The notes under the pieces were generated by a model. The model was given only the letters and a program-made list of their open reading frames with translations, searched no databases and was not told the DNA's origin. The translations under genes were made by a program, and so were the position numbers. Source: Podarcis melisellensis (taxonomy: Eukaryota). From it: a stretch of 64,000 nucleotides of DNA. Position 1 is the first letter of the stretch, and the number at the start of each line of letters is the position of its first letter. Shown here in pieces: positions 1 through 64,000 of the stretch. Location of the stretch: assembly GCA_964234715.1 (NCBI GenBank), contig OZ174275.1; one strand, 5' to 3'.

Positions 1-507
1 TTAAATGTCCATAAATAGTGAGCTTATTGTATTAATAAAAAGGTAGATAAATAAATAAATAGATAAATAAGACGATGATGTACTATATATTCTCAAACGA
101 CTTGGAAGTACCAACACCTGATTCCTAGCACTTTCCTAAGTTGCAGGCTGGAAGTTTGAAAAAAGTCCCCCCCCCCCCCCCGAGAACAAAGAAGATATTA
201 ATAAACACTCAAGTACTTGAGCATAAACATTAAGTAGACAGCATTGCAAGCTTGGTCAGACTAAAGGTTCGTCTATCCCAGCATCCAGTGGCCAGCTAAA
301 TGCCTCTTCCTCCTTTAAACCTAGTATTCAGGGGCATGCTGCTTCTGAACACACAAGTTCCATTCAGCTGTCATGACTAATAGCAGCAGATAGACAAATT
401 CATGGAGGAAAAGCTAGTGGTCTTCGCACCTTCACCATCACACCTTGAAGCAGCCCATTCCATACAGTAATATAAGGAAAGATCAGCTATAAAGGATTCA
501 AACAAAC

Positions 508-658
508 CAGTAGCCCAAGCAGGTATGGGCTTGCGGGGTTGACTCTCATCATCTGTTGAATCATCACTGTTCAAATCCATTCCATAATTATTCACATCAA
601 TCTTGGGCTGTTTAGGGCCTTGTGGTGTCATCGGGTAGGAATTACAGCTAGTAGAGTT
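508..658 (-). CDS. INCENP: INCENP-A penultimate exon (start of IN-box)
   Basis: tttccag|AACTCT...ACTG|gtttgt; [51 protein letters not shown]. Confidence 0.95.
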
Positions 659-3600
659 CTGGAAAGAAGATGAGGAGAGAGCTAAGTCACTGGGTACAGA
701 ACCAGATTTTGCTGGCAAAGTTACAATCACAGAATTGTAGAGTTGGAAGGACCCACAAGGGTCATCTAGTCCAAACCCCTGCAATGCAGGAATCTTTTGC
801 CCAACATGAAGCTTGAACCCACAACCTTGAGATTAAGAGTCTCATGCTTTACCAACTTAGTGTTGTTGCACTGCGCTAAAATCTCAATACAGCCTTTTAG
901 GAAAGAACTTATTCTATCAGAAGAGCATGATGAATCACCACCACCTGACAAACTACAAGTCAATATGGCTAGCTTCACCCAGCAGCATGCCCCCCTCAAT
1001 CAAAACACACTGCAACCAATCATGCCCTAGGCCCTCTGATCTCTCGCTCCACCAGCAACAAATCTCTTTTCAAAGTTAAAGAAGCACAACTTTTCTGACA
1101 ATGGCCACATCATTATTCTTTAAAGGCCCCTTCTTTTATACAGTACAGCTTTCTCCATTGAGATAACCAGCTGTCAACCAGCAAGAAGGTGACAGTCCAA
1201 AGCAAAAATTCCAAATTCCAGTTAGCGTTAAGTTTATTTTCACACCAACTATAGCAAACCCAACTTGCCAACAGATCTGTACGTATTCTCCAATGTGTAA
1301 CACGTGTCTAAATATTCTTCCTCATTCACAACTTCCTCCTTTTATTGGAGTGTGTGTTTTAAATTCTGCCACTGCACTTTCATGTTATGTCTCTGCCTAC
1401 GAAATCCAAGGGAGTGAGGGAGAAGAGATGGTAAGATTCTCAAAATTCTCACATGTATGCAGTAAGTTTACCAAGAAGGGGAAATAGGGTCAGCAACAAA
1501 AGAACCCCCCCACACACATACAAAGTGGGGAGCAGCACCTCAATATTTTGCAATAAAATTTTACAGAAAAGTATTTGATTTTGGCCTGCTGCCCTTTTCA
1601 GGGTTTAAGATATATTGCTCCATTTAATGTAGCTGTTCACATAAGAGCAGCCTTCCCCAATCTTGTGCCCTCCAGGTGTTTGGACTACAACTCCTATCAT
1701 GGGAGCTGCAGTCAATCTAGTGCTCCAGGTTGCAGAAGGCAGACTTGGAAATAACTGGGTCAGAAAAACATATGTGGGACTTTACGTTCAAAGCCTTTAT
1801 TAAGTGGCCTCAAGGCACACTGAAGGTAATGTGCTTCTGTGGGTAGGCCTGTGCATTGCAGCACATGCTCTCTTATAGAGCAAGTCAACAGGGCCATCAT
1901 TACTCCTTTCAACGCCTGATCTGTGGTTTGTAGCTCACCTCGATAACCACTGTTGTATTCAGTTGTTTGCTGGAAGCCTTGGCCTCAGCCTCAGAAGCTG
2001 CTTTCTCTCGCTTCTCTTCTTGTTGCCGCTGTTCCTGCTAAAACACCAAAAGGCCACACAGTGCTGTTGATAGGTTACTGCTTCCACCCTACACTTGATG
2101 ACACAGTGCACTCCAGGAAGAAGCATACAGGGTCTGCCAATTTAAATTTCCCCTAAAGCAACTGGACCCAGACTTGGGGAGCTGAAAACATACCTTGTAG
2201 TATAAGGAATATATTCATGTGATAGAAACATGAGAACCACTTACCAATTTCCTCTCCTTTTCCTCTAACTCTTTTCTGAGTCGCTCCTTCTCTTTGGCTG
2301 CTGCTAAAACCTCTTTATGCAGCCGAGCAGCCTTCTCCTTCTCTTTCTGCTCATGCTCCCTTGCAGACAAAAGACACTTCATTACCATCCAAAGAAAGAA
2401 AGAAGGGGATCATGACCTTAAGCATGACCTGTACACCCAGCATTAGCTTGGGCAGCACTCCCAACAGCCTGAGGCATACACCTTGGGGCTCAAATCATTC
2501 CCCCCCTCACAGCTTCATCCATAGCCATATTTTTTAGATTGGTGAAAAGAACACCTACCCTTTCATGGGGTGGACGACTGTTGCGGCCTGGCCCAGCTCC
2601 CTGGGGGTGGGAGAGCAGCCCCATCCTCCCTTTGGTGCTAGCTGCTGGCTTCAGCTATGACTGGCAGTGGGGGATGATGGGATCGTCTGCCATTTTTTAA
2701 AATTTAAACTGGCCAGTATTAGCCTTTGAAGGGGGCAGGGCATCAGCGGCAGACCAGGAGGAGCAAGTCTTCACTCTGCCCTATATGGACTGGCTGTGCT
2801 GAGTGACTGGAAGCCTTCTCAAGTGGGTTGCTCAGTCATTCTGTTCTTACCGCTGTGCTTGGAGCCTCTCCTGTTCTCGCCTCTTCTCTAGTTCTCTCTC
2901 AGCAAACAGCTTTTTCTCCCTTTCTAGTTCCAACTGATGCTGCTCTGCAATCTTTCTAGCCCTTTCTTGTTCCTCTTCTTCCCTTTTTTTCTGCATTTGC
3001 TCCTTGTGCCTTCGCTCTTCCTCCTGAAAAGATAAGCACAGCAGGCTAGTGCTATTGCACTCATGCCCTGCTTTGGGACTAATAATAATAATAATATTTT
3101 TTTAAAAATAAATTTATTTATACCCCACCCATCTGACTGGCCACTGGGATGAAAGGATACTGGATTAGACAGGCCTTTGATCTGACCCAGCAGGGCCCTC
3201 CTTATAAAACAAAAAACTTTTGCCAATTCCTCTTAGCATAATGTCCTAAAGAGCTGTAGTGAAGTCATATAGATTATGCATAAACATCTGCATGGCAGGA
3301 ATCAAATCCTCAACTCCACCTGGGAAAACCACCCTAAAGTATTCAGTTGCTATTCACCTATGTTTCATAGATGAATAGCAACAGTGAATACTTCAGGCAA
3401 GACAAACTTATGAATTAGACTTAGATTTCTAGTAAAGTTTCCCCTTCAGGTTGTCAACCTCTGAAGCTTGATGAAGAGGCAGACATTTTTATTTTTTTTA
3501 AAGATCCTTAACTGGAGCTATATACTATGCTAAAGTAGCAGTTACCTTAAAAATCACTACAGATTTGGTGACCGTGAAAGACATAGAAATACTTGAAAGA

Positions 3601-6600
3601 GTAGCCTCTTCAAGTCCTGCAGCTACATGGCTTTGAATTTAGCCTCAACAGGGGTGTGCCTACTGTCCTACATGGCCAGCCATCCCCACACCCCTGCCCT
3701 TACCAGCTGCAGAGCTCTTTTTTTACGGGCATCTTCTTCTTGTTTCCGCCGGGCTTCAAGTTCTTCCAACTTCTTGGCAGCTACCTTCTTCTTAACTTTG
3801 TCCTCTGCCAGTTTTTCCTCACGCACCTACAATAGGTTGTGTATATCATGTCATTATACAGGTCATGTTTCTTTTAAAAACAAGATAAGCCTAACACTGT
3901 AATGTAAGAGATATGTCCTTTATAACGTACCAAACACTCTAAGCCCTTCACTGTTTTCACAAGACAAACACATGGAGGGAGGGACTTGTTGGGTTGATAA
4001 GACTATCAACTAACAGCACAATCCTAACCAGGTCTACTCAGAAACTAAGTCCTACTGAATACAATGGGGCATATTCCCCTGATGAGAGTAGTTAGGATTT
4101 CAAAATAGATAATTAAACTCTGAAGAACACATGGTTCCAAAATGCTCTCTGGCCATATTCATGTTCACCTTCTCATTTTTCTCCTCATGCTGAGCAAGCT
4201 TTTGCTCAAGCCGCCTTCTCTTCTCTTCTTCCATCTGCTCTACCCGTTCCCGAGCCTGCAACACCTTGCGAAGGCGATCTTCGCGCTTCCTGATGGCACA
4301 CAGGAGTTCAGTTAGAAAAAGCTCCAAGGCAGAACTAGGAAAGGAGTAACTGGAAGGATGTCTATGGATGCATACCGCTTTATCTCCTCCAGCCGCTGCT
4401 TTTTCCCCTCCTCCAGTTTCTGCCTCCTTAGTTGTTCTGCTTCCTCCCTCTTTCTTTGAGACTCTAACCGTTCTCTTTCCTTTTGCTGGGTAGGGACGGA
4501 AGTTCATTAGCACACATGAAAAGAATGATGTGTCTGTTAACAGTTACTGTAATATGGAAACCCACCCCCGGTAGAAGACAGGCAACAGAACTGGAAGGAA
4601 CTATTCTCTCCACTGTGGCAAATGTTCCTAACAGTGAAAACATCCTTTGTAGTGAAAGTGTAGTAGCTACAAAAAGAGAGCACAAATTTAGCCACCAATT
4701 TTCCCCAAGAGCAAGATAGGCAAGAACTGCTCAATCCCTCACAATGCCTGTTCTACACTTCTTCCCTCCCCCCCCCCCAGCTAAATCACAGCAAACAGTT
4801 AAGTGATTAGACAACACTCTCTATAGTACTTGAATGTATTGTTAGACCTAGAGCATGCATCTTTTACTTATTTCAGAAAGGCTTTGATGCACCTTATGGT
4901 GGATTGGGTAGGAAGAATCACATAGCAACACCACACTGGTAATTTCTGTCTACCTTCTTGAAATATTGCACCCTACACTTCCTAATACACATGCAGTCTA
5001 GAAATGCCCAGACCTCAGACAAGCCATCAAGTGATTTGACAGGTAGATCTAGCACAAGACAGGGCTCCTTTGCCTTCAGCTACATAGAAGCAGATGCTAT
5101 TTCCACTATCACCATCACACAATATTGACAGAAGCAACACACCTGCAAAAATTCTTTCATTTTGGCTACTTCTGTCAATATCCATGCATTAATAGAACTT
5201 GCAAGGAGTATAAAAATGCAGCAGCCAATATGATTGGGCTAGCTCATGGTTTTAAAAAAAAAGTTTGATCTACTGCCTTAGATGAAAAAACGAAGCTGAT
5301 AGCTAACCTTAGCCTTTTAATCTGCCCAAATTAAGCTATGTAGTTACTTTCTAACAAACATAAGGTAGGAGGAAAATAGGTATCCCTGTTTAGAAGGACG
5401 TCTCCCTGAATTCAATGATCATACCAGGTAAGTGTGCATAATGGAAGTGAAAAAGCTCTGGACCACCAGTGCCAAGGCCAAGTCCACCAATGCAAACTGA
5501 ACCAAGATCTTAAGAATGCATCTAGTTTCTTTTTTGCACTTTATTCTAAACTTAAAACAATTAAACAGAAAACATGTTAAGACATTCAAGAGAAGAAATG
5601 GCAGTTATTGATTATCGTGTTTTGAAATGGTTGTGGCTTTCTTACTACAGGGAAAATAGCACAATGCTACTACCCATTATCTACTTTTTAGTAAGATTAC
5701 CCTAATAAGCACTAAATAAAATGCTAGAATTCCACCTTAAAAAGAGGAAGCAATGTTAAATCACTATGCAGGTTAAGAATGCCATTAGATAACACACCAT
5801 GTTAATGATATACAAATACAGCTACTGTGAGACCAAATGTTGTTACTTACAACAAACCCCCGCTGTACGAAGAGAAGATTGAGAAATAATTAATGCCTTT
5901 GGAAGTTAGCACCCAAATTATCAGTATTTCATTGCCAACAATACAAAAGGACTAGACCACTAGTTGATATAGGATTTGCCCTATTCAACTCTCTTCACCA
6001 AATGACAGCAATCTGCCATGCTTCACCAGTCAAGCCCTGTTTAACCCAAGAAGAAGCAATGGATTTAACCAAACGGCATGCAATAAACTTATGCTAAAAG
6101 ATCACTGAAAAGCTAAGCTATGGAGTGGGGATGGAGTAATTCACAACCTGCAGTCAAAGACATAAGCTGGTTGGCTCAACGCAAAGGAGAAATGTTGCTC
6201 TCATCCAATCCAATGCCAGTCCTTTCAGTCTCTTAAGCCCTCTTACTCTTTCAGCTCCTCCTTCCCTTAAGCCCATGTGAAGTTTTTGTACAATTTATTT
6301 CTTACATTTACATCCATCCTTTCATCCCTGGAACTCAAGGTGGTATACATGGATTTAAAAACAAAACAAAACAAAACAAAACAAAACAAAACAAAACAAA
6401 ACAAAACAAAACAGGACTTCACTCTACCTGGGGAGTGGCCTGGATAGGAGTGTTTTGTTTGATGAATGATTTCATGGTTGCACTTCGACTCAAAGAGCCA
6501 GGGGTCATCATGAGCACTCGGTTCTTATGCACTGTATGCAAGAATGTCTTGAAAGGACGGACAACCTGAAAAATACAGGAAGTGATCAGTCCTTGGAAGG

Positions 6601-9600
6601 CAAATGATGGGACCTGGTTCGCTCCCAAAGATGGAATTCTCGACTTACTTTGCTGGCAGGGCACTGAGGAGATACAGCCCTTTTCCTTGCAGGGGAGAAG
6701 TCCTCCTCTGAGTGCTGTCCTTCATCTTGCTCATAAACTGCCCTTTTATAGCTTGGCTTCCTCCTGTAAATATTAAATATGAATACAGGGCTCATTTTAT
6801 AGGATGCACCAGCAGAGAAATCAACCACCTCCTTGTCTCAGAATTACCATGGGAAGTACAGGACTCTGGCTCCATTCTCTGTTGCTTAGGGTCCTTTGAG
6901 GCCAGAAGAAATATAGCTGCTCAGTTAAGTATTTTAATTAACTATCCTCTCACATAGGAGCTACCCATCAACCAGCCAATGGACCTGCTCTCCTATTCTC
7001 ATGATGCTTACAGTCTTCTCTGAAAATCCTCTCTCCTCACAGGAGAAAAAACCTGTAAGAATACCCATCTTGTATCTTCCCTTCACTTCCTCTCCTTCCA
7101 TTCTTCCACTGTTTAGATCCTAGCACCTTCAACCTGCATACAGGTGTCAACCAAACAGAACAATTAAGCACTTAATCCTCAGATATCATCTTGTTTTGCT
7201 CCATGGAGGTTTTGTCCGAAGAAAACATACCTAGCACTCTGGGGCTGCTTTTGCACCTCATCAGTCCTTTCAGAACTTTCCCCTGCATACAGAGAAAGAG
7301 AGCTGCAATTAGTGATGGTGAAAGTGTTTTATGTAGCAAAGGCCTGAAGCCAAAGTTGTTTAGTCAACAAATATATGAATACTTATAATTGTCAGGGCAG
7401 AGTTATTATTAATTATTATGATTATTAGACCTATACCATAGATCTCAGGGCAGTTCACACCATAAAGTTACAATATAAAAAAGGCAAAATACATAATAAA
7501 AATAAGAACAGAAACAAACCAATAACCCCCCTTTCCACAAAACATTTAAAAGGGAATCGGTGGTAATCAGCCAACGGCCAGGTTAAGGAGAAACATTTTC
7601 ACCTGGCACCTAAAGGTGTATAATAAAAGTGCCAACTGTACCTCCCTGGGGAGAACATTTCACAAATGGGGAGTACAGTACTGTAGAAAAGGACCATTCT
7701 CATGTTGTAACCCTCTGGACCTCCTGTGGAGGCACATAAAGAAGGGCCTCAGAGGATGACCTCAGGGTCTAGGTAGGTTCATATGGAGACAGCCAGTCCT
7801 TGAGGTATTGCTGTTCTGAGCTGCTGAAGGCTTTATAGGTCAAAACCAGCACTTTGAATGGGGCCCAGAAACTAAATGGCAGCCAATGCCACTGAATTCT
7901 GCATTAGCTGAAGTTTCCGAACCATCTTCAGAGACAGTCCAGCACTGCAATAATCTAACCTAGAGGTTTACCAGAGCATAGACAACAGTAGTTAGGCAGT
8001 CCCTGTCCAGATAGGGGCACAGCTGGGCCACCAGCAGAAGCTTATGGAAGGCACTCCGCATCACTAAGGTCAACTGAGTCTCAAGATTCAGTTACAGATA
8101 GGTAGCCGTGTTGGTCTGCCATAGTCAAAAAAAAAAAAAAATCCTTCCAGTAGCACCTTAAAGACCAACTAAGTTAGTTCTTGGTATGAGCTTTCATGTG
8201 CATGCACACTTCTTCAGAGTCTCAAGAGATAGAAATGGATCCAGAAGCACCTTCAAGCTCCATACCCACTCCTTCAAGGAAGTGTAACCCCATCAAGAGC
8301 AGGCAACATCCTAGTCATTTGGTCTAGGGAACTGCCCACCAGCAGTGTCTCAGTCTTATTTGGATTGAGCTTCAGTTTGTTGCCTCTCATCTAGTCCATT
8401 ACTAAGGCAAGACAACAGTCCTGCACATCCACTACCTCTCCTCCAGATGTAAAGGAGAAGTAGAGCTGTGTGTCACCAGGATATTGCTGACAATGTACTC
8501 CAACCCTCTGGATAACTCCACTCAGTGGTTTCATGTAGATGTTGAACAGCACAGGGGATAAAATCAAACCTTGAGAAGGCTCCCACACATTGAAGGCTCC
8601 AGGGAACTGATGAACACTCCCAAAGCAACGCCCTCTGGGAACAACCATCCAAGTAGGATGCCACCCACCCGTAGCTTGGGCAGCTGCACCAAAATGATAC
8701 CACGGTTGATAGCATTGAAAGCCACTGAGAGGTCAAAGAAAATTAACAGGACAACATTTCTCCTGACAGTGGTCCTCACACAGGGCAACCAAAGCAGTTT
8801 CTGTGCCAAAATTGGGCCTAAACCCCCAATAGATATAGAAAATCAGTTTCCTGCATAAGCACCTGGATCTGATCCAGGAAAGAGACACAAACAACTGGTT
8901 GGTAGTTACTTAGATTTTCCAAATCCAGGGAGGATTTGTTAAGGAGTGGTTTCATCACTGCCTCCTTCAAGTAGGCAGGGACTAGCCCCCTCTCGCAAGG
9001 AGGCATTAATCACCTCCCTGGCCCAGCCAGCTTTCCCCTCCCTGCTAGTTTTTAACCAGTCAAGAGGGGCAAGGGTAAGAGCCCTAATGTCACCCTGACC
9101 AATCCAAGCACCTTGTCCACATCCTCAAGCTTTACCAACTGAAACTCATACAACACAATAGGACTAGCCAGTGCTCTGGACACCCCATGAGATTCATCTG
9201 CTGTAACAGCAGTAAAGATTTTATCCCCAAAATGCTTTGCAAACAGGTCACTATCAGCTACTGTTGGTTCCACCACCTCCTTTGGGCCAGAATGTAAAAG
9301 GTCCTGCACTACCCAGAAGAGGATGCAATGGAGGCAGCAAATTATGTTGTCTTTGCTGCCTTCACTGTCACTAGGTACGCTTGACGATGAACCCTCAGCA
9401 CTGTTTGGTTGCATTCAGCTGGATCTTTCCTCCACTTACATTTGAGTTGTCCCCCAGCTTGTTTCCTTGCCCTAAGCTCTGGAGTATACTGTTTACTTCC
9501 CTTATAGACATAATTCTGATTTCTAGAATTTCAATATGTAGCAAATCAAGCTTGTGTAGACTCAGTACATTGGGCTGTGTATTAATGAAATGTTTCTTTA

Positions 9601-12600
9601 AAAACAGAATACTACTAATTGGATTTTGCAGAAGTGACTTGGTGGAGCACTTCTTGGGTATGCCTGTCTTATGCATATTAATGGAAGCCCAGATGGGTTT
9701 CTTCACTTGCTTTCCAAGTTTATACTGAACAGCAAGAGGTGAAACCTACTTTAGACTAAGCATATTGCCAATACTTGATGAGATTTCATCCTTATTCAGC
9801 AAATATGCAGGAATACATTCTGTGAGTCTCTTGGGACCTGGCACCTGCCTAGCAGGCAGGCATCTTCCAACATACGCAAGACCCTTTTTCATTTGGGCAG
9901 GAAGAGGTTGATCTGAAAGTTGGGCATATTGACATTAGTCCCTTGTCATGGTCAGATCACTTGCGGTTGAGATTTATGAGGATGGTTTGGCCTTGGAAGC
10001 TGATGGATCCAGTAGGTTTCCAGGTTGCTCCAAGGGATTTTCTGGCTGATATGACGTGTACTCCTGTCAAAGCTGTGGCTGACCTCTGGAAATCTGAATG
10101 GCTCAGGCTCTTAACATGATCACCCCTGAGCGCCACTTCATGGAGCTCGTTTGGCTCCTTAGTATATTCCAGAGCTTAGGGCAAGGAAACAAGCTGGGGG
10201 ACAGCTCAAACGTAAGTGGAGGAAAGATCCAGCTGAATTCCTGTGTATGTGACATAGCCAAGTTTGCTATGAATTTTTATAGGACCCTTCCTTTCCAAGA
10301 CCTCATGGCAGCATACAGTGCTTCCTCACAACAATTTTTCAATGTAGATTAGTTCAAGAGAAAACTGGCTGAAGCTCACCTCATTAACTTCATGGCCAAA
10401 CTAGGATTTGAACCTGGACTTCTCAGTCAAACACTAATACACCATTTACTATACCACATTGGCCAGTCAAGTCATTATTTTTGCTTGAGCAACTGAGCAT
10501 CTTGCAAATAATAGGCTTGTAAACTTGCTTTTCCTCAAAATACATTCTATCCAACTCACCGTTGACCTTCTCTGCTACTTAGCCAAGGAGTATACTGACC
10601 TTTGTCATCTCCATCTTGTTCCACAGGTTTGATAACTGCTTGCAGACTGGCCTTGTGAGAACGAAGGGACATGCGAGGGTTCTCATCAACCTGCAACAAA
10701 GGCAAATTCCTTCTCAGTACAAGCCCCTCCCATAGATGTGTAATCACTAGACAACTAAGTGGGCCCTTTAACGATTTAGCACAAATAATGTTAGGCAGAC
10801 TAAGCCCCTTCGAGTATCTCTAAAAATGATGTTGGCACTTCAGTGAGAGCCATAGGAAAGTAGTCATTCCAGGACAGCACTCAGGTTCACTAATGTGGAA
10901 TCCAACATGCGCAGGCTCAAATGATGCAATCATGAACTTCAAAGGATTGACTACAGATTAAGTCTGTGTGTGTTTAACTCTGAACGTGCAGTTTCTGTCA
11001 AAACATCTCATCCAGCATGTCAGTGTTGAGCAGGTCTGGAGGCAGGACAGATGTACCCTGAAGATGCACCATGGAATGCCATCCAACTCTTCCATGCACA
11101 TTACACTCCCCCTTGCTTGAGTCTGGATGGTTGCTAACCACACAGTTCTACCCAAAAATGAGTCACATAGAGTTGAGTGGGGCTTACTGCTGGGTAAATG
11201 GGTATTGGATTGTGGCCTTAAACTTCTTTTAGTCTTCTTTAGAACTTACCTTCTGAGATGGTGGCTCTATCATCAATCTAAGAGAGAAAAGGTATGCATA
11301 TTTTTAAAAGTAAAAACTTTGCAAATTCCTTTCATGCTTCTATCTTGCAGCATGAATTTTAATTGGTCTTATCATTTCATTGTATCTTTAAATGCATTGA
11401 AGTAATGAAATGAAGTTATCAACCTATCAGCTGAACTCTAGCCTCAGCTCATACTAAACTACAGAAAGCCCATACAACACCTCACTGCTGCCATGCTTTC
11501 AAAAATAGATTCACCATTTCCTTTCTCTTCTGTCTGGGTACAAGTCTAGTTATTTAATACAATTTCCGCAAAAAATACATTGTGTATGTGGTGTCACTGA
11601 CAACTTGAAACCTGTGCAGAGGAGGGTGGCCAAGATGATAAATGGTCTGGAAACCAAGCCTTATGAGGAACAGTTAAGGGAGATGGGTATGTTGTACTGA
11701 AGGCCTTAAAGGCATCCAGGGAAAGTAACAATACTGGCATTTCTTTAGATTGCAATTCATAAATTATATCAAGAAACCTTCTTGCCGATCCTGCAATGCT
11801 TCAAAATGGCATGAAGCATGTCCGGTCAGGGGAGATGTAGGTTATAAAAACATCCAAGTACTTCACTATAATGGCAGCGAAAAGCTTAGCGTCCACATTT
11901 ATAAGTGCTATTGGTCTGTACAAGTCCACTTTTGTGGAATCTTTACCCAGCTTCAGAGTTTCCTAAAGCATAATGTCCGTTCCTTCCTTTTGCAAGATAG
12001 AGTCTACCTCTGCTCTTTTAACAACAGCACCTGAACCTTTTACATTAAGCAATCACACTTTCACCAATCTATAAGATTCTACCATAATGTGGAGNNNNNN
12101 NNNNNNNNNNNNNNNNNNNNNNNNNNNNNNNNNNNNNNNNNNNNNNNNNNNNNNNNNNNNNNNNNNNNNNNNNNNNNNNNNNNNNNNNNNNNNNNNNNNN
12201 NNNNNNNNNNNNNNNNNNNNNNCTGTTAATAGGGTTGAGAATAGTAAGACTTGTACTGTCAGAATAAGTACCTAGACTTTGACCAGATCTATAAATAAAA
12301 TAGTGAACTCTGTAACCATAATTTGCCAAGAATACAGGCTTGGAGTCTCTTGGAGTTTCACCTGCTCAGGAGTCTATGAGCCCACTCTAAATCTACTGGA
12401 GACAGTGAGATTCATAGTCCTGTTGATTATAAATGCATCCATACCTCCCCCTCCCTCTTTTTCAGGTAAATAATGAAGGTTAAGGTTTTTCCACCTATTC
12501 TTCTAGCCTAAGTGATAGATAATCAGTTGTCATTTGGAGCAATTGAATTTCAGACTGCTTTTCAAGGGCTGTATTCACAGCTTCATTACTTGTTTTGGAA

Positions 12601-15600
12601 ATTTCTTTAAGGTTCCTGATAGCGTGTCAAACCATCTTTCAAAGGGGGCTAGAGTAGTTCCCAGTCTGAAGCTAGCACTTGCTGGATTTAGGTTATATAA
12701 GCATATGACACTCTATCATCCCACATTTAGAAAGCTGAGCTCCTGTCTTTTTGTTGATGTGCCATTTGAGAGTCTGAGGCCTTGTCCAAGCCCTCAGAAC
12801 AGATGCTTCCTCCCTTAAATCAAGTTTTAGCATTTTGCTTTTTGGACTTTGTAGTCCCCGGAGCATTACCTTATTGGAGCTGTAAACTGCTGTATGTTAA
12901 ATCGCTTTTTAAAAGCCCACTTGATGTGTTTATCTTCTTGTGGTAGTTATGCTACCATTTAGCTCCTCAGTTAGCCACGTCTCCTAAATTCATCACTTTA
13001 AAAAATAATAATCTAAGATTCTAATTCCAACTCACCCAGATTCAGTAATTTCTTCAGCCACAGCAACATGACCTGAATGAGAAGAGACATGAGGTTACAT
13101 CTCCAACAAAGTCAAACATCCGCAGAAGCATCCTGGCTCTTACACAGCACCTCACAATATATAACAGCATCCTGGACCTCCTTAAGCACCACTGGGATCT
13201 ACCAGTGGCTAAGGGACAAGTGCTCAAATTTTAAAATCTTCAGTACTGGAAAAATCATTTGCTGTGACTGGAAAAGTTTTCGCTAATTCCGCCTGGTAAG
13301 GAGTCTGAAACACATTCTCAGACAGACACCTGACAATGGTTAATTTATACTCCAGGACTACTTTCTGTAGCATATACAGAATGCATTAGCTTCCCTACAT
13401 CACAAAATTGTCAGCAAGCAATAAGCTGGATGCAGCTGTTCCTTTTGTAGCTGGAGGATGAGAGTAGGATGTTGTGATGTGCTTTGTGAGACAGTGTATA
13501 CAGATCTCGTGGTGGCCACTATTTTTCTTTTATTTAAAATGTTTATTGCCCATTATTCACTGCACATGCTAATTCCAAAGCAGGTTACAAATTAACACAA
13601 ATCTACACACATCACTGGCAGGCATCCCAAACATTTTATGACCATGCCTCTTCTCATTGGAGAGCCAGTGTGGTGTGGTGGTTAGGAGCGGTAGTCTCAT
13701 AATCTGGAGAACCGGGTTCACGTCTCCGCCCCTCCACATGCAGCTGCTGGGTGACCTTGGGCCAGTCACACTTCTCTGAAGTCTCTCAGCCCCACTCACC
13801 TCCCAGAGTGTTTGTTGTGGGGGAGGAAGGGAAAGGAGAATGTTAGCTGCTTTGAGACTCCTTAAAGGGAGTGAAAGGCGGGATATCAAATCCAAACTCT
13901 TCTTCTTCTTCTTCTTTGGAGCCTCTGGCTATGCACACATTTATGTAAGCACTTGGCAGTGATTGTTCCACAGCAGCTTCATGTCTCTGGATCACTTTCC
14001 TCTGAGATACAAAGTTGATGCATCGCCCCAAACTGGCAGAAGACCTACCTTCTCAGCTGGCAACTGATGGGCAGCAAGTATGGGACATTTTGGCAGCATC
14101 CACCTATCCCAAGAACCAACTATTGCTAAGTGCCCCCAAAGCTAAATGATAGCAGTAGGTTTCCCCTAGATGTACTTAAGGCCTGCACCACATGACTTAG
14201 GATAGATTTAAAAAATAGGAAGCAGGTGTTTCAAGACAAAGTCTCACTGAGTATAGAGTAAAATTATTCCAATACATCACCTTCAATTTTAAACCTTACT
14301 TTTGCCTTGAGTTATTGGAAACTACAAAGGAAGTTATCAAGAGAGTGGAAAGAAGCCTAACCAAAATAATAAATAAAGAAAAAAATCTTAAATATTGGAA
14401 GCATTTTGCAGTTCATATCAAGCAAGCCTGCTACAAGGTAAAAACAGCAACACTTTTTTTGGTACTCTTATCTCACATTATTGAAACTTACAACTTTCAT
14501 GCCTAGCAGATAATGACTGCTGGGATGTTTTCCGCTTTGACAAAGACTTCCGACTAGATCTCCGGATCATTCTTTCCCTTTTAGTACTGAGTGAGTATCT
14601 CTCAGCCATAGAGGCTCTGGAGGTCCTGCTTAGGCGGACTGAGCGACGGTTTGCTTTTGAAGTAGTGGGTGCTTGTGAGCTCTGGTTTAACTTCTGAGCA
14701 GCCTCTGATTCAGAAGCCCAGCGGTCCTCTTGGTTCTGGGCACTTGGTTCTTGGTTCTGAGTGCCGGATTCTTTGTTTTCAGCGGCACCGGGTACTTCTG
14801 CTATTTTCATCTTGCATATTCCCCGTCCCTCTTTTATTTCGGCTTCAGGAGTTTCTTTCGCCACAAGGCAAGTTTTGGTCAAAGGTGATTTCTTTATAGG
14901 AGACCCCTCCTCAGATAATTTAAGAGTCAAATCAGCTGTATCTGTCTGAGGTAGCACTTTTTTTGCCTGCAGTTCTGCACTACGCCTCTCATTAGCACTG
15001 ATTACTACTAGTGGTAACCGATCTTTGGCTAAATTGAAAGATAGTTTCTTAAGAGGAGCATCTGAGACGCTGGCAGATGAGGCAGCCCGAGATCTAGTAA
15101 CACGATGACAAGGCGAGGCATTCTCTACATTGATTTCCAAGTTTTTCCGACTTCGGGTAATACGTTTGGAAAATAACCGAGTACTCTCTCTTCTTGACAA
15201 CCTGATAAAAGAAACACATTGTAAGGAAATCAATGGGGACTAAGCTCACTGCATGCCAAAGCTGGCAGAAATGGAGTCATAAAACCAATTTGGTGTTGCA
15301 AGGGACAATAGCGTAGCTGAACTGAAAAATCCTAGACAAACTGAGTGAGAAATGTTACATCAACAATTTACCACTTATATATCATTCAAACCTTGGGCTG
15401 ATGAAATTACTGTGAATCAGTATTTATTTTAAAGATTTATACCTTGTCTTTTGATTCAGGGTAACTATGTTGCTTACATCAGACAACAGACTAAGAGACT
15501 GGCTGATGGACAGGGACAGACAGAGGGATTCCTTTCAGATTTGCAGTCCTAGGACACCTGGTAGATGGAGTTAGGAAAGTCCTATCCTTGTTGTGATGTG

Positions 15601-16924
15601 CTTTGTGAGGTAGTGTGTGGAGATCTCCTGGCGGTAATTATTTTTAATTTTAAAAAACATTTACAATCCATCCCTCGTTACAAAAGCACAAAAGCACACA
15701 TTTTTAAATCTTCAAAATATATTTAGCTAATCAAATAAACACTGCAACCCAATCTAGTCATTTTCCTGAAGTAACAACTAGGAATTTTAAACATTATCTT
15801 CCAGATTATTCCCTGCTACGTAGCCCACAAATACATTCCCTACCTCTTTGTAGCAAAGTGATCATTCTTAACAGAAGAAAAACGCTTCTTTTTCCTATGA
15901 CTCTTCTGTGATGGTGTTTTTGGCATCAGCTCAGGTTCATCACTGGAGCCACTATTTTGAGATAAGAGCAGCAGTTTAAATTCTGGTCTGCTAAGTGCCT
16001 TTACCTAGGAATATTGCCAACTACTCACTGAATTTCTTATTTCAGACCAATTCACAAAATTCATGCTGTAGGATTGGAACAATCAAGGTATCGATTCCTA
16101 CAGAGGAATTGGAGACCAAGAATGTCAACATTTTCCTCAGAAACAATGGCTTGATGACAGGCTAAAATTGAAGGTATCCCACTTTCATTCAAAGTTCATC
16201 TTTCAAGTTCTCATTTTGGTAAAGACTAGGAAAAAACATTGTTTGAAGTTCAGGATATTGTTTGCAGCTTGGGATTCTTTTACCAAAGCCAGTCTGGTTT
16301 CTGACCCTGGCACAGCATCAAACTTCCTGAAACCCAGAGACTAATGACACTGAATAAGATGGTAGCCTGATACAATAAAATTCTGTACTGTACTACATCT
16401 GACGGAGTAATCACTTTGTTGTATACTCCCACATGAGAAAACACATTAATACTGTAACATATTCTCTAATAATATAGCATATGAGAATTATATGCCCTAC
16501 AATTGTAGCTTTAGCTTCCAAGTATGTAATCTCGCTTTGGGGTAAAACCAAAAAGCTCAACAACTTCAATCCTAAAAAAACTTTGGTCGGCCCTCCCTCA
16601 CGGCCCTTCACTTCATCAAATCTTTTCGAAAAAAGTTTGGACACCACTGACTTATGGCAACCAGCTAACATCCAACCAGAAGCATTCATTCTGTCTTGCC
16701 AGAGTAGTGCAGGCTCTGGTTATCTCCCGCTTGGACTACTGCAATGTGCTCTATGTTGGGCTACCTTTGAAGGTGACTTGGAAACTACAACCAATCCAGA
16801 ATTCGGCAGCTAGACTGGTGACTGGGAGTGGCTGCCGGGACCATATAACACTGGTCCTAAAGGATCTTCACTGGTTCCCAGTACGTTTCCAAGCACAATT
16901 CAAAGCCCTAAATGGCCTTGTCCC

Positions 16925-16972
<48 letters not shown>

Positions 16973-17636
16973 TTGAATTTGAATTTATATACCGCCCTAT
17001 ACCCAAGGGTCTCAGGGTGGTTCAATATACCTGGAGCATTTCTACCCCCACTGCTCAGCCCAGACACCAAAATCCTCCTCTGAGGGTCTGCTGCTGGTTC
17101 CTTCACTACGAGAAGCAAAGTTACAGGGAAACAGGCAGAGGGCCTGCTCGGTAGTGGCACCGTCCCTGTGAAATGCCCTCCCTTCAGATGTCAAGGAGAT
17201 AAAAAACTACACAACTTTTAGAAGACACCTGAAGGCAGCCCTGTATTGGGAAGTTTTTAATATGTGATGTTTTATTATGTTTTTAGATATGCTGTAAGAC
17301 ACCCAGATGGGCGGGCTGTAAAATAAATAAAGTAAATATCTTTTCCTTGCAGATTTACCGTTGCCTTGATTTAAAATTAATCTAGCGTGGGTAACAAACC
17401 TAGTCTTAACCTATGGTTATGGGCTGTTGCGATTTCAATGGATTCATAGAACAAAAAACTCATGCTTTGGGGCACCATTTCTAGATCTCTTGCTCATACC
17501 TCGTAAACATCTTTTTAGCCTCTTCAATAATCTCATCCATCCACACACAGTCATTGTTGTCAATATTTTGTAGAAATTCAGCAAGTTTCTTCCTTGCACG
17601 TTCTTCCGGCATCACTGGGTTCCCCATCTTCCACAT
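508..17636 (-). CDS. INCENP: Inner centromere protein, copy A (ancestral orientation relative to FTH1); 3'-partial, final IN-box exon lies left of the window
   Basis: 17 GT-AG exons join in one frame (2320 nt = 773 codons + 1 nt): 17636-17500, 15951-15844, 15201-14492, 13072-13036, 11277-11250, 10690-10600, 7282-7231, 6763-6649, 6565-6428, 5862-5851, 4485-4376, 4289-4169, 3826-3704, 3023-2851, 2359-2245, 2037-1939, 658-508. Hallmarks: EFLxNxDNxDxVWxxEI, [27 protein letters not shown], long [29 protein letters not shown]. Confidence 0.95.
722..857 (-). mobile_element. tRNA-Lys-derived SINE with CR1-type tail (POMSINE-like)
   Basis: Minus strand reads agttggtaaagcatgagactcttaatctc...ggttcaa...gtccttccaactctacaattctgtgatt; a second copy lies at about 27127-27260. 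Confidence 0.75.
1939..2037 (-). CDS. INCENP: INCENP-A exon (end of SAH)
   Basis: NAGNAG acceptor (2037 or 2034); (Q)[32 protein letters not shown]|gtgagc. Confidence 0.9.
2245..2359 (-). CDS. INCENP: INCENP-A SAH exon
   Basis: [38 protein letters not shown]|gtaagt; phases 2/0. Confidence 0.9.
2851..3023 (-). CDS. INCENP: INCENP-A SAH exon
   Basis: [28 protein letters not shown]...EQERLQAQR|gtaaga. Confidence 0.92.
3704..3826 (-). CDS. INCENP: INCENP-A SAH exon
   Basis: [41 protein letters not shown]|gtaagg. Confidence 0.93.
4169..4289 (-). CDS. INCENP: INCENP-A SAH exon
   Basis: [40 protein letters not shown]|gtgaac. Confidence 0.94.
4376..4485 (-). CDS. INCENP: INCENP-A first SAH exon
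   Basis: [37 protein letters not shown]|gtatgc; 110 nt. Confidence 0.93.
5851..5862 (-). CDS. INCENP: INCENP-A 12-nt micro-exon (RGFV)
   Basis: tcttctcttcgtacag|CGGGGGTTTGTT|gtaagtaac; same position as the human CSFV segment. Confidence 0.8.
6357..6412. repeat. (AAAAC)n microsatellite
   Basis: About 11 perfect units. Confidence 0.95.
6428..6565 (-). CDS. INCENP: INCENP-A exon (pre-SAH phospho-regulatory region)
   Basis: [46 protein letters not shown]. Confidence 0.93.
6649..6763 (-). CDS. INCENP: INCENP-A exon
   Basis: [38 protein letters not shown]|gtaagt. Confidence 0.93.
7231..7282 (-). CDS. INCENP: INCENP-A exon
   Basis: [18 protein letters not shown]|gtatgt; ends in PQSAR like human. 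Confidence 0.85.
7400..9490 (-). mobile_element. Degenerate L2/CR1-clade LINE (reverse transcriptase region and 3' end)
   Basis: Frameshifted remnants [33 protein letters not shown] (decayed YADD) and [16 protein letters not shown]. Confidence 0.85.
8087..8216. mobile_element. Penelope-like fragment nested in the LINE
   Basis: Contains gtagccgtgttggtctg...gcaccttaaagaccaac...atgagctttc; flanked by the 11-bp direct repeat GAGTCTCAAGA (8076-8086 and 8217-8227). Confidence 0.7.
9765..10238 (+). mobile_element. L2-type LINE fragment (end of endonuclease plus linker), inverted relative to 7400-9490
   Basis: Translates to [17 protein letters not shown] and [21 protein letters not shown]-like motifs. 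Confidence 0.65.
10600..10690 (-). CDS. INCENP: INCENP-A exon
   Basis: ttgttgcag|[31 protein letters not shown]|gtcagt; a phase-1 end is required by the next exon. Confidence 0.75.
11250..11277 (-). CDS. INCENP: INCENP-A 28-nt exon
   Basis: ttttctctcttag|ATTGATG...CAGAAG|gtaagt; phases 2/0 fit both neighbours. Confidence 0.75.
12095..12222. other. Assembly gap (128 N)
   Basis: Run of N in an INCENP-A intron; the flanking exon phases join without needing a hidden exon. Confidence 1.
13036..13072 (-). CDS. INCENP: INCENP-A 37-nt exon
   Basis: ctcattcag|GTCAT...TCTGG|gtgagt; [13 protein letters not shown]. Confidence 0.78.
13659..13916 (+). mobile_element. Squam3-like tRNA-derived SINE
   Basis: GGAGAGCCAGTGTGGTGTGGTGG head with box B-like GGTTCAC and a (CTT)n tail. 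Confidence 0.8.
14492..15201 (-). CDS. INCENP: INCENP-A large disordered-region exon with HP1-binding PxVxI
   Basis: Within ORF 14478..15233; LSRRES...HRVTR...[14 protein letters not shown]...AERYSL; T|gtaagt donor. Confidence 0.93.
15844..15951 (-). CDS. INCENP: INCENP-A exon (T59-type CDK site, basic motif)
   Basis: [36 protein letters not shown]. Confidence 0.93.
16690..17335 (+). mobile_element. L2 LINE 3' fragment interrupted by an (AAT)n-tailed inverted insertion (about 16926-17025)
   Basis: [18 protein letters not shown]...[13 protein letters not shown], typical of the L2 ORF2 C-terminus. Confidence 0.8.
17500..17636 (-). CDS. INCENP: INCENP-A first coding exon (CEN box, Survivin/Borealin-binding helix)
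   Basis: Acceptor at 17644, ATG at 17636 (second in-frame ATG at 17627); [30 protein letters not shown]; AG|gtatga. Confidence 0.92.
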
Positions 17637-20149
17637 GGCTTGGCCTGCAAAAATGAAAGAGACTTCTTGCTCAAGGCACAAAAAAACAAAAATCCATTCA
17701 TCTCCCCACAAATGGTAGGACGTATATTGCAACAATGTAAAACAGCATCATGCTGCTGCAAAACTCAAATGGTTTTCTCAACCTTCTGCCTACCTCCTAT
17801 ACCTCAAGGCCACTCTACATCTTAAAAACAGAAGTGAGCAAAAGGAAGCAGGATCTGTGGCTTTCACTACACATCTCTTGCAAAAAATATAACCAGACAG
17901 CCAGTGTCAACTGCTGCAACCTCTCACATGTTCCCATTAAATATTGTTATAGTGGTGGGGGGGGGGGACTATACCCTAGAGATTATTAAATGGCTGGATT
18001 TTGATTACTGGAATGTGAAGGGAGAAATATAAGCTGCAGAGAAATTCCTGAGCTGGCCTATGCAAAATGACCTGGCCAAGCTAGGGTTAACTAAAAAACA
18101 CACCTGTCCAGACAGGTATTCGGAAGGTTGCCATGGTAACTATGTTTGAGGCAACAGGAAAAGGGAACCTGGTAGCAATGTGTACTGGGAAAAAGAAGCA
18201 GGAAGAGGGCTGGGATCTATCTTTGGGTGGGCTATCTGCAGAGTTGGGTTGGAGAGATGCCTTGGACTCCAGGGCTGCACTGCTGTGGGGTACAAGTTCC
18301 TTTTGAAATGACCATGCTGTAAGGTCTGGAATCCCTCCATGCAGACTAAAAGTGTAAATAGGTGAATAAACCATATTTCTTAAAGCTACAACAGCCTCTG
18401 CCGTGTCTCAGTTTTCGAAAGGAACAGAGACACTGGGTGAGTGCCTGGAGCCCCATTGACTCTTGCCACCATTCGGCAGAGAGAAGGGTAGGCACCCAAC
18501 TATATGCCATTTTAATTTTTTTAAAAATACATGTTGTCACATACGCATTGGGACAGGAGGAACGCCTACTTCTGTAATGTGTGACACAGCCCTGAGGCTG
18601 CAATCCCATGTCCCGGGAGCCAGTGCAGCTATTAAGGCCCTCACTGAACACAGAACTACTGCTGAATAAGGACACACATGATTGTCGTGCAAAGTTGTAA
18701 ACTTACATACAAGATACATGCAGTAACAATCTCAGTTTTTACCTAGCATTTGTTTGTGCAAATATCTTTTTCATAAATAATGCTCCTCCTGATGTTAATA
18801 TCCAGTGGATATTAAGCAAGCACTCAACCTATTTTTTGCACTACGCTTTTACACCTCCTTCAACGCTAGCTTTGCTTCCCCTCCCTATGGCCATTTTGCA
18901 TGCTTCTCCTCCGCCCACCTCCTTCCTGCCATTTCCGCTTTCCCAGAGATTCAAAAACATCACACATGCCCACAAATTTATATTTTAAATAGATAAAATC
19001 TATTCCACAGTTGAAATGGGAGCAGTTAATAGTAATCAAAGGAAAAATTCAAGTGCTACCATATTGAACTGGGGAACAGGTACCTCCCAATAAAAAAGCA
19101 GTCAGAAAAGACAGGAGTCCCCATTCTTCCTAGTCTGAATCTTATTTAGTATGCAAACTTTTTTAAAGAACAGTGCAAATCTGTATGCAAATCAAAGGAA
19201 TGCAAGCCTTGGCATGAAGCTGAGTGCTGGATATGACTTGAGATATGTTTTCTTAACAGAAAGTATGTTAATCTTCACCAAGCCATAGGAAAATGCTACA
19301 GAATTGTTGCAAAACTACCTTACCTCAGACAACCAACTGAGTATTCAGAATTAAGTACACTACAGGGCTTTTAAAATTCAATTCCCTCTCTCTCAGCAGC
19401 AGCCACAGACTCTTCCAAACTGCAGTATGGAATGACAAACTACTTTACCTCGAATTTGCACTGACAAACAATTGTTGTTTTTTTTAAATGCAAAAACAAG
19501 CTATTTCACAGCAGAGTCACAAGCAGCATTGACACCTGTCTTTGCTGCCACCTTTTGCTTGGAGCACACAACTTAAAATCTTAGCTTTCTCTATTTCTAT
19601 GGATGATTCCAATTTCCCCAGGAAAGGGAGACTTAATAATGGTTTATACAGAAGCGACTTTTTCTAACTTCAAATTCACTCTGCCTTTTTGATATCTCCA
19701 TTTTTCTCCTCCCATTCCTCCTGTTCGGGCTTGCCCTGCTAAATTCAAACGGTACCTGGCAGCCGAATACGGAAACGAAGAGACTCTCTTGTTACTGAGA
19801 ACGAGCTGATGGAGAGTAAATACCCCTGAACTTGTGTATGCTTACAATACCTCCCTGCAGTCTAGCCTGACCCTCAGCCCACCAGTTCCCGAAAGAGTCG
19901 CCAAGCAGCCTGGCATCCCCTCCGAATAGTTCCCAGGCTGCAACCCTATAAAAGACCCGCTTACCCAGACCACGTCCTATAAAGAGGTTGGGGTGGGGGT
20001 GAGGAAACCTACTGAAGCCCAAGGAGAGCGCAGCTACGACCTCTTCGCGCACCAATTTGCATTCGAGCCATGCAAAAAGAATAGGTTTTTGTAAGCTCCT
20101 GTCCATTCCCAAACACAAGCCTGGTCAGTAACACATGGTGTTAGGCATA

Positions 20150-21480
20150 AAGGCCATGGACGAGAGCCAGTGAGAGGGGCGGAATGGATGACGCCTCGAG
20201 GGCCGGGTAGAGATGCCTGGAGGGCCGCATTTGAACACCCCCCACCCGCGCAAAGCTCTGTAAGGCTTCTCAGGCGCCCCCTCCGCTCCAGACACCCACC
20301 ACGCCCGCCGAGACGCCACCTACACCCTCTCCCCGGCTCTCTGCCGCAGCCGGCCGAGCAACGGCCGGTGTCCCCAGGAGACCGACCTCCGAAAGCCTCC
20401 CCTCGTGCCCGCTTTCCCCCCTCCACGGCTTGTAAACTCACTTGGGTGGGTTGGGCCCCCGTCGCTCCGCCGCAGGTCCCGTTTGTCCGGCCGCCGCACG
20501 AGCCGGAGAGCACCTCACGCCAAACGAGTAAAACCGCCCAGGGTTCGGTACGTCAGGCACGCCGCCCGCTCCTATTTTCAAAGAGCGTCACCGCCGCCGC
20601 GCTCCAATGGGAAGCGCGGTTTTTCAGAGCGGCGCCTGCTATTGGCTCAGACGCGACTGGGCGAGACAGGAGGGGAAGGGCTCGGAAGTCTTTCCGCCGG
20701 CTCACTGTCTGGCTTTGAGTTTCCGCTTCGTGCTGGAGGGACGGCGGGTGGGCGGGCGGCTGGAGGTGACTGGCGCTTTCAAACTTGGGGGATTTAAACA
20801 TCAGCGCGGGTAAACCGGAGGTAGCCGTTCGTTCTTGCTGCAACCTGAGGCTGTTGGCCTTCGGGGGGTTTTTCAGCAGAAAATAACAAAAAATGGGGCA
20901 TGTCTGGGAAGAAAACCTTCACCGCTGCACTTTAAAAGGGCTTTAACAGCCCCGACATATTTACGTTTGCATTGGCAGGACAACGTTCTCGTTTCCTTTC
21001 CATCGCGCACGAACACAAATGTGAGCTTACAAGAGCACGACCGCCTTTCTTTGTTGGTCCAGCTGCCCAGTCCCAGCTCCCATAAAGTCCCAGACTTCTC
21101 CTTTGTCTCCAATAAGTAGCTGTGCCCTCATTCCTCCCCCGCCCCCCGCATCAAAATTCAAAAAAAAAAGCAAATGGTCCCGTCCTCGAACAAAGGAATG
21201 GTCTGGTCTGTACTATTTTTAAAAATCTCGAATTCGGGGCTTGACAAACTAGGAAAGAATCCGTCTCCTTGTTCATCTCGGGGTGGGGATGCAACGTCCT
21301 CTTTAAGATTTAACTTACAAAGGCTGCAGCCAATAGGCGTCGTCTATTCGTATAATCCGCCCTCTCTGCGCGTGAGCCGCGATGTAGCTGCGCTGCGGAA
21401 GGGGTGAGAAGGCGCGCGAGGGGGCGGGCGCTCGCTTCGAATGCTGAGGCGGGCGGAGGGCGTTCTGCTGTGTTGTTTTT
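20150..21480. promoter_or_regulatory. CpG island / bidirectional promoter shared by the two INCENP copies
   Basis: CpG-dense between the divergent genes. Minus-strand donor gtgagt at 20441-20436 (probable non-coding exon 1 of copy A). CHR TTTGAA on minus at 20577-20582; CCAAT 20604-20608; ATTGG 20641-20645; CCAAT 21330-21334; GC box followed by TTCGAA at 21436-21441. Confidence 0.75.
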
Positions 21481-22124
21481 AAGAATTCAGGCACTTACCG
21501 TGCAAGTTTTAGGTGTGCTCCCTGCAGGGTTTGCAGTTTGCCTCTTTCTGGGCAAGCGACGGAGAACTTAAGTTTGTTTCCTTGGATTTGCTATTAACTA
21601 GCAGGTTCTGAGCATTTTCCTCCAGCTTTGCTCGACTCCTTTATCTTGGTAGGGAGGGAGCGGCTTGCGCTCATCCTCTTTTTCCCTTTCTTATATTACC
21701 CAGGAAGCTCTCTCCCCATTCAGCCCCTGGCAAGCAGCAAAGGAGTTAAACAATTTGCAAACGTAATGGCGCTTAATCTAACTCTTCTAAAAGCAAAATC
21801 TAATCAGGCTAGTTGAAAAGTAACCGTTCCTAACCGTATTGAAAACCCGGGCAGCGTTGGCTTCCTAGTTTCTCCCTATTACTGATTTTGCATGATGTAA
21901 GTTGTTTAACATTACATATGTATAAGTTGATGGTTACTCTTCGTTTGTCTTTCTGGCCTGTTAGCTTTCTCGCTCAACTTCAGTTTCCATGGCAGACTCA
22001 GACAAGCACGTTTGTAAGAAAATTGGTTGGTTGTCAATATTATCTGCTGCTAGGAGGAAATCACTATGCAATCAAATGCAGAATGCAATGATTAATGTAT
22101 TTTTCTCCTGTTTTAACCAGTGCC

Positions 22125-22261
22125 ATGGCAGAGGCAGGAGGCCCCACTCATCTTCTAGATGTTTGTAGCCGGAAGTTCACAGAATTCTTGTTCAATGCTG
22201 AACATAAATGCTTGGTGTGGTTGCGGGAAATCGAGGACGAAGCCCTGAAGATGTTTGATAG
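22125..22261 (+). CDS. INCENP-B first coding exon (CEN box)
   Basis: ttaaccag|TGCCATGG; [45 protein letters not shown]; AG|gtaggc. Confidence 0.92.
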
Positions 22262-25200
22262 GTAGGCTTAGGCTTTGACCCTTGAATCCCAGGCATCTTA
22301 TAAAAGGGGAATATAACTTTTTCCACCAGTGCCATAATTTCTGCACTATTCTTAAGAGATTTAAAAAATGCAGAGTACCAGTCTGATGGAAATCAAGGCT
22401 GTCTCTCTGGCATGTGGGTTTTGTTTTTGTTATTCTGCTCCTGGCATAAGCTGGGTATTTGCATCAGAAGTTTAGGACTGACTGTTTGAGGGGCTTTTCT
22501 GCATGTGGATTCAGTGGCTGTCACTGTGATAAATACATATGAATATATTATTCTTTTACTATCAACTGGCTGGTATTGCAACATGTTCTGGCCTGCTAGA
22601 ATGGCAGTATAATATTTAAGATTTTCTTCTGAAATAGGGACCAGCGTATTGTATTGAATCCAGCTAAACTTTGCTGAGGCTAGACTAGACCTATTGGGAG
22701 CAATGGATTGGTAATGTCCATTAATTTCAGTGGGTTTCCTCTGAATATGCCAAACATTGAATACAACTTGCAATCTTTATTTTTTATTTTGGTTCAGTTC
22801 ATTTATTCAGTAGATTGTTTTTAATAGCAACTTCAGTGCTGAGCCTGAGCTGATGCCCAGAACGCCTTCTCAAAAGAAGTATCGAAAGAAGAAACGATCT
22901 TCATGTTTTAAGGATGAATATAAGGAAATAACTAGAAAAAGGTATTGCAGTCAGAGGTCACAGAGATATAATATTTTTAGATGTTCATCTATGTGTATTT
23001 AAAAGAGCTATATCAATTCTGTACTTGCCTAGGACTGAATTATAACTTGCTAAAGTGGTTGTCCCCAGGTTTTGCTAATATCATGTTCCTCTCTCTGTTT
23101 CAAGATTATACTTGTCAGCCAGCACCATGCAGTGCTTAAATCAAGCCTTAGTTTTACCCTGCGCTGGGCACCTAATAAGGACAATGACTATTCAGTGGAG
23201 TAACCTATTGTTACAAAAGCCCAGTGCCTGCCCCTCTCTCTGCCAAGCAGTGGCAAGAGCGCATGAGGCCACAGGCACACATGCAAGGTCTGTGTCCCTT
23301 TGGAGAATGGAAGACACGGCAGACACTGTCATGCTTTAAGAAATAGGGTTTATTTGCCTATTTACACCTTCAACCTGCATAGAGGGAGTCTAGATCGTAC
23401 AGCATGACCCACGACATTGCAGGTGACCTTTCGTCCCCTTCTCTAAGGTGGATCTCAGCCTTACTTCCTCCTCCTTCTGCCCAGAAGCCCCTGTTTCAAA
23501 ACTCCCCTTTCCTGGCCCCTCACAGTTACCCTGGCAACCATTGTGACATCTGACTCCTCAGGTCACAGGATCCTTCTGTGGCCCCTCAAAACCTTTTTGT
23601 AATGCTAGCAGGTCTCCTCTTCTCACAGCCAGGCTGGTTTGCATAAGCCAGCCCAGGAATTCCTTTGCAGCTTGCATTCTCCCTTCATACCACAAATAAC
23701 CAAAATCCTAGCATTCATTAATTTCTAGGTTTATCCTGTCTATAACACTACAAAGAAAATGGAGGGATTTGGTGTGGTCACACTCAATTCTAGTGGAGAA
23801 AAGCTCTGTGGAATATCTGAAATTTGTATCCCAGTATCTGGTGCCACCCTGTGGCTTAACATAGAATAAACTTTTTTTTTAGATTTAAAATTTTTTAACA
23901 ATAGGTTTATTTGCTTGTTTCTCTTTTAAGACTGTCTAGAAGACGAAGCAGTGTAAAGATAGTACCTTCCCAGTGTCTGTCCCCATGTGAAGAGAAACTG
24001 AAAAAAATTGATGTGGGGATGGCAAGATCCATATCTGGTTTTGCGGCCTGCTCTGTTGCTAAACCAACTTCAGAAGTACAGTGTGACAAGTTGACTATGT
24101 ATCCAGCAGGTGGTGGAGCACTTGGTACTGACTGTAGCCAAAATAGTGAATTATCAGGAAAACTGAATGAGGAGATGAATGGAGACCCTGAAATCATCAC
24201 TGTGGGTTCTAGTGGCTGTTCAGTTGCTAGGCCTGGGGCTACAGAGGCTGCAGGTGTAGCAAATAGCTCTGCGCTGGTGCTGACAGACACAACTGATCCG
24301 GGAAACACAGAAAAAGATGCTGTCAGATCAATGCGTACATCCACTCCAAACACTTCTTTGAATGAAAAAGCAATGTGTGAAATTGAAGACTTTCCTGCCC
24401 AAGAACTAGTCACTAATATGGTGCCCGAGGGAGAGTTTTCCCGAGGGTTAAAGAACAACACTGGAACTTCTGCAGACTCTCAGTCAAGCCACCCCCCTCC
24501 AAATAGACCTCGCAAGAGCAGGCGGGTGTCACTCGCGGAGAAATACTCACTAGCCAACAAAAGGAAAAGCATGATTCGGAAATCCATCCACAAGAGCGTT
24601 GCTCAGAAGAAAGCAGTTTGGGACTCCTCATCTACCTCTAGCCAAGTAAGCTGTAAGTAAAGACAATTCAGTTCTGGGATGTAAGGTTCTACAAGCTGTC
24701 AATATGTAGCCTTAATTTTGTGACATATGGGAAAGAAATTGGCATCTCCAATATGCTGCTTATATAGAAAGTGTGGGGTCACTTCCTAATTGGAGGGCCT
24801 TCGAAACTTGATAGCTAACCCTGGTACACACAGTGTATTTGCCTTCTTTTTGCAGGCTAGGAACTACGCTGAAAAGCACACTGGTATTCCTTAATAGTTC
24901 ACGCCTCACATCTCCCCTTAACTAACACTGATTTAATAAAACCTGTGGCATACTATGCTCTTTGTCATGCACAGTGAAAGTGCTGAATGAAGACAAGTAT
25001 CAAATGGGCTGGTATGTTAATTCTGTCCATGTGTGTGTGCACACACCAGAGAGAATACACACACATACACCATTCCCTGTAGCAGAACTTGTTGATATGT
25101 TTAAAGTTCTGCCTCTTAGACTGACAGAGTTGCTAATGGGAGGAATAGAAGCAAACCACACTTTTACCCTTCAAGCATTTGTTCAACTAATGGTTTTCTT

Positions 25201-28200
25201 TAACTTTTTTATTCTCCAGGCCACAATTCCATTGATATATTCATGGATGATGAAACCAGCAAACATAGGTGAGCAAGCTTTAGCAAACAGACAGAAATCA
25301 AAGCCCTTTGGAAGATTCTACTATAGCTTTAACTTTAAATAATAATAAAAAGAGTTTTAAAAAACAAATTTCTGACCAGTGCCATGATAAAGGTTGCTAA
25401 AATGGAAATCATAGAAATATGTTTTTCTTTTGATTGATTTTAAATGTTAACAGTATTAACATTGTGTTAGCACTATATCTCTTTCATTACAAAAAAATAC
25501 CAAACCCAAAATACCCCTACATGGAAAATTGTCTTAGTGGCAGTTAAAACAAAACAAACAAACAGGATCATAAAATGGCACCTATCACAAGTGTTTTGCT
25601 AATGTGTGTTGAGCATCAAACACCCTACCCACAGCATCTATGTCATGCCTTCTAGTGTGGATGGATCCTAGTGGAATGTACACTGAAGAAAAATACTAAT
25701 AATGTAGAAAATGAGTTGCGGTTCTGTCTGTAGTTTACAGTGGAAGAGCAAAGACTGGGAGTAGCCTCAGTCTCAAGGCTCTGTTCACTTTGGTTCTTGA
25801 CTAAGGTCACAAGTGGCAGAGGGAGCTTTTGGTCCTAATTGACAAGAAAGCCCTAGTTGTCTGGCCTATACTCCTCACCTTCTCAGATTTATGTGGCGAT
25901 CTGCTCCTCAGCTCAGGAATCTACTGGTAAAATGTCCCCAGGGTATAAAGAGGTTCATTGCATACATATGTGTTGTGATATATGCTTGAATGGTGCTTAT
26001 TTAACACTTTGGATGTGTTTCTGGCACACTTGACTAAAGGATTGGTCATTGCTCTCTTGACAGCTATGAGGCTCCTAATAAACGTATAGCTTAAAGTCAT
26101 TTTACGCCAGGACTGGGGAACCTGTGGGCCTCCTAATGTCATTGCAACATCAATTGCAACCAGCATTGCCCAGTGGTCAGGGATGATGGGAGCCAGAGTC
26201 CAACAACATGTGGAGGTCTACATGCTCTCCATTCCTGTTTTCTACTGTCCACTTTAAGACCAGTGGCTCTGCAAAAAGTCTTTACCTTTCCTTGGAGCCT
26301 TATGTTCAGTTTAAACTTCTGAAGTTGCACCCTGAAGGGCATAAAAAAGTAGATTGCTAGACCTGGGGACACAATATGCTGTTCTTTCAGCTTTGTTCTA
26401 TCAGAAGATTCAACTTCTGTTCAAGTAGCCCGTCAGTTGTTCTTTGGAAGTGCCTTAAGGTTTTAATCTGCTCATGCAGCCATTGTTTTGATCTCTGTTG
26501 GGATGGGTAACGCTTTGTCAAATGCCTCTCCTTAGGCCTTTTTTGGCACAGAATGCTGAAACCAGTGAGGTAAGGTATTGATAAGCTATCCACTGGGTTA
26601 CACCTGGTTAATTGCCTGCTCTTTCCTTGCACCTGCTTTAGTTCAGATCACTTTCCCTCATAATCTTGTACGAATCTGTCGGTTGGATCAGAGGACCGGC
26701 CAGTTAGTTCTGTCAGAATGGCTAGTGATAGATGCTCCATGTTAAAAGGCATCCAAACAAAACTTGGAGACTTGTGCCAAATGCAGAGGAAAACTAAGTG
26801 TTGTATCTGTCAGGTAGAGAAGTAAATTAGGGCCTTAGACATGAGCCTCTTGGAGGTTCTGAGTCTTAAAACTTGTGTGTGGTCTTGGGAAGAAGTTTTT
26901 ATTTGCCACCCCTGTTTTCTGTTTTGGGTGTCAGATTAGACTTGTAAAAGTATCTCATTGCAGGGACATAGTTTCTTGTGTCAAGATAGAACTATCACCC
27001 CTTGTGCAACTGAACAGACATTATCCATCTTAACTAATGCAAGTAATTAAGTCTGTACTGCCGGCTGCTACTGTGTTGGGATATTTTCCACCTTAATTTG
27101 CCAAAACAAGACACCACCCCTGCTATGTCAGTAGAGCATGAGATTCTGAATCTCAGGGTTTTGGGTTAGAACCCCGTGTTGGGTGAAAGATTCCTGCATT
27201 GCAGGGGGTTAGACTAGATGACCCTTGTGGTCCCTTTCAACTTTACATATCTCTGACTGTGTCTTTTCTAAGCCAGGTAGGCCCAACCCACATGACCACA
27301 CTGAAGCCTTTGCCCAGATATTGGAGGAAGGCTTTGTTTAGGAGAGCAATTGAATAAGCATGCCTTCTCTTCTTAGTCCCCCATGACACCACTGCCTGTA
27401 GTGCTAGTCTAAGAAAGTTTTATTTGATCTTCTAATAGTATAAACTGATCCCAAGACTCCTGCTTCTGGTGTTTGAATATTTCCTTGACTTCAGTTGGGT
27501 TCCCTCACTGGGTGCTATATAGCTGCTTTCTTGGAAATAGCCTTTTAATATTTCTCTCTCTTTCATCTTTCTACGTAAAAAATGGCATGTGCTTATTTTA
27601 CTGTTTGTGAGTTGGTCTAGTTTTAGTGTTCCATTGCGCCAGAAGCGGCTTAGTCATGCTGGCCACATGACCTGGAAAAAACTGTCTGCAGACAAATGCC
27701 AGCTTCCTTGGCCTGTAAAGCGAGATGAGCACCACAACCCAGAGTCGTTCACGACTGGACTTAACTGTCAGGGGTCCTTTACCTTTTAATAAAAGTTATG
27801 CATGTGCTTCATCTAGGATTCAGCTTGCTCAACCTTGTGGAAAGACTGTCACTGTATAAACATTGTTTTTTCCTATAGACTTTGAACTCACTACGAAATA
27901 TGACTTGTGCTCTGGGTGCACCTAGTCTGAATATTTGTTGCACTCTGCAAAGTCCAGTTCCGCTTGAGATGCAGCAAGGGGAATCATTCAGTAAAGGTAA
28001 ACAGCTTCATGCAATCAAAGCTGCCTGTGCAGCATAGGACTTTGTGAAACAAATGAAAGAAGTTGCCATCAACCCACTATAGCATTGTTTGAATCATTTC
28101 CTTTTTATTTTAAAAATCTATTTTTGTTTCTTTAGAATTTTAATTATATGGGTTGTGTTTCCAAGTTTATAATAAAGGGTAACTGTCATATAAGTTAACC

Positions 28201-31200
28201 TGCATAAATGCTTAGCATCTTGTCTTTCCAATGGAAAGGATTGAGGCACAAGAGACCTGAATCCTGGCATACTGTTACTATGCCTAGGTTAGCATTGTCT
28301 AGAGTACACGTTGTGCCCATGGTACGATTTCCACCTAACCTTAGCTGCCATCAGTTGAGGGTGGCTTTTGTGATACTGTTTCAGGAAAATACCCTTCATT
28401 GAACTAATTGTGCCTTCTCCACAGAAACAGCTGAAACTAAAATTACTGACACCCAGGTCTGTGGAGCTGACTATTCAGCCCAGAACTGTCCCCATGAGCA
28501 ATTGCAGAATATACGGTATGTTTTCTTTTGGGAGCATAATCTGGTGTGGCCTCTCTTTTTTCCTTTCAGCTTTGATTTAATCCACCTCGGTTTCCAGTCA
28601 ATGCAGTTACCAAAAGTTTGTTTCAGGTAGAAAGAGTTCTCCTGGAAGGTATTATGATGCCTTGTGTTAGGGATTGGTTACGCAAGTATATCTGATGAAA
28701 GCTTACCTTTGTTCTGGGAGATGAGTTCTTCCAGGATGGGTCCAGCCAGTTAGCCATATTCTTCTCTCTTTTCTTATCCCCCCACTCAATGGGTCACTGT
28801 TGGCAGGTGGGTGGACTTAGAAATAGTATGCAGTCCATTATCTTTACTGGTAAAAGCTCCATAATGAACATCTAGTATAACAGATCAGAGGAAATTTGGA
28901 TAGCTGGGTAAGCTTAACATGTGTTATGTACATTGACACAAAATTGGAAGTGTAATGCAAAATTGGCTATCATGAAACCATGTGGCATAACAGTATACAG
29001 TCGTACCTTGAATCCCGAATGCCTTGGTACTCAGATGTTTTGGCTTCCGAACGCCACAAACCCAGAAGTGAGTGTTCCGGTTTGCGAACTGACGGGGTTT
29101 CCATAGCTTCTCATTTGCTGCAGGAGCTTCCTGCAGCCAATCAGAAGCCACGCTTTGGTTTCCGAACGTTTTTGAAGTTGGAACAGATTCCGTTCTACTT
29201 CCAAGGACAACTGTATATTCTTGAACATGTTACTATATCAAAGTGTTATTTTACTCTAATCTGAAGAGTCTGAAATTTTGGATTCAAAAATATATAGAAG
29301 GTTTTTTTTGTTTCTTGTGCTTGCTAGGTTTTTGTTTTGTTTTTGTGGTTTCCTCTGTAATCCCCTCCCCAGTTTTCTTTGAGCTTCACTGGAGAGCTTA
29401 TAGGGCACCTTGACCTCTAAAATGACATTGAGTAAGAGGCCCAAACCCTTTTGATCCTGCTGAATCGTTGGGAGTCTTCAGACCTCTGACAGCAAGGATA
29501 ATTTATGTAATTGGGATTGCTATGTATACACTTCGTGCTCTTTTCAGGAGCCAGAGTTATAAACAAGCAATGGATGAGCTGCCTGCTGCCCAGCACACAC
29601 AGGATGGAGGCGCTTCTCTTCCTAGTCACAAACCCACATCTCCTGCAAACAAGCCCTTATCTGGCCCAGGCAAGGTAAATAAATGCCAAGGACAACATAA
29701 GGGCCCTTTTCTGATGCCACATCACTGGCCAGCCACTAAGAACATCCATACTCTTTCGACAGATCGCACGGCCTTTCAAAAACTTCTTCCAGACAATACA
29801 GAAGAGCCAGCTACTCAAATCCCCAGGGTCTGCAGGCCACAATAGTGTCATGAAAAATCTCATCAAACGTGGCACCCCCAGTAAGCCTACCTCCAAGGTA
29901 AGTGTCAAGGATGCTGCTCAAGTAAAAAGTCTCCTACACACTGAGCTCCTGGCAGCTGCAGTTACCTTGCGTAGCAGAGCTAAGGGACCTCTGCATGAGA
30001 CCTTGCAGAACTGCTGCCAGCTGGATTGGGCTTGGTGAACTAATAGTGTGGGCTTATGCATCCTTTTATCTCACTGAGAGATGTGAGGTTAGGGCTAGGA
30101 TTGTCATTTTGTAAGTGGCCTCGTGGGAAATTTCCAGCGCATACTAGCAAGAGAATTTTCTTCCTCCACCTGTGCATGTGGGTTCGATCGGTCTGCCTTA
30201 CTCTTGGGGAAACCAATTTGGGAGGTCACCAGTCAGACCAAGCCATCATCTTCTGCCCTTTGTCCTATCTGAAGCATGGCTGAAGTCTCTTCAAAATTAA
30301 GCTTGTTGGACTTCCCAGCTTTGGTTTAGTTTAATTTAATTCCCATTCCTGCTGTGGAACTTGGGATCTTTGATAGCCTTAAGGCAGCAAATTGGGATTT
30401 GTTTGCCTCATCTCTCCTCTGTTATTACTGATAAGGTAAAGAGGTTATTTGCTGGGCCCCAGGGCCATTTTGCATCTTCTCACAAGCCTTTCCTTTACTA
30501 AGGCAGAAGGAGCTGCTATTGAATCACTTTAATGAACTGGTTAGTTAGCATTTAGACTTGGAAACTAAGTAACTTGTCTTTCCTTTCCTTTTCATATTCA
30601 TCCTACCAAAGGGAGAGTTTGTTGTAAGTAACTACTTTTCTCATTTTGTGGCCTGGGAATTTATTTATTTTTAAAAAGACTTAACTGCCCTGAATACACT
30701 ACCCATTTTAGCTGCATATGGATCTTTTCAGAAGGTTTTGGTGTTTCACGTACCTAAGTACAGCTACACGTACTGATCTGGCTTTAACTCGTGGTAGTGA
30801 GGTTGGAGAAAACATTGCTTTTGTTGGCTAGTGGGTCAATAATAAATAAAAATAGTAAATAATAATAATAATAATAATAAATGGTTGCCACAACCAGAAG
30901 TTGTTTAAACTTTCTACACATCATAGGCAAAGGAGCGACAGCGTCTTGAGAGTTTGCGGAAAAAGCAAGAAGCTGAGCAGCAGAGGAAGCAGAAAGTTGA
31001 GGAAGAAAAAAAGCGGCGACTAGAAGAGATAAGGCTGTAGGTAGCTGTTCACCCTCAGTCCCGTTTGGATAACTGTGGGCCATTCACTTAGATAAGTCCA
31101 ACCTGCAGTCTAAACTAGGCATGGCAGGCCATTTATACAAATTATACCACCTTTCCCAAGCCTGGCATATGATGTCCATCTTGAGGAAGTTCATGTTGCA

Positions 31201-34200
31201 GCTAAAAGGAAGGAGGCGACTCAGGAGTGCACTCTCGGCGAGGACCTGATTCTTCCTTTGCATCGCCAGCTTGAATGCAAGCTAGGGAAGAATCAGCAGC
31301 CTGGTGGCATCAGGTGATGGGCAGGCGGACCATAGGTGGCCTGTGGGGGGAGGTCATGCCAAAGGAAGAGAGAACTCTCTTCAAATATGGCAGGACGTAC
31401 AGGTGTAAACTCTTCATAGCACTGAAAATATATTTCATCTATATTTATTGGGGTGGGGGAAACTCAGTCACCTGAGATCACTATGATGTCAGATGAACCG
31501 TTTTTCCTTGGTGGTACAGCATGCTAACAAAGGAAAATTGAAGTCAAGCAAGGCTTGCTGCCTTTTTGTATTATGTTGGAAACTGCCCAGAGTGGTTGGG
31601 GCAATCCATTCAGATGGGCAGGATATAAGTAAATAATAATAAAAGTAATAGTAATAATAATAAAATTACCACTGATCAACTGGTTCAAGCCCTGCTTTCT
31701 ACAAGGATTGGCAGCACTACCAAGTTCCCCATGGGGAGCTCTGTACTGCAGCCACTTCCAGTGGGCTGATTGGCCATGATACCATCCTTCCTTGCTAATG
31801 AACAATTGGGAGTGCATGTTAAGGTTCCCTGTGGCGCGTTCCCTGCCTGCCCCATACCTGATACCACATATCATGTCAGGTATGGGCCTGGTGGACGTGG
31901 TTTGGGGAAGTAGCATCGCTTGCCAAATTGGGGCTTTGTGCCAGGCCTAAGGTTCCCCAAACTCTACTATAAACACACCTGTTTCTCTATATCTCACAGA
32001 AAGCGGGAAGAACGGCTAAGAAAGACCCTGCAAGCTCGAGAACGGGTGGAGCAGATGGGGGAAGAAAAGAGGAGGAGAATGGAGCAGAAGTTATCTCAAC
32101 ATGAAGAAAGGAGCGAGAAGGTGGGAGATTGTCCCATTTTCTTCCTAGCCTTTTAATGACAATGGTCAGAGCATGTAAGCGGATTCCTATTGGTATGTTG
32201 TGTCATCTATTCTGAGAGATGTGGTTTTATGTTTTATTAAATAGGCTACCAATCCCAACGTTAATTCTTTGCATACAGTGGTACCTCGGGTTACATACGC
32301 TTCAGGTTACATACGCTTCAGGTTACAGACTCCGCTAACCCAGAAATATTACCTCAGGTTAAGAACTTTGCTTCAGGATGAGAACAGAAATCGTGCTCCG
32401 GCAGCGTGGCAGCAGCAGGAGGCCCCATTAGCTAAAGTGGTATCTCAGGTTAAGAACAGTTTCAGGTTAAGAACGGACCTCTGGAATGAATTAAGTACGT
32501 AACCAGAGGTACCACTGTATATGTAATCCAGGGGTCACTAATGTGGTACCCTCCAGATGTTGCTGGAATACAGCTCCCATTATCCCTGACAATTGGCCAT
32601 GCTGACTGAGGCTGATGGGAGTTGTAGTCCAACAATATCCGGAAAGCACCACATTGGCTACTTTTGGTTTGGCCTTTTAACAAGAGCTGAAGAACTTTTG
32701 CTCAGATGTTTCTGAACTCTGACTCACATCAGCCCCAGCCTGGGTGACCCAAGGTAATGATGATGGGAGTTGCAGTCCAAGAACATATGGAGGGCACTTG
32801 GTTCCCTAGCCTTGCTCCTGGCAATCCTGCGAGGCCAGGGAGGCTGAGAGGCTACAACTAGCTCAAGGTCACCTCATGAGCTGCACCCAGTGGGGATTTG
32901 AACCTGGGTCTCTTCACTTCTGGTCTGGCACTGACTACAGGATCGGCACTGAGATCATAAACTCAAATCAGTACTTCACAGGCATGTAGGGTTGACAATT
33001 CTTAACTGGATTCTGTTCTCCCCCCCCACACACACACTTCCCAGATACTATATGAATTGTTATTCAGTATGGTCTTGAGGTCTGAAATATGAAAACTAAA
33101 ATATGAAAGGATCTTTCACACAGGTGCGGGAAGAGAAAGTAGCAGAGGAAAAGACCAAGAAAAGAATATCTACTAAGAAAATGGGGGAAGCAGAAGCGCG
33201 AAAACAGAAGGTGCTTCAGATGGTGAGCACTGTACTGAATGTCAAGTGAAAGGGTGTACAGAAGAGAATGAAACTGAGGCAGAGTATTAAGCCCTGCATG
33301 CTGGAGACTGAAATAGTCCAACTCCTGAGCAACGTCTTATTGTAATCCTGAAAAGTGCATTTGCCGTTGCCTGAAGTATCAAACCCTGGAGGTCCCCTTG
33401 GAAAGAGAAAGATGCATTTAAATCTCCGCTGACCTGTTTGTTCCTATTAACAAAGCCAGGCCATAAGGAGTTGTCAGAAGGGGTGAGGAGTGAGCAAAAT
33501 ATGGAAGGACTCTTGGTGGTGAGAATATGTAGGTTTTTAAAACCTACCCGAATGTCTTAGCATCTAGCTTCCTAGCATTCATGTGGGTAAGAGGTAATAC
33601 CATTGCCACATGCCCTCAGAGATATTAAATACAAAATCCTCTAGCTCAGGCATTACCTTCTGCATCTTTTGGGGAGCCATGAAAAAAGCACCCAAGTCCC
33701 ACTGTGGTTTTTGTTGCACGTATGGGTGAGAATTGAGAAGTATTGTCTGAACTGCTTGGTTTGTTTCTAAAGCATTCTGCTTGGCTGTTTAGCTTTTTTA
33801 ATAAACGTTGTTACAATAAAACCTCTCTTAATACAATTCCTGTTGTGTACATAAGGAGCAGTTAAATATAATGGGGCAGAGTTCTCTTTGTTGCACTACA
33901 GGCAGCCTTTCTCAACCTTGGGTCCCCAGATGTTGTTGAACTACAACTCCCATCATCCCTAGCTAGCAAGGCCAGAGTTCAGGGATGATGGAAGGTGTAG
34001 TCCAACAACATCTGGGGACCCAAGGTTGAGAAACACTTCACTACAGGGATTTGGCATTTCCCTGCCTGCTCTTCATGTTTGTGGTGGGTGCTGATTCTGT
34101 ACTCCTTGTTTCAGGAAGAAGGGCACAAAAATCGAGAGTGGAAGACCGTTGGAGAAATTAAGAAAATGCTGGAGCACAATTGCACAAAACAGGGGAAAGG

Positions 34201-37200
34201 GTGAGGACTTTGCTTCCTCGGTTACAAGGTTGGATGACCCTAGGAACACTTGATGGAATGGTGTAGATGCAATTCTGATGACTTCCCAAAATTGTATGTA
34301 AAAGGGCCAGTTCTAAAACCATATGGCTTTTTTGGGGGGTAATATATGCATATTGTAATTAAGGGAAACTGCTTAAAGCTGCAGTCCTAACACACACTTG
34401 CTAGTAATCCAGTCACAAGTAAACATGTTTATGTATGCTCTCCTTTCACTTTTTAGACACCATGGGCAGCATGATAAAGAGAAATTGGTGAGACCCCAGG
34501 AGCTAGCAGTAGTTACAGAAGAGGAAGAAAATCTGAAGGTACGCCAAGGAATTGGAAAGCCAGGATTTGAAGTGGGGCTGGGCATAAAGCCCCACTTGCC
34601 AGCAGCTATGTAAACAAGTCCTTCTAATTTTAGCAGATGCATTTTCAAAATGCAGGACATCAACTTGTCCCTTGTACTGCTGATGGGAACTGCTTGAATT
34701 GAATATTTGCTTGTCTGACACCATTTAAATTCTGTAAAGTGCTGTGCTAATCTTGTGCAGCTATGTTCCCACCATACTGAACCAGATTGTAGGTTTGTGC
34801 ACATTTTTTGCACGATATGCTCTACAAGAGAACTGAGTTTACACTTATATTTGTTCTTCAGACAATGGAATGGGTGTCTGGGGAGTCACCCAGGGGAAAG
34901 GTAACAATCATAATTATGCTTCAGTGATGATGGGGGAGCAGGTGGGAAGAGTTAATGGACTTATTAGTGGAGCATCTTAATGGATTTTTCCGAAAAGAAA
35001 CTTGTTTTTGAAGACCCTCTGCATCTTTACAAAAAAAAGCTGCTGGTGCCATCTGGTGAAGAGGCTACCCTACTAAATTTCAATGCAGTCTGGGTGAAGT
35101 GGATGGAATCAAAGACCATTGTAGAATGGTCAGCTAATAAATCTGATCTTGCCAATAGGATGAACACAATTCTACCCGCCTAGACGAGCTGCAGCAAGAA
35201 AAGAAAGCTGTGCAGGTGGACACAGTTCCTACTACTAATAAATGGTTGAATATAACTGCCCAGGTAAGCGATAGATAGTTGAGGCCTGTGGTCAGATACC
35301 TGGGCTTTGAATTGGAAAGTGACTTGGATGTCCGTTGGTATCTCACAAACTTGTGATACCTTTTCAGTAACTGAAATTAAAAGCAGTCCTCTGTTTTATG
35401 CTCGGAGAGATATTCACTCTGTCTATGCCCTGAGCAGTGGGCAGACACAGTCCAAAATTGCCTTCTGTTGCCCCTCCCTTCCCTTTGCCTGTTAAGTAAG
35501 CACTTGGGGATGGGGCAGTGTCTATGTTTCTGCAGTTCCCCTCACTTGTTGGCTATAGAGCAAGCAGTTGTCCTTCAGTGTATCCTTGCTGTGTAGTGTA
35601 CCTCAAAGCATCATTAGGGCCTACACTGTGATTAAAGCAGATCAAGAACAGCCAGGCTGTATATTGCTGAATGTGTTAAATGCCTCCAACTTGGGGACCT
35701 TTTATTTCTCTTCTCTCCTTACCTTACCAACACCTTCTAGCACAGCCGCTTGGCTGTCACTGGCATAGGGTTTTGAGTGAGTTTTGTGACCCAGATGCTA
35801 CATTAAGCATTTCCTGAGGCTGTACACTTCCTTCCTCTTTGAAGGAGACAAGACATCAAAAATAACACTCTTCTGAAAACATATTGGAAGAAACCTGCAG
35901 CTGTTTATGCTGCAATAAGCAGACATGAATTCTAAAGGTGCTGCAGTTCTGACAAATGAGCACAAGGGGGCATGAGAATATGAAGAACTAAGCTGTTTGA
36001 TTGCCGTTATCAAAGAAGACTGGGAATATTTGTAAAGGGCAGCCCTTCCATGGCTGTTGCCAGTGCTTTTTTTCTGGGGGGACGCATACCCCTAAATATT
36101 TTGTGAATCTTTGTACTTTTGTCCATTTACTGTATTTATTTTTCCCAATTTGAACTATAAAATGGTGATTTTCTTGAGTCAAAATGAGAGAACCCCCTAA
36201 ACCTTTTTAAAGAAAAAATGTACCGGCTGTAGCGCCGCCATAGGAAGGACTTAGAAGAAGCAGTACTTCCTAATACTGAGGGGGTTACTTTGGAGCAATG
36301 GTATCTCGCACCCTATACACACACACTTACCGGTATGCTATTCCATTTAGCCTGGCAGCAACCAGAATGAGGGAGGTGAAGCTTCAAAATTCTCCCATGT
36401 TGCCTTGTGAGTATCTGGTGTGCAGCTCCAATAACTCACAAAAGCGCAGGAGAAGGATTGATTACTAGAAGCCAGCAAAAATGCAGTTCAGCATTGTTCT
36501 GGTTAGAGCTGGAGTTATTTTCTTTCAGCCAGTGAAGGAGGAAGCTGTGAGTGCTATATATAGCAATGCCCTTGTGTGTCTATGAAGTCCTAGACTTCAT
36601 GGTGTTTCAAAGTGTCAGCATGTTGGAACAAGCTCAGTTCCGACGTATAATGTAACTGGCCGCTTTTGCATTATGTACATTCATGTATTCATTCTTGAAG
36701 TAGCCACTCCCTGGTGGCATATTGTGATAGACAAACTGGAACTACCAATCTCAAGCCTTAATTTTTAGGAACTTGCATAGCTGGTGCCTTTTAGTTCTGT
36801 GACGCAGTCACCAGCATCTCCCTAGCTATTTATCTTTTGGACTGTACCACCAATGGCTCAGGCCCGCAATAGTTCAAGGACCGCCTCTCCCTTTATAAAT
36901 CAACCTGGCCTCTGCAATCATCATCTGAGGCCCTTTTTCGTGGGCCTCCTCTGCAAGAGGTCTGGAGGGTGGCAACACAAGAACAGGCCTTTTCTGTAGT
37001 GGCTCCCTGCTTTTGGAATGCTTCTCCCAGGGAAGCTCACCTGGCACTGTCATTATATATCTTTAGGTTCCAGACAAAAATGTTTCTCTTCAACCAGGTC
37101 TTGGGCTGATTAATATTCTATGGCCTTTTAAATGTATTTGGGATGAGTGTTTTTGCTTTGCTTTGCTTTGTTTCTAACTATTTATTTGTGATTGTATTCT

Positions 37201-38777
37201 GTTTTTTTATCTTGTGAACCACCCTGAGATCTTTGGATGAAGCGCAGTATATAAATTTAATAAACAATAATAATATACACACATTACAGAAAATAAAATA
37301 AAAAACTTCAAGCTCATTAGAGCATCCATATTCCATATTAAATCTTCTAGGTATGGTAATCATAAGCTTTCCATAGTGATTAATGATCCCGGAGGACATA
37401 TCCACAGTGTCATTTGAGGTGCTTGCATAATAAGAAACTTAAAAAGGCACAGGTTGAAACATTGGAACTGGAAGATGTATAGCCAAAGAGCCCTGTTGGC
37501 AAATTGCTGCACCTGTAACATTAACCAATCCATTCAGGTCTCGTCTTTATTACAGAAATCTCCTGCTGCCCGCTCTAGTCAAATGAGCCCCCAAAGTCTG
37601 AAAGGTACCAAGTCCCTCAAAGTCAACCACAATGACTATGGAATGGACTTGAATAGCGATGACTCCACGGATGACGAAAGCGAGCCCAGGAAACCCATCC
37701 CTGCATGGGCCACTGGTAAGAGTGAGTTTTCAGTGGCCGCAAAATGGTATCACTGAAATTACAGGGTTCTTGCTTCAGATTCTGATGGTCCTCTCGGTTT
37801 TTGCTGGGTCTGTCCTAATACGTAAAAGACATAAACAAATCTCTCAGAGCTCCGTTCTGCTACAAGACCCTGACAGTACCACAAGAGCCTTTACAGCGCC
37901 TGTACACAACTGTACGGAGAGAGCAAAGTCAATGTAGGCTTCATTGCTCTCTATGAGACGCTCTTTTTGGATGGTGGATGGTTGGTTGAAGGACCCTGAG
38001 TGAGATGCAAGGAAGGGAAGATCTCCCGGGGTGAGAGACAGGGAGAAGAAAGGCAAACCCCCAGGTGAGAGCTGGGAGGGCCCCCCGCTTTCTGTGAGTG
38101 GCAAGGGTTAAGAACTACCTTTGAGAGAAGACTTTCTTTTTTCTTCCTCTGTTTTTGTTTTTATTTAGTTTCTTGTATTGTGAAAAAGCTTTAATAAAAT
38201 CTTACGGGGGGGGGGGTTCATCGTGTAGCCAACTTGCCCAGCTTGAAATATAATTTCTGTTCTACAGGCCTGCCTCTCTTTGGTCATCTGACAAACTTGC
38301 TTTTTAATTCCTTTGGGGTTTTTTTGAATCAAAATGATAAGTCTGCTTGTGCGGTGGAGACTATTGGATAATTACAGTGAGGTATTCTGTATGTAGGCCG
38401 AGCCATACCTAGATCCGTTGAGTGCTGCAGCTGAATTGAGCTGCTGGCTAGAGTCCACTCATAGATTGGGTTTCACATTTTCCCCTCTACGTAGAAGTGC
38501 TTCAAGTGGAGATGTGTTACTACTTGAAGGATTACTCACAGAATAACTGCTTGTTTCCTCAGGTCTTCAGCTTAATGAAGCTGTTACATACCAATACTAC
38601 AACCCTCCAGATATCAACAAGTTCTTTGGAGTAATCTTAAGTCCTAAACTAGAAGCTATCTTCTACAAAAGTAAGCCGAGGTATTTCAAGCGCACAAGTT
38701 CAGCTGTTTGGCAGTCTCCACCTCTTCCGGGTACCAAAGCAGCATTGCGTGCCTCTAACAGTATGAAGAAGCACTGA
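22125..38777 (+). CDS. Inner centromere protein-like paralog, copy B (complete, about 838 aa)
   Basis: GCCATGG start. Exons 22125-22261, 22828-22941, 23931-24652, 25220-25268, 26536-26569, 27879-27996, 28425-28515, 29548-29674, 29763-29897, 30612-30623, 30927-31036, 32000-32120, 33124-33222, 34115-34200, 34457-34538, 35159-35263, 37556-37715, 38563-38777 total 2517 nt in one open frame, with the same intron phases as copy A. Intact IN-box ending [17 protein letters not shown]...MKKH*. Confidence 0.92.
22828..22941 (+). CDS. INCENP-B exon
   Basis: [38 protein letters not shown]; 114 nt. Confidence 0.92.
23209..23747. mobile_element. Probable solo LTR in an INCENP-B intron
   Basis: TGTTA...TAACA termini, flanks CTAT/CTAC, minus-strand AATAAA near 23350. 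Confidence 0.45.
23931..24652 (+). CDS. INCENP-B large disordered-region exon
   Basis: Within ORF 23911..24660; LSRRRSS...[19 protein letters not shown]; T|gtaagt donor in the same phase as copy A. Confidence 0.9.
25220..25268 (+). CDS. INCENP-B exon
   Basis: ttctccag|GCCAC...CATAG|gtgagc; [17 protein letters not shown]. Confidence 0.8.
26536..26569 (+). CDS. INCENP-B 34-nt exon
   Basis: cctctccttag|GCCTTT...AGTGAG|gtaagg; phases 2/0. Confidence 0.7.
27127..27260 (+). mobile_element. tRNA-Lys-derived SINE with CR1-type tail
   Basis: Aligns by eye with the reverse complement of 722-857. Confidence 0.75.
27630..27787 (+). mobile_element. Sauria SINE 3' fragment
   Basis: Matches the 3' half of 47489-47834; ACCTTT tail. 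Confidence 0.8.
27879..27996 (+). CDS. INCENP-B exon
   Basis: tttttcctatag|ACTTTG...AAAG|gtaaac; open frame, phases 0/1. Confidence 0.75.
28425..28515 (+). CDS. INCENP-B exon
   Basis: ttctccacag|AAACAG...ATACG|gtatgt; phases 1/2. Confidence 0.78.
28998..29213. mobile_element. Tc1/mariner (Tigger-like) MITE
   Basis: TA|CAGTCGTACCTTG...CCAAGGACAACTG|TA imperfect TIRs with TA TSD. Confidence 0.7.
29548..29674 (+). CDS. INCENP-B exon
   Basis: [11 protein letters not shown]...SGPGK|gtaaat (compare human RSYKQAVSEL). Confidence 0.88.
29763..29897 (+). CDS. INCENP-B exon
   Basis: [45 protein letters not shown]|gtaagt. Confidence 0.9.
30612..30623 (+). CDS. INCENP-B 12-nt micro-exon (GEFV)
   Basis: Pyrimidine tract then caaag|GGAGAGTTTGTT|gtaagtaac. 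Confidence 0.78.
30927..31036 (+). CDS. INCENP-B first SAH exon
   Basis: [37 protein letters not shown]; 110 nt. Confidence 0.92.
32000..32120 (+). CDS. INCENP-B SAH exon
   Basis: [40 protein letters not shown]; 121 nt. Confidence 0.92.
32276..32517. mobile_element. Tc1/mariner (Tigger-like) MITE
   Basis: TA|CAGTGGTACCTCGGGTTAC...GTAACCAGAGGTACCACTG|TA TIRs with TA TSD. Confidence 0.85.
33124..33222 (+). CDS. INCENP-B SAH exon (24 nt shorter than copy A)
   Basis: [33 protein letters not shown]|gtgagc. Confidence 0.9.
33900..34037. mobile_element. Palindromic MITE (gactacaactcccatc family); relatives at about 1646-1740, 26110-26235, 32530-32810, 43780-43880 and 57672-57740
   Basis: tttctcaaccttgggtccccagatgttgttg...caacaacatctggggacccaaggttgagaaa near-perfect hairpin. 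Confidence 0.75.
34115..34200 (+). CDS. INCENP-B degenerate SAH exon
   Basis: ccttgtttcag|[30 protein letters not shown]|gtgagg; phases 0/2. Confidence 0.78.
34457..34538 (+). CDS. INCENP-B degenerate SAH exon
   Basis: cactttttag|[27 protein letters not shown]|gtacgc; an alternative in-frame donor exists at 34487. Confidence 0.75.
35159..35263 (+). CDS. INCENP-B exon
   Basis: [35 protein letters not shown]|gtaagc (KxLNxT as in copy A and human). Confidence 0.8.
36840..37270 (+). mobile_element. L2-type LINE 3' fragment
   Basis: ggcctttctgtagtggctccc...tggaatg, similar to the other L2 3' ends in this window. Confidence 0.6.
37556..37715 (+). CDS. INCENP-B penultimate exon (start of IN-box)
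   Basis: [13 protein letters not shown]...[27 protein letters not shown]|gtaaga. Confidence 0.94.
38563..38777 (+). CDS. INCENP-B terminal exon (IN-box, TSS motif)
   Basis: [70 protein letters not shown]; TSS at 38694-38702. Confidence 0.94.
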
Positions 38778-38874
38778 AGCTGTGTAGAACCACTTATGGC
38801 GCTCAGCTGTTTTTTGTCTGTCATGTCTATGTAAAATGCATCTGTAAGGTATTTTAATGTTTTATATCTTGTAC

Positions 38875-38880
38875 AATAAA
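38875..38880 (+). terminator. Polyadenylation signal of INCENP-B
   Basis: AATAAA about 100 nt after the stop codon, preceded by several TGTA motifs. Confidence 0.6.
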
Positions 38881-38968
38881 GGTTTAAATGCTGAAACTGT
38901 CAAGAATGTTTTTTTAAAAAAAACCAAATAACCAGGGCAATTTTGCTTTGCTTATTTTGAATATAATA

Positions 38969-39026
<58 letters not shown>

Positions 39027-39258
39027 TTATTATTTGTACCCCACCCATCTGGCTGGGTTTCCCCAGCCACTCTGGGCGGCTTCCACAAAGACCAAAAATA
39101 CACAAAGATGTCACACATTAAAAACTTCCCTGAACAGGGCTGCCTTAAGATGTCTTCTGAATGTCAGGTAGTTGTTTATCTCTTTGACATCTGATGGGAG
39201 GGCGTTCCACAGGGCGGGCGCCACTACCAAGAAGGCCCTCTGCCTGGTTCCCTGTAGG
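38969..39258 (-). mobile_element. L2 LINE 3' end with (TTA)n tail
   Basis: (AAT)n at about 38969-39023; QGTRQRAFLVVAPALWNALP on minus; related to 17100-17330. Confidence 0.8.
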
Positions 39259-40341
39259 TGCAGGTGTTTACCGAATCTTCCAACTAAGATGAAGAAAGAG
39301 GTTGTAGTAGACTTCAATACTGCTAGGTTTATCTCTTCCCATTGTGCCTTCAGGTCCTAATAGACTGTTTATAACAGTTTCTTACTTCACACCAGCACAA
39401 ATGGTTCTTCCAAGCTAATGGTGAGAGAGAAAGAGGGCAGTTGAAAAAACAAACTGACAGTAGTTGGAATAACTGAACAAGTAAACAAATGGGCAAGAAT
39501 GATGTGAACTAAATTCTTGCTCAGTATGAACCAAAGGGATCATTGCCAGACTAAACTATATTAATACTTTATGGGACTTCCTCTGCCTTTCTTTAAAAAA
39601 GTGGGTTTGGTCTTATGTAACTACTACCAGCCTTTAGTTTTAGCACACAGTTCCCAAATGTTATCCTCTCAGATTTTCAGTAGCTTGGGGACAAGCCTTT
39701 TTTACCTGCCCAGATCAGAACGCAGATTCACTTCTTCAGAAAGTTAGATTTCAGTGTGACATACAAAGGTTACATGTATTTGCAGTCAAGTAAATAAAAG
39801 ACAGATATTTTTATGACTTTCCTAGAAAGGCAGTAAAACCAAAGATTGTTACAGCTCACATTGTTATTTCTGAAATTTTGAGGAGGGTGAAATCTGTCAT
39901 CTTGACAAAGGCAGTACATAAACTCACTTTTCATGGCTCCATCTAATGGGAGTATTGCAGTGACCTTGACTTTATTTACATGGAGGTAGCTACCTTTAGG
40001 GTTTTAAAGTGATAATTGCAACAAATGTGTTTTTTCTTAATTGAAACTGCCTCTGGGGACTGCTGTATCAAAGGACAAGAAGTAATGCCCTTGTCTTGGT
40101 AGCAAAAATTATCCGACATGAGGATGCCAAGGCCGTTTCCTTGGAAGAGACAAGCCCAGAGCTGTCCTAGCAGGCGTGTTCAGTTTCAATATCCAAAACA
40201 GCAATTAGGCACAGAAGGTAGCTAAACATGATTTGTGTTGCTAGGCAAACCTTGATGAAAAGTTGTGAATCCAGACTAATATCATATTACTGGTCATGCT
40301 ATAAAAGTGAGCCTTGAGATTAATCAATCAGTTGGTAGCTA

Positions 40342-40536
40342 CTGTATTTTTCGCTCCATAAGATGCACCTGACCATATGACGCACTTAGTTTTTAGAGGG
40401 GGAATGCAAGAAAAAAAAATCTTTAAAGGGAGCGCTGAGCAGAGCCTCCCGTCTGCATTCGCTCCATAGGACGCACACACATTTCCCCTTACTTTTTAGG
40501 AGGGAAAAAGTGTGTCTTATGGAGCAAAAAATACGG
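40342..40536. mobile_element. Mariner-type MITE
   Basis: TA|CTGTATTTTTCGCTCCATAAGA...TCTTATGGAGCAAAAAATACGG|TA. Confidence 0.8.
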
Positions 40537-41638
40537 TAATTTTCATTGATTTATTTGTTTTGGAAGTAGGGGACTCTATTGGAATTGTAAGTTCTCCAGC
40601 ATTCTCTATTATGCATTCATCACCTCTTCCTAGAAAACCAGTAGCCTACTGTGCAGATTGTGGTTGCTGCCTGTCACAGACTCCTCTTGCACTAGCAACT
40701 GTGTGATACTAGTAGGCAAAAGGAGCCAGGTGGTCCTTGTGTTGCATTGGCAGACATACTTCTATCCCCCTCCGGGGCAAATGCTTGCAAGTCACCCAAT
40801 GCTACCAGGGATATCTGCTGGCATAGGGAAATGTACACATGTACATCTCTGTCCTGGAGCAGATTTTTGGTGTTTTAAAGAGCAGGTGGTCTCAACCCAA
40901 AGAAGAGATCTTCCTTTTTCCAGCTCCTCAATTTGCTACACTCTGTATCTGCATGTGGACTTAGAAAATTGAAGGTATGGCTATCAAATTGGCCTTGGAG
41001 CAACAACTCACTCATTCATAACAATTCCTTGTTTGTCAAAGTAATGTTCATGTCTTGTGTCAGAGGAATTCTTGTCCCATCAGCTGAAATCTGAATTGGC
41101 ATAATGACATAGCCAGAAGAACAGGAAGGAAAAAGATGAATCAGTCGCTATGGATTTTGAAAGAACGACCCTTTGTCAGATGACTGGAAACAAATTTTTG
41201 TACAGTGTGGTTTTTTTAATCCCATGAATCTCTTTTAACATCAGCAAAACAAAACAAAACAAAAACCTTTCATTCCTTTTGTCTGCATAAATTGGACCAC
41301 AGAGGCTCCCATGTAATTTCTACTTAATCTGCATTAAGACTGCAGATGTTGAGTCAAGGCTGTTGATGGGAATGTGTTTCCTTATTCTCTACTACTTACA
41401 CAATTTTGGGTGAATAACAAGTGCTCAGTTGTAATGCACTTGAAATACTGGCTCTTTTGGAAGTCATTAGTAATGGCACAGGATTGAAGGTGCTTTGCTC
41501 CTTTTCCTAGAGCTGATTTGAAAGGATGTGCACAGCAATTATCTACAGGAGCACTGCCTCCTGAGCAATGAGTATCCTTTTGCCAACCTTTGCATTTCCA
41601 AAGAACTCTTTAATGATTCTACCGTTTACCCCCTAGAC

Positions 41639-41639
41639 T

Positions 41640-41674
<35 letters not shown>
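41639..41674. repeat. (TG)n microsatellite
   Basis: Read directly from the sequence. Confidence 0.95.
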
Positions 41675-41676
<2 letters not shown>

Positions 41677-44101
41677 ACGCCTTGCACCAACCCAGTCATG
41701 AAGGATCTGCCGCTCACTCAAATGAGTTTCTGAAGAGTGAGAAGTAGCTCTTTCCATCAGCAACCGCTTGCTAAACTGTGATGACTGAATTTGCAGCTCT
41801 TGTTCTCCCAAGCTGTGCTCCTTTGTGATTCTGTCTCCTAGTGATAATTACAGAGGGTTAGTATTGCTTCTGTGCACATGACTTGAGGAAGTGCTACAGC
41901 ATGAATGCCTGCCAGCCTAAGAGGGCCTTGGCAAGATGGTAATTACCGTATGTCTGCCGGCTCCATAATACGATGAATGACTAATATCACCTGATAAAAA
42001 ATGATTTGATACCTAGCTAAAGTTTGTAATATATGCTGACATGTTCAGAACTGCGTATGAAGATGCACACAGATGGAACAGTCAGTCCCTAAGGGGCCTA
42101 GTGCAACCACCCAGAAGCTCTCTCATTACAAACTGGCCAAGTGTGCAACAAGTCAGATTTGAATTCCCTACTGTATCCTCCTATGAAAGCTAGTAAAACT
42201 ACACATTTATTCAGAATATACCTAAAAGTGGAATAATGATTTTTGGTGAAAGATAGAGAGTAGTGGCTTTCTAACTCGATTCCTAGGTCCCTTTACATTT
42301 TTCTGAAGCTTATTGCTTTTGCTTGAAATCGTTTTATTTGTTTTTATAATATTATATAAACTGTTTTACTTGTTTGCATGAATGTACTGCAGTTACCCAC
42401 CCTGGAACCATACAGTGAAGAGCTAATAAGAAATCTAATTAAAAAAAACTTTGGGGGGGATCTCTGACCATCAGCAGATTTGTGGAGCTTGTATAGCTCT
42501 ATGTGCAAAACACTAAAACCCAAGTATCAGTGGATCCTTGGGGCTTGCATTGTGCTGTGAAGGGAGGTTCCCCATCCATGGTGTTGGTAGTCCTTCAGCT
42601 AACCTGGTCCCACACCATTCAGGGATTTAGAGGCCAGTACCAGTCCTTTCAGTTGAGCCTGGGAATGAGTAACTAAAGTGTCTGATGCAAAATTGGTGTA
42701 ATATGATCAAACTGCGTGGCACCGGTTGAAGTTCCATGCTATAGTTCCACTCTGTTGAACCCTCTATAACTGGAGTCTTCAATCCTCCCAGTTATTTATG
42801 AACAGCATTGTGTCTGTTTTTGTTTGGGGAAGTTACATGTTTCTTTGGGGGGGGGGGCGTTCTCTTCTTTTGTCTCTTACTTGCTTTGGATGTGTAGGTG
42901 TTTTGTCTGCTACATAGGAGTTCTGAACATCACCAGTTTTTCTTCTGCAAAGTGGGTATCTTCTTGTGTCCTCAACAGTTTATTAGACTTTCAAATTGCC
43001 CCCCGACTCCAAAAGTTAGGGGACTCGACAATATGTAAGGGCTTTAAAGACGAGGCACCCAAGTCTTTCAGCTGATAATAGACTGAGGAAGAAAGGGTGC
43101 TGCAAATGCAGTAGATTGCCTGCCATAAGTCTAGTACTTTTTGTTCTTGTTGTTCTACTCATCTCCCACCCCTGCTTTTGTGTATCATCCAACTTAACAA
43201 AGTGTTCCAAGCTAGGTTACTTGAAAGCTTGTTCAAGCCTCAGCCCTGCATACCTGAAGGAGCGTCTCCATTCCCATCGTTCAGCCAGGACACTGATGTC
43301 CAGTTCCAAGGGCCTTCTGGCAATTGTATGTGGTATTGGGTATATTATGTGGAACAGTGTTTTCAAAATGGTGAAACAAGATTCATCAATAGATTCTATT
43401 CTGACAGAGTTAGTGTTATGAGGAGATAATCCAGCGCAAGAGCCCTACCATCAGGGAAGTTCTAAAATGTTGTAGCGTAAAGGCTTTTCGTAAGAGTAAA
43501 ACTTTGTTTTGTTAAGTATGTCAAACCTAGAGCAAACTGAATAAATAGGTCTTGCTAGAATGTCCTGTAGTCTCGGCCCCTATCAATCAGTTACTATAGA
43601 AATGTCCTTTTATTCCTTACTAGAAATCTTTGTCTTCAGTCTGTACACCAAAAATTAACTTGGATTTAGCACACAACTTTACATTTCAGTGAGGAGTGAT
43701 GATGTCCCTTTTCTCCCCCTCACTTTGTGTCACCCCTTCCCAGAGAGGACTGCTGGCAATCTTCCCATAAACAAAACAAAAAATGGCTCCTGCTCTCCAG
43801 ATGTTGCTGAACTCACAACTCTCCTTATCCCTAAGCATTGTCCACACGGTTGAGAGCTGTGGCTCAGCAACATCTGAAAGGCACGCCATTGGCGATTCCT
43901 GCATGACAGCTTATGCCAAAATAAAGGGACAAAGAACTCAGTTACTTTTTTTAATGTGAGACCCAGACTTTTTTTTTATAGATTTGAGCTCTGTTAACCA
44001 AATTGTGCTCTTTGGTGTGACGAAGCTATCTAGACTCTGCCTTGTGAAGAGTGTGTAATAATAAAATTTAAGGTCTTATAAATATAATAAATTTTCAGAA
44101 A

Positions 44102-44700
44102 TGTACCAGCCAAGCACGTACATAGATCAGCACAGGAAGACTGACCTGAAACCATTTTGACCCAAACTGACCAAATGTTTTCTCTGCAAGGAGGGAGGGG
44201 GGGGTCAGGGAGCCTTCCCATTGTCTCAGGAATTGGGAAATCACCAACTCAAGGAATGGGCAGACTACCAGGAAAGGCAATCAGGTAAGGCATTATCAGA
44301 TAACCTGACAGACAGGAAAAACAACAACATTCAAATTTCTGTTGTAGACCACCTTTTCTGTGATGTAGGTATGATGTTTGTGAGGGGTGGTCTTGGGTTA
44401 CACCCCTTCTGTGATGTATGTATGATGTATGGAGAGGTGGTCTTGAGCTCCAGGGCAGGGAATTTAAAATCTCTATATAAGGGCAGGCACACTTTGGTTC
44501 TGGGTCCTCCTCCTTTCCTGCGGGTGAGGGGAGCATCCTGTTGCAACAGATCAATAAAAATCAGGCTTACTAGCTGTTTTGCTTCTCAATATTCTCTGGT
44601 TGGCCTCAGTTATTTTCTCCTACCAATAGGGAACCCGTGTAAGGACTCTCTACGGGCTCTTGGATACCCCATAAGGGAAAAAGGGCAGATTTTGTTTACA
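44102..44700 (+). mobile_element. Solo LTR
   Basis: TGTA...TACA termini, flanks AGAAA/AGAAG, about 50-bp internal tandem duplication (about 44350-44446), TATATAA near 44474, AATAAA near 44553. Confidence 0.7.
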
Positions 44701-47488
44701 AGAAGTGTGTTTCTCTTTTCTCCTGATAAGTGGGAGCTTTTTCTGCTCAGCTGATGCTGGCTCCCCCCCCCCTTGCATATTATACAGCTGTTTCAATCCC
44801 ATTTGTGTAATTTAAAAAAAAAATCCCACATGCCCACGTTGCAACATGCTGGCTTTTCCCTCATCACATGAAGAGCATAAGTGTGGACTCCTGAATGAGC
44901 AGAATGTGGAATGGCCACTGTGAGCTCAGCTTTTGGGCACGGTTGTAGGACAAAATAGGGACTGACAGCACACACGAGGGATTGGGGGCAGGAGAAGGGA
45001 CATGGATGGGGATTAGGAAACGACTGAATAGGAGGAGGACTCCCGGCTGTTTTTATTGTCTCTGCTTGTCTTTTGGAACTGCTGATATTTAACTAGACCT
45101 GAGGTTAAATGCCCCTGGTTCTGGCGCCAAAGGAGGGGGGGGGGTTCCTCCCTATGCAAATAGCTTCAAAGGACTTCAGCAAGGGAGGGGGAAAGCTCCC
45201 GACTTCTGCCTTCTGCAATCTGGACAATTCCCCAGCCCTGCTGCAGCTTACATTCAAAAACCATAATAAATTACCTGGGAAGGGCAGAGACATACGGTAT
45301 TTAATGACACTGCCTAGTTCGGCCCCTGTTTAAAAACAAGCAGCGCTCTCTCACTAACTTGCAGCGAAGGGCAGGGCTAGATTTCCACAGCCATCAGACC
45401 TACCAGTCAGCCTCATTGTTTACCAGTTGTGTTTGCACAGTAGCTGGAAGGGGGCTGAAGTGGTTATAGGGAGTGGAAAGTCTCCGTAATGGCATTTCAA
45501 CAGAGATATCTTTCCCCCTCATTTGCCGTCTTGTGTTTAGCTTCTGGAATTTTTTCCTCTGACACCTCAGCTCAGTGCCTGAGGGACATCTGCTTCTCGT
45601 CTTGGGACTGAACCCTCAACAATGTTCTCTCTGTTGTGTAGGGTGGTCTGGTCCTTGTGAGGTGGTGCCTACATACGTTGAAATACTTTTGAGGCAGCAA
45701 ATCAGCACCAAGGTGACTGCTTTCCAATCTCCCTGCCTGCAGACAGCCCAGGAGGCTAAGGGAACTGGTAGAAGAACAACAAAAGGAGGTAGTGGCTCAA
45801 GCTGGCTGGTGTGAGAACAGCATTCTGGACTAGATGGGCCTTTGGCCTGACCCAGCAAGGCTCTTGCATTCTGGCAAATAAGAGTGTCAGCATTTCCAGC
45901 GGGATCTGTGGCCTGGAGAACAAAAAAATGGCTCGGCAAATCAATACAGGTTTTGGACATTACAGACACTTCCAACAAGTGGCCCAGTATTTCTCAGCAG
46001 TACAGTACCTTGACCACTGTATACAGCAGCTTATGTATTGGGGTTTATGGAGTTGCAGCAACAGCTTCTCATTCACAGTACAGGGCAGTGGCAGGCATTA
46101 CCTTTCCTAATTCTGACCTATGCCAAAGGGACTGGTGCAAGAAAATGTACAAATTATTACCAGCACCCCTGTGAGTCATGTAAGATGAGTAATTGACCAA
46201 CACTACTTGGTTCATCTTCCAGTGGGGTTCTGTGGCACTTCCCACTGTGGTTTTAATTCTGCATTCTGTAGCTCTGCTTTCTTAATATTTAATACTCTGA
46301 TTGGCTTTAACATGACATAGCATTTTCCTGTGATTTGGCTTTCTTAAAGGCATTTTCAAAACCCAGGTTTTGCTCTCCTAATCTCTGAAGTACTTTGTAG
46401 ACTCACCACAAGGTGATATTTCTGTAGTTTGTTTTTCCTCATTGTTGCACAAAGTTCCTTACAGGGCATTGCATAGTTTGCCTGACGTAATTGGGTTTCT
46501 ACTAGTGATAGCCCGGGTAGTTACCCAATGGAACTTTTACACTCATTTCCTGTCTGGGTGACATGTCAGATTCAAAACAAACAGCTAAAGAAACTAAAAA
46601 AAGTTACTCTGCCTAAAAGCTTCTTCTCAAAACACAGTGTAAGGTCAGATCCATAAAGTGCTCTGATGATCAAAGCTATTCTGTGAGAACTGCAGACAAA
46701 CGTATGGGTGGCTAATTCAAACAATTACTCTGGCATCTCTTACCACAGCCCCTTAGCATCCAAAGCTCCTTTGCTTACTTATCCCTTCCTGCCATCCACT
46801 GGCCTCTCATTTTAGAAGAATTCTTACAAACACCCTTCCCACGTGTTGAGCAGGAGACCAGGGTGTCACCAGGTAAGCAGGGCCATCTGCTGCTGACAGA
46901 TGTGTGGACTGCATCCCTTGCCAGCTGTGCATTTGGTGCATATAAGGAGAGCTCCTACAAGTGTACCAAATGTCTAGAACTCCCACATGTCAGGAGGGCA
47001 GACAAAGTGATGTACTAGTGAATTGTATGGGTGGCAGATACTACAGCAGGGGGGCATGGCTTTAAAGTTGTTGTTGTTGTTATATTTATACCTCACCTTT
47101 TCCCCTGATGCAACTCAAAGTGGCTTACAATTAAAAATAATAATGGCTAAAAACACAGAAAAAACAAAACTATATACATATATAAAATCCATTAAAAACA
47201 TACAGATAATTACAATAAAAACAGCATAGCACCAGCCCTTTCATTAAAAGCAATCGATTCCACAAAGCCTGCTGGAACAAGAACTTATTCACCTGCCTGA
47301 GGAAGGGCAACAAGGAGAGAGAGCCAGTGTAGCTTCTCTAGGGAGGGAGTTCCAAAATCTGGGGGCAGCCACCGAAAAGGCTCTGTCCACAAGTGATCCT
47401 GTGAGGGTGGCGAGATCGGTAGAAGGGCCTTCCCTGAAGATCTCAAACGTTGGGGAGCTTCGTATGAGGGAATAAGACTTTCAAATAG

Positions 47489-47834
47489 GTGGCACTGTGG
47501 GTTAAGCCACAGAGCCTACAGCTTGCCGATCAGAAGGTCGGCGGTTTGAATCCCCGCGACGGGGTGAGCTCCCGTTGCTCGGTCCCTGCTCCTGCCAACC
47601 CAGCAGTTCCAAAGCACGATGTGCTAGTAGATAAATAGGTACTGCTCCGGCGGGAAGGTAAACAGCGTTTCCGTGCACTGCTCTGGTTTGTCAGAAGCAG
47701 CTTAGTCATGCCGGCCACATAACCCGGAAGCTGTACGCCGGCTCCCTTGGCCAGTAAAGCAAGATGAGCGCCGCCACCCCAGAGTCGTCTGCGACTGGAC
47801 CTAATGGTCAGGGGCCCCTTTACCTTTACCCTTT
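47489..47834 (+). mobile_element. Near full-length Sauria SINE nested in an older minus-strand LINE fragment (about 47070-47900)
   Basis: GTGGCACTGTGGGTTAA head, GGTTTGAATCC box B, (ACCTTT)n tail. Confidence 0.85.
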
Positions 47835-50399
47835 TAAACCGTGTAGGGCTTTATAGGTCATAACCAGCACTTTGAATTGAGCCTGGAAATAGCTAGCCAG
47901 TAGAGCTGTTGTAGAAGGGGGTCCCATGTGGGACTAGTTTGTATGCCACATGTTTCAAAAGGCATAAGAGGACCATGAGGCTGCACAGACTAGCTTGTCC
48001 CATTTGCCATGCCTGTAGCCGCTCCTCCCCATATGTGAGGAGCCCTTCGTGCAAACTGATGAATACATATAGAGCTTCTCAGTGAATGGAAGCCCATGAG
48101 GGGTTTTGTCTCTTATTTGCCTTTCTTTGAGGTCTCTGCCTCCTTTACCTACCGGTAATCTCTCCATTGTTCTTGCTTTTTTGTCTCTTAACCCACTACC
48201 GACACTGTCCACTATCTCCCCTCCTTTCCTGGCTCTCTTAGCTTGGCTGTCTATTGGTTCTACTTCTTCTTTTGATCTTTGAGGATGGAGGAATCTCCTG
48301 CGACATATTATTTGACCATATTTATATATTACTTACCGGTAATTAACAAAAAACCTCTGAGCAGTTTACAATGTAAAATAATTGATTTAGAATCGAGTGG
48401 TAAACACAAATATAAAATTTATCAAGATGCAAATAAAACCAGCAGCTATAAACCAAATATACATAATAGTATTGCATGTTGAAAGTGCATGCTAATTATT
48501 GCCCCCAAGGAAGAGCTGTAGCTTGAAACAGGTTAGATGCCACGACATTTTTAAACAATCAATCAATATTTAACTGCCCTGTGATCTTCAGATGGTGGTA
48601 TACAAATTTTAATCATCATCATCATTTGTACTCAGCATGTTGCGAGTTGCTTTCCTTTTTTGAATATCAAATCGCATCACCCTGACCAAGCTGCTATTGA
48701 AATCCTTTAGTTAGCCTGTTACTCTCTTTGACAAGAATAAACCTTTTAAATTCGTAGCAGTTTGAAGTCTGCTGCTTCTTTCCGACTTTCAGTCTACAAG
48801 TTATGGGCTGAAACAATAAGCCTTTGACAACGCGCCCTGGTAATACAAGAGTCTAAAGAGAATCCACAGCCACTAAGGGCTATCTACTTTATAATCACTG
48901 CAGAGTGTTTTTCTACTCTCCGAATCGTCTCTGAATCCATACCTGATTCTGCAGCTTCCCTTCCCACTAGTACGTTACTGGGGCTGATTCAGGACTTTCT
49001 CACTTGGGAACTAAATTTCACAATTCTGCCAGTGTTTTGAAATTCTGAAAATGTGAAGGATGCTGAAGATGATGCGATGATAAAAAAAGAAGTACAGTTA
49101 TATAGTGCATCATTGTGAAAAGGTGTTTCCTGGCACATTCAAGAAAATGTATACTTGGAGGTTTGTTTGTTAAAAAATCATTTGGCAGAACATATCACCA
49201 GACCTCACAGAAGAGCCTTATTGATTTTGGCTTGACGCCTGTTTTATGTACAATGAGCACTGTGTATGTACACAGCTATATTTTCTCCTGTCAAGGAGTG
49301 AAGTATGTGTGCAATGTATACAGTGCTATAAAGCAGTTTTTTCCAACTCTCTTTTTGATTGAGGAACCCCTAAAAAGCACTGCTGTAAAAGAAGGTGCTA
49401 CATTTACAGGAACTGTGAACGCACATTAAAACAGAAGAATAAGTGTTTTCTCTCTCTGGAAGCTGCGACCTGGCCATCAGCTGCTCTGAGAGACCAGTTG
49501 TCTCTGGGCTCTCTCTGAACAGCATCCTAGCCTTGCCTGTTCCATCAGGTTACAGTAGTGAGAAAGAAAAGGCAACAGGGCTATTTCAGCCGCTCTGCTG
49601 GGAGACCAGCTACCTTTGGCTAGTCTTCTCCCTCATGGGTCACCTAGCAATAGCCATTCCTTCACGCTACCAGACTTGTTATAATTGACCTGTTAAAAGA
49701 ACTGTAACTTTAAGAACTGGTATCTTGAGTTTCCTTTTCCCCTTTCTCCCACTCTTCTTCTTTTGAAGAGTAGGATTAAAAGCAGTTTAAATAAATAAAT
49801 AAAAATTACTGGTAATTTCAAAAAGGCAGTTGCCCCTCTACCTCCCCTTGCATTGAAATAACGCACTGATTCAACAGCTAGTTGCTTGGGTACTCCACTT
49901 TCAAGCTGGTAAGATGCCCACCACCCAGAGAAGGCTGGAGATGATCTTTGCACTGCCAACATTGGCTTGCAACCCACTTTTAGCACCATTCCACTACATC
50001 ACAATGATTCTTCTCTCAGAAGAGATGAAGTTTTTGTGCCGCTATTTTTCCAGTCTCCGGGTAGCAGTTCATCACTTGATGTTACTGGGGATGCCAATTT
50101 GCAGTAAAATATTGGGGAGCGGGGCGGGCAGGTAAGCCCCGCCCTGCATAATCGATCACACGATGCGACGCACGCACACTATCTGAATGGTCCCCTCAAA
50201 TTTTTTGTTGGGGGGTGGGCCCCCTAGAAATTGGCTCCTATGGATGTTACACTCCCAGAAGTATATGTGCGCGCCCTCACGTACACAATGTTTTGGGTTA
50301 TGCGTTAACTAGCTTCCTTCTATATAGGGTACCACTGCCTTCGGGTCTTTCATTCCCATATTTCAGCATGCATCTTTTATTTGAATTTCGAATAACACC

Positions 50400-55810
<5,411 letters not shown>

Positions 55811-55951
55811 ACCTCCCGTGAATGCTTCAGCAGGGACTCTTACCTTCTTACTCAGCTGTGCATGTTTGTTTGTTTTTTGTTTATCCATACTATTGTCCAT
55901 AACTGTATAAAACCATCTATTGTTCTTTTTGTGTTGGTAACTCAAATGCCC

Positions 55952-55957
55952 AATAAA
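55952..55957 (+). terminator. FTH1 polyadenylation signal
   Basis: AATAAA about 140 nt after the stop codon, followed by GT-rich sequence. Confidence 0.8.
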
Positions 55958-58900
55958 AGTGATTTGGTTCCACTAAATTTCAGTTGTCCTGTAGTATGTA
56001 TATAGGTCAAGTGTTGGCAAAGTAGTGAGAGCAGGGTTTCTTCCAAACTTAATAAATCTTTTATACCACCTTTTTTAGGAATACCACCCAGTTCTCGCCC
56101 CCAAACTCCACCACAAGGCCTACACATTTATCCCACTGGCCTTTTAAGTGAGGTGGAGGGGGCTTAAACTTCTAAAAATCGCTCCATTGCCCACACTGGG
56201 ACTTGCACAACCCTGCAATCCTATATGCTCTCATAAAATTGTAAAGTTTGGAAACCCCAAGGGTCATCTAGCCCAACCCCCTGGGATACAGAAATATGTG
56301 AAGAGTATGCTCCATTTAACTCAGTGGTACTTCATGTTTTCAGACTTCTTGAACGTTCTGTTCTCTGTGCTGGATTCTCATCCTGTGTCTTCCATATAAA
56401 AGCACTTAAATGTGACCTCTACATCAGAGAAATTAAATTATACATGTAGCTTAAATCTTTCAAAGTCATGCCATTCTGGAAATGAGCTACGTTTTCATAA
56501 GGGGGCAGGGTCAGTTTTAATAAGTGGGATGTTTGTTTTTAAAGTTCATGGAGGAGTGTTGAACTATGAGCCTGGCGACATGTCTGGGTAAATTATTTTC
56601 TAAAAATTGATTCTTCAGTGAGGCTTGGCAAATTAATCACTACTTGAAATGCTACTCTGCCACCTTATAATGAAGATGGTTGGGAATGCTAAGGAAGGGT
56701 GGGATAAGACCCCACTGTGGATATTGTTAGTATTGTATTTCTGGGCCTTAGCCCTCAAAATATGCATATGCATACACACATGAATGTCTCTGGTACAAAA
56801 TTGCCACACAACTCCAATTGGATGTGAGCTGCTACTGTCAACCATTTTCAAGCCCATTCCTTTTCCAGTAAGTTCAGTGAAGGATGTGAACTCATGCTTT
56901 AGGATCTATAAACTGTTTAAGGCACTCCAATAAACTATATAGAGATACATCTATATAGCAGATCTATATACTGTAGAGATCTGCTCTAGCCACTGTCCTA
57001 AGATCCTTTGAAATCATGTCACAGCTAATGAATTAGTTTGGATCTTAAGTTTCTCTTTGGAGCAGTTCTGGGTAAAGGATTGATAGCTGCCATGAAATGT
57101 ACCTTTCCACAATGAGGTTTTGAAACTGGTTCATTCTAGAGTAATTTTCCCGTTTGTTTCATGCACTCCATACTGTTAGGGGCAGCTCTGAGTTTGTTAA
57201 CTTTTGACATGAGTCTAGAATTTAAGAATGATGCAAGTGTAGTTAAGCATATCTGGAGGGAAACAGTTAACCATTGGATTTGTGCTAGTTATGGGGGAAG
57301 TTTTAGGAACTTGATTCATGTCCACGACAGAACCCTGCTTGGGATTTTCTGTCTTAATCTTGTGTCCTCAGTACAATATTTGGGAGAGGTTCCTATCCAA
57401 AAGGTTTAGAAACTTGGTTTTTTCCTCTTTCCTTTAATGATAGCTGATGTCAGGTTATGTTGAAATCTTTTGTGTGGAATGTAGGCAGCCTTGCTTATAC
57501 CTAAAGCATGCCTGAAGCCTCTCCACCCTTAATGGAAAGAAATTACACTCTCTTGAAGTCAGTCTGTTGCTTTACTAATAACTGCATTTACAGTTGGTAT
57601 GTTTCTGACCCATCTTAATCCCTCCTGTAAACTGGAAAAAAGGTTAATCTTCCTCAAAGAACAGATTAAATCAGGGATGAGGAACCTGGGGCCCTCCAGA
57701 TGTTGGGCTACAGTCATGTCTGACCACTGGCATTCTTGGCTGTGACTCATACGAGCAGTCGGTACAGCGTGAGACTCTTAATCTGGAAAACCACAGTTTC
57801 CCTATCTGTGGATTAGATTGTGTGTCTACGAGAGGATGAATGACTGCTGGGAGAAGTGCCGAAAGAAACCCCATGGTGCACCTGTAAGTAACTAAACCGG
57901 ATGCCTTAATCTGCCCCAGCTGCAACAAAACATGTCCCTTCCATTATCAGTCTCTGCAACCACAGCAGGTGTTACAACTCCAACCATTTGACTTCACCCT
58001 CGAAGGCGTACTCTCCTACTGTCTACCGAGACAGACAGATGCCAAAACCAATGGATTAGATCCAATGAAGGGATTTCTTCCTTGGAACTTTCAACAATGG
58101 CCCCAAATGGGTTTCCTGTGCTTTGTGGTGCGCTAGGCCAAAATGGCAGAGCAGTAGCAGAAAATAAAAAGTGGAGGTGGTTCTCATTTGATACCCTGAG
58201 AAGTGTAGGTGTTTTTCAAGGTTTCCAGTTTAGTGAGCATGAGATTCTGCAAATGCTGACACCCAAACTTGTAAGTGATTCTCTTCCTGCCCCCCGTGAA
58301 TGTTGCTACAGCAATTGCTATATCCTGACAGGAGCCGTTTATTGGACCTGTAAATGGCTCAAGATCCTGTGTTAAAACATAGCCAGATCAAAACATCCAA
58401 CTCTCTGTAATTTAACAGGGGTATTGTCTAGCTGTGCTTTCTGTTTGTGCTATTTGAAGCTACAAGGAACTGAAACTTTTTCTTCAGTTGACTTGTCACC
58501 TGCTTTTTAGAAATAGGTTGTAGGCAAATAAAAGCTGTGATGCTCTCTATTGCTAATGTGTGTTTAGTAAAGGGATACAGCGCAAATGACGGTGCTCTGT
58601 ATATAGTGTAATCAAGCTACGGCCACTCAGCAAAACTGCTTCTTCATTATCTGTCCTACAGTTGACTTAGGCAGCCAGCAAAAAACTCTTAATGCTTATC
58701 AAGCAAGTGGTTTTTAACCACAGCCTTAATCTTTCTGTCCATAAGTGCTGTTGTGTGTGTGCTCCCCAAATTTTTGAGACCTGACACCTCTTTTTCCTAC
58801 AGTGTCAGAAGTGGAAGCAAACTTCACTCTCATTCTCAAAAAGATTATATCACTCTATATTGTCTCAGAACATTGGGCGGACCTCTTCCTTGCAATGGTG

Positions 58901-59256
58901 GGACTGACCAATTAGTACTGCTTTCTGATGCTTGTTGATCCTCCACTCAAGGATGGGATTGTGCTTTGGGAGCAACTGGGATATTTCTGGGACTCCCACA
59001 CTCTCCTTGGCTTGCTGGAGTGAGAACTGGTTTCATAATCGTGTGGTGCTCAAGTGCCCTGAATGACTCTTAACCAGCATGTAAGCAAAAGCCTATGCAT
59101 TGTCTATGGTGTGATCTGTTCAACCCAATGTTTTTGCCTTCTCAGCTGTTCTGTAGCTCATTTTATGTGATTCCGGTGTCTCTTAAGAGGCTGCGCACCC
59201 ACTTCATTTTTTAAAAAACCATGCCATCCTAGATGAAACGCATCTGTGAGCCCATT

Positions 59257-60466
59257 TCATTTAGTTATCTCTGCCTCCTTCCCTTCATCAGCTGTGCTCT
59301 CGCTGGTTTCCATGATCACTTCCATTAGCCCGACAAAGTCTCCTTCTGCTAGGGAGATGCCCGAGTCATTGGGAGAAGAGCTGGCTGCCTTTCTCTGGTC
59401 CTTGGTATGATAAGTGTTGGTGACTCCACTTCCTGCATCTCTGGCAGCCCCCGGCGCTGTTGGCGAATCCTGCTCCATGCCTCCAGGAGAAGCCTCCGAG
59501 GCAGAGCCAACAGCAGCGTTTGCTTTGCCCAGACGGGATCTCTCAAGCACTGGGGATGTCAAGGGTGTGAAGGGAAAGCAGGTGGGAGGGCCATTGCTGC
59601 TAGGGGTCTTGATACCGTAGGAGTGGAGGTAGGTGGGGTAGTCTGGGTTTGGAGTTGCTGAGCGGTCTGGTGTAAACCAGGGCTGCCGGTGGCCTTTCAG
59701 ACCCTTGACGTTTGCCTGCATTTCAGGATCCGGGGACTCCGCAAAGAAAGGAAACTTGGGACTTGCCGAGCTCGCTGAGGACAGAGGCCCTCCTGGGCTT
59801 CCCAAAGGGGCAATCTCCTTCGATCCATTGCTCAAGTTTTTTGCCACCTCTTCAATGGTCACTGCCAAGGAGTCTGAAGCCTGGCCTTTCTCCGTTGGCC
59901 AAACAAAAGTTTCTCTAGTTCCCGATCCAAGAGAGTTCTCACTTCTGTCCATGTCGCTGGCTCTGCCAGGAGATTGGCTGGTGGAGTTGTCCCTCAAAGA
60001 AGAAGAGCAGGCGGCGATGCTGGAGAGAGCAGGCGGCTTCTTGCGGCCTTGACGTCTGGATGGGAAGATCATGGGGATGGAGCTGATGGGCGTCTGTGGG
60101 GCGCTGTAGAAGCCAGGCCTCTCGTAGAACGGAGTGGACATGAAGGCGTCAAATTCTCTCAGCTTGCTGGCCGCCTTGTCCCATTGGTCCTGGGAGGTGA
60201 AGCTGGCTGGGGAGCAGTCTCCCCTTTGCTGGTTGATACTGGTTGGGCTGCCGGGTTTGCCCACATCTGGGTAGGCGTAATAAGGGGAAGAAGGCACACT
60301 GTCATTCCTCCGGCGCATCAGGTTCATTCTGGACGACCTGGGGAAAGTGGGGGACTGGACGTTCAGGAAGCGGCTGATGTGGCCCAGCAATGGGGTGGAG
60401 TGGTTTGCTTCCTCGTTCTCTTTAATCTGTTCCAGGGGTTGGAATTCCATCTCTTCTTTCTGCATG
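59257..60466 (-). CDS. BEST1: BEST1 terminal coding exon (cytoplasmic tail)
   Basis: cccttctccag|C ATG CAG AAA GAA GAG ATG GAA TTC CAA CCC (KEEMEFQP); open to TGA at 59257. Confidence 0.92.
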
Positions 60467-60803
60467 CTGGAGAAGGGAAACAGGCAGTTGCACACAGTGA
60501 CTGGAGAGATTAGAACATGTAGGGTGGCTCTAAACTCCTATGTTGGGTGCACTCTGAACAGTGCCATCTCCATGTTCTGGAGAGCCCTTGGAGAGAAAAC
60601 AGCCTCAGTGCCCCTTTACCGCCTCTCTCCAACTTATGTCAGGGGTCCCGCTTCCAGCCCCTGTTGCTGCTGCTTCCCCTGACTATTGCTGTCACCTGTT
60701 CAGTGTTCACCAGGCAGAGAAGAACCAGTGAGCAAGCAAATGTGGCACAGATTGCTGCTCCCCACTAACATGGCTCTTCACTTGCTCACCCCCTTTGTGG
60801 GCC

Positions 60804-60874
<71 letters not shown>

Positions 60875-63072
60875 TGAGCAAGTGGGCAGCAGCAGCAAGG
60901 AAGAGGAGAAGGGGTGGGACCAGGGGGCTCTCAACTATTGACTTATGGGACTTGGTAGGTGCTTGACCATGCCAGTCAATGATTCTTGTGCTTTCTGTGT
61001 TTGTACTAGCATGTCTACTCATGGTTGTTTGTTACTTCCAGGTTTGGCCCAAGACATTTTGCTGCAAAATTCCTCCTCGTCAAGGGGTGCAATATCCAAG
61101 GCTGATCAAGTCAGTTTGACACCTGAGGCAAAAAAAATTCCACAAGCAGCTCTCCCCACTCCTTGGCAGTAAAAAAAAATCAATAATAAATCACTAACAA
61201 TTTCCTGCCTTATGATATCTAAAATCAGCTGCCTGGGGTGGCTGCCTCACTCTGCCCAATGATAGGGCCGGCTCTTTGTGTGCTTACAAAACAAAAATAT
61301 GAAAACCTGCACCAGGAGAAGCTGACCTATGAGACACGTTGCTCAGACATGACATATAGCACAGTCCTATTTATTCAAACACCTCAGAGGATGAAGATGT
61401 TCATAAACAGCTTATTTGGCAGTCTGCGCCTTGATTACTTTGGCCAGTGGTATTCATTTGATTACCTGCAGGCCACAAGGTGAGGTGTGGCAGAGCTAAA
61501 GAGGTGAGTCTTGGCAACATATCACAAAGAATTTGGCTATTTGTGGTTTGGGTGACTGAGGTTCTGCTGGGAACCATAGCAACAGCGAAAACAAGCTCCA
61601 CAGCACCTCAAAACAGCCAAATGACACGTTCTGGTAGAAGCTGATGTAAAAAGAGTGGTGTGAGCATTGGAGGAATGTCAAATTATATGCTAACTGCAAA
61701 CTCATTCTCCTTACGTAGCCCAAACGGCATCATCCATGCACAAGAGCAGGCTTGCGGAAGTACAAAATGTTTTAAGCTTTTTTTTAATACGTTCTGTTGA
61801 ACACTGTCCTCTTCTGGTTTATTACTTTGTGTGCAGGAAGAGGGCATGGCTGGCTGTCTGGCTGGAACCCTGAACAGGAGCACTCCCCACTGCAACATGT
61901 TATTTTATCTCCTCCTTGGGTTTTCTGCTAGTAATTCTCAAAACTCTTGTGGAACTATAACGACAAACACGTGTATAATGTCATGAGCTTCCATAGGCAA
62001 ACGCCTACTTCATCTCCTGGGTCGGGAAAGGGTTGCTTTAGGTAGCTTCACTTGCCTGATGTCAAAGGTCGAGCCCAGGAAAGATGTCCGCTTATAATCC
62101 GCAGTTGCTGCTGTGTAGGGTGGCTGTGGGTCTGGTTCGTTCCAATATGGGTCCTTCTGCAGGGTGGGCAGGTCCTGGTGCATTTCATCCACTGCCATAA
62201 GGGAGACCTGCGTAGACAAGACACAATGGGATCAAAACTCAATGGGGCTGTGAATGCGTTTGCTCTTATTCTTCCATTTCTGAGAAAACATCCATTTCTA
62301 ATAATTTGGGGGGCGGCTGCAATTTAAGAATGGTTGAGGTGATGACTGTGTTCAGTTGAGAGTGCTGGAGAGCTTATGATAATAGAGCAGCTCACTAAGA
62401 TAACTATATTATTGTGGCTTGCTGGAGTCTTGATAACCCTCTCCTTTTTTGAGTGGGCGAGTCCCAGGCAGACAAAAAAAAAAAAAGCTGGAGGTTTATG
62501 GCGTCTGTAGTAGGCTCAGCTCATGGCTGAGTGGGGCTATGCTCAGCTTGGTGGACCACAACTTGTGCAGGCCTGCCTAGGAGGAAAGGTTGGTTATGAG
62601 CTGCCTTTGATGTACAGGAAGCAGCATGAGATCATGAGTAGCAAGCAAATGATCAAAGTGCAGTAAAGAGTAAAAGCTCAAGGAGGGGAGAGTATGGGAA
62701 GCCTCCTTCCAAATTTTGATATAGAAACATCTTGAAATGTCATACGTTAAGTTAGACGCACACTAGGCCTTCTGATAACAAAGCCACTCACCAAGAAAGT
62801 CATGCTTGGCTCAGAGACCTGCTAATGCTATATGAAGCTTTTTCTCAGAGCCATGATTTCATCTTATTGAATGCTGGGTGTCTAATGAATCGCTGGGAAG
62901 GAGTGTTGAGCCTCAAAGGGGAAAGAGCTGCCCTGTGGGAAGCATAAAAAGGCCTTCTCTGAGTGCTGTAATAGCCAGGCCTCAGACTCACCTGGAGATT
63001 CCTATCAATGAGCCAGTTGGTTTCAAAGTCGTCGTCATCCTCCCCAAATGGATTAATGAGCTGTTCAGCTAC
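59257..63072 (-). CDS. BEST1: Bestrophin-1, 5'-partial (last three coding exons)
   Basis: Exons 63072-62992 ([27 protein letters not shown], Ca2+ clasp), 62207-62056 ([14 protein letters not shown]...[11 protein letters not shown]) and 60466-59257; convergent with FTH1 as in other vertebrates. Confidence 0.95.
60804..60868. repeat. (AG)n microsatellite in a BEST1 intron
   Basis: Read directly from the sequence. Confidence 0.95.
62056..62207 (-). CDS. BEST1: BEST1 exon (152 nt, GC donor)
   Basis: ATCAG|gcaagt donor; phase 2 matches the next exon. Confidence 0.92.
62992..63072 (-). CDS. BEST1: BEST1 exon (81 nt)
   Basis: tttcacag|GTAGCT...CTCCAG|gtgagt. Confidence 0.95.
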
Positions 63073-64000
63073 CTGTGAAATGTGTGCAATGAAAGCATTG
63101 CTGATCAGCACTGGACATGAAATTTCATCCATCAGTTGTTTCAGGTGTCTTGTGAAGACATAGGTTGGTAGTTAACGAAGCTTTACTCAGAGTACACCCA
63201 CTGAAATTAATGGACATGACTAAGTCAAGTAAAGCTTAGTTGAATACCACCCATACCTGTTAGCCTAGGCTTTCATTGACTCAGAAGGTTGGTCTGTTTT
63301 TGCTGAAATCCTGTTTATGTTTTCATAATGCTGTTTTACTGGTTTATATGTTGTATTTTTAGCTTTATGATAATGTTTCATTGCTTTTGTTTTGTACTCT
63401 TACATACTGGTTAGAGATTGTTACATATTATGCCATTTAGAAATGGTTTTAAATGAAATGAAAATAGCTCCTTAGTTGTGGAACTAAGGATGGTCCAGAT
63501 TGCTTTTAAAAATGGGCTTCACTATTATATTTAAGACAATATTATCTTGCCCAGTCAGCAGGATTAAAAGGCAAGGTTAACAGACCAAAAGGATCTGGCA
63601 CTTTGTAAAAAAGTGCTTGCTATGCACTGCCTTACCAATACAATTTGCATTTGAAGAAGACCTTGCCAGCTCCAGCAGCTTAATAATATATATTTGTAAG
63701 CTAGCTCACTAGAAAGAAAACCTCTTGATGGGATGGACTGCAGAGGTAAGGGTGGTGGCTAGAACAGAAGGCACAGCACCTCGCACTTGCATGCCCCTTT
63801 GGTCCTTTAAATCACCCACCATCTTCCAGTTATCCGTGGATGCACAGACCTATGTTTGAAGATCTAGGTCTGCCGCCATCACGTGGACTTTGGGCCACTC
63901 TATAAATCCTGGATTTGCCTCTGTCTAAAGTGGCTTCAGGGTATCTCAGCTACTCAAAAAAGAACTTCAGAAGTTCTATCCTGATGGGCAGAAGTTCCTG

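Follow-up and report, generated by a model that had tools for sequence, protein, structure and literature searches.

Does the locus at positions 508-38777 of this 64,000-nucleotide stretch of Podarcis melisellensis DNA (the window) hold one INCENP gene or two, and what could a second one do? INCENP serves as a scaffold subunit in the chromosomal passenger complex (CPC): its CEN box forms a three-helix bundle with Survivin and Borealin, and its IN-box binds and activates Aurora B. The CPC field mostly regards INCENP as single-copy. A reading of the letters alone (the sequence-only reading) had proposed two frame-intact INCENP genes lying head to head, with start codons about 4.5 kb apart and with the second, copy B, as an old inverted tandem duplicate that works as a gene.

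Exon models of both copies, built against Podarcis, Zootoca and snake proteins, bear out the pair. The Pfam families INCENP_N and INCENP_ARK-bind fall on exons of both copies, both genes have 18 coding exons with GT-AG splice sites throughout, and the ATGs at 17636 (minus strand) and 22125 (plus strand) are 4,489 bp apart. The setting of the two genes is as follows.

20200-21600, unstranded: CpG island between the genes (GC 0.49-0.70; CpG observed/expected 0.79-1.23; first-exon reads of both genes)
50730-53366, plus: FTH1, with its two first coding exons visible at 50730-50843 and inside 53079-53366 (ORF translations; Pfam Ferritin)
59257-63132, minus: BEST1, 3' part (Pfam Bestrophin on 62845-63132)

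Since FTH1 (+) and BEST1 (-) come after copy B, transcription of copy A heads away from FTH1, the orientation described at the outset. The first exons of copies A and B both lie inside the one CpG island, which is probably a shared bidirectional promoter.

Copy A runs on the minus strand and is listed here in the direction of transcription; lines with no source in brackets, here and for copy B, come from the exon models.

508-20650, minus: copy A gene span in the window (identity to P. raffonei INCENP and tree position, given below)
20442-20650, minus: exon 1, 5' UTR; 3' end at about 20442-20447, 5' end approximate (junction 17644/20447 in 15 reads of run X24 and in X1 and X5 contigs; GTGAGT donor at 20441)
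17500-17644, minus: exon 2, ATG 17636, CEN box (INCENP_N, PF12178, 31.2 bits; RNA)
15844-15951, minus: exon 3, TPSQK and RKKKR
14492-15201, minus: exon 4, large and disordered; HP1 motif PLVVI at 15014-15000
13036-13072, minus: small exon, 37 nt
12095-12222, unstranded: assembly gap (N), unfilled, in the intron between 13072-13036 and 11277-11250
11250-11277, minus: small exon, 28 nt, LMIEPPSQK (peptide identical to Podarcis INCENP)
10600-10690, minus: exon, 91 nt
7231-7282, minus: exon, 52 nt
6649-6763, minus: exon
6428-6565, minus: exon
5851-5862, minus: 12-nt microexon (RGFV), in Podarcis isoform X1 and missing from isoform X2
4376-4485, minus: exon in which the charged helical (SAH) region begins
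4169-4289, minus: SAH exon
3704-3826, minus: SAH exon
2851-3023, minus: SAH exon
2245-2359, minus: SAH exon
1939-2037, minus: exon
508-658, minus: IN-box exon, first half, with the PAWA tryptophan (PF03941; matches human INCENP residues 798-849)

By its sequence, copy A is the canonical INCENP: it is 98.6% identical to Podarcis raffonei INCENP (P0326) and falls in the canonical sauropsid INCENP clade (SH-aLRT 99). The claim that both copies are frame-intact stands in full for copy B; for copy A it stands for the 17 in-window coding exons (773 codons), which are open up to the donor after 508, while the last exon, with the second half of the IN-box, is beyond position 1 and off the window. All residues of the annotated Podarcis INCENP are found outside the gap at 12095-12222.

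Copy B runs on the plus strand as a complete open frame from 22125 to 38777, 838 codons long with a TGA at 38775-38777.

20880-21279, plus: probable 5' UTR exon region, weakly evidenced and with undefined boundaries (sparse sense-strand reads, X24 only)
22125-22261, plus: coding exon 1, ATG 22125, CEN box (PF12178, 62.8 bits; spliced contig in X1)
22828-22941, plus: exon with TPSQK and RKKKR (junction 22261/22828 spanned by a contig of X1 and by one read of X24)
23931-24652, plus: large disordered exon without a PxVx[ILV] motif
25220-25268, plus: small exon, 49 nt
26536-26569, plus: small exon, 34 nt
27879-27996, plus: exon
28425-28515, plus: exon
29548-29674, plus: exon
29763-29897, plus: exon
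30612-30623, plus: 12-nt microexon (GEFV)
30927-31036, plus: exon in which the charged helix begins
32000-32120, plus: SAH exon, protein 83% identical to copy A
33124-33222, plus: SAH exon
34115-34200, plus: exon whose composition is not SAH-like
34457-34538, plus: exon
35159-35263, plus: exon
37556-37715, plus: IN-box exon, first half, with PAWA (PF03941)
38563-38777, plus: last exon, IN-box second half (FFG, RTSS; Pfam and motifs), followed by AATAAA at 38875-38880

The two genes share one plan and little else. Their exon order is common, intron phases are identical at all 16 comparable introns, and both keep the 12-nt microexon, yet the proteins are 39.9% identical over 705 aligned residues. 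At the DNA level the copies resemble each other only in exon 3 (74%), in the IN-box exon (78%) and in dispersed repeats that are not colinear, in agreement with the earlier remark that the introns resemble each other only through such repeats. Three pairs of tblastn matches (7570-7758 and 36919-37106; 701-852 and 27131-27282; 17122-17320 and 39058-39256) were considered as exons and rejected as non-colinear dispersed repeats. An assembly gap inside the finding might suggest that the pair is an artefact, a false inverted duplication around the gap; however, the gap falls within an intron of copy A, well away from where the two genes meet, the proteins are only 40% identical, and the arrangement recurs in five independent assemblies.

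Copy B itself is identified by sequence as the lizard ortholog of sauropsid INCENP-like, or INCENP2, a paralog that is already known and annotated. It is 97.8% identical to the P. raffonei 'inner centromere protein A-like' and is present in Podarcis annotation as XP_053252481.1 and XP_077788446.1. In the gene tree it sits inside an INCENP-like clade of 19 rows that holds squamates, turtles, crocodilians and birds (SH-aLRT 100), apart from copy A among the canonical proteins, and each of the two sauropsid clades mirrors the species tree. The paralog was first described in 2009, in chicken: Xu et al. (J Cell Biol, PMC2806593) called it INCENP-like, with incenp-like primers that match exactly the final exon of the clade's chicken member, and Carmena, Ruchaud and Earnshaw (PMC2806521) called it INCENP2. 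As a new gene copy B is thus not supported, given the two chicken publications of 2009 and the Podarcis annotation. According to the 2009 review (PMC2806521), the paralog had 'only been described in chicken', whereas current annotations place it in squamates, turtles, crocodilians and birds.

The head-to-head pair is also found in Pseudonaja, Pseudopipra, Zootoca, Lacerta and Gallus (loci L001, L002, L003, L004, L007); a look-up of the encoding contigs for Alligator P0037 and Anolis P0043 returned no match. Tree placement, together with synteny in these five other genomes, supports an old inverted tandem duplication. The best explanation, and a likely one, is that this duplication predates the last common ancestor shared by living reptiles and birds, with the arrangement kept since. 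Relative to the split from mammals, the free tree gives a trichotomy, and a tree that joins the canonical and INCENP-like sauropsid genes is better by 2.6 log-likelihood units (AU p 0.58).

Selection has acted on copy B as on a working gene. Its dN/dS (NG86) is 0.38 against Zootoca and 0.32 against Lacerta, not above that of copy A within lacertids, and falls to 0.08-0.24 over the CEN box and to 0.10-0.22 over the IN-box. Across the three lacertid genera compared, all indels are multiples of three and there are no stops. Copy B is also spliced in RNA, the junction 22261/22828 being present in one contig and one read, with reads on the sense strand; these values (0.32-0.38) and this splicing sustain the view of the sequence-only reading that copy B is functional.

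The RNA runs come from a close relative of the assembled species, and their tissues are coded. Contig depth, a poor measure of expression, is 3.5 for copy B vs 290 for copy A in X1 (about 1%) and 6.1 vs 29 in X5 (21%), and mean read depth over the ATG exon is 0.77 vs 10.4 in X24 (about 7%). Copy B transcripts amount to a small part of those of canonical INCENP, 1-21% by these rough measures from a close relative's RNA. Sequence words from its large exon turn up in 14 runs, belonging to four studies and guessed to be RNA, two of which are shown to be RNA by spliced contigs. A joint on opposite strands, 17500 to 22834, was rejected as a rearrangement: it reflects copy A exon 3 reads placed on the similar exon 3 of copy B (8/44 mismatches). 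Low expression would fit a duplicate that is decaying or neutral, but the frame is intact, dN/dS among three lacertid genera is 0.3-0.4, and many sauropsid species have a listed full-length ortholog that carries both Pfam domains. A decaying copy, like an artefact of assembly, is refuted, with a negligible probability left to either.

Both interaction ends of the protein are recognizable in copy B. Its CEN box scores 62.8 bits against INCENP_N (PF12178; cutoff 25), against 31.2 bits for copy A; the first half of the IN-box passes the INCENP_ARK-bind cutoff of 22 (PF03941) in both copies, at 31.8 and 31.1 bits; and its second half in copy B gives a sub-cutoff match (20.5 bits, E 4.5e-4) with FFG and RTSS present, so that the conserved Trp, Phe and TSS of the IN-box are kept. 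The middle differs. Simple regular expressions and composition windows find no HP1 PxVxI motif in copy B, where copy A has PLVVI, and an EKRQ-rich, Gly/Pro-poor region of about 90 aa vs about 230 aa in copy A, less than half. The contrast holds over 18 INCENP-like vs 16 canonical proteins, with loose PxVx[ILV] matches in a few bird INCENP-like proteins. No description of this clade-wide motif loss or short SAH in INCENP-like was found in searchable papers.

Because copy B keeps the CEN box and a full IN-box, it most likely serves as the scaffold of a variant CPC. Such a complex would dispense with HP1 docking, since the PxVxI motif is missing, and would hold the kinase on a charged single alpha helix of less than half the length, a tether expected to alter the place and reach of Aurora B. 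It would be a minor or context-specific complex, unable to replace the canonical one. Taken as a whole, the locus is best explained, with good probability, by an intact sauropsid INCENP-like ortholog that probably scaffolds such a variant.

A modulator in place of a full scaffold, binding Aurora B or Survivin/Borealin on a short tether and with no HP1 docking, and so titrating or tuning the canonical CPC, is improbable. It would suit a low level of expression driven by a promoter region in common with INCENP, the loss of the HP1 motif and shortening of the SAH across the clade, and the chicken protein, which cannot substitute for canonical INCENP in chicken cells (PMC2806593, PMC2806521); but the CEN box and IN-box are the most constrained parts of copy B (dN/dS 0.08-0.24), as a complete scaffold would need.

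Where a copy B scaffold might act is a matter of analogy. The sequence-only reading had tentatively placed it in a germline, meiotic or early-embryo CPC, here with Survivin2 and Dasra A/CDCA9 as partners, a possible but rather unlikely assignment. CPC paralogs with a germline or maternal role occur in Drosophila (Australin), Xenopus (Dasra A) and zebrafish (Birc5b/Cdca9), and the low level of copy B relative to copy A in the RNA runs would suit a minority cell type. However, chicken INCENP-like transcripts are detectable in somatic DT40 cells at 1.4% of INCENP (PMC2806593), the review describes the gene as 'expressed in somatic cells' (PMC2806521), and the copy B RNA comes from coded tissues, with nothing here that links it to gonad or embryo. 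A more specific version of the variant-CPC scaffold can be ventured only tentatively: a distinct HP1-independent, short-tether CPC, possibly with Survivin2 and Dasra-A, might have persisted for about 300 million years in every lineage of reptiles and birds to serve a specialised division context (e.g., meiosis or early cleavage in large yolky eggs), with mammals, which do not have the gene, covering the role otherwise (Aurora C).

Known systems place copy B among relatives of several kinds. Chicken INCENP-like (INCENP2) shares with it the orthologous clade, the primer match, the head-to-head position, the two Pfam domains and low expression against INCENP (1.4% in DT40; 1-21% here), although the lizard protein is only about 50% identical to archosaur members. 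With canonical vertebrate INCENP (human, PDB 9si3 chain N) copy B has in common the CEN box, the TPSQK/RKKKR patch, a charged helical region, an IN-box with Trp and TSS, the exon-intron plan and the 12-nt microexon; it differs in its missing PxVxI HP1 motif, its EKRQ-rich helix of less than half the length and its roughly 40% identity to copy A. Zebrafish has a single incenp. Oikopleura dioica, which switches between INCENPa and INCENPb (PMC6681789), likewise carries two INCENP genes per genome with a proposed division of CPC labour, but its duplication is an independent tunicate one, and the division was shown by experiment there. Australin, Dasra A, Birc5b/Cdca9 and mammalian Aurora C are precedents for alternative CPCs built from paralogs, often meiotic or maternal, though of CPC subunits other than INCENP.

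Nothing categorically new emerges from the locus, but the older question of a second INCENP is sharpened in four ways: the gene is pan-sauropsid, it shares one CpG island with INCENP in a fixed head-to-head arrangement, purifying selection acts on both of its interaction ends, and it is consistently remodelled, without the HP1 motif and with the shorter charged helix. The four together make it well suited to testing how Aurora B function depends on tether length and HP1 docking, for which chicken DT40 cells offer a tractable system.

Copy B is an ancient, conserved second INCENP gene that is selectively maintained and expressed. An ORF listing and a six-frame comparison reveal one set of INCENP-like exons on each strand, with FTH1 (+) and then BEST1 (-) beyond them. 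A distance of 4,489 bp separates the start codons, bearing out the sequence-only reading of two divergent INCENP genes with starts about 4.5 kb apart, and a CpG island (20200-21600) contains the first exons of both. Copy B lies about 12 kb from FTH1; human INCENP presumably points away from FTH1. An IN-box exon profile of both copies, searched against a 1.84-billion-protein library, retrieved full-length INCENPs, and two word-index searches retrieved lacertid orthologs. Exons were placed with orthologous proteins as guides, every exon on canonical GT-AG sites; searches were done per exon, spliced proteins being used in local scripts only.

INCENP features of the window
ATG 22125 to TGA 38775-38777, + strand: copy B, 18 coding exons, 838 codons, no internal stops
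38875-38880, + strand: AATAAA 3' of copy B
ATG 17636 to donor after 508, - strand: copy A, 17 coding exons, 773 open codons
5862-5851, - strand: copy A 12-nt microexon, RGFV, donor flank GTAAGTAAC
30612-30623, + strand: copy B 12-nt microexon, GEFV, donor flank GTAAGTAAC, as in copy A

The last exon of copy A is absent from 1-507 and thus lies off the window; the claim that both genes are frame-intact therefore stands for copy B and, in copy A, for 773 codons. The sole N run of the window (12095-12222), flanked by the copy A exons at 13072-13036 and 11277-11250, is intronic because all Podarcis INCENP residues map outside it. Intron phases are shared, as had been claimed, at all 16 comparable introns. 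Copies A and B are 39.9% identical in protein, and their DNA likeness is limited to exon 3 (74%) and the IN-box exon (78%), with otherwise only scattered non-colinear repeats. The sequence-only reading saw no likeness between the introns except dispersed repeats; the 12-nt microexon with its GTAAGTAAC flank is an exception. This alternatively used exon, by which Podarcis INCENP protein isoforms X1 and X2 differ, is the sole conserved "intronic" likeness between the paralogs; kept in both with the same donor flank, it is older than the duplication.

Copy A shares 98.6% identity with INCENP of Podarcis raffonei (XP_053252194.1). Annotation in Podarcis already covers copy B, as "inner centromere protein A-like" in P. 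raffonei (XP_053252481.1, 97.8% identity) and as "inner centromere protein B-like" in P. muralis (XP_077788446.1, 96.9% identity). These identities mark the window as DNA of a Podarcis lizard. The chicken incenp-like primers of Xu et al. (2009) match, with 0 mismatches, the final exon of the gene that represents chicken in the copy B clade, so copy B is the ortholog of chicken INCENP-like, named INCENP2 in a review (Carmena et al., 2009; PMC2806521). A second INCENP gene has been known since 2009.

In a maximum-likelihood tree of 44 rows (quick IQ-TREE, LG+C20, SH-aLRT support), the amniote clade (99) has three branches: mammals, canonical sauropsid INCENP including copy A (99), and INCENP-like, 19 rows including copy B (100). 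Frogs, lungfish and coelacanth fall outside. Both sauropsid clades mirror the species tree, lepidosaurs versus turtles plus (crocodilians, birds), placing the duplication before crown sauropsids; for duplication before versus after the mammal split, AU p is 0.58. Synteny across sauropsids agrees with the sequence-only reading of an old duplicate: the genes are also head to head in five other genomes (Pseudonaja, Pseudopipra, Zootoca, Lacerta, Gallus). Of the best 120 matches listed for alligator INCENP-like, nearly all are INCENP or INCENP-like proteins from sauropsids, 700-930 aa long and with both Pfam domains, covering many turtle, bird, crocodilian and squamate species. Around these loci, an NLRP-type gene (PYRIN, NACHT) lies past the INCENP 3' end in Zootoca and Lacerta (L005 18973-19417, L006 17897-18107), and in manakin and chicken INCENP-like has a gene for a small LRR protein within 3-7 kb after it (L002 24563-25501, L007 33990-34941).

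Zootoca and Lacerta both have all 18 copy B exons, free of stops and with 6-nt in-frame insertions only. Copy B dN/dS (NG86, 838 codons) is 0.38 against Zootoca and 0.32 against Lacerta, compared with 0.39 and 0.65 for copy A within lacertids, so copy B is constrained at least as much as canonical INCENP. Regional values for copy B are 0.08-0.24 for the N-terminal CEN box, 0.05-0.09 for the conserved block in the middle, 0.10-0.22 for the IN-box and about 0.47 for the disordered exon.

Transcription was followed by mapping a close relative's reads and contigs to 17480-23479. The copy A junction between UTR and ATG exons is spanned by 15 reads and two contigs; the first coding junction of copy B (22261/22828) is spliced in one contig and one read, reads being in sense orientation. 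The copy B/copy A level is roughly 1%, 7% and 21% in three runs with coded tissues. Words of the large copy B exon occur in 14 runs from four studies, X1 and X5 being RNA by their spliced contigs and the other twelve by guess. Specialisation for germline or embryo, the earlier suggestion, gains no support from these data and is the less probable reading; chicken reports describe INCENP-like expression as somatic. In RNA run X23, 104-109 reads match only a 32-nt stretch of a copy B intron (22716-22748) and continue on both sides into dissimilar sequence; this is probably a fragment common to an abundant transcript or repeat elsewhere.

Pfam INCENP_N and INCENP_ARK-bind match corresponding exons in both copies, and the copy A IN-box exon aligns with human INCENP residues 798-849 (PDB 9si3). 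Both copies retain TPSQK then RKKKR and the IN-box tryptophan; the last exon of copy B retains FFG and RTSS. By simple pattern counts, an HP1-type motif, PLVVI, is present in copy A (15014-15000), whereas a search of the copy B protein for PxVx[ILV] gave no match, and the stretch rich in EKRQ and poor in Gly/Pro is about 230 aa long in copy A and about 90 aa in copy B. The motif matches in 14 of 16 canonical proteins, mostly as P-x-V-E-I, with a helix of 110-160 aa (only 30 in the partial tuatara sequence); in 18 INCENP-like proteins it is absent or loosely matched and the helix is 40-90 aa. With both interaction ends intact, copy B probably scaffolds a variant chromosomal passenger complex, one predicted from these motifs to have a shorter tether and to work without docking on HP1.

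In squamates the INCENP_N model suits the N terminus of canonical INCENP less well than that of the paralog, as in copy A (17500-17636) at 31 bits and copy B (22125-22261) at 63 bits; the precomputed PF12178 match is missing in many squamate canonical INCENPs and present in almost all listed full-length INCENP-like proteins. A copy A intron carries reverse-transcriptase-like ORF fragments with the motif SPVLFNIYM, a LINE remnant (8391-8809, -). Two inverted repeat pairs of 180-190 nt with 78-79% identity (17122-17315/39063-39256 and 18313-18495/23224-23406) sit at non-homologous places in the two copies and resemble dispersed repeats of the SINE type; they adjoin AT-rich microsatellites located near 16950 and 38950. 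A (CT/GA)n-type microsatellite (60786-60934, translating SLSLSL) adjoins the last exon of BEST1.

Follow-up and report, generated by a model that had tools for sequence, protein, structure and literature searches.

An INCENP-like paralogue of Podarcis melisellensis with a predicted single-alpha-helix of about half the canonical length

Introduction

The spatial-separation model of error correction depends centrally on the distance that Aurora B can cover from the inner centromere, which has so far been probed mainly with engineered INCENP mutants. In chicken, the single-alpha-helix (SAH) domain of INCENP comprises residues 503-715 of P53352, of which residues 503-597 bind microtubules, and DT40 cells with an INCENP carrying only the SAH's N-terminal half grow like wild type, DSN1 phosphorylation being rescued less well (Samejima et al. 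2015, PMC4571873). A second chicken gene was named INCENP-like, and in DT40 cells its mRNA amounts to 1.4% of that of incenp (Xu et al. 2009, J Cell Biol, PMC2806593); that paper gives its existence, its low expression in DT40 cells and an unknown function, and is silent on the SAH. A second INCENP with a divided passenger-complex role is also found in Oikopleura dioica (INCENPa/INCENPb) and Plasmodium, where the paralogues stem from independent duplications in distant lineages; in the part of the source available here, chicken is given as the only INCENP paralogue described before Oikopleura, and no SAH shortening comparable to the one presented below is reported for the Oikopleura and Plasmodium paralogues (Feng et al. 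2019, PMC6681789).

Here, we analyzed a stretch of 64,000 nucleotides of the lizard Podarcis melisellensis (contig OZ174275.1, hereafter the window), in which two INCENP genes are arranged head to head, their start codons being located at 17627 (copy A, minus strand) and 22125 (copy B, plus strand). The same arrangement was observed at the Python bivittatus locus. A run of N occupies 12095-12222 of the window.

Results

Copy B as an intact member of the sauropsid INCENP-like lineage

The first coding exon of copy B (22125..22262, plus strand) encodes the CEN box, which was detected over 22122-22262 by Pfam PF12178 INCENP_N with an E-value of 2.7e-17 (62.9 bits vs a cut-off of 25). At the other end of the gene, the IN-box starts (14 residues...PRKPIPAW) in the exon at 37556..37715 (plus strand; Pfam PF03941 INCENP_ARK-bind, E 2.2e-07, 31.1 bits vs a curated cut-off of 22) and is completed in the last exon (38563..38777, plus strand), which also carries the TSS motif and the stop codon and can be aligned over its full length to residues 848-918 of a solved INCENP chain (E 4.8e-19); human INCENP was among the solved chains matched in this structure-sequence search. 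The KRTSSAVW motif is retained there, and the stop position is the same as in other INCENPs. When the Zootoca gene model (P0029, 843 aa) was mapped onto the window, every exon that could be placed was open, while tblastn of this protein on the window returned no match for residues 345-356 or for a micro-exon encoding GEFV. This 12-nt cassette was located at 30612..30623 (plus strand), just upstream of the SAH and flanked by AG and GT; it is alternatively included, being present in Zootoca P0029 and Podarcis P0017 and missing from, for example, Pseudonaja P0005.

Copy B shares with canonical INCENP, represented by copy A and chicken P53352, the exon structure, the phases, the CEN box, the IN-box, the TSS motif and the stop position, but lacks two features that the canonical proteins keep, namely the SAH's C-terminal half (for a total of 233-242 helix residues) and the PxVxI motif for HP1 binding. 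No P.V.[ILV] pattern was found in the large exon of window copy B or in four B-type proteins, whereas copy A carries PLVVI at 15014-15000 and the motif is also present in A-type proteins. The large middle exon of copy B is only 23% identical to that of copy A.

Quick trees separated an A clade and a B clade, each holding turtles, crocodilians and birds as well as squamates, represented in the A clade by window copy A, with an SH-aLRT support of 100 for the B clade and of 98 for the placement of window copy A inside the A clade of canonical sauropsid INCENPs. Window copy B was represented in these trees by Zootoca P0029, which is 84-100% identical to it per mapped exon, and the outgroup consisted of amphibians only, so that the split is not dated relative to mammals or amphibians. 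The B clade includes bird proteins annotated as "inner centromere protein-like" (the bird B-types examined were two full-length sequences and one fragment), and the published incenp-like primer translates to NQAILHQ, as in the IN-box of a galliform B-type protein (P0147). Chicken INCENP-like thus belongs to the same lineage as copy B, both having a CEN box and an IN-box. On these sequence comparisons, copy B can be identified as the lizard orthologue of sauropsid INCENP-like, an old INCENP paralogue; it is not private to this genome, the paralogue being already known from chicken (PMC2806593).

Exon structure of the SAH region

The SAH region of copy A, used as comparator, consists of six exons on the minus strand between 1939 and 4485 (4485-4376, 4289-4169, 3826-3704, 3023-2851, 2359-2245 and 2037-1939). 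Remeasured A/B exon sizes of 110/110, 121/121, 123/99, 173/86, 115/82 and 99/105 nt agree exactly with those of a preliminary description of the window, and its statement that the shortened exons keep their phases was borne out, as every difference in length is a multiple of three and the phase is identical at each A/B junction. AG acceptors and GT donors flank all 12 of the 12 exons. The interval totals 741 nt (247 aa) in copy A and 603 nt (201 aa) in copy B, both with open reading frames, which makes the whole interval of copy B 46 aa (19%) shorter. What is halved in copy B is the stretch with SAH character, and not the residue count of the interval.

All six exons of copy B lie on the plus strand. 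Exon 1 (30927..31036, 110 nt) forms the E/R/K-rich start of the helix and is 71% identical to exon 1 of copy A and 100% identical to residues 520-555 of Zootoca P0029, while exon 2 (32000..32120, 121 nt) is 83% identical to its counterpart. Exon 3 (33124..33222, 99 nt) carries, relative to copy A, an in-frame deletion of 24 nt (8 aa) that is common to all B-type genes. Exon 4 (34115..34200, 86 nt) is not SAH-like and encodes a 12-residue motif that is conserved in squamates and is predicted as a separate helix of 27 residues; an AG lying 4 nt within this exon (start 34119) leads to a truncated isoform. In exon 5 (34457..34538, 82 nt), which is predicted to be disordered, we found G, P and an acidic patch of 11 residues, the latter occurring in the B-types of both squamates and turtles and, in an altered version, in those of crocodilians. 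Exon 6 (35159..35263, 105 nt) ends in a conserved KWLNITAQ, homologous to the end of exon 6 of copy A.

Predicted length and composition of the helix

The E+R+K fraction declines along exons 1-6 of copy B (0.62, 0.60, 0.52, 0.41, 0.37 and 0.20), compared with 0.65, 0.60, 0.56, 0.62, 0.63 and 0.39 in copy A. The helix breakers described for the later exons of copy B were recovered, since the peptides quoted (a 22-residue peptide, HHGQH and VRPQE) all occur in copy B, and Gly plus Pro number 9 over its SAH interval vs 1 in copy A. By our own charge-pair score, the uninterrupted SAH-like run spans 106 aa in copy B and 233 of 247 aa in copy A, with the smoothed score in copy B remaining at or above 0.1 until about residue 93-106. 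The combination of dense E/R/K, opposite charges at i,i+4 and i,i+3 and absence of breakers was found in copy B in exons 1-3 only; exons 4-6 have E+R+K fractions of 0.20-0.41, seven G/P residues and scores of at most 0.1. Charge-pair runs in other sequences were 104 residues (median) in squamate B-types, 153 in the turtle B-type, 144 in the crocodilian B-type and 234-241 in A-types. Taken with the exon 3 deletion common to all B-types, these runs indicate that the SAH was already being shortened in the ancestor of all B-types and was reduced further in squamates, whose loss of SAH exceeds that seen in turtles and crocodilians.

AlphaFold2 (AF2) predictions were run on database orthologues (P0029 and P0091) standing in for the joined exons of the window, which were searched individually and joined only for charge-pair scoring, dN/dS and the tree. 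For the Zootoca B orthologue, AF2 placed a helix at model residues 4-109 (106 aa; pLDDT 83-97 over residues 11-100) and, after a break, a second helix at 119-145 (27 residues), followed by pLDDT values below 50. The A-type control from alligator was modeled as one continuous helix of 242 aa (residues 8-249). The confident helix of copy B would thus comprise exons 1 and 2 and the first two-thirds of exon 3, ending near a KKMGEA stretch (helix 1 ends at Zootoca residue 618), in agreement with the two and a half E/R/K-rich exons and the approximately 105 aa of SAH, vs about 230 in copy A, that were proposed from the sequence alone; the opposite outcome, a continuous helix across the region, is not what AF2 predicts for the Zootoca protein. 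Helix length and SAH behavior in copy B are, on both counts, predictions from AF2 and our score. A central SAH of at least about 210 residues characterizes the INCENP family, and copy B has about 106 continuous residues, with the N-terminal half present and the C-terminal half absent. Pfam returned no family for the SAH exons, only sub-threshold chance matches. We make no claim of amphipathicity for the helix of exon 4, since its hydrophobic moment (0.40) does not exceed that of the SAH.

Support for the exon junctions

The same B junctions are present in the gene models of more than 20 squamates, including Zootoca, snakes and Anolis, and a Micrurus entry (P0020), which is probably transcript-derived, spans exon 3 to the stop codon with the same junctions. 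A search for short transcript-derived fragments spanning exon 3 to the IN-box returned none from a lacertid, the Logan matches covering the IN-box only, and neither RNA nor protein of copy B was found for a lacertid; the junctions proposed here are based on conservation and on gene models from other species. Additional E/R/K exons, which the preliminary description had named as evidence against its own proposal, were sought throughout 29900-37600, introns included, as stop-free stretches of 20 aa with at least nine E/R/K residues, leaving aside the annotated exons and their shifted frames; apart from one weak stretch at 31350, this genomic screen showed no other E/R/K-rich open frame. An alternative end of exon 5 further upstream, at AAATTG/gtgaga (a 31-nt exon with a shifted exon 6 acceptor), by which the additional residues of the preliminary description would become intronic, was rejected because these residues show protein-level conservation in squamates and turtles, and to a lesser degree in crocodilians, and are colinear with exon 5 of copy A. 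Predicted isoforms, in which Podarcis X3 truncates the protein and Anolis X5 skips exons 4 and 5, show that the region is variably spliced.

Sequence constraint on the retained half and on the tail

The best conserved part of copy B is the retained SAH half. Mean identity among 22 squamates reaches 0.95 in exon 1 and 0.83 in exon 2, followed by 0.71, 0.65 and 0.54 in exons 4, 5 and 6, compared with 0.61 for the whole protein and 0.42-0.48 for the disordered middle. Between window copy B and P. bivittatus, dN/dS is 0.06 in SAH exons 1-3, 0.16 in exon 4, 0.17 in exon 5 and 0.47 in exon 6, with values of 0.13 in the IN-box and 0.59 in the disordered middle. In the first 95 aa of the SAH, copy B shares 73% identity with copy A and has an equal number of K+R residues (35), and the retained helix has its chicken homologue in residues 503-597, the microtubule-binding part. 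The peptide encoded by exon 4 is 29-33 aa long in different squamates, a group whose divergence we estimate at well over 100 million years. Judged by these substitution patterns, purifying selection acts on exons 4 and 5, which hold conserved non-SAH motifs and are not merely floppy. The tether had been proposed to be "shorter or floppier"; the shorter stiff helix agrees with our results, but a merely floppy remnant does not, given the dN/dS of about 0.16 and the conserved motifs of exons 4-5. This conservation suggests a specific role that pure tether length leaves unexplained.

Discussion

We consider it probable that copy B is an INCENP-like protein with a half-length stiff helix that provides a shorter or softer tether. 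Two readings that question the gene itself carry very little weight. Although the middle region is very divergent, the somatic expression of the chicken paralogue is very low (PMC2806593) and one predicted isoform is frameshifted, it is extremely improbable that copy B is a pseudogene or is becoming one, since every mappable exon is open, the CEN box, the SAH N-terminal half and the IN-box all show dN/dS values far below 1, and orthologues are kept in squamates, turtles, crocodilians and birds; on its open exons and dN/dS, copy B is an intact gene under purifying selection and not a decaying duplicate. We regard as highly improbable an annotation artefact in which the real transcript would have further E/R/K exons or other junctions: gene models are predictions and lacertid cDNA was not found, but the screened interval offered nothing beyond the weak frame at 31350, the same architecture recurs in more than 20 species and, from exon 3 onward, in the Micrurus entry, and amino-acid conservation reaches right to the proposed exon boundaries.

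The remaining readings concern the tail encoded by exons 4-6. It is improbable that this tail is simply a relaxed remnant, a reading with which the normal proliferation of DT40 cells with an N-half SAH INCENP (PMC4571873), the progressive shortening of the SAH over B lineages, the weak conservation of exon 6 and the indels of exon 4 among squamates would agree, but against which stand a dN/dS in exons 4-5 well under that of the disordered middle, motifs conserved across anciently diverged squamates, and splice sites and phases that are all retained. [quoted passage not shown] Identities above the protein average and the disordered middle, equally low dN/dS values in both exons, an acidic patch still recognizable in crocodilians and a separate helix predicted by AF2 with moderate confidence all argue for such a module; there is, however, no known partner, the exon 4 helix has no higher hydrophobic moment than the SAH, the length of exon 4 is variable, both exons are skipped in an Anolis isoform, and AF2 confidence is low in exon 5.

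In-frame deletions in exons 3, 4 and 5 removed about 50 residues, and the remainder of exons 4-6 no longer shows the E/R/K i,i+4 pattern, having acquired Gly, Pro, His and hydrophobic residues; these changes leave a predicted stiff helix of about 106 residues, compared with about 240 for canonical INCENP, and beyond it a short separate helix and an acidic stretch that is flexible. Taking 0.15 nm per residue, copy B would have a resting stiff length of about 16 nm, vs about 36 nm for canonical INCENP. A chromosomal passenger complex (CPC) built on copy B would still dock on Survivin/Borealin-type partners and activate Aurora B, would bind microtubules through the retained SAH half, and would offer the kinase a shorter, softer tether. 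Of the earlier proposal that microtubule binding and kinase activation are kept, the sequence part stands, with the N-terminal half close to that of copy A and the IN-box and TSS motif intact; the function itself we infer. Reasoning by analogy from the engineered N-half SAH mutant, we would expect the complex to favor inner-centromere over outer-kinetochore substrates, a plausible functional reading of the short tether. Counted in residues, however, the tether is only 19% shorter, and the disordered tail could regain much of the reach under force.

That engineered mutant (PMC4571873) has the first approximately 95 SAH residues only, almost exactly the confident helix of copy B, but fuses them directly to the C-terminal region, whereas copy B adds about 90 conserved non-SAH residues; moreover, the mutant was assayed in somatic cells, whereas copy B is a natural gene known here from sequence. 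The idea that copy B offers a "natural test" of spatial separation accordingly holds as regards a natural variant, with the qualification that an engineered precedent exists (Samejima et al. 2015). The value of the finding is limited in that the paralogue was already known, the half-SAH experiment had already been done and the functional side is inference. As expression of the chicken paralogue in somatic DT40 cells is very low, we would guess that INCENP-like acts in a specialized setting, either the germline or the early embryo.

An N-half-SAH INCENP has been maintained by evolution across all major sauropsid lineages. The crown age of sauropsids is, by our estimate, roughly 300 million years. 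We put forward only tentatively that sauropsids kept, over this span, a second CPC scaffold whose rigid spacer was cut to the microtubule-binding half and whose lost half was replaced by a conserved new motif; if true, this second scaffold would define a specialized CPC of the germline or early embryo that differs in kinase reach and may have a binding partner of its own. The predicted half-length helix would also be the first concrete structural property for INCENP-like, whose function has been unknown since 2009. With SAH-like runs graded from about 145-155 residues in crocodilian and turtle B-types to about 105 in squamates, and with canonical sister genes in the same genomes, these paralogues would provide a ready series of natural tether variants.

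Two divergent INCENP genes in the window

The window contains two INCENP genes arranged head to head, the canonical gene (copy A) on the minus strand and a second, INCENP-like gene (copy B) on the plus strand. Copy A has its start codon at 17627, its exons for the single-alpha-helix (SAH) domain from 4485 to 1939 and the first exon of the C-terminal Aurora B-activating IN-box at ~673-510, the remainder lying beyond the window edge; copy B extends from a start codon at 22125 to a stop at 38775-38777. Exons of the two copies were 71-78% identical at the DNA level where alignable, introns gave no alignment, and protein identity was highest in SAH exon 2 (83%) and lowest in the large middle exon (23%). 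Judged from their sequences, A and B are old paralogues. The best database protein match was Podarcis muralis XP_028592508.1, whose 90% cluster includes a Logan fragment with 98% identity across the large exon; this assigns the window to a lacertid lizard and not to human.

The two start codons, pointing in opposite directions, are ~4.5 kb apart, and between them the sequence is GC-rich (0.54) at 20-22 kb. This 17627-22125 interval resembles a promoter region, either shared or paired; an identical layout of two divergent starts was observed in the Python bivittatus locus (L001 1-10001). Downstream of copy B, a GC-rich island (0.575) at 50000-52000 suggests the start of another gene, and a GA-rich simple repeat at 60680-60960, unrelated to INCENP, can be read in three frames as extended Arg-Glu stretches without a stop. 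In copy A, a run of 128 N (12095-12222) separates the large exon from the FKNFF exon, and an HP1-type PxVxI motif (PLVVI) was found at 15014-15000 on the minus strand, as well as in three database proteins of the canonical clade (A-types). The motif was absent from the large exon of copy B and from four proteins of the INCENP-like clade (B-types; lizard, snake, turtle and alligator).

Copy B belongs to an ancient INCENP-like family

Copy B matched Pfam profiles at both ends, the N-terminal CEN box with an E-value of 2.7e-17 and the IN-box with one of 2.2e-07. Its last exon aligned over its full length with residues 848-918 of INCENP chains of solved structure, keeping the TSS motif and the same terminal KKH. 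A phmmer search of the full database with the large exon of B returned 16 clusters, with clusters or members titled "inner centromere protein-like", "A-like" or "B-like" from squamates, crocodilians and birds, to which a word search added turtles and many more squamates. In quick trees, in which the Zootoca protein P0029 represented copy B, the A clade (support 98, containing copy A as its squamate) and the B clade (support 100) each held squamates, turtles, crocodilians and birds. This shared span places the duplication before the sauropsid crown, a lower bound on its age set by an outgroup of amphibians only. The head-to-head pair also occurs in Python bivittatus. Copy B is thus the known, ancient INCENP-like paralogue and not a private duplicate.

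The INCENP-like paralogue itself is already known: chickens were reported to express it under that name, with mRNA in DT40 cells at 1.4% of incenp and a function given as unknown (Xu et al. 2009; PMC2806593). Translating the incenp-like primer of that study gives NQAILHQ, which matches the IN-box of a B-type fragment from sage-grouse (P0147) and so links chicken INCENP-like with the B clade. Feng et al. (2019; PMC6681789) present chicken INCENP-like as the sole INCENP paralogue described before Oikopleura. Our literature search found no paper describing a short SAH in INCENP-like.

The predicted single-alpha-helix domain of copy B is halved

The preliminary description had proposed that the SAH of copy B is reduced to about 105 residues from about 230 in A, and its observation is correct and its figures accurate. 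The six SAH-region exons measure exactly 110/110, 121/121, 123/99, 173/86, 115/82 and 99/105 nt in A/B, with AG and GT boundaries at 12 of the 12 exons. Because the length differences are 24, 87, 33 and -6 nt, phases are identical in both copies, as had been claimed, and the joined frames are open over 247 aa in A and 201 aa in B. The Zootoca vivipara model P0029 (843 aa) mapped exon by exon to the window, the mapped exons being free of stops and frameshifts, and the junctions of its exons 3-6 were exactly those first described. The same architecture was observed in models of snakes, geckos, skinks, Anolis and Rhineura, and, for the part from exon 3 through the stop codon, in a Micrurus entry listed only in UniRef (P0020), which we take to be transcriptome-derived; a search for lacertid transcripts covering the SAH-to-IN-box exons of B returned none. 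Scanning 29900-37600 in three frames, we found no further stop-free E/R/K-rich stretch beyond the annotated exons and their shifted frames, with one weak exception at 31350, and therefore no hidden SAH exon in this genomic interval that would restore the length.

The combined E, R and K fraction of B is 0.52-0.62 in exons 1-3, consistent with the proposed E/R/K-rich beginning, and then drops to 0.41 in exon 4, 0.37 in exon 5 and 0.20 in exon 6; in A it is 0.56-0.65 up to and including exon 5. The helix-breaking peptides quoted for B are present, and Gly plus Pro total 9 in the SAH region of B versus 1 in A. With a home-made charge-pair score, which rewards opposite charges at i,i+4 and i,i+3 and penalizes like charges, Gly and Pro, values of at least 0.1 covered 233 of 247 residues in A and extended only to residue ~93-106 in B. 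Applied to database proteins, this score gave a first SAH-like run without interruption of 234-241 aa in sauropsid A-types and 241-274 aa in amphibians, and ~153 aa in turtle, ~144 aa in crocodilian and 104 aa (median of 22 proteins) in squamate B-types.

Searches and folds used database orthologues in place of the joined spliced models of the window. For the Zootoca B region (input alignment of 33 B-types), AlphaFold2 predicted a first helix of 106 residues (pLDDT 83-97 at residues 11-100) ending near a Gly inside exon 3, followed by a break instead of a continuous helix, a 27-residue helix in exon 4 (block-mean pLDDT ~48-73) and then pLDDT below 50. An alligator A-type folded by the same procedure as a control gave one 242-residue helix with pLDDT of at least 80 nearly throughout.

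Origin of the shortening and constraint on the remaining tail

Alignment of the SAH region across A-types, amphibians and B-types of squamates, turtles, crocodilians and birds revealed an 8-residue deletion in exon 3 common to all B-types; their exon 4 has also lost ~25 residues from its second half, and their exon 5 its end. Squamate B-types have lost 10-14 more exon 4 residues, and a motif of the [12 protein letters not shown] type has taken the place of the remaining E/R/K pattern. A 6-residue AKKLAE-like segment of exon 4 (A position ~2950-2930, minus strand), kept by amphibians and all B-types, is missing from sauropsid A-types, indicating that the canonical copy too has changed since the duplication.

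Across 22 squamate B-types, pairwise identity averaged 0.95, 0.83, 0.64, 0.71, 0.65 and 0.54 in exons 1 to 6, 0.42-0.48 in the disordered middle and 0.61 in the whole protein. Nei-Gojobori dN/dS between copy B and Python, rough because synonymous divergence is near saturation, was 0.06 in exons 1-3, 0.16 in exon 4, 0.17 in exon 5, 0.47 in exon 6, 0.13 in the IN-box and 0.59 in the disordered middle; the contrast between regions is clear despite the rough values. Values of 0.16-0.17 against the 0.59 of the disordered middle speak against exons 4 and 5 as a decaying remnant. Of the shorter or floppier tether first proposed, the shorter SAH is thus upheld by prediction, and a merely floppy tail is disfavored by the conservation of these two exons.

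Gene models predict several splice variants in and next to this region. A 12-nt cassette micro-exon (GEFV; 30612-30623, plus strand) with AG/GT flanks lies between the FKNFF exon and SAH exon 1 of B, its residues being present in some orthologue models and missing from others. Exon 4 has a second AG 4 nt inside the exon (34115-34119, plus strand), whose use results in the frame of isoform X3 of Podarcis muralis (P0017); this frame stops inside exon 5, without the IN-box, and is open in the window up to the same stop (~34488-34490, plus strand). In Anolis carolinensis isoform X5 (P0055), exons 4 and 5, together 168 nt, are left out and exon 3 is spliced straight to exon 6 with the frame kept, and the corresponding skip (33222 to 35159, plus strand) would stay in frame in the window.

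Relation to the engineered short helix

In chicken INCENP, residues 503-715 form a 32-nm SAH, of which residues 503-597 bind microtubules, and INCENP with only the SAH's N-terminal half supported normal DT40 growth but rescued DSN1 phosphorylation more poorly (Samejima et al. 2015; PMC4571873). Copy B keeps almost exactly that half: its first 95 SAH residues are 73% identical to those of A, with 35 K+R in both and a net charge of +12 versus +10. The idea of copy B as a natural test of tether length has a precedent in this engineered mutant, which already shows the expected phenotype. At the level of structure the interpretation is reasonable. At 0.15 nm per residue, the predicted helices would provide a stiff spacer of ~16 nm in B and ~36 nm in an A-type; as the B interval is only 19% shorter in residues, the maximal contour length would be altered far less than the rest length.
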